Shown: positions 1 through 41,569 of the stretch, in pieces
How the letters are laid out: each line of letters starts with the position of its first letter
Position numbering within the stretch: the first letter of the stretch is position 1
DNA from: Amoeboaphelidium protococcarum X5
Lineage: Eukaryota; Fungi; Aphelidiomycota
Assembly: GCA_023515725.1 (NCBI GenBank)
Contig: JALDTO010000052.1
Coordinates: 1 to 41,569, forward strand
Length of the DNA: 41,569 bases
Direction: 5' to 3'
Translations under genes and position numbers: made by a program
Notes under the pieces: generated by a model
What the model saw: the letters and a program-made list of their open reading frames with translations, nothing else
Told to the model about the DNA's origin: nothing
The model's database searches: none

Positions 1-3000
1 CCAGGGTAGAATTAAATAGGCCTATTTTGCCAGTGCATCAGTTTGATAGTTATGTGGTGAGCTTAAGGAGTATATTACATGGTGCGATCTTGACTAGCCG
101 CAGCTTTTGCATTTTCCATCATGTCCTTGTATAAAGATTGATTGCGGCATTCTTCGAAGCTAGGAGTAAACTCAAACTCTTTAAATAGATTGCCAATACT
201 GTGTAGGATATCGTGATTGTCTTATTTAAAGAATGATCTAGAGGGAGTCTTCATTTCAGCGTTGGAGCAAATGAGTTTACTCGTAGTTGAGTCGATTCCA
301 GTAATTTCGATGACCTGGTTTCTCTTAAGCTGGTTCACGGTGACATAGATGCCCATAAGCTGGGCTCTCTGCTTGGTACCGAATGTAGTCTTGACTTGAA
401 ACGCGTCAGTTTAAATTTCTTCGCACGTGAACATATCCTCTGTAGTCCAGGCTATTCCTATGCGAGAGTCCTTCATCTAGTGGACCGCTATAACTATAGA
501 TACATGTGAACTAATCGCTTGCTTCTGTATTACGTCTTGCTTTTCTTTACCAGATATTTCTCTAATATTAAAGCTTGCATTAATGTTATCAAGCTGTTCT
601 ATGTCCATATCGTAACAATGACTACTTAGAATACTTCTATACCACAGCGGAGTCTAAAATTCTTATATAAGTTTATCTCTAAGCTTAGCATTCTTGCAAT
701 TGTCAGCCAGTTGAGCAAACGGTATTGACGTTCTAGGATTTGTCGGCAGTCTTATATCGTTGATACTTTTTATCTACAATTATTCGTAGATCCTACAGTG
801 CGTATTGTAATCTTCAGCAGGAATCCGTTCGAAGAAGGAGTTATGCTTTAGACTGTAGTCCTTTACAGATAGGCCATGCTTTTCCAGAGTTTTCGCAATT
901 CCCACAAGATAGTATCCTGTGATTCCTTTTAATTTCTTGGATGGGAATCTTTCAGTGATACAGTACTCCGATTTGATTTTCGATTAGATGGCAGAGAGCA
1001 TGATTTTTATCATTTGGGATTAGTTATTATCACGATTGATCCATACTATAAAGTCGTTTAGAGCCCTTCTTTCCCTGACCATACCTAAATTCTGGAGATT
1101 AAAGTTATACCATTAACAGTATAGAATTGATGTAGCAGCTGTACGAGGTAGTTCTGATTTTTGCTTGATAAGGCTCCTAATTTTGGAATCCCATTAGGCG
1201 ATTTTGGTGTCTGAAACGTTTGAGAGCTATAGTTAGTATGCAATAAGCGGAATTATTTTGCAATTGACGATGTATACATCTTAAATGCCACGAGTTTACT
1301 ATCCTCTCATTGAACGAAGGCAGAGATTGAGACTTTAATTTGCTAACTTAGTAGCCTTTGTAGTTGACTTTACCAATGACCATTTCGCTCCCAAGTATCT
1401 GACCACTTCAGTCTTCCCTATAATCTAATCTATAATCTATCCATTGATTTTTAAAGTTGGCTTACTCTGTTAGGTGAAGCTGATATTTGTGTGCACATAG
1501 CTTTTCTTGGCATTCACCTTCATTTAGTGGCACTTCAGGAACGATCCAATCAAGTTTAGTTGCTTTTAGCAGTCCTCTGCAGTTTCACTGATTGGAGCCA
1601 AGTCGTCTGCGAATCCAGTAGAGGTAATTTTAAGGCTTTCATTGAACTAAAGTCCTTCTGTTTAATCTTCTATTGCGATTTATAGTGGGTCGTAGAATAT
1701 AATAAATAGGATTGGAGACAATGCATCGCCTTGAGCCACTCCTCTCTCTGGCTTAAAAGGTTCAGTATGGCCTGCTACCGTTTAAATAGTAATCTCTCTT
1801 TAAACCAGTAGTGCCACTATTAGTTAGATCAGATCTTCAGGAGTTCCAATCCTTCGCAGAGAGTTGACATTACCTTCTATTGGTACAGAGTCAAAAGCTT
1901 TGAATACATCTGCTCCAGCAATAAATAGATTTCTTTTTTTCATGTGGGCATAGTCCATTGCTAATTTTATGTCGAGTAGAGAGTCCGCTGTAGAGCGGTT
2001 GCTTTTAAATCCATTATTGTTAGCTTTAAGAATTTAGTGTTAGTTCAGCACCTTGTTAATTCTCTTAGTCATGATTGAGCTTAGCAACTTTTTCAGCGAG
2101 TCAATCAATGAAATAGGCCTAAAATTTCCCAGTTTGCCTTAATGGTTCTCTTTCTTAGGCAATAGAACAATTTCAACTAGCCTGTCGACTTACGGGACGG
2201 TTTTATTTTCGATGATGCAGTTTATGATGTCCAGAATCAGTTGGAGTACAGATTATGCGGTCAAAAGTTTGAAAAATTCGTTGGTGATTTTAGACGGTCC
2301 AGCTGCTTTACCATTTGGGAGCATATTTATACATTACTGTAGTTCGTCCATACTAACATTGCGCATTATGTTTTCATATATACTTGGATTGACTTCTGGG
2401 AGAGGGCGAAAGTATTATCCCCATTCTGCCTAATATTCTATCTCTTCTTCTTGTGTTGGTGCTTACCGTGTCATAATACTTTGCCAAAAACGTTTGTGTT
2501 CTTGTTTGATTCCATCAGGATCATTTATCAGAGTGCCATCGTCTAGCATTACATATTGCAGTTCATTTGACACCATCGGGTTAAATATGTTCTTCATTGT
2601 AGCTTTTCGGTTAAGAATGAATCCTTAATCCTTCATCTATTGCGCTTTCTTCCTTTATTCTAACGCTTTCTTGTTCAGGTATTGGTTCATCAACTTGAGG
2701 CAGGCTTTAATTCTTTATATTAGGTTATCTTTGCAAATTACTTGAGATTCATTAGTGTCCGTGTCAAATTATTTCAGATATTTTTACACCAACTCGATAT
2801 CGTTTTATGATATTGTTCCAGTTTTCGCACGACGCTCTATATCTTTCAGTTGAGCATAGTATTTAACAGACTTGTAATCATAACGTCGTGTTAGAATGGA
2901 TGTGAGACTGAGACAAGGGGCACGCATAGGCAAGCATCTGATACTTTTCTTAAATGATGAGTTCAGGAGAGTCCTGACCTGATCCAAATTGCTCAGGTTG

Positions 3001-4190
3001 ACAGGTGGGGCAGTTATCAGTTACGCAGCGAGTTTCTCGTTATATGCTTGGATGTGTTTTTACTGCGCTTTTCTGAGGTTATTTCTTATAGCCTCGGCAT
3101 TTTGCTTTCGCGTATATATGATATCTCTATTAAAGTCTATCTCTAGAGTTAGCGTGATAGCCTTATGATGAGTATTCGACCCCAAATTAATGTTCTTACT
3201 GATATTACATTCTCGGACTTTTGCTATATTCTTTTCGTTAATGAGGAAATAGTCAATTCGTGATTCCGATTTAATGCCTTTACCAATGTATACAGAATGG
3301 GTGTACTCTCTCTTGCTTGGATTGAGTAGTCTCCAAATGTCAGTCAGCCTGTGCTTCTGTTCGTCGCTAATGATTTCACGCATTATCTTAACCTCAGCTT
3401 TGGTAGAACATTGGCGAGGTCTACTATCTCCTTGTGCTGATCTGTCTATAGATGGATTGAGAGCGCAATTCCAGTCACCTCCAAAGATAGTGTGCATCGA
3501 GTTGTCAGATTTAACAAGAATTTCTTCCATCTTGTCCGAGAATTTCTTCATTTCAGGTTAGTTCTCCTTCTTATTAGGGGCAGATGGTAGGTAGAAGCAG
3601 CCAATCAGTATATCCTTGTCTTTGCATCTAATCTATATGCATGTAATTCTTCCTTCTAGTTTATACACTTTTTGAATGTAGCCTTACCAACATTTGGCGT
3701 ATACGATGGCTGTACCTTTTCCATGTCTGTCGTACTGATTAGAGTCCTCATTATGATCGGTGATTATGCCATAGTACTAGTTAAGAATTCTGTCTTTCTT
3801 GATCCATTTCGTAATATCACTAGCAGATGCCCAAGTCTCCGTCAGCATGAGAAAATCAATCTATTCCGTGATACCAAGAGCAGCTTCCTGGAGCATGGTG
3901 TTCAATATGGCTGACTTTTTCAAAGTGCCATCTGCTCTTCCAAAAAGGCTCTACACATTTTAATGTATGATATGAATTTAATTTCTATTCTATAGCTTAT
4001 CTTTTGGGGGGTTCATTAGTAATCTGAGTCTAGTGTCCATGTCATTCCGCTGGGATTATCTGCCATTGTTTGGTAAATCAAAATGGTCTTCGGCTTCATT
4101 GTTTGAGCGAGAAGAAGGAGGATGAGGAGAGTCGGGTAAAGTATTGCGATTACTGATTAAGATGTTTTCTCTCATATTCTCATTGTTCAT
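1..4190 (-). CDS. LINE ORF2: apurinic endonuclease + reverse transcriptase + degenerate RNase H-like domain (partial; alternative start ATG 4016)
   Basis: APE motifs IHIIHQNVQSL, GGDWNC, SRIDYFL. RT motifs NFRPISL, ADVFKAFDSV, GVAQGDALSPILF, GFADDL, VRYLG. The segments I translated share one frame with many in-frame TAA/TAG and no TGA; not every codon was checked. Confidence 0.92.
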
Positions 4191-4231
4191 ATCGTTACTT
4201 CTGTCACCATTACGCCTGCCTTTGGATGTGA

Positions 4232-5482
4232 TCAGCTAGCTCTTCTTTGACTCTCTGGTCTGATGCAATATAGAGCTGGAGATCTGTATCCACTTTGAGG
4301 GAAGACGAAACCGTTCTGGGAGAACTGCAGCGCCCTTCTCAGGTTCTATGCATTTTCAAAGTATAATTCTATCTTCATTGCATTTTCCGTGATTTACCAG
4401 TACTTGAAATGCTTGATTTTGACTTAATTTGCTTTGAAAAAGTGTTCTATTCTCTAAGAGTGGAGGACTCTTGATGCTTTATGAATTATGGAACCACCCA
4501 GACGAAAGCTATAAGGCAGATAGTGATCATCATGAATGAATATTTTACCAGTTTAGTCTGCGACTCTGACGTTCAAGCTTTTGCCATTCAGTCCACTGAT
4601 TTCTTTAGCCACCATCACTGTGATACGCCTCACCGTGAGGTCGTTTGACTCGCCCATTACAGTGTGAGTGACTTCCGAGGTGCGGAACTTCCAATCGTTA
4701 TGTCTGGCTGCTAACTCTCGATGTAATTATGAGGCTTTTGTCTAGACCACTTCATCGGTGAGATCATCGGGAGCCCATATCCAGTAACGATGGTTTAGGT
4801 GTACGCGATTATATGGACGGCTCTGGGAGCTTTGGTGATCAGTTACCAAGTCAGCACCATCTTCATAGTTTTCGGCAGGTACATCCGTTCTTGGTTAGTG
4901 AGGAGTTTGGTAGTACTCTAGTTCATGTGCTTTCTCTTCCGGCTCATCTGCAGCGCGTTGAAACAGGCCAGCTGGATCTCCTGCTTATTCTTGAGCCTTT
5001 ATCTATTAGATCAACATTTCTTTTTAGGGGTCTTGTTCTTTGAATATCTTCTCGAGCTCCTTCGGATTCATAGGTGGGAAATCCAAGTCCATTTCAGTCG
5101 CGTCTTCTTGGTCAATTATGTTCTATTCTGTCATGTTGTTGATTGTATGATCGTTTGGAGTTATCGAAGGGGGGGAAGCAAACTTAAACTTCCCGTCGTG
5201 GAAAATGTGGGAGGCGTATTTATTAATGAGGCGTTTAAGCGACTTTGACTGGGGCCATTGATCGTGAGAGAGTGCATGGGTGCTGTGCATATATATTGGG
5301 ATGATGAGCAGGTTCAGGATAAGGATATTTTCGACTCTACATTTGGCTTTTGCAGTGTTTTATGGGGTTATGTTTGTAGACTTGTGTGGACATTGAGATG
5401 TCATGTTTGGAGTAAGTTAACTTTCGGACAGACAGAGAGCGTCACTACTCGCTTGCTCTGTTAGTACTACTGGTAGCTCCAT
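4232..5482 (-). CDS. LINE ORF1 (about 416 aa; possible RRM-like C-terminus; start uncertain)
   Basis: TGA-free frame from about 5655 to the TGA at 4234-4232; first ATG at 5482; ends 41 nt before the first ORF2 ATG; C-terminus MKIELYFENAQNLRRAL. Confidence 0.7.
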
Positions 5483-7174
5483 GACAGTCAAGAGGTCGAA
5501 CTTGTTTAGTTCCACCGCTTTTTATGAAGTGATTTACCCCCTAAAGGAGGTAATATTGCGGAGGATTACTTAATATAATTTTACCTATCGATTATTAGTT
5601 ATTACCGTTGTCTGCTTTATTTTGTTAATTTTTTCTTTTTTCAAGCTTGCAGTGGCTCAGCGAAACAACATTGCAATCTTAGCCCAACAGGCTCTGGAGT
5701 TATCCGGAGTAAAAGTTTGAAATATACTTATAAGATGGTGACTGTGGTGATTTTGGAGTGGAGCATATTTATAGTCTTTAATTAAAGATGCACCGAGTCA
5801 TAATACATTTGATAAGTTAATTTCCCATTTTCGTCAAAAGCTTTACGCGTGAAAGTTTCATAGCATTTAAACAGGATATCTTAAGATGCAGCAAAAAATA
5901 TATCGGGAAAAATATGATTTTTTGCACACCTTAGTAGACTGATGTGTGTAGCTGCAGTCTATAACGCAGAAAAGTACTCTCTAAAGGAGCCAGAAGAAGT
6001 AAGAACGTATCTATTGAGACTGAGGGAGGACTTGTGACTGATTCAATAGGCTTAAATCAATAATTATTGATAAAGTAAGGCAAATTTAAGTGATTTTAAA
6101 TTGTTTTCTCAGATAAACTATATCTTAATCACGAAAAATTGGCAGTAATTTTTGTCATCTTAAAATTGGCAGGTTTGTCGGGTTACAGTTGCGGGCACCG
6201 TACAGTATTACCACTACGAGGATCTATAATAGTCATTTTGTAATAGATTCTCTCAGGTTTAAACTTCCATTGTATCATTTTAGAGTATACTGTTAAACAC
6301 CTACAATAATCAAGATATTGTTGGAAAATAATTTAAGAGCGTTACAAGAGAAAGATAAATAATCTAGCGCCCTCTCAAAAGAGTAGTTGGAACGAATTCA
6401 AGCCATAAACACATGCTAATAGGAAAGATTCCGTTGACGTGACAATCATTAGTAGATGTAACAACAAGTCGCGCAGTTAACATGTATCAGGTTTGACTTA
6501 AAAATATTCAAATTGCTGGGTTTCCTTACCAGTGTTTCAAGGCTGGCATAATTTCACCTCTCTAATCACTGAAGGCCGAGATTACAAATTCAATTTAGAT
6601 GACGTAAATTTGTATGTGACTAGAAATTGAGTTATAGAAGATCATAGATGGCAGTATATCACAGGCCACCCAGTGAGACGCGCTTCCAAAAATATAAGCT
6701 GACTTTTTTCATCTAATCGATCGTCTCAGCGCCCTCCATGTCGAGAATCCCAAGGCCAACATACCGTCAAATAAGATGTTATTAATTATGCTGAACACTA
6801 CAGACTTATGCATAATACAAGTTTTAAAATCACGGGCGTAAATGTGAAAGGCAGAAAGAGAGACTGATTGAGAAACGGAAAATTGCGCGCGTGAGTTTCG
6901 CGAAGATCGTCTGTTGTTTGACGACACGGCTCGGAAACAACAAAGCGATCGCCGCCGTTCAAAATGAAAGTTGTTGAAATGACCGAAACAACGAGCGAGC
7001 CTGTTCCATTCTTCTCCGTTCCGCACTGTGTCCTCCCCGCATTGTATCTGGGCACATTTGACTGTCAGTTATCAGATATTCGTTCACTCTGATTGTATCA
7101 TTGTCGGTTATTGTTCCTGGTCTTACCTATTACTTGACTCACTATATCTCGAAAGTAACCAATTATCGTATACA

Positions 7175-8864
7175 ATGCCTTCTGCTGTGTAAGCAAAAGA
7201 CAACAAGACTGCCAATGGTGGTGCTGTTGATAGAATTGCTTAGTTGAAACAAGACTTGAAAAAATCTGAGACTTATGCAAGTGGTAAAGTCAAGAGCGTT
7301 GTTAATAGAGTTGAGAAGTTTACCGACTTTTACTGTAAGTATTATATGGGCTGTTTCATATTTCACACTCTTTTCCTTATCATTGTGTGTAGTTACTCCA
7401 GAGTACAATCCAGTGTACATATTAACTTCAGCTCTGCCACGCTTTCTGACTTGGTTGAGTACTCTGGGTGCTCGTTATTTCACCTTCAGCCCTCCTGTGC
7501 CAACCTTTCTGCATGATGATGAATTCCCAACCGTATTGAATGTCCCATTCAGTGAGCGTTTGCAGTTCTATTGGCGTCTAGCTACGGCGTATGTTCCCAA
7601 GATGGTAAAAGGCTTGGCTGTGGCTACTTACATGGCCTTCTTCGATTACCAGGCCAAGCCAATTTCTGATCCGCAGTTATCTCATGTATTTGGAAACACT
7701 GTTTATGCCAAGTTCTTGAAGTAAGTTGACAAGGTTGAGTGGCTTAGTGCTCGCTAGATTCCAGTGTCTGCACCAAATGGTTACTGGTATTACATTGCCG
7801 ACTTTTCTTTTGTTCCTAATGTAAAGATCTGGTCAGACTTTCGCACTAGTGGAAGTGTCGGTGTCTTCCGTGTTAGCAAGACTGCTGGAATCAAGGTACC
7901 GGAGCCTGTTGCTATTCAGCTGACTTGGGTCAAGAACTAGGACAAAAATGTGCAAGTTTACGTTCCTGGTGATAATGCATGGCCTGGTGCCAAGTTGTTC
8001 ATGATGCAAGGAGCCGCCAAGATGGGTAGTTTGGTCGAGCACCCGAAAGCTCATTTTCCGTATGACTCTGTTAATGCTTTCACCCACCACCTGCCTAATG
8101 GTCACTTATTAAAGACTTTGCTGTGGCCGCATCTGAAGTACACTTTGGCTCTGAATGATACCGTCTTGAACTCTGTCTATCTGTCGATTGTGATCAATCC
8201 ACTGATGAGCTAGACTCCATTCGATGCTCCACCAGAGGAATTGAGAAAGTATTTACAAGAGTCTCGTGAGACTTTCAAGTATGTCAAGAATGGTGTTGAG
8301 AAGGATAATGTGTTCCCGTACGGTACGTTTCTGAGCAGATATCATGATGTTTACATGAAGTTTGTCGGCAAGGTTGTTGACCATGCCTGGGAGCAACTGT
8401 ACACTCCTGAAACTGTTAAATGGGGTGACCAGATTGCTGCCATTGTTCCTGGATTCCCAGATGGTAAGCAGTTGTAGGACAAGCAGTTGTTTAAGTAGAT
8501 CATTGCCCAGATCATGTGGAATGTCTCTGTGTTTCACGGTGCTGATCACTACACTTTCTACAAGATTCCGTGGAACCAGAACTGCTGGCGTCTTCGCGAG
8601 GACCCACCTCAGAGCCCGGAGACTGCATTCGATTTCAAGTGGGCCCATGCGCCAATCGACATGTGGAAACTGGCTCAGACTCAAATTGTGTTCTTCTACA
8701 CTGGCGCATCCAGCAAGTTGGAGGATGTGAACTACAAGTTCAGAGATGCAAAGCTGAAGCAATACGCTTTGGAGTTTCGCGCCGCTCTAATGGCTGTAGA
8801 CTCGATCAAGGACGATGCTCACTGCATGGATTTGAACCTTATTGGTCCAAGTATCGACTATTGA
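7175..8864 (+). CDS. Divergent lipoxygenase-family protein (543 aa; intron 7335-7392)
   Basis: AWPGAKLF...EHPKAHF...LPNGHLLKTLLWPHLKYTLALN, NVSVFHGADH and C-terminal PSIDY* follow LOX motif order. Four standard-code ORF fragments are in one frame, joined by TAA/TAG. Confidence 0.78.
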
Positions 8865-9238
8865 TTGACTAAGTATATATCATCGTACGGTCCGTGGTGA
8901 TTTTGTAAGAGTGTATAACGGAATGAATGTATTGACGAAATAGGGTGATTTATAATTATGGATATTATTTTACTGTTTGTGTGTCTATTTTATACCGCCA
9001 TGTTAATGGGACATGCGTCTTTGTAATTCATTCATTTCGTCAATTTAAATGAGGCAGCCGTGAAACGAAATTGTTTCAAGTCTTTTGCTTTGTCTTTGCA
9101 TTGTTGTACTATAAGCACGTATTGTCTATCATAGTGTCTGAGTATAGTATTTATCTCAGTAGTTTTCGTTAGTAATTTCTCCATAGTTATCATTTGACGA
9201 ATTGTTGATTATCCAAGCATAAGACTATAGTTTTTGAA

Positions 9239-11149
9239 ATGGTGCATGAGATTGCGTATGTTGTGTTGAGCTGTAAGAGATACAAGCTTCGGTACAATAA
9301 TTTAGGAGATGTTCCTGATAGACCTTGTGGATTTGATGTGGAATTATTGAACGTTCAAAAAAAGTAGACTATGCTATTGCCTTTGCATCCGGGCCTGCAT
9401 AGTTGGGCTGAAATTGGAGTGTTCCAGAGAGGTGCCTGCTTGGCGAATATTGAGCTGACTGAAGACGGCGACGAACCGTCAATGTTGGAAGGCTGCGCTA
9501 CTGATCCCAACTATCCTGCACCGTTAGCGGATGTTGATATTCCACTGATTCATGACGCGAATCCACCTCGGCGAAATCCATAATATAATTTCGTTCGCAA
9601 TTGCTATATTGATTCTATGAGCGACGATAGATGGATTCCCAGTACTTAAGAGCAGTTATTACAACAAGAGATTGACTGGTAAACAAAACACCCACCCATA
9701 CGCCAAGATCATTTAATGCTCAGTGATGCCGTGTTGAGAACTCAACCTCTGATAGGCCGCGTGATGAGCAAGAATAGTGCATTTAATTATATTAAAACCA
9801 ACAGATTTGATGATGATTATCCATTCAAGTTTATGATTGATCTGTATGATTCTAGTCAGCAGAAATAATAATGCGTGATTTGGGGCAAGTTTGCTGTAAA
9901 GTATTTTGACATGGTCACTGTTGGAGCTATAATATATGTAGACCGATACACAATGCATGGCAATGAGGTCAAAGTTAAGTCTCTTAAAGTGCTGAATCCT
10001 GGCCACTTTGTGGGTTGGAATCCTCATTAATACAGAGACAGGTTTCCCTCGCTGATGTTGAATGTCATCGACTTACATCAGAGTTTGGATTTATACTCCA
10101 ACTCTAATGATTTATTTGATCTTATTGGAAAGGTGTTTTATTATAGTGATACTTTCATCAGGTGCGGGATCTATAAAAGAAAAGGGGATAAAAACTATTT
10201 GAATGGCGGCTGGCTTTCTTATAAATGGGTTGGCATAGAGTAGAAGAGCCGTTCTAATAATGGTCAAAAAGTACGGTTATTTATGAAACTGTTTGCCTGT
10301 TCTTAATAGTAAGCTCTTTGTCATTTAAAGGTTGGTGACATTCTGTTGATTACTTCTGCTCAGGTCGACTAGTTTGGAGACTTTCGGCTTGTCAAAACGA
10401 GTAGTCAATCTTAAATCCTGATTTATGAAGATATTTAACATGTTCGTGAATAGTATCGTGCTCTGGTGGACTTTGATTCGGAGCTTAAAGTCCGAAGTCA
10501 CAATGATCTGTTCAGATTTCCCTACTAAAATCGTGATATAGAGAGTATAGCTCTTGAGTCAGATATGCCTATGATGGAATTACATGAGGTGTCCTAATGG
10601 ATTTCTTTCTGTCCACTGAATAGCCGTCGACTAGCTGTGGTGAATGGTCTGATTACAGAGGTGAGCTTAGAATATTCAGCAGATAAAATTATACCGCTCG
10701 ATATGCCTAACCTTGTTACTCACAATGCTATTTACCAGTGTCAAAATATCATCCTGTAGAAATATTCTGAGCGTCCTCAATAAATTGTGTATCCATATTT
10801 AAGGATCACGATTTCCCACCATAATAATTACAACGAGAACAATAATAGCGATGAATCTGAGATTATGTCTGTCGGTATATCTCCGAGTTTTGCATGTATT
10901 GATGACAGTTATAAGGGGGAGTTTGATGAGGACTTTGTTGGCAATTGGGTGTCCAGATCAGTAGCTCAGGTCATTAAACCGATATTAACTGAACGCATTT
11001 ATCAGGAAATGTTGGATTCTGATGAGTTCTAGTATGACGTTTTGATTAGAGATTTGAAGGGTTTGCAATGCTCTTTAGTGTGTGAGTTTGAGCGATTCAG
11101 TTATAGCCAGGTGATGGTTCATGCTCTTTATTTAGCTGCACTAGGATGA
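9239..11149 (+). CDS. RADX-like (RPA-related) multi-OB-fold ssDNA-binding protein (636 aa)
   Basis: PLIGRVMSK...PFKFMIDLYDSS...CVIWG...YFDMVTVG, DLIGKVFY...WLSYKWV...MKLFACSQ and KTSSQSQI resemble the RADX OB domains as I recall them. Single frame ending in TGA. Confidence 0.65.
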
Positions 11150-11438
11150 ACTTTGAATATCTATTTCTCTGTTAATGCTGAGTAAACTTTTTATAATTTG
11201 CATTTCTATCTTACGTTCCTACACCTTCATTGGAATAGGTAAGCACATCGTTCAAGTTGTGCTTTTAAACACGCCTGATTGGAGATCATGATGTAAGGCT
11301 ATTAATATACTACCCATGGTTACTTGCGCTTTGGCTATTAATATACGAAAAATTTCTCATAACTGCTCTGTCCCGGTATTTTATTTACCATTAATCCCGC
11401 TATTAGAGTAAAATCTAATCTAGTTAATTTGCATCGAT

Positions 11439-13415
11439 ATGGACATTGAGCAATCTAGCACGCTTGACAGGTTTATACAAGAGGCGCCAACGGCCAGTAC
11501 CTCTGCGGATGTAACCACTGATAGACCAGCCCGACAAGAAACTCTGGATTTGAACGAAAGTGTAATGCCGTCGACTATTGTTGCTCTCGCTAGTCTGTAG
11601 GACCAACATCATATGCTTACTGCGGAGGTTGATGAAGTTGAAACTAGAAGCTTTAGTGACGACAATGCCCATGATGCTAAAGGGAGTAATAATACAGCGA
11701 TTGATGATCAAACAGTACCAATGGTGGAAGTTCACAAGAGTACAACACCTGAACAGTCGCAGTAGTTGAATGCTCCGATGGATACAAAAGCGGCAGCCTC
11801 AATTGCTGATGATGGTATGCTTGCTGTGCCAAGAGTTAATCAAGATGTATTGAAATCGACCAACTCTGTGGGTGCGCGTAGTCAGATTCACGGCTCTGAG
11901 TACTTTAAAGGCAGCTAATTCTTACAGAGTGGACCGAAAGCTAAATTTTGGTCTTGGGCTATAACGATTGGTGTGAAGCATATCTTGTATATCATGATAG
12001 TGTCCTCGATGTATGCCGGTCTCTCTCTGATTCCAATGTAAGATCTGATGACCTAAAATTACTACGCAGCTGGATTTGCTTTTGTTGCCAGTTAGATGCC
12101 CGTGGCGATCTCCATCAGTTTCAGTGCCGTCTTCTGGTTGAAGTCTTTTATGGGAGTGCCTTACAGCTGGTCTGCCAAGAGAGATATGATACCTGGATTT
12201 GTGTACGCTGTAATTTCCGGTGTCATTTACATTGTAATTGTTATGAGTGGTCAGTGGCCTTTCCCATTGACCTCTATTATTGGAGGCGGTTCCTTCTACT
12301 CAATTGTACTTCCGCCCATGGTGTGGGTGATGTTGCCTCGCAGCCTAACATCTCAGGTGAAGAAGTACTCGTTCAGTGACCCGATATTTAGAAAATTTGT
12401 ACGCGCATGTATCGTCGTGGCCACCATGAACATTTACTATTTCATGCTGTTAATTTTCTACTACCTGTTCACCTTGAGTACTTCTACTGCAGTATTTTAG
12501 CTGATCCTGGTGGCGGTGTTCAAGTTCTCGACCAGTCTGTTCATCTACTTCAGATGTAATATGGTAGAACTGGCTGCTAATGATACTGGTCTTATAGAGA
12601 ATGATCCTGCTTTCAAGAAGGGCTCTGATGCGTACAAACACTAGTTGCGTGTAAATCGTATGGTTGGTCACGAGATGAGTGTCTTTGCAAAGTTTGAAAT
12701 TTCAGCGATGTAGGAGAGTTACTTTGCCATGTGTTTCCCTGCCATTAGAGGATGGGAGACTTTTGTGCTCCTCATTGTATTCCTCAATATGACCTTATTC
12801 TTTGAGCTGATGCACACGAAAGTGACCAACATGGATGGTATGGTGTTCGTCTTCCATTACACTTACCAGAAGATTCGTCAACTGCTAGGGATGAGCAATG
12901 AGTTTGATCGTACCAATGGCAGCGGATAGTTGGGAAAATCAAAGGCAAGAGATCCACAAGCAGAGGCTGTGATGATCAAGTATAGAAACAAACTGCCAGA
13001 GAATTATCTAAAACTGCCTGCTGCCTACCTGGGTAGAATGGAATTTTACTTTCTGGGTCTGCTGGCTAAGCTCTTTGGCAGTATCATCTTTTGTTTTCTT
13101 GCACCCGTCTACTTCTTTGGGCCTAATCACGATTGGTATGGTGTCGTGTTTGACTTTCCTCTGGAAATTCTAATTGATTCATACATAAGAGCGGGAATAT
13201 CTATTGGCGCCTTGGTTATCAATTTGGCCTGTGCAACTCTGTACGTGAGATACCGCGCTAATGGAATATCCTTGATTTTGATTGGCCTTAGTGTTATCCA
13301 TGGCAAGTGGAGTAGACTCATGTATGCGGCTTACTGGTTGGCGCCCGTCTTCATGTACTCTCAGCTGGGTAAAATGTTTATGGTTGTGTACTGGTTTACA
13401 AATGGACGAGATTGA
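11439..13415 (+). CDS. Unknown multipass membrane protein (658 aa; disordered N-terminus)
   Basis: ORF fragments at 12096, 12729 and 12930 share a frame with ATG 11439; many hydrophobic helices; TGA at 13413-13415. Confidence 0.75.
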
Positions 13416-13564
13416 TTTAATTTGGTTGACTATTCAATTTTACTGGAGCTTTCAGGAGGATCATGAGGTAGCTTTAATAAGGGTTGAACAGTGATGATGA
13501 GTGAAGTAATACAAAATAGATTTAAACAAGGGTTTAAACTCTCATTAATTTTTTAAACATCAAT

Positions 13565-16030
13565 TCATTGAGAATCTTGCGACGGACTCGACCTTCCACT
13601 TTATTAAGCTATTACCACCGACAACTTACCGGTCTTTAGAGATTCAACACGATTTACAACACCGCCAGAGCCTTTATAAGTAAATCCGACAAACGCGAGT
13701 CGCTTACGCAAATCTATCATGGACTGACTCAAATCAGGATCTGAACTAGATAGTAGCGATGAGGAACCTTGAGACTTTCGACATTCTTCTGCTTTAATCT
13801 CTGCAGCTTAGGCTACATTTCCGGTAGAGCTGTGGCGATCAGGATCGTATTTCTCCTCAGCAGATTCATTATTTACAATTTTAGGTGCATATGGCCCTGT
13901 AAAATCCGTGCCATCATTATTAGAAGCGTCAAAGTATCTAGTATCAGTATCTCCAGAAATTTATGGTATCCATGGGGCAGTCTATTCGTGAAGTCTACTA
14001 AAATCTATCCCATTGAACCACGGATGTTTCTTTATCTACGACGCATCTTAACCGGTGAGCATTATGTTAAGCACAGCGGTAAATGGCAAATTTCCCTCTG
14101 CATCCACCTGTTCAGCTTTCTAGTCCGCACTGGAGACCGATTACGCGCCGCCTAGTCTTTACTTTTTATCACACAATAGTTATCGAATCAAATCCACCGC
14201 CTGTCTTGACACCTCTCCAGCATACGCATATCCGTGAGAATCTTTTCTAGTTACATAAGATGGAAACTTGAGCCATTTCTTCCAATCTTGTATTTTCAGT
14301 CGCGTTCCATCTTTGCTTTTACTTGCAAACGGAGGATAGCCGTACAGCATCTCAAACACAATCACTGCGAAGCTCCACCAGTCGCAACTATAATCATACG
14401 GATTACCCTGCAAAACTTCTGGAGCTATATAGTTGTTTGTACCAACAATACTGTAATCGCGTGCGTGAGGATGTTAAAGTCTTGCTCTTGCACGCCACGT
14501 CAGCAGTTTGTGTTCATCCGGAGGATTCATCAACACGTTGGTCATCAGAGCGTCGCGTTTAACTGAGGATGAATCTGATAAATCGTCTAAACTTGTGACA
14601 TTGACATCAGCACCCACCGCGAGTGAAGCTCCGGATTTACCGCCAGCAATTTCTAGCGTACTTGCAATATAATCATCAAGCTCCTGCCGCTCAGATTCCA
14701 AATTCTACTTCACCTCCTGTTCAACATCAGATTAGAATTTGCTAGCTTTATACGCCAGCTTTCGCACAATCTCATAATACTTCGTCTCATGACTCCAATG
14801 AAAATCTGTGGCTAGTCCGCAATCGCCTAGCTTTAAGTGACCGCGAGCATCAATGAGGAAGTTATCAGGCTTAACATCACGATGTACATATCCAAGTTTA
14901 TGAGCTTCCTCTAGGCATAGTATCATCTGAGCAGCGTAAAATCTAGCCATCTCTTCAGGGAACGTGTCAAATTAGATTAACAGTGATAGAAAGTCACCAC
15001 CTTGCAGATACTCCATAATAAAGTACAAATAATCAATGTCTTGAAAAGAGTAGATAAGCTTGACCAACCAGCGGCAACTATCATTTGATGCAGCTTCACT
15101 AAGAAGGTCGCGTTCTGCCCTGACGTGAGACTCTTGATTTTCTCTGATCATCACTTCTTTTGACAGGATCTTCATAGCATAAACAACATTGCTACTCTTC
15201 TCTCTTACCAACTATACGCTTCCAAACGCTCCTTTGCCAAGTATTTTCAGTGGCTCAAAGTGGTGTGGAGTGATCTTCTCTCTACTGATGCGAGTGAGGA
15301 GATGCTCTCGCTATATCCACTCCTCCCGTACTTTGGAGCACTCTTCTTCGCTCAACTTCAACTTACCCAGTTCTTACTCAATTTGAAGTCTTCGACGCGT
15401 TCTTGATGATGCAGCAGAAGGACTGGACGACTTGCCAGTAAACAATCTATCAAAGTAATGTTCAAAATATATCTTGGCAGCGACAGATCTCTCTGTAGTA
15501 GCAACGCTATAGCGATGTTTCTATTACGATGATGATTGAGGTGCGGTCGATACTTCCTTTGATTATTTCACTTAGACGCCTGAGGAATTTTAAGTGGCGG
15601 CATTTCCAGCTGGCTGTGCACTTCCAGGTCTTATCGCCGATTGTTAAAGTGCCGTATCGACTGCCTGTAAGTTAGTGATATCATTACTGATTGACTTTCT
15701 ATGTAACTTTTTCGGTTTCACGTCGCCAGATTGCTGCGTTGTTGTTATTGAAGACGCTTGTTACTGTGTTGTCAGGCCGGTTGCAATTACGTTCAGGTCC
15801 TTCTACTGCCTCGGTACTAAACTCCCATTTGGTAGCTATTATTGACTTTAAAATTACTTTTATAATTCTACAATGATATATTTATGATATAGCGATTTAT
15901 AAGTACAGAAAAATATCAAAAAGTTACAGCCACTATTCAGTTTCATAGATCCGTGCAGAGATGATGAAACAAAGTCTTGATTCAATATGCTGTCAATATT
16001 GGTTAAATCATCACCCTCATCCAAATCCAT
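13565..16030 (-). CDS. NDR/LATS-family AGC Ser/Thr kinase (Cbk1/Orb6-like; probable intron 15868-15927)
   Basis: [47 protein letters not shown] and hydrophobic motif LAFVGFTY. Confidence 0.92.
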
Positions 16031-16290
16031 AATTATACAGTTTTTAATATTTACAGTCTAGCTTAATAATTGTATTGACAAGTTTAAAGTGGAGAAATGG
16101 ACCAATTAAAGAAGTTTCCATGTAAAATATGTGTGCGAACCAAAGTTGTCAAGATACGCAGTGATCAAACAGAGGGTGATTTATTGCAGGTGTAAACATT
16201 GAAACATACAGGCAAAATTTGATATAACAAAGCATTATAAGTGAACTAATACATTATAAACTTCATCAGCAACATATTTGAGTACGTCAC

Positions 16291-17270
16291 TCATTCATTC
16301 AAACGTCTACCTTGACCCGCCCATCGATGTCTCATGCCATCTTGTGCGGCCTGCTATTATCTTCCGGTTGAAGAACCAGCAGCAGACGCGCCGCCAACTG
16401 CTTAATCATCAGGAACGTACGCTTTTCTACACACACAAAATTACATCACATAAACTCTGGTAATCGCACATAACAATAATCTGGCATTCTTACAATATCT
16501 GAGGCGTCTATAACATCTTGCGTCCCTGAGACTGAGGCATACGCGGGTAAACTTCCTCTAGAAAGTAGTACACATGAGCACAAAACATTCCAAACACGGA
16601 ACTAATGTTGAACGTTCCACTTAGTAAATCATACAACAGAATCACCACCGGAAGATACATTGCCTACAATGATATGAAGATTACCATATAACTTTGACAG
16701 AGACAGATTAGTTCATGTAAAATACCTTGAAGCGCAGTCCAAAAAAGAACGAGACAATAGTCTCCTTGTTCAACTAACTCCATAGGTAGATGAAACTGAG
16801 TATAAATCCCTAAGTCATTATAGGATACGTGAAGAGATAGCCTAACATGTTTAGCATCACAATCATGAGCAACACAAAGTATACCATGTCAGCCTTGGAC
16901 TTTCCATTCGGGGCGGAAAAGTAAGTCTACTCAAGAGACTTGACATACTGATAGAGGAAGAGCAACTGGAACAGCAGATTAATTCCAGTCTTCACGTACA
17001 GACAGCCGGTGAAGATTCGCCACAACTAACCTTTCAACAGAAGTGGTCCATACATGAACATTGAATATACGCTCACAAGACCCAACGCTACATTAATGTG
17101 ATATAAAATAGTCAGCATCGCCGCGACTGACAAGGTATATTATTACCTTCACTGAGGGATAAGGCAATCACAGCGGTCATAATACTGCGCGTCACCAATG
17201 GAACACCATAATAGGCAGCGAGCAGTTCATTTTAAACAGGTCTTTAATTATTATTGTTATTATTACTCAT
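16291..17270 (-). CDS. Derlin (Der1/Dfm1-like ERAD rhomboid pseudoprotease; 263 aa; introns 17088-17146, 16664-16725, 16427-16493)
   Basis: VPLVTR, GQLWRIFT (Q is TAG), FKAMYLP, HVYYFLEEVYP and a C-terminal SHP-box-like WAGQGRRL. The exons sum to 792 nt. Confidence 0.9.
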
Positions 17271-17533
17271 CTTTACAAAGGATACAGCGAATATTCCACC
17301 AATTTAAAATCGCTTATAATTAAATAAAAATCGTAAGCTTGTGACTATTGTAAAGCGCGAAAGGCAAGCGTTGAATGAAGCGAAGTTTAGCGACACATTT
17401 ATCATAAGCGAAGTGACCGCGTAAAAGAGCATGTTATAGCAGAGTGCGTTCATGCAACAAGAAAACTCAGTATAATGAGATATGAATAATACAGGCAATT
17501 TCATATTGAGTATTATCAGTCACTAACAAGAAA

Positions 17534-18522
17534 TCATTCAACTTCCATTGCAACTCCGCCTTGTGATTACAATGCTGCGGCTGGAATAAAACGCTCCTCT
17601 GTAACATCAACATACGCTCTGAAATCACTCTTTAATACAACAGATGTGCCGGCAGGCAACTTGTAGCTCCTCTCCTTCTTCTCACGCACATTAGGCTGCT
17701 TGAGATTGCGCAGGTATTCAACTTTCACCGGACCCAGGGTCGGAGTATTCGGTGGCAGAGCCGATATCTGCTGCGCAGTCAACTACTCTCTACTCAACAC
17801 CGTCACGTCAACATTGGATCCACTGCCAAGATCGTTGAAAATACCAGCCTCGATCGCCTACACTACCAAGTCGATTGCCTACTACTTGGACATATCCTTC
17901 TTCCAACCAGCCTCGAAAATGGCCATCGCAGCTAGAGAACCAGATCCCATAGTCACAAATGGCAATCTATCGGTACTACCATGAGGATAGATGGTGTACA
18001 GCTATGGACCGCTGACATCGATACCTCCCAGAACCAGTGCAGCACCGATATGCCCCTAGTACTTGAACAGCATCTACTTTAACATGGTGAGCGCTGTAGA
18101 AATTCTGCACTCTCTACCACTGGCTAGCTGGTGCAGAGACAATTACTCCGAGATCAACATGGTGGTCATTTCAGTGTCGGCAGCAGTTCCAGCACCACAG
18201 CAGTACATGTTCGGTGCCAGGTAGTGAATCTTCTCACAATTCTTGTCTGCAACAATGTTACCCTCAGTCGCTCTGGTATCTGCTCCAAGTACAACTCCGT
18301 CCTTGTAAATCACACCGACAATGGTAGTACCAGTCTTAGTCGCCTTGGGTGGATGAGTTCCCTTACTGGCTAACATTGCATTTCTACACGACAATTGTTC
18401 ATACCTCGACGAGTATAAAAGTTGACATTATATAAACGACAGTGATAAGTAAAAATATACCTTTTAATGTTGTCAATGACAAATCCAGTCTTGTTAACTT
18501 CAATTCTCTAAGCGTCACACAT
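17534..18522 (-). CDS. PUP1: 20S proteasome subunit beta-2 (PSMB7/Pup1; intron 18384-18460)
   Basis: KTG/TTIVG processing site, [46 protein letters not shown]. Confidence 0.96.
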
Positions 18523-19356
18523 GGCTGTCAGACTTGCGTTTCTATAAATGCTACGTAAAGAATATAATGATGATGATGTTGAAGGCCAAAGGGAGAAGCC
18601 AAAGAACGAATAAATCGAGTTGTAACGGCGACCGTTTCTCTCTCGTGAAAAAAGGAAAGAGGACCGAGAGCGAATGTTGTCGTGTCTTTGGGCGACACGG
18701 GAAAGCGCTGGCTTGGAACTTCTACTATTAAAAATGTTGAAAATGTAGCCGTCGTACACTTCACATTATGACGTAGTTAATGAGAAAGTGTATAAGAGTA
18801 GGCGCGTCAGCTAAGATTAAAGTTTTATTGGCGATCATCAATTATTCAAGCTGTGTGTTGGCATCATACGCGCGACAAATATTCATTATAACACGATAAA
18901 CAACAACACCAACGGACCATTGCTGGGCAGAATCGTCGTTGTCGCGTTTTAAAAAGCGAGAAAGAAAACGTCAGTCGGGGATCGCGTCTTTATAGTATTG
19001 ACACATGTCACAATTTTATCATCAAAACAATCACTTTTAAGCTAGACTTTGTGACTTTAGACTAGTTTAAAGCATATTTGATCAATTAAGGAATGGTCAC
19101 CTATTGCACCAATATAGTTTTGATTCATAAACGCTTGTTAAAACAGTCTTAAACTTAAGTAATGTCAATCTCGAAGTTTCGTCGTCGGCACTCGTTCCAC
19201 AAAAAAACTTTCACACGCACTCTCTCTCTCTCCCTCAAACGATCGCTGACTAATCGATTTGATTTCTTTTGCGTGTTTTACTATCAAACTTCTCTGTCAT
19301 TTCATTGTTGAACAATTATATCTACATATACAGTAGATTGATGAATGTTAATTGAA

Positions 19357-20943
19357 ATGTAGCGATAAAATAAATAAATGTTTGCAGGATATACTGCGGT
19401 GGATAGTGGCGATTAAGAATATAACTCTCATCAATAGTCATCCACAAATACTTTATGGAGTGTAATAAGTGTCAAAAATAGAAAATGGCGATAATTGCCA
19501 GCTGCAACAACTTTTGTAGTTTCGCTTGCTCTCTTCACCGATATGCTAGTCTATGGTATTGTCATTCCAGTCTTGCCAAGTATTTTGAAGGATCTGAATT
19601 TAGCAGAGACCAATCTTGGACTTTTAGTCGGAGTATATGGACTTGGATTGCTTATTGCAGCGCCCGCTGTCGGCTGGGTGTGTGATCATTACGAGGGAAC
19701 TCCGTACCATGATATGACGCGCCGATGGTCCATGTTGGCTGGTCTCGCAGGTCTTGGAATATCTACTATTCTATTCGGTTTCGTGGATACTGATCCATCA
19801 TAGAGCGGTCTCGGTCTGGCTCTATTGATTATTGCTCGATTTGCACAGGGTGTTAGTGGAGCTGTTACGTGGTCTGTTGGTCTTTCGCTGATCGCCGATG
19901 TATATTCCACAGAAGTGCTTGGCTCTGCCATGGGTATTTGTATGTCTGCACAGGTGTTTGGTTAACTTGCTGGTCCTCCCTTGGGTGGATTTCTGTACGA
20001 GTTTGTGGGCAAAGTGTCTCCATTCTTGTTCTCTGGTGCACTTGCTATTATTGATCTTGTATTTCGACTTTGGGTTAAGCCTCAGAGGATTTTAAAGTAG
20101 AGTACCGTTGTTGCAGAGTCCACATTAGTATCGCCAGTCAGTACTGATGGTGGTGATGCGGGTGATAATAATAATACACTGTTACGCTCGTCGTCTGTAG
20201 GGGCCGCTGCCTCTCCGCAGGTGATCAAGATATCAATGATAGAGATGGTACGTGCTCCGTCACTTTTACTTGCGTTCGCTGCCACTATTGCAATGTCCAC
20301 GGCGTATAGTGGTGTTGAGCCTACTCTGCCTCTCTATCTACCCATTGCATTTCCTCCTACTTCTGGAGTGAAGATGAATTAGAGTATGATCGGACTGCTG
20401 ATGGTGGCCATAGTGGTTCCCAACATCATATTGGCTGTGGTTGCTGGTTGGCTATCTGATCGATATAGTAAGAAGCTGGTGTCTGGATACTCAATGGTAC
20501 TCACTGCCATTAGTATGCCTTTGATTGCTATTCCGAAAGCGGATAACTATGGTAATCATGATGTCGATCGATGGGGTAGTGGAATATGGTTGCAGGTGCT
20601 CACTCTGATGGTGTTTGGATCGTTCAGTGCTTTCGCCATTACTCCTCTTCTGCCAGAGATTGGTAATTATATTACAGCTAGGGGTGGTACTTCGTATACG
20701 TAGGTGTATGCTCTATTCAATATGGCATATAGTGTGGGTATGCTCGTAGGTCCAATCGCTGCTGGATTCGTGTATGAATGGCTCGGATTCTTCTGGTGTA
20801 TGTTCTTATTTGCTGTTATTGTCCTCATTGTGGGAATATTATAAATCCTTGCTGGTCTGGGTTAGACGAAATACATATCCATTAACGATAGCGCAGGCGA
20901 TGAAAACGTTCGTATTGTTGATACTCGCGTTTAAAGTGACTGA
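19357..20943 (+). CDS. MFS transporter, vesicular amine transporter-like (528 aa)
   Basis: FTDMLVYGIVIPVLP, ARFAQGVSGAVTWSVGLSLIADVY, AGPPLGGFLY, VYALFNMAYSVGMLVGP. Confidence 0.88.
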
Positions 20944-21077
20944 GTAAGTCAATGGGATAATTGAGTCAATCTTATTATGACATTGTTGTTTTAATACAAT
21001 TATCAGATAAATGTTTTGACTTTATAATAAAGTTGAATTTTTTACATATTCACTCAAAGTAGTTCTCTCCTTTTTCA

Positions 21078-23156
21078 TCAGATTCTCATAATCTTCACAC
21101 AGGTTCTATCAGCCACACCGTGATACATCTCAGCCTCTGGATCTTGTTGAATTGCTTCCTAAAGCTAATTCTTACTCATCGGATTGATAATAAAACTAGC
21201 ATAGGTACCGCCAACTTATGCTCGTCCTCCTCCACCAACTCTACACAAATGGCCAGGATTAACTACTAGAGAATCATGGACGTTCTTTGCAAACATTGTC
21301 AACTTGGATGGTAATAGAAGAATATCAGGGCGTACAGAGAGTCCGAGTGCTTATGGATGCTAGTCTGATACGTACAACGACTGATTCGGTGGATCCAGAG
21401 GATAGAGTGACCTCTGTCTCATCATATCTTCCACTAATCTACTGATACGATCAGCATGCACTTACTTACTTGGAAATCTGGAGATTTCTTCACGACTCAG
21501 ATCCATTAGAATATCAGTGGACGTCACTGCCACGTAGACTTCATTAACGACAAATACTGAAGGATTAGCCACGCATTGAATTCTGTTCAGAATCTTTACA
21601 TCTTCCACCAGATCTTTAGGGAATAGAGCCAGCTTATCGTACGGCGGTTGTGGTAAGGCGACATGAGGATGGATAGCATCGTCAACCGAAGGAATGAATA
21701 CTATTCTGCTATTGGATTAGTCCTACAGATAATCTACAATTATAGGTGCCACTTTGAGATTAAAAATTTCCAATGGTGTGAGATCACTCAGAGACAAAGA
21801 CGCTTCTTGTTCATCAACAAAGGGGCCAATTAAAACAATCACATTTGCCGAGGGATTTTGTCGACATTGCTGTAGAAATGCAACCAGTGGTTCAAAGTCA
21901 CAGCTACCACCAACAGTAAAAGGTCCACGAGCCACAGCTAGATGAATTGGCTGCCCATTCATGTAACGCTTATCGTGAGAGTATTATAACAAATTTGAGC
22001 ATGGAGTAGATGGTGGCTCTGGCAGGCTTGGGTTCATGAGCACAGACGACGTGAATACATCTCTCCCTGAATTATTAGTTCCTTCTACGCCCACAATTTT
22101 ACCTGGAAAGACGGAATACTCTTCAACTCCATTAACGTTCAGTCTGATGCGTTTCACCTCCTGGCTATCCGCGTCAGCAGTTGACAAAGTGGAACATTCC
22201 AACATTATTGACTGATCATTCATCTTCCCCGTGGAGTCACAGCAAATCTTGCCATAAGTTTTAACAGATACTTGAGAAGCTTGGAACGGATCGGCAATAG
22301 AATCAACAAAATCAAAATCTTGCGTAATTTACTAACCAAGGACAGCTAATCTGTCGCAAGATGCGTCCACTACACTCTCGCAAGTTTCCGACATGTAGCG
22401 GTACTTGGTGTTGAAAACATAATCTGGATAGGCGGCCACTTCCACCAACTGAGAGCTACATTCAGATTACATTGCAACGTCAGATTGAACAGCCAATTGC
22501 TCATTGTAACAAATCTCCACCTTTCCAGAGTTTTGTCTCTCTTTGAAAGCGGATGAAGTCACAGAGGATAATTACTGATTAACAGCGTGAATGTTCTATT
22601 ACGACGCAATAGGCGTTTAAGGAGATGCAAACTATGGAGTGTCATTTAATTATGGCAATGCAGTACTTTTAGATGAAGTGAAGCCATTTCCAAAAGTATT
22701 ACCACCACCACCACCAAGACTCAACTTTTTACTCTTCTTCAAAGATCCGACTGGAACGCGAAACGGCGTCGAAAACGGCGCGGAATTCGGCAATGCGCTA
22801 TTAGTGGCGGAGACTTGAGACATCTTGGTCTACTACTCAACCTATTGACGCAAATAACTTTTAAATAAAAGCAAGGATTACTCAGTGTATTCCTGCTATT
22901 ATAAATTATTATCAGAATTTTCTTTACTCATCTATTGCATTGCAAAAGACTCCCATTTGTTATGCACATTCTCAGGTTTCAACTAATACAGCTTGCAAAT
23001 ACGGCCCACTACAAAAATGTAATTACGGTATTCAGTTTAATTGGAATTTACGACAACTTGTAAATTCTTACATTCTTCCAAAACGGTATTATCAGCCTCT
23101 GAAGTGGGATAGAACAGGCTTTATAGCTTCTAAATAGTAGCATTTTAAGTGTCCAT
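21078..23156 (-). CDS. POL12: DNA polymerase alpha subunit B (671 aa; intron 23009-23071)
   Basis: N-terminal ICKLY..KWESF, YSVFPGKIVGVEGTN, VARGPFT, LIGPFVD, C-terminal VKIMRI*. Confidence 0.93.
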
Positions 23157-23218
23157 TTTGTTATTGTTTATCTCCACCGACTAAAGTTCAAGGCTGCAGA
23201 GAAACGACAGGACGTTAT

Positions 23219-23249
23219 ACGCGTTCGATATTACAGTTGAAACGCCAAA
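23219..23249 (-). promoter_or_regulatory. Putative G1/S elements upstream of POL12: MCB (ACGCGT) and E2F-like (TTTGGCG)
   Basis: ACGCGT at 23219-23224 and CGCCAAA at 23243-23249, 63-93 nt upstream of the ATG. Confidence 0.4.
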
Positions 23250-23326
23250 TTTGGCATAAAGCGGCCGTATAAGAATTGAGATGAAACGAAGCTGCTGAAA
23301 CAGAAAATCAGATCGGAATTTTCTAT

Positions 23327-24622
23327 TCAATTTCTATACCAGTTGATCCATCTAGAAAGATATAGTACACTCAATAATACGACAAAACGCGGCGCTATTG
23401 ACATTAACAGTATCGGATATAGCGATACGAGACTTTGATCAGATTATTCAATGACATTTTCTAAGATGGCTCGAGATGGGATCAGTCCCTTAGTTACTTC
23501 AAGTACTGCATAAACTGGATTATGATCACTTTATCCCAAACTTGAAATTGACTTGTATTGTAACACTTGCTATTAGGCCAGAGTATTTGATCCAATATTA
23601 AATAGGATTCGATCGCACCACGCAGGAGTTCTCTTTTCAGTTTAATACAAATGCAAAATTTAAGAAAACTTGGTGTTCATACTTACGTTGCTCAAGGTGC
23701 CAAGCTCTTTCTAACCAATAGTGTGAACTTTATATGACGGCGCAAAATCAATTTTCTACTCATACATCTCTCCTAATCCATTGCCATCTAACATACATGT
23801 TAACTCATCAAAAGCAAGCAGGCTAGCCAAATCTATGTCTTGTCGCGTCAAATCTTTAAATTCTTAAGAAGTCAACTACAATCTAAAATTAAAGTCGCCC
23901 ATAACAACGACAGCATTACAAGGTTATGTGCTTTAAATCATCTCTACAGTCTCCAAAATATCGCGTAATTACTACTGCCTAGTTCGAAAATTGTGAGCCC
24001 CAGCGTGAGCGCAGAGATGAGCATTGACGACAAGAAATTGTACCTGATTAATTTCCAACAATGTAAACTAAGCGCCCTTATTACCAAACACATTCCAGAA
24101 TCCATATGGTCTAAATAGTCTTTACCTTACTCGAAAATCCACTGATGACAATGATGCTGGCTGTAAGAAGAATGTAACAATGTTAGACAAGCCACACTAG
24201 ACTTCTCTAACAGTCCATTGCCTCCCTGTTTTATCTAAAGAGCTGATGGAGCGTGACAGCGAGATTTTCCAATCTGAAACAGTTTCAGAAAATTCGTGTT
24301 GAGCACAAGCGACAGGAGTTAACAGCCACTTGATCACGCCCAGAGATTAGACATGAAGTAATTAATATACGACATTCTCCATCCTAATATACTAATTAAA
24401 CACATACTGTACTACGGTGAGCCATGGGGATGATTTGACACTTTAATTATCTTTTAATATCGGATTGAAAGGCACCAGAAAAGATGACCAAGATGATCTA
24501 AATTCTTGAATGGAGATCACAATAGTATCTACATCACCATCTAACACAACTTATTGTAACACTTTCTGTGACAAAGGCAGATTCTGACCAAAAGCATTAA
24601 ATGTCAATGAAAGAACTTTCAT
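23327..24622 (-). CDS. Inositol polyphosphate 5-phosphatase with C-terminal hydrophobic tail (INP54-like; 431 aa)
   Basis: TFN, IQE, GNKGA, NAHL, MGDFNFR, FAPSYK, PAWCDRIL, SDHNPV, then a hydrophobic tail. Confidence 0.9.
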
Positions 24623-24862
24623 TTCCCTTTTTCATTTACGTTGAGCCTATGAAGAATCAAAAATAGTCTAACGCTGTAAGATTATAAGGAAAATGAAAAG
24701 CAACGATTTTTTGACTGGGAAGATTCTCTGCTGAGAACTTTGCAAAGTTTGTGTAAAGTCAGACAGATCGCTATAGCATCAATTGACAAAGAGCTTCAAA
24801 AGAAATTAATTTTCCTCAAGATCAATTTCAGTTATATAAAATTGCATTAATAAGAGAATTGA

Positions 24863-24878
24863 CTCTCTCTCTCTCTCT
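24863..24878. repeat. (CT)8 microsatellite
   Basis: Seen directly in the 5' region of UBP8. Similar short runs: (CT)6 at 19220-19231 and (AC)6 at 31751-31762. Confidence 0.8.
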
Positions 24879-24898
24879 ATCTCTATAACTGATTAAAT

Positions 24899-26743
24899 AT
24901 GAGTACATGTCCACACTTTGATATAATCAGGAATGAAGAGATCTTGAAATCTTATCGTGTGCTGGTACGACTTGCTTAGATTCAATCATCGTATGATCAT
25001 CATGTGGTTGAGGTTGAGAATATAGTTGCTGCAACTTGCTCCGCTTGCGATGAAAATGGTTCTGATACTGGCGACCATTTACACGATCGGCGGTCTATGT
25101 AATCTCTCTATGCGTGCTTATAATGCCTATATATTGGATGTCATGATGCCTCAAATTCTCTCAGCGGTAGCCATAGAAATGCTCACTCCGAGTAGCGAAA
25201 TCATCATATCTTTATTAATCTCGACTATAAAGCCCAGCCGTTCTGCGTCAAGTGTAATGATTATTTCTACGACTGGTAACTACTTTAGATGTACCGCTTG
25301 GAAAGGTTGCGAATTCAGTGTAGCGATCTAGATGTTCATGATTAACACTTATCATTGAAGCCATTATAATCTGTCGCGCATAATAATCACCAAGGACTTC
25401 GAGGATTGAGAAATCTGGGATCTACCTGCTTTTTGAATGTTGTCATTCAAGTTCTCGTGCATAATGTGTTTGTGAGGCGGTGGTTCTTGGCTGATTCCCA
25501 CAATAGAAGAGTATGCTTTGCCCAACTGAGAGGTGTAAATCACTCGTCTTGTACTGCTTGTTAGCTGGATTAGATTATCGCCATTTTTAATATGCGCTCA
25601 TCTTAGATGAAAACGTGTAATTCAGGCGATTTAATTGATAATGCTGGATATAATGCACCGTTCGTGCCGTCTGGGTTTCTGTACAGTACGTGGACCAACT
25701 AGTGGTTATAGTAAGTGGTTGGTGGTCTCAGTTAGTCACCGCAATAAGGCTCTTTAGTTGGGTATTCATAATAAGATGCTCATGAGTTTTTCATATCTCT
25801 ATTGAATATTTTGCATAATGATTAATAGCGTTATCTAAAGCGATTAAGGTCATCATCAACACTTTAATTGACTAATATATCTGTTGATTAAGCATTTTCT
25901 GGGCAGCTTTAAAGTACTATAGAATGTTCATAATGTGGTCATAAAAGCGAAACCACTGATCCTTTTATGGATATATCGCTGGATGTTCGTCCTGTATTTT
26001 CACCTGCAGTTCAAGCACTGGGATAGTAATCAGACGTGAAGGCTCAAAGTATGAAAGTTGCGCGTCCAAAAGGGGCTTTCATCGAGCATAAGATAGCCAT
26101 TGACGCTGCTTTACCCATGTCTGTCGACACTGAATCTGGTAAACAGAAGTAGAAATATGCTGCGTAGACTTTATCTAATGTTCAATCTCCCGTCGAATCC
26201 CATTCATTGCATGAGTGTTTAGATAGATTCACCTCTAAAGAAGATTTGGCTCATATTGATTACAAATGTTCCAAGTGTTCACAGAAAGCTGGTGTGACTA
26301 AGCAGTTACGGTTTGCAAAGCTACCTAATACCTTGGTGTTCCATCTAAAGAGATACAATTCGTCGTACACTATGGGCGCATCTCAGGTGGCCAAAGCCAA
26401 CACATTATTCCAGTATGAATAGTACGATAAGTTGAATATGCTCATTCAGTTTCCGTCTGAAATCAATATGTTCTAGTACACTAAATTGGCTTAATCTGTG
26501 AACTCTCTTCCGACAAAGTACTTAGAGCATTTCAATTATATTTTGTATGCCGTCATTGTGCATCATGGTACACTAAACTCTGGGCATTACATTGTTTACG
26601 TGCGTCACCTTACATCTACAGTGGAATAATGGTTCAGGATTGATGATAGTTTAGTACATGCAGTGGATTGGAATGAAATTGCGTCGTGTCAAGCGTACAT
26701 GCTGTTCTACTCCAAAAAAGATTTTGACTACAGTGATAAATGA
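24899..26743 (+). CDS. UBP8: Ubiquitin C-terminal hydrolase with N-terminal ZnF-UBP (Ubp8/USP22-like; 614 aa)
   Basis: CPH...C..C...ACLQC..GC zinc finger, GLRNLGSTCFLN Cys box, QQDAHEF (TAA TAA), HHGTLNSGHY His box, QAYMLFY. Confidence 0.88.
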
Positions 26744-26801
26744 CAATAGAATTAGAGCATTTTAAGCAAATCTATGACATTTCTTAAACTAGGTCTAATC
26801 A

Positions 26802-27863
26802 TCACTTTCTAATCAATGCGTTAAATATTGCTTTTAGTTTGTCAGCGTGGACCAGTGCTTCAAATATCACAAGGCCGATTGCAGCAACTGCGAATATCGC
26901 AAATCCATCATCTAGTTTTGGCGTTCGCTTAACAGCATCTTTGTTAATGGTCGACAATCTTTTATCGGGTACAGCAGGAGGCACAGACTCAGATTTCAGT
27001 TCAGCATGCTACTCATGAGAAATCGCATCAGTCGACTACTTCAAATCGCGTTGAGGTGCAATATCACCGGCCACTTCTCTAGGAGTCTTGAATGAATCGG
27101 CTTCAGCAGTTGCCGGAGCCTCAGATTTCAAAGTGTCAACCTTCTTTTAAAACACCGGAATGTCCACAATTAGAGATCCAGTTGCATGAGTTTCTCCATT
27201 AACGGATGCAAAAATGCTGTCATTGGACACTGCTGGACTGCCAGAATCAGTAATCTACTTCTTACGCTTGAGTAATAATCGATCACCAAGGCGCCTGATG
27301 GAGAACTTCTTGCGCAGCGTATTAGATCTTGACTCGCTTTAAGTAGGTTCGTGCGAGAACACGGAGTCCACGTCATTGCTACCGTCAACCATTTATTACA
27401 ACATAGTAGTGATACGCAAATCTTCTGCGCTGCTGTCTATACTCTTCAGATATGGCTTGATAGCAAACATCCATTCTTTGGCTTCCTCGAGAGCGTTCAC
27501 TTTGGCAGTCTAAATTCCGAAGATCAAGTTTGGCATTGTGGCATCCAGCGTAACGATGGAAAGGATGATCAATTGATTCGCAGTATCTTCATCAACAGAT
27601 GCAGTATGATACTGGCTGATATCATGACTCTACATCAACTTAGCATTAGACTTGTGGCTCTCAGCTATGGTCAGGATTCCATCTTTGATATCCACATATC
27701 TCTCTACAAAACTCTTCATTACGTCAGGCTTTCTAAAGATCCGTTTCAGGCTCTTTCCGGGGCTTAGATTCTTAGATTTAGCACCAGCACTATCAAAAGA
27801 CAACTGCAGCAGATAGCCTTATTTCCTTAGCTCTGAACCAATTTCTCTGTTATCCTGGTCCAT
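26802..27863 (-). CDS. PH-like domain protein with C-terminal hydrophobic anchor (353 aa)
   Basis: KQGYL...ERYV...EAKEWMFAI PH pattern, low-complexity middle, FAIFAVAAIGLVIF tail; ends TGA TGA. Confidence 0.62.
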
Positions 27864-28269
27864 TTAGATCTTATAATTTTTATGGTTCTGAATTTCGATA
27901 GACTTCAATTGCAGGAGTGCAGTGATGAAGATGGAAAGGCGCCCCTTAGCAACGGCATCAAAACTATAGATTTATGCCAAAGAGTCCAAAACAGAAGGCA
28001 AAGGATAATGCTATGGCACCAGTAATATTGCGTTTCCTCAAGTGTACTACCAAATTTCAATTTCAGTTGAATCCGACAAGGCTACGGTTGTCACTTTAAA
28101 GCAATCACTTCATGTTACAGGCGTGATGTGATCGTTCTTATTGGCTGATGTTCATGACGTTGCACGCTGCGACAGAACATGTTTCAATATTTATCCACCA
28201 TCATTATTTTCTCGTAATTTATAAAGAGATACAAGGTATACTAACATATATTAGATTGCATTAGAATAA

Positions 28270-29538
28270 ATGGGCTGTTTCAAGCGAATATACAAGATAG
28301 TGCCGCGAAAATTCAGGGCGTTTGCAGTGATGTTTTTGACGTTGCTCTGCTTATCCATGTTTGTCATACCTGCTTACTTTCAGTATAGAAGAGAGGGATT
28401 AAAAAATACAGCCACGAAGGCTCAATTTAATATATCAGGCAGTGGATCACTTTGGGGTAAAGATTAGATTTCAGTATACTTGAACGTCATATCGGTGAAT
28501 GTACCAACGCCAGAAATTTAAATGATTGCGCGCGTCGTGCCTGGTGGCATTTACGGCTCCACTGATGAAGATAGAAACTCTGGTTAGCTTGCTGCAGATC
28601 TACCTGGTCCCTTATAACTGGTTATTGGCGAAAATGGTATCTACAATTTCACCGCCGGACAGACAATTCCGGCTCTTAGATTTACCTTACCACTCTTTGA
28701 AGGAGACGTGAATGATTATCCATTTGACGTGTTTCAAGGTGCAGGTTTTATTAAAGCTTAAATTTAGTCACAGCGCATCCCTATTGGTCTGGATGTTGAT
28801 GCTGCAATTCCAAATTGGATAATAGTGCCGTAAATTTAAGTTATGGACTCCACACAAACCGCGCTCTTACGACTTACTGCTGCTCGATCATCCACCAGCA
28901 AAGCTTTTGCCATCTTCATCGTCATCCTTATGTGGCTCTTAAGTCTCTCAGCCTTTGGTGTCGCCGTAGATGCTCTTATCAGAAAACTAGATGTTCATCC
29001 GCCCATTCTGGCATCTGTCATTGGTCTGATTTTTGCACTTCCTTAGCTAAGGCGCGCGATTCCCGGTGTGCCTGAGGTCGGCGTTGGTATTGACATTTTG
29101 GGATTTTTCTGGAATATGGCTATTACTGGTATGGCAGCATTGATGATGATCACCATGTACATCCTCAGATACAAAGATCCGAAGCTGAGTCAAGTTTACT
29201 CTGACATTGAAACTTAAGAAGTATCATATGGCCCGTCGCGATTGAAACACTAATCGTACGCCACATTCATCAGTAAGAATGAAGATACAGATCATTGGGC
29301 TCAGCAGGAAGTTTAGCTATCTAGTAAAATGATGAACAGATCATCTTCGCATTCATCTGAGTCGTCTGCCACAAAAAGAAATTCAGTATCAACCATTGGC
29401 TCCGAGACTTCAGAAGAGATGGTTATTCACTCTGGTACTTCGTCTGTCGCGTCTTCCAATCCAAGCGCGGTCAAGAATGCCAAGTTCACGTTCACCACAC
29501 CCACTGACGAGTACATGAAGAGAATATCTTAGGTATGA
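28270..29538 (+). CDS. DUF4436-family membrane protein (422 aa)
   Basis: YPFD, KAFAIFIVILMW, LIFALPQLRRAIPGVPEVGVGIDILGFFWNM. Confidence 0.8.
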
Positions 29539-29643
29539 AGCTGCTGACGTCTCTCACTATTGATGCCTACTTTTTAAATAAAAATCAATTTTTTTTAATT
29601 ACCTAGTACTAATGTATTGTGCGTTGTTCTGATCGTAAATTAT

Positions 29644-29651
29644 TTTGGCGC
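29644..29651 (+). promoter_or_regulatory. Putative E2F site TTTGGCGC
   Basis: Exact TTTSSCGC match about 52 nt upstream of the TPP1-like ATG. Confidence 0.35.
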
Positions 29652-29702
29652 TTCTCTTTGATTGATAAGTTTCAGGAAAAGTCACTTTTGTACATAACAA
29701 AA

Positions 29703-31449
29703 ATGAGCCATTTGTAACAGTGTAAGAAATGGTTACTTACTCAGATACTATAACATGCTCAACCGGGTAAACTGGTAAATAATTATGGAAAGTCCAGCTT
29801 AAGCGAATAATTTGGCAAGTTGATGGATCCCAACACGACTCCCTACCATTCGCGTGAATTCACCGGCTCTGGATTAGTATGCAAATTGGTCAATCTAACT
29901 CAAGAGGACGCTTATGCTTATGCCACTTGTGTTATTTGTGATAATTCTCATTGTCTGTCTGCAGCTTTGGCTCCAGAACTGATATAGAAGTTGTTGAAAC
30001 AATGGTAAATTTTTGTGGTTAGAGCTACCATACGGATTTGGTTCACATGGATGATCGTGTAGCTCCAAGGAATACGTATCTTCATTGAATAACGCCATTA
30101 TAGCAATTAATAAAGCTTATGCTGCTATACAGAGTAACAATGGTATAAATTCCATTCGACTGCTGGTCCTGGATGGTGACTTTATGCTCATTGACCAACA
30201 TACTGGCGATTCAAGTGACACGCCAGCGCTAGTCTCTGTTTCAAAAACACCAGAAGGAACTCAGTTGCTCTAAAACATATGGTAATTCTATTTTTGCAAC
30301 ATCATTAAATAATTGATATATTGCTTATAATTTATCTCTATTTGTAGTTGTCCCCAACCAAGTAATGCCGATAAAATGAGCGATGCTTTGCTAGTTGAAG
30401 AGTCTGCAGACGCGTTTGATCCTCTTATCGCCTGCTTCACTCAGCCTTTTGATCAGTTGACATCGATCACTAACAACAATAATAATTCAATAGCTGATTC
30501 TGTTACTAATGCCGAAGAATAAACTTAACATCTAAAAAAGAATGTTCATTAAGCATTGGAAGAATTAAGATTTGCTTCCATCGATTGCTTCACTTTGCAA
30601 AGTGTCATGAAGTATTGCAGTAATGTTGATTAGTATCCCCTGGTCGGTCCGCAAGATTTCATCAGACAAGACCAGGATGCTGATTTAAGTCAATCCTCCA
30701 CTTAATAGACATCTTTCTCTAGCTTATCGACAATGAATTTTACTCTACAGGTGCCTAATTTGTAAAGTACTCCCAACAGGATTGATTAACCATCTCAAGA
30801 AGAAGTGCTGAATGCGAGAAATTTGGAATCAAATCTGGACTTTGGATTTGACAAAGATTTCGCGCCTTCAACTGGCCCCGAGATTCAGAGTACTATTGCC
30901 ACGTTGGACGATACAGAGAATGCGATGGATAGTCAATTGACTCACAATAAGTAATAGTAAGATGGTCAGTCGATGATGAACAGTAGTGAGTGTCACAGTC
31001 ACGATAATGCTGCATACATTCCAAACGGTTAAGTTCAAAGATATTCCTTCACCTCGTCATCTCAGACACATCAGTAGTCACCTCTATCTAATAGTGTAGT
31101 TACCAATTCAGTATCTGTATCCGTAGTGGAAGGCAGCTCTCTAATGTCGAACAAATCTAGTCCGCTCATTGATGGTACTCACGTCACTGCATCAAAACGC
31201 CGACGATTGAAGTAGTCTGCGATGCGTACAATTACAATGTCTTAATCTCCAACTACATCCACGTAATAAACATAGATGAATGAAAATATTAACAACAATA
31301 ATAGCTCAGGAACGGTTATAAGTGGCAGCAGTGATGTGGCTATTGAGTATCAATCAGATAATTCAATTCTGCGACACTGTAAGGAAGTTTCGACGCAAAC
31401 TGAACCTCCGCGCTTTGCCGTTCACTTTATCGATCCATCGCTATGGTGA
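29703..31449 (+). CDS. TPP1/Est3-like OB-fold protein with long disordered C-terminus (562 aa; intron 30005-30062)
   Basis: KWLLTQIL...ATCVICDNSHCLSAAL...SLNNAIIAI parallels the TPP1 OB pattern (PWI...VSDGTHS...C). The frame is restored by a GTA..TGTAG intron. Confidence 0.55.
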
Positions 31450-31905
31450 TATCAGTAAGCTATGATCTATAGTTACATGAAATACGCGTGTATTCTCTAC
31501 TATGTTATTATGGTATTTCTCATGCTAGTATAATTGATTTAGATTATGTTTGTTTCAATGAGTTTTATCTGTTCTAGCGACTCTAATGATAATGATGATG
31601 GCGGCGAGTTGAAACACGCGAATCACAGGCGGCCGTTGAACAAGCACGTTTTCTTCTTGTGTTTCGCCGTCGTTGTCGTCTTTGTTGAGTCAAAAAAGAG
31701 AAATCAACAACTTTTCACAATCTGAAAGAATTTCATTCTATTTCAAACAAACACACACACACATTTATAAGTGGGAATTATTACTATTCTACTCTAATAA
31801 ATCTTGATTGAATCCTCCTACATTATCACATTGATATTTACTTGCACAGTTATAGTGCAATAGTAATTCTATACCTTTCTAATATCAAAATAATTGATTT
31901 TTATA

Positions 31906-33813
31906 ATGTCGTTTGAGTGTCTTGAGGAGAGACTAGAGTCGTTTAATAAATGGAAGCTCAAATATCCATCTGCAGATGAATTGGCTCATCATGGCTTTTA
32001 TCATGCTCCATCAGAAAAGAATCCTGACAGAGTGGCTTGCTATGTTTGCAGTGTGACTGTCATGAATTGGCAGTAGAATGATACCCCTCTGGATAGACAT
32101 CGATAAGCTTATTGTGACTGTCCATTAGTCAAGATTTACTCGATGCAATCATTCCCGCTATCGAATGAAGTGAAGAAGGCTCGGCGGTAGACTTTTGGCA
32201 AGTGGTGGCCACATATCAAGCCTTTCCGTGCCATGCCTAGTAAATTGGCAGAGTGCGGCTTCGTCTATGCTCCCACTATGGAATGTCATGATCTGTGTGA
32301 GTGTCTGTACTGTCATATCAAGATTGGTAATTGGAAGGAGGGGGATGATCCTCTGGTGTTGCATAAGTAAAAGAATCCGCAATGTCCATTTCTTTTGGAG
32401 ATGGATGGCTAATCGGTAATGCATGATCAGTATGATAGTGAGATCATCAAATCACCTCGACTGAGACCGAATCGTTCAACTGAGAGTGTTTTTACTAATA
32501 ATAATAATACGAATAACAATAATCATAGTAATAGTAATAATAGTCTTGATGATCTGGACTTTGGCGATGATAACAACGATGATGATGATAATTATAAAGG
32601 CAATAGTAAAAGTAATAATCGGATTTTGTTAGATAAAAAGCCTTCCAATTCGAGTAGTGACACTAAGATTAGAGGTAAGTATAAGCGCAAATAAGATTCC
32701 GTTGAACCATAGTAGAAGTAATAGTAATAAAGTAATGATGAACCACCTAAGCGTAAACGTGGGCGACCCAAGAAGAATCCAGAGTAAGAAGTGGTCGTCA
32801 TTGCAGCTCAGAGTAAGGAAGTGGTCAAGGTTAAAGAATCTGTAATGGAAGTCAAAGACAAAGTAAAGGATAAGAAGAGAAAATCGCCAGAAGTCTCGCT
32901 GTAGAATGAGGCATCATCAAGTGCATCATCATCAGCTGCTGCTGCTGCTCAAGGTATGATGCCTCCCAAGAAGCGGAGATATGGAGCTGATAATCAGCCA
33001 TCGCTCCCTGTTGAAGTTTAAAATTTGAATGCTATTTGGGACAAGTGGAAGTAGTTGAGTCATGAGATGGAAGATGGTATCAAGGCTCTATCGAATTAAT
33101 CTCTCTCCGCCAACTCTGATAACTCTCTGCCAACTCCAACACTGTCTGAGCGGCCTCTTTTTAATAATTCTTATCCTGATATCAAGTCAGACACTATGGT
33201 CGCTAATGGCGTGCAATCTTCATAATCTTCTAGTAAAAGATTAAATATGACAAATGATGGTGTATAGTCTCTTGCCGTGGAAATGAATCTCCAATTATAA
33301 AAGCAATTAGCTGATAAAGAATTTGAATTGAAAATTACAAAGGATGAAGTTTCGTATCTGAAGAAGGAGTTGTAGTCGGCTCTTAATCAATAATTCACTT
33401 AAAATATGAAATATATCGGCGTTTAATACCTTAATGTGGAGTAGCGCAGAAGTTGGTACTAGGGAATTGTGAGGTTGTTCGAAGCGCAGACTGGATTGGG
33501 GGATGATCATGGGATTCCGAGTCTTCGCTCTGTGGGGAATTAAAAGTTTCTCGGATTTGCAGATATTCCATGGCCAGTGTCGCCGTCTCTACTTGCAACC
33601 AATGGAAGGATCTCAGCATCGGCCGTAAGAGATTTCATTCTGTCCGACCTGACTCGTTCAGAATTCTCATCATTTGTTGCCTGGCTTAGGACAAAGTTTG
33701 AAGCTAGCACCACTCTTAGGTGGTTACCGCTGGTATTGGATAAAGATTACAATGTGGTGCTTCAAGAATTGGATCATATGCGAAAAGTATTGAAAGACCT
33801 TGCAATTAGTTGA
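31906..33813 (+). CDS. BIR1/IAP-type protein: two BIR domains + AT-hook + coiled coil + NFKBIL1-like C-terminal domain (635 aa)
   Basis: RLESF..W..LAHHGF..CYVC..W..H..C and a second BIR (CLYC..W..DDP..H...PQCPF); KRGRPKK; FADIPWPV. Confidence 0.85.
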
Positions 33814-34020
33814 TTGCACTTCAGAGTGATGATTTGATTTGATAGAGCCCTTTATATTTGCATCTTGTATGTTTCCATTCAATTGCTTTTGTAAGGTTTT
33901 AAAGTTAACACTAAAAGGAATACTTGACATCTACTGTATTTGACTTCATCATATTCATCGGCAATTTCTACATTCATTACTACCTTTACAAAGGTAGCTT
34001 AAAAGTTTAACCAACATCAC

Positions 34021-34965
34021 TCAAGCCACGTCGCCTTAACCTTTTAGGGGCCTCCTCTCTGGCTCTGTCAATTTGAACCACAACTCCATGGCGGCATCAA
34101 TTGCTGGCAACTTCCACAATCTAGTGCTATGCAGTTGCATTAGACACACATAAGCGAGTAGCCACAAGATTCTGCTGAGTAGACGCGATATCTCCGATGC
34201 CGGATACAGATAGCCATCAATTTGAGGCAGGCCAGAAGATCCTGCCCAAGTGACGATCATTGCCACCACTAGCGCCAAGTCACCCATAATCAGCAGTACC
34301 CACGATAAGCCAGCGTATATAAACAACTTCTTCTCGTGCATTGATAAAGTACCTTCCTGATTACGAATAGTCATGAATAGACGAACGAATACTGCCATTA
34401 TTGCAATATTTTACAAAGGGAGCATGAATAGATCAAAGGTTATCACGGCAGAAACAACATTCACGTTGGGATCCGCTACGGCAGCGTAAAAAGTGAATTG
34501 CAATACTTGTGCAAAGGTATACGCAGCAACAACATATACTATCTTTCTGCTAGCATACAGAGGATGAATATCAAACAATCTGATCCATGAAGAGAATACA
34601 CCAATTACCAGGACTAATAACGTGAATGCATGCTACAGAATCAATCCAACCTGCTAATTTAAATTAAATGGAGCATAATAAGTCGGGGGTGGAGCAGTGG
34701 TAGCATATTATAGCACTGATAGCGTCGGCGACCGGGTCATTGTATCAAATATAAACAGCAGTACAAGACACAGGAATCCCAAACCAAGCACTCCTGTTTG
34801 CGCAACATTATTCTTAACCAGAGATGTAAACTTTTACGCCTTGTACACGTATAATCCAAAGAACATTAGGAGAATCAACGCTGCGAATACGGACACCAGT
34901 GTCAATGGTTACAAGAATCGCTACTAATCAGATGTCGCATCCAGAGAATTTGGCAATTCGCTCAT
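34021..34965 (-). CDS. Orphan seven-transmembrane (GPCR-like topology) protein (314 aa)
   Basis: Single TGA-terminated frame with seven hydrophobic segments counted by eye. Confidence 0.7.
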
Positions 34966-35761
34966 GATATCTTCTAATGATACTTCTACTAAAGTTATGG
35001 TTTAACTATAATAGTGCTGAACTATTAATCAAGGTAAAGAAATTATTATCATGAAAGAGACTATAGATAGAGTCTTCATTTTTCTACTAGCCGCCGTAGT
35101 TAACGCATTGCCTCACTTTGTCTATTTTTAGACCTGCTGTTTCAAAGCTGATCATGATTGATCTATGACACTGCTTGAATATTGAATGAAGACCATATGT
35201 AAATCTTAAGATTAATTATGTATTGGCCTCCTTAGTGGTGGTATAGAAAGATTTTATAAGTTTGGGAGGCATTTAGGTTAAAACTACCTTATGCATACAT
35301 GGAGGAGTGCAATGCAATCAGATGTATTCATCAAGATCTGACACCTACTTTAATCACAAATTTAAGTGGCAAACTAACGCGCGATGAATATAATTCCGAT
35401 CGTGCATCATTAACACAAGTTGATTTAAATAAAAAACAAAATGATATAAATAGTAGATGTTGCCCAACTTATTAGCAGTGTATGGCTGATGATCGTGTAC
35501 CTACGTCATTGTTTGACTGAAAACATGGAACGACTGACCCCGCTTTTAGCTACTCTGCCGTTAACGATCACCAAAGAGGCGAGCAAATTGAAGAATTCTT
35601 CTTGTTCTTCGCCTTCATCACGCTTGTCAGTGCCGAAATTCGTCGTTTTGGGGCAACATTCGAATCGTCATTCTTCGCCGCGTCTGCAGTCAGAAGACTA
35701 AAATTATTATCATCATTGCCCATCTCAGCTGATACAATTAGACTCTGATCAGTCGCGTACG

Positions 35762-37543
35762 ATGCCTGTCCAAGATACAACTGCGGTGCCTCAGCCTAGA
35801 TTTTCTGTAATCGCTGCTAGTTCTGGCTTGGATTTTTCAGAGATTTAGCCTCTGAATAATAATAATAATAAGAGTATTAATTAAATTGTCGGCGGCGATG
35901 ATGACGATTATTGGGAACATGAAGCGGCGAATGAACGTCATTACCGAGCGCTGGTGAAGAAGTTTGACTGGCGAATTTTACCTTTTGTGACACTGATCTA
36001 TTTTTTGGCATTTATTGCGCGTATTAATATTTCTAATATTCATGATGAATTGATCCAGGATGTTGGCATATCGGAGTACTAGTACTCTCTGCTGGCGATG
36101 ATTTTCTTTGTGGGCTACACCATTTTTGAAATCCCTTCCAATTTGGGACTGAAGAGCTTTGGAGCTCGCGCCTGGCTTGGAGCTATGGCTTTAAGTAAGA
36201 TTTATAACTTGTGTAGGTGTTAACTTATATGATTGGCATTGTGATAATGTGTAGTTTGGGGATTACTTTGCGTGTGTTGTATATTTGCGCACAATTTCGC
36301 AGTATGGATTGTGCTGAGATCACTTTTGGGCTCCGTTGAAGCGGGCGTATTTCCAGGTATTTTGTATTATCTCAATTTCTGGTATAGAAGGTAGGAGATG
36401 GGGTTTAGATTTAGTATTTTCTTTACTGCTAGTCTACTCGCTGGTGGATTTGTCGGTCTGTTAGCGTACGTGGTCATCCCATTGACTGATGGATGGATTG
36501 GCCTGGCGGGGTGGTAGTGGCTTTTGATTGTGGAAGGTGTCCCCGGTATGATTGTTGGTATTGCTACATGGTTATACTTGCCATCTAATCCAAGACATGC
36601 CAGCTGGCTGAAGGAGGATGATAAGCGCGTTATTGAAGAAGTTCATCACGGCGAGGAAGGTGATGATCTGTTTTCTAGTAATATCAGTACACAAAATTGC
36701 GATGAAGATGGATATGATGATATTCCTTCTTACCTAGGTACTTCAGTAAATGATCAAAATACTATTGCTGCACCCGTCGATGATAAAGTTAAAAATTCTG
36801 ACCATTTGGAGAGCTAAAAAAAGCCCAAGTTGGAAAAGTCCTCCATCAGAGTATTTCTACGAGCGCTGCGTAACTCCACCCTGTGGATATTTTCACTCAC
36901 CTATTTGTGTATTGGAATTCCAGTGTCTGCTATCAACTTCTTCCTGCCATCCATCATTAAAATGGCCGGATTCCAGTTCTCTACCGCTAATCTGATTACT
37001 ATGCCTATATATGCAGCTGCTGCTCTCGTAACTTTGTGTATATCATTCAGTTCTGACAGACGCGGTGAGCGATGCTGGCACATTATTGCACCTCTTTCAG
37101 TGTCATTTATCGGGTTCACTGGTCTTGCTCTATTTAATCCTGGCACTGGTCTCCTGGTGGTGAAAGATACAGCTCATGCTTTCTCTACGGGATAGAACGT
37201 GCTGTCATTAGGATTTGCCAGTCTGTCTGTTATCGGAGCGTGTCCAGCTATTCCACTCTTCTGCACCTGGTTATCCACTATAATTCCGCGTTCCAAGCCT
37301 ACACTATTAGCAGTGGGTACCGGCATGATGGTTTCTGTTGGATAGTTATCCGGAATCATTGCACCTCAGCTGTACCCAGCACTTGATGCTTTGTATTAGA
37401 AAATCAATGGTTCACAGTGTGATGATGAAAATGCTCAGTGTATGATTTCATCCAATTACTCTTATGCACATCTGGCTGCCGCTGCATGTCTTCTAGTTGC
37501 CATGACTGGAACTTACCTGCTTAAGCGAGCGACTCGATAATGA
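35762..37543 (+). CDS. MFS transporter, anion:cation symporter/allantoate permease family (intron 36195-36254; start could be further upstream)
   Basis: KFDWRILP, FFVGYTIFEIPSN, EAGVFPG..YYLNFWY, GLAGWQWLLIVEG, SDRRGER. The intron contains an in-frame TGA. Confidence 0.9.
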
Positions 37544-37734
37544 TATTACGCCTTAAGATCTGTTTAGTATAAACTAATTTTGTGATTGAACTTTTAAATT
37601 GCTTCTTTGATTTTTTTGGATTGGAGATAGAATATGATGATTACTGTAGCTATAAATGTTGCCAAAATGTTTATTTCATAAGTCAAAACTCATAGTGATA
37701 TCTGTTTGCAATCAAATTGACTTCAATCAACATG

Positions 37735-38522
37735 TCACTTCACATTCTGTAGAGTGCCATTATTGATCTTTACAATCTTCTCCAAAGCTTCCAACCATGG
37801 CTTCAACTTGGCCATAGTTGCAGCCTCATCATCGCCTCCCAACTTTTTGTAAAACTCTGTACGGTATGGACACGCTTTCATTGCAAGCTACACATACAGT
37901 AAGTAATCAAGTGGGCCACACGACATGAAATGTTATAATAAAATACTAAAGTAAACTTACAGCAAATACTGGACGAATCAAAAAGTTGTGGTGCTTCTGT
38001 AAGGTGCCCTCATAAGCCTTGGTGAAGGACACGTTCAACTCCTCAGTCGGATTGTCCACGTTACGTCTCAGAGCAGAGCTGGTAAAGTCCAGCCCACGAT
38101 TCAACCACAGCAATCCTTCAGATGCAACCTTGCCTTTAGGTAGACTAGATTCTGCTTTAACGATCGCTTCCAGAGTGGAATATTGTTATGGATCCTAATT
38201 GTACTTTTCTCTAATCTTCTACACACACACAATTCCGAAAGTAGATGTTAAGTAAGTCGTCGCCATTTGCATCAATCATATGCAATCATCAGTCATACCT
38301 TAACATTACCATTCATGTCAGACTTGACTGGAGCGAAAGCAGTACCATTAAGAAAGTCTACACGGAGCATCAATCATTGCAGCCTATTGGAGACAAAACG
38401 AGAATCGTACCAAATAGCTTAATCAAATCCTCAGTAGCAGCCAGGAACTTGGCCACCTCCACTCCATTACTGGTAGGGACATCAGCGAACGATACAGTGA
38501 CTTGATCGAAAAATGTAGCCAT
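37735..38522 (-). CDS. Glycolipid transfer protein (GLTP/HET-C2 family; 193 aa; introns 38358-38410, 38219-38298, 37888-37960)
   Basis: AFAPVKSDMNGNVKK, EGLLWLNRGL, AYEGTLQKHH, AMKACPYR. Confidence 0.93.
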
Positions 38523-38780
38523 CGCTCGAAACCTCTTTCTTTTACAACACAATGTGATGGATGAAACTGGAATGTAATGTAAATGTAAGAGCAATCTTAA
38601 GCGAAGAAATCGAGATTTGAACGATGAAAACTCCGCGAGAGAGTCATTGAAGAGATTGTTCGCGTTTGCAAAGACTAACTGAGCACTTATACGCGCATTT
38701 GATCAAAAGCGACTCATCGCGAAACATAGAACGCCAATGACTAACTCTAATCTTACTCATAAACAGTTAAAGAAAACATT

Positions 38781-40946
38781 ATGGTGACTTCATTTTTAGA
38801 ACCATTTGCTACCGATCCGTCAAAATGGCGACTGCGCGTAAAGGATGGAAGGTAGACCTGGCATTATGTGGATGCGGGTAACAAGTCACCTAGTAAAGAA
38901 GACCCATAGAGTGTTGTGGAGAAGTATTGGCTGGGAACGCTCGGCGACAGTGACCAACTTCCAGTGTTCCAAGACAAGGCCAGGTCTGCACATGAGGCAG
39001 CAGAACGTGGTTTCAACTTCTTCAAATAGTTGCTGACTGAAGATGGCCATTGGGCTGGTGAATATGGTGGTCCGCTCTTCCTGCTAGGTGGTATGGTTAT
39101 CGTTTACTACGCCACTGGTCTGTAGTTTGAAGAGGCGCAAAGGCTGGAGATTATTCGCTATGTGAAGAACACCAGAGCGAAGGAAGGCGGTTGGGGCCTA
39201 CATATTGAAGGCGAGTCTATTGTGTTGTGTACTGTATTGAATTATGTCGTCTTGCGTTTGTTGGGTGTTAGTGCTAACGATCATGTATGTGTTGAAGCAC
39301 GTCAATTCATACTGAATAACGGTGGCGCCACGCATACTCCATCATGGGGCAAGTTTTGGCTCTCTGTGTTGAACGTTTACGACTGGCAAGGTGTCAATCC
39401 ACTTCTACCAGAGCTGTGGCTACTCCCATACGCACTGCCATTCCATCCTGCCAGATTGTGGTGTCATGCGCGCCAAATCTACCTTCCGATGAGTTATATT
39501 TACGCGAAGAGATATCAAGTTGAATGTACCGAGTTGATTGAGCAGTTGAGATCTGAACTATATCCGGTGGATTATAAGGAAATTGACTGGGTAGCAGCTC
39601 GAGATCAAGTGGCCTAGGTGGATTGTTATGCCCCTCATCATTGGCTATTGGATGTAGCCAATACTGGAATGAATTTGTTTGAATCTTTTGCTCCTTAGTG
39701 GGCAAGAGAAAAGGCCTTGAAAGAGGTTTTGTATTAGATCAGATGCGATGATGCTAATACTGACTGTATATCTATCGGTCCGATTAGTAAAATGATTAAT
39801 ATGCTGGTGGTGTATTTGGAGGATGGACCAAAGTCGGCCCAGTTCCAAAGACACTTGGATCGCTGTCAAGATTACTTGTGGATTGCCAATGATGGAATGA
39901 GGATGTAAGGCACTAATGGTTCTCAGCTGTGGGATACAGCTTTTGCCGCCGTTGCTGTATCAGAATCGAAACTAATTGATAATCCTGCCCACTAGTAGAC
40001 TCTGTCTCATGTATTGCACTTTCTGGATGATTGTTAGATTAAACAAAATGTTTATGAGCACGAAAGGTGTTATAGAGACGTTAACTTGTCAGCGTTCCCG
40101 TTCAGTACTCGTGATTGTGGTTGGGTAGTGTCTGATTGCACGGCTGAAGGCATCCGTGCTGTAATGACGCTGTAAAGTCATCCGGATATGCCTAAACTGA
40201 TCTCAGATGAGCGTATTATTCAGTGCATGTTAGTGTTAATGGACATGCAAAATGATGACGGAGGATTCGCGTCTTATGAGAAGCGTCGTGGTCCATTTTG
40301 GTTGGAATATTTGAATCCCAGCGAGGTGTTTGGTGAAATTATGGTTGACTACTCCTACGTGGAGTGTACATCTAGTGTTGTTTAAGCCTTGTCGGCTTTT
40401 GAGAAGTAGTACTCTGGTAAGATTGATGCCTCGATGTTGAGACGTGTTAAGAGTTGTATCGCGGATGGTATTGATTACATCAAGAAATAGTAGAGGGCAG
40501 ATGGAAGCTGGTTTGGTAGCTGGGGAGTTTGTTTCACGTATGCAGGTTGGTTTGCTTTGGAAGCTCTGGCCTGTGTTGGTGAGACGTTTGAGAATAGCGA
40601 ATGTGTTAGACGTGGTTGTGACTTCTTGGTTGGGAAGCAACGTTAGGACGGTGGCTGGGGTGAGAGTTATCTTGCTTGTACCTAGAAATAATACGTACAA
40701 CATGAATAATCTCAAGTTGTCAATACAGCCTGGGTTATGCTCTCTCTAATGGCTGCCAAGTATCTGCAGTAGGAGGTGATCAAACGCGGCTTAGATTTGC
40801 TTATTCAAAGATAGCAAGAGTTTGGTGATTGGAAGTAGGAGGCGATTGAAGGTGTTTTTAACAAGACTTGTATGATAAGCTATCCAAACTACAAGTTCAT
40901 CTTTCCAATATGGGCAATGAGTAGATATTCAAAATTATATGAGTGA
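38781..40946 (+). CDS. ERG7: Oxidosqualene cyclase, lanosterol synthase type (721 aa)
   Basis: [41 protein letters not shown] and QW repeats. Thr/Cys/Val at the product-determining sites. Confidence 0.95.
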
Positions 40947-41286
40947 TATAATTACGTACATTTTATCCATAGTTAGTCTGTATTCTGATCTTTTCAATGA
41001 AAAGTACCATTCCCTTTTGAAATTCGCTAATCTATACTCAGTTCTAGAAATTCATGCCATTAAAGTTTCTCTGTAAATCTTGAAGCAAGTTGGGTGTAAA
41101 TTTATCCACACTTCACATGAGCTTTACCGCAAAGTATGAGATACCACGTGTTGTACAAATGAATTTGCTTACATAAGTTGTGAAAGCCTCTCATTATCAC
41201 ATCAATTAATTTCCCCGGAACTCCATCTTTTTAGAGCTTTTATCCCCACATCTACCTGAAATTTTTATACACTTAAAGTTGCCATT

Positions 41287-41569
41287 ATGATCAAGAGTGT
41301 ATTATCTTTGGTACTGCTTGCAGTTGTCTACTCTGCTCCTACTCAAAGTAATGACGCGTCCGAGGTCGTACCTGGCGAGTTCATTGTTGGCCTCAAGATG
41401 GCTGAGTCTATGGACAGCAGCAGCTTCATCGATGATCATCTGCAGCGTGTCTTCGGTCTGGCTGCATCTGCTGAATCTACCCACAATCCTGTTCTGCACA
41501 AGTACTCATTTGGTTATGCTGCCAAGATGGACGACTACCTGAAGGATATGGTGCGCGCTATGCCTGAGG
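41287..41569 (+). CDS. Secreted subtilisin-like (S8) protease precursor: signal peptide + I9 propeptide (partial)
   Basis: Signal peptide MIKSVLSLVLLAVVYS; VVPGEFIVGLK...HKYSFGYAAKM...RAMPE matches the I9 pattern. The catalytic domain is outside the window. Confidence 0.75.
   Translation, partial: MIKSVLSLVLLAVVYSAPTQSNDASEVVPGEFIVGLKMAESMDSSSFIDDHLQRVFGLAASAESTHNPVLHKYSFGYAAKMDDYLKDMVRAMPE

Follow-up and report, generated by a model that had tools for sequence, protein, structure and literature searches.

A near-invariant TGTAG acceptor in the short introns of the aphelid Amoeboaphelidium protococcarum

Introns of the window and their RNA joints

The stretch of DNA analyzed here (the window) is the 41,569-nt contig C52 of Amoeboaphelidium protococcarum X5, part of a 23.6-Mb assembly in which genes are present as homeologous pairs. 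Genome duplication (PMC10608142) and the reassignment of TAA and TAG to glutamine (PMC5304391) have already been described for this organism. The altered code was evident in SDO1 (contig C9), which matches the protein of the other strain at 254 of 259 positions and has glutamine at all eight TAA/TAG codons. TAG was the commonest glutamine codon (632), followed by TAA (538), CAG (490) and CAA (466). The intron-bearing genes of the window and their introns are listed in Table 1. Pfam assignments were made by searching stop-free pieces, not joined spliced proteins, and the first gene had no match in the piece tested. The kinase is, as we take it from inspection, NDR/Cbk1-like.

Table 1. Introns of the window, with strand, host gene and supporting evidence
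Position	Strand	Gene	Length (nt)	Features	Evidence
7335-7392	+	~560-aa gene	58	GTAAGT...TGTGTAG	sequence/frame; recovered acceptor-blind
15868-15927	-	protein kinase (Pkinase match)	60	in frame	RNA joint in X2, X3, X5
16427-16493	-	derlin-like, intron 3	67	(TG)n run then TAG	RNA joint, three runs; also acceptor-blind
16664-16725	-	derlin-like, intron 2	62		RNA joint, 4/4 runs including freshwater metatranscriptome
17088-17146	-	derlin-like, intron 1	59	CTGAC at -28	RNA joint
18384-18460	-	proteasome beta subunit	77		RNA joint
23009-23071	-	DNA polymerase alpha subunit B-like (POLA2-like)	63	in frame, TGA-free	sequence and frame only
30005-30062	+	no assignment	58		excision restores frame
30282-30347	+	candidate 13th intron	66	in frame, AT-rich, GTAATT...TTTGTAG	TGTAG pattern
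36195-36254	+	MFS-like transporter	60	in-frame TGA	sequence, frame
37888-37960	-	GLTP, intron 3	73		frame; acceptor-blind; Pfam
38219-38298	-	GLTP, intron 2	80	(TG)n run then TAG	frame; acceptor-blind; Pfam
38358-38410	-	GLTP, intron 1	53		frame; acceptor-blind; Pfam

A preliminary description of this contig had listed twelve introns of 53-80 nt, and all twelve indeed begin with GTA and end with TGTAG on the gene strand. Three lie on the plus strand (7335, 30005 and 36195) and nine on the minus strand. Their excision yielded one open frame in 8/8 genes, read with TAA and TAG as glutamine. Eleven had been thought necessary for frame or conserved protein. This holds for the nine that shift the frame and for the MFS-like intron with its TGA, but not for the POLA2-like intron. 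A second TGTAG lies just 22 nt from the donor of the MFS-like intron, and the intron at 7335-7392 has a near-identical homeolog at C155:268411-268468.

RNA contigs were available from the runs X2, X3 and X5 (strain ~95-99% identical) and from a freshwater metatranscriptome. Exact joints were recovered at 5/5 introns within 14000-19400, and joints at other AGs, which the preliminary description had singled out as counter-evidence, were absent from the RNA contigs of this interval. The joints confirm that GT...AG introns are excised from mRNA, as expected of U2-type introns. The kinase intron, formerly described as in frame and less certain and, like the POLA2-like one, TGA-free, is now proven by its joint; in one X5 row the same joint had two letters placed between. 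In the proteasome beta intron an in-frame TCGAG (-21) and an in-frame GCCAG (+18) were both passed over. TG precedes only 6% of TAGs in the sequence examined, so that twelve of twelve would arise by chance with a probability of ~2e-15, and the five RNA-proven introns alone with ~8e-7. The longer GTGTAG ends 8/12 window introns.

The region 30282-30347 is probably an additional intron that was overlooked before, judged from its sequence. Because it was found by the TGTAG pattern, it does not count as independent evidence for the motif.

The acceptor across the genome

Distance-controlled counts were made genome-wide for GTAAGT donors only. TGTAG was found 1178 times at 40-70 nt after GTAAGT and 341 times in the control interval at 140-170 nt, an excess of ~840 (z 21). 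Far-distance controls were used because a reversed-pattern control was unmatched, TGAATG being twice as common as GTAAGT. TGCAG after GTAAGT showed no excess across the genome (317 against ~457 expected from local word frequencies), and neither did THYAG after GTAAGTT (583 near, 607 far). The latter counts cap the THYAG class at roughly one tenth of introns, a bound that avoidance of AG within real introns may bias downwards. TGTGTAG occurred 242 times against 50 in the program's control. Endings of the form (TG)nTAG had been called frequent; TGTGTAG closes 5/12 window introns and about one quarter of introns genome-wide.

An acceptor-blind reconstruction started from the gene ranges annotated for the sister strain and the lengths of their products, with a score that disregards the last five bases; two comparison loci were taken from that strain's public assembly. 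TGTAG was recovered at 10/11 intron positions in the sister strain, and one homeolog of this set had AGTAG instead. TGTAG was present at 22/23 positions (95% interval 78-100%). Intron 1 of a WD40 gene retains its GTAAGT donor in three copies, has no TGTAG in frame and ends in GATAG or TTGAG/TCGAG. A few intron-like rows of the genome-wide TGCAG listing, one homeolog pair among them, end in GTGCAG. Consequently, the acceptor, described as invariant and indeed so in the twelve window introns, is near-invariant in the genome. A self-trained gene model that contained no acceptor motif made 18 calls, seven of them TGTAG and several wrong; this insensitive test supports the motif in part. A bias of the first reading towards TGTAG is ruled out by the RNA joints, the distance-controlled counts and the acceptor-blind reconstruction. 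We conclude that the extended acceptor motif is real and genome-wide, yet not strictly invariant.

Upstream signals and candidate readers

The conventional upstream signals were sought in a set of 22 introns. As had been stated, a clear CTRAY is rare: within the last 35 nt it occurs in 1/12 window introns (the first derlin-like intron) and once in the 22 introns against 2.3 in shuffled sequence, so that the branch consensus typical of fungal introns is not seen. YTRAY (8 against 7.8 shuffled) was at chance level in the same set, and ACTAAC at a constant spacing from the AG was found neither in the position table nor in the motif test. By eye, CTRAY was present in 7/50 first rows of the genome-wide GTAAGT...TGTAG listing, where chance gives ~10%. 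TGAY occurred nine times against 5.0 (p 0.035, uncorrected) and, the set being small, a weak branch motif of this kind may exist. The absence of a consistent polypyrimidine tract was likewise borne out (pyrimidine fraction 0.55 at -20 to -6, 0.56 in the interior of the 22 introns). In this set G was found at -6 in 12/22 introns, TG density upstream of the acceptor was 0.13 vs 0.07, and conservation dropped steeply upstream of -5. The donor table of the window introns held neither the U12-type donor GTATCCTT nor the TCCTTAAC branch. The information that marks the 3' end sits in a fixed motif at the AG, (G)TGTAG with a weaker GU-rich run before it, and no longer in the branch point or a pyrimidine tract. 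Since the usual signals are missing, the spliceosome seems to locate the 3' end by a code other than that of other fungi.

Judged from sequence, the genome encodes the U2-type components, U2AF2 as a partial match. The SF1 gene is present twice (C235:486441-486770 and C192:195233-195562), and so is a U2AF2-like RRM2+UHM region (C214:638700-639350 on the minus strand and C233:463508-464158 on the plus strand; model positions 281-510, below the curated cut-off); no RRM1 match was listed beside it in the U2AF2 model search. U2AF1 is present once (C141:18335-18928, minus strand) and is 49-52% identical to a fungal seed, to which animal U2AF1 is 64-67% identical. SDO1, taken as yardstick, gives 50% between aphelid and fungus and 58-60% between fungus and animal. 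The divergence of U2AF1 is no greater than SDO1 predicts and therefore fits the general long branch of this genome. A CCCH search of the genome did not return U2AF1, and the aphelid protein was not among 150 cluster representatives. In the U2 snRNA the GUAGUA is intact; just 5' of it a U replaces the conserved C28 and one A is added. The RNA contains no CUACA, hence no complement to UGUAG, and U2 complementarity was rejected as reader of the motif.

A rewired U2AF specificity is the likely, inferred basis of the motif. By analogy with C. elegans, we give a probability of roughly 55% to the view that the U2AF heterodimer reads TGTAG early. The zinc fingers of U2AF1 hold U(-3)-A-G, and a preference for U at -3 is already present in the wild-type protein. 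Structurally, U2AF1 contacts only -3 to +1 and bonds the U at -3 via Ser34/His29 (PMC7505975). In A. protococcarum the U2AF1 zinc fingers would take U(-3)-A-G, while U2AF2, or an extended U2AF1 surface, would read U(-5)-G(-4) together with upstream GU. SF1/U2 would then choose a weakly specified adenosine nearby, and intron definition would be completed by a strong GTAAG or AAG|GTA donor, AT-rich content and a length of ~50-85 nt. Against reading by U2AF stand the unremarkable divergence of U2AF1 and at least one intron, that of the WD40 gene, in which the donor is conserved and the motif is missing. In 11/12 window introns the first AG beyond ~40 nt is that of TGTAG itself, and junction use therefore cannot separate the reading steps or the rivals. 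We tentatively consider a further-reaching version, in which a GU-reading module (either U2AF2 with altered specificity or an RRM protein in its place) might define the 3' site with essentially no branch consensus or pyrimidine tract. Such an arrangement would have no counterpart in the eukaryotes surveyed and no earlier description.

The motif could instead be enforced at the second step, U2AF being ordinary and the docking pocket (Prp8 with Slu7/Prp18-type factors) accepting only U-G-U before AG. Factors of the second step inspect -3 and its neighbours, and the steep loss of conservation upstream of -5 fits a small pocket. However, such a pocket does not account for early recognition of the 3' end in the absence of branch and pyrimidine signals, nor for the enrichment of G(-6) and GU, and we regard it as unlikely. 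A distinct RRM protein that binds UG (CELF- or TDP-43-like), took over RNA binding from U2AF2 and recruits U2AF1/U2 would account for the (TG)n extensions, seen in the TGTGTAG counts (242 vs 50), and for a U2AF2 model that matched RRM2+UHM without a listed RRM1. Most acceptors carry a single TG, however, and the absent RRM1 match may reflect divergence, introns or a scoring limit; we hold the replacement to be rather improbable.

It is very unlikely that the GUAG or UGUAG of the acceptor is recognised by base-pairing with an snRNA, be it U6, the 5' end of U1 or the loop of U5. GUAG is donor-like and a possible partner for the 5' end of U1, and the two changes in U2 lie just 5' of GUAGUA. On the other side stand the lack of CUACA in U2 and a survey of 50 species in which similar preferences could not be traced to snRNAs (PMC2483917). 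Mass intron creation by an Introner-like transposon would yield identical ends as its footprint, but it is extremely unlikely and was rejected, since the 22 non-homologous introns form no sequence-similar families (best local score 39 vs 40 shuffled), donors and lengths vary, and homeologs with interiors 86% identical agree at -4 to -1 in 10/10 cases, the last point being weak owing to the small sample.

Whatever reads the motif, it might have arisen because TAR=Gln filled exons with TAG/AG decoys or ended stop-based surveillance, as a link to the code change had been proposed. The rank of TAG as commonest glutamine codon is in line with this idea, but the terminal TAG is a stop in just one of three phases. 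Exonic TGTAG was not significantly avoided (91 against 106+/-9, z -1.7), the use of TAG and TAA after NTG was unchanged (p 0.8), and intron lengths of 3n were not significantly depleted (length classes 27/30/43, p 0.11). Spirotrich ciliates, which also read TAR as Gln, have a loose GTAAG...TAG only and no such motif (PMC1805493). We found no support for a link between the TGTAG acceptor and the code change, and consider this origin quite unlikely. No homologue hit came from A. occidentale.

Comparison with known acceptors

Of the acceptor bases, -4 is normally the least constrained; in A. protococcarum introns it is almost fixed as G. The bases -3 to -5 form the region disturbed by U2AF1 S34 cancer mutations. 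As the organism is cultured and relatives are sequenced, it offers a natural experiment on how U2AF and step-two factors read -3 to -5, which also bears on branch-point choice without a consensus. Furthermore, TGTAG offers a simple check on the gene models of aphelid genomes. In a survey of 50 eukaryotes only five departures from plain YAG were reported, none of them TGTAG (PMC2483917). Our search of the open literature found no description of a TGTAG acceptor; a mention in the genome paper (Mikhailov et al. 2022) is conceivable but doubtful.

The nematode analogy drawn earlier is apt. In C. elegans a TTTTCAG/R acceptor is read by U2AF (PMC1557818, PMC2483917), and in both organisms short U2-type introns carry their 3' information in a fixed motif abutting AG. 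As in C. elegans, at least five bases are fixed in most introns, but the TTTCAG sequence itself is not used, THYAG showing no excess. Unlike the nematode, A. protococcarum has a purine at -4, T and not C at -3, no T run and a GU-rich upstream region. Dependence on U2AF belongs to the C. elegans acceptor, and for A. protococcarum it would hold by analogy.

Ostreococcus lucimarinus prefers CGCAG (PMC2483917). Plants show a TGYAG bias. In both, as in TGTAG, the base at -4 is G and the one at -5 a pyrimidine. These preferences are weak and C is common at -3, whereas the exact pentamer is found in ~90% or more of A. protococcarum introns. In Trichomonas, Giardia and Yarrowia, too, a conserved 3' end occurs without a polypyrimidine tract, but there it is a branch point at fixed distance (PMC2483917); in A. 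protococcarum ACTAAC/CTRAY does not exceed chance and U2 offers no complement to the motif. Fritillaria borealis, with a duplicated, divergent U2AF and odd acceptors (10.1101/2025.08.15.670264), shares a lineage-specific shift in 3' splice-site specificity. However, its terminal dinucleotides change, whereas A. protococcarum retains GT-AG in extended form and showed no divergent U2AF paralogue. The ordinary introns of the zoosporic fungi Allomyces and Lobulomyces are likewise short and GT-AG, with GTA-type donors. Nine Allomyces introns ended in as many different acceptors, several of them having CTRAC, and for Lobulomyces a noisy reconstruction gave T-tracts with mixed acceptors. The introns of A. 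protococcarum are ordinary short U2-type GT-AG introns, and the extended acceptor TGTAG is new.

Donor context and intron length

Among the window introns, the weak donors GTATT, GTAATA, GTATA and GTATG are preceded by exonic AAG, and GTAAG donors follow exon ends other than AAG. Position +8 is T in 11 of the 12 donors. In the coding sequence analysed, GTAAGT is rarer than expected (24 vs 38.5). We also observed that AGTAG is commoner there than in synonymous shuffles (213 vs 156, z 5), and that the other NGTAG words show no such over-representation. An internal TGTAG 22 nt from the donor (36195-36216) is apparently skipped in the intron of the MFS-like transporter, as is one 31 nt from the donor in the third intron of the gene at 8366-9829 of L156, a comparison locus outside the window. 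This apparent skipping suggests that introns have a lower length limit of roughly 45-50 nt.

Other window genes and environmental transcripts

The two long ORFs at the contig end look like a LINE-type retroelement, with an N-terminus that appears endonuclease-like by inspection; the piece tested gave no Pfam match, and neither did the scanned piece of the 7170-8864 gene. Spliced transcripts in a 2024 freshwater metatranscriptome (run X1) are mostly 95-99% identical to the window, which indicates, as judged from sequence identity, that A. protococcarum or a very close species was active in that sample.

Coordinates of genes and model matches
Feature	Location	Strand	Remark
Two long ORFs	window 3-5656	-	cut off by contig end
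Gene	window 7170-8864	+	one piece scanned against Pfam
Gene	window 9209-11146	+	
Gene	window 11292-13412	+	
Gene	window 28132-29535	+	
U2AF2 match	C214:638700-639350		model positions 281-510
U2AF2 match	C233:463508-464158		model positions 281-510
U2AF1	C141:18335-18928	-	two pieces, one frame
U2 snRNA	L001:1501-1689 (in C273)	-	

Splicing factors and U2 snRNA

Both U2AF2 matches in the assembly are confined to RRM2 and UHM, and no adjoining RRM1 was among the matches listed; RRM1 may be diverged, intron-split or lost. U2AF1 was seen once, without a homeolog partner. The ~50 extra nt separating its two pieces are probably an in-frame intron. In the single U2 copy scored, the conserved C28 is replaced by U and one additional A lies immediately 5' of GUAGUA. 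In human U2, tumours repeatedly carry c.28C>T, for which no effect on splicing was detected (PMC8921233).
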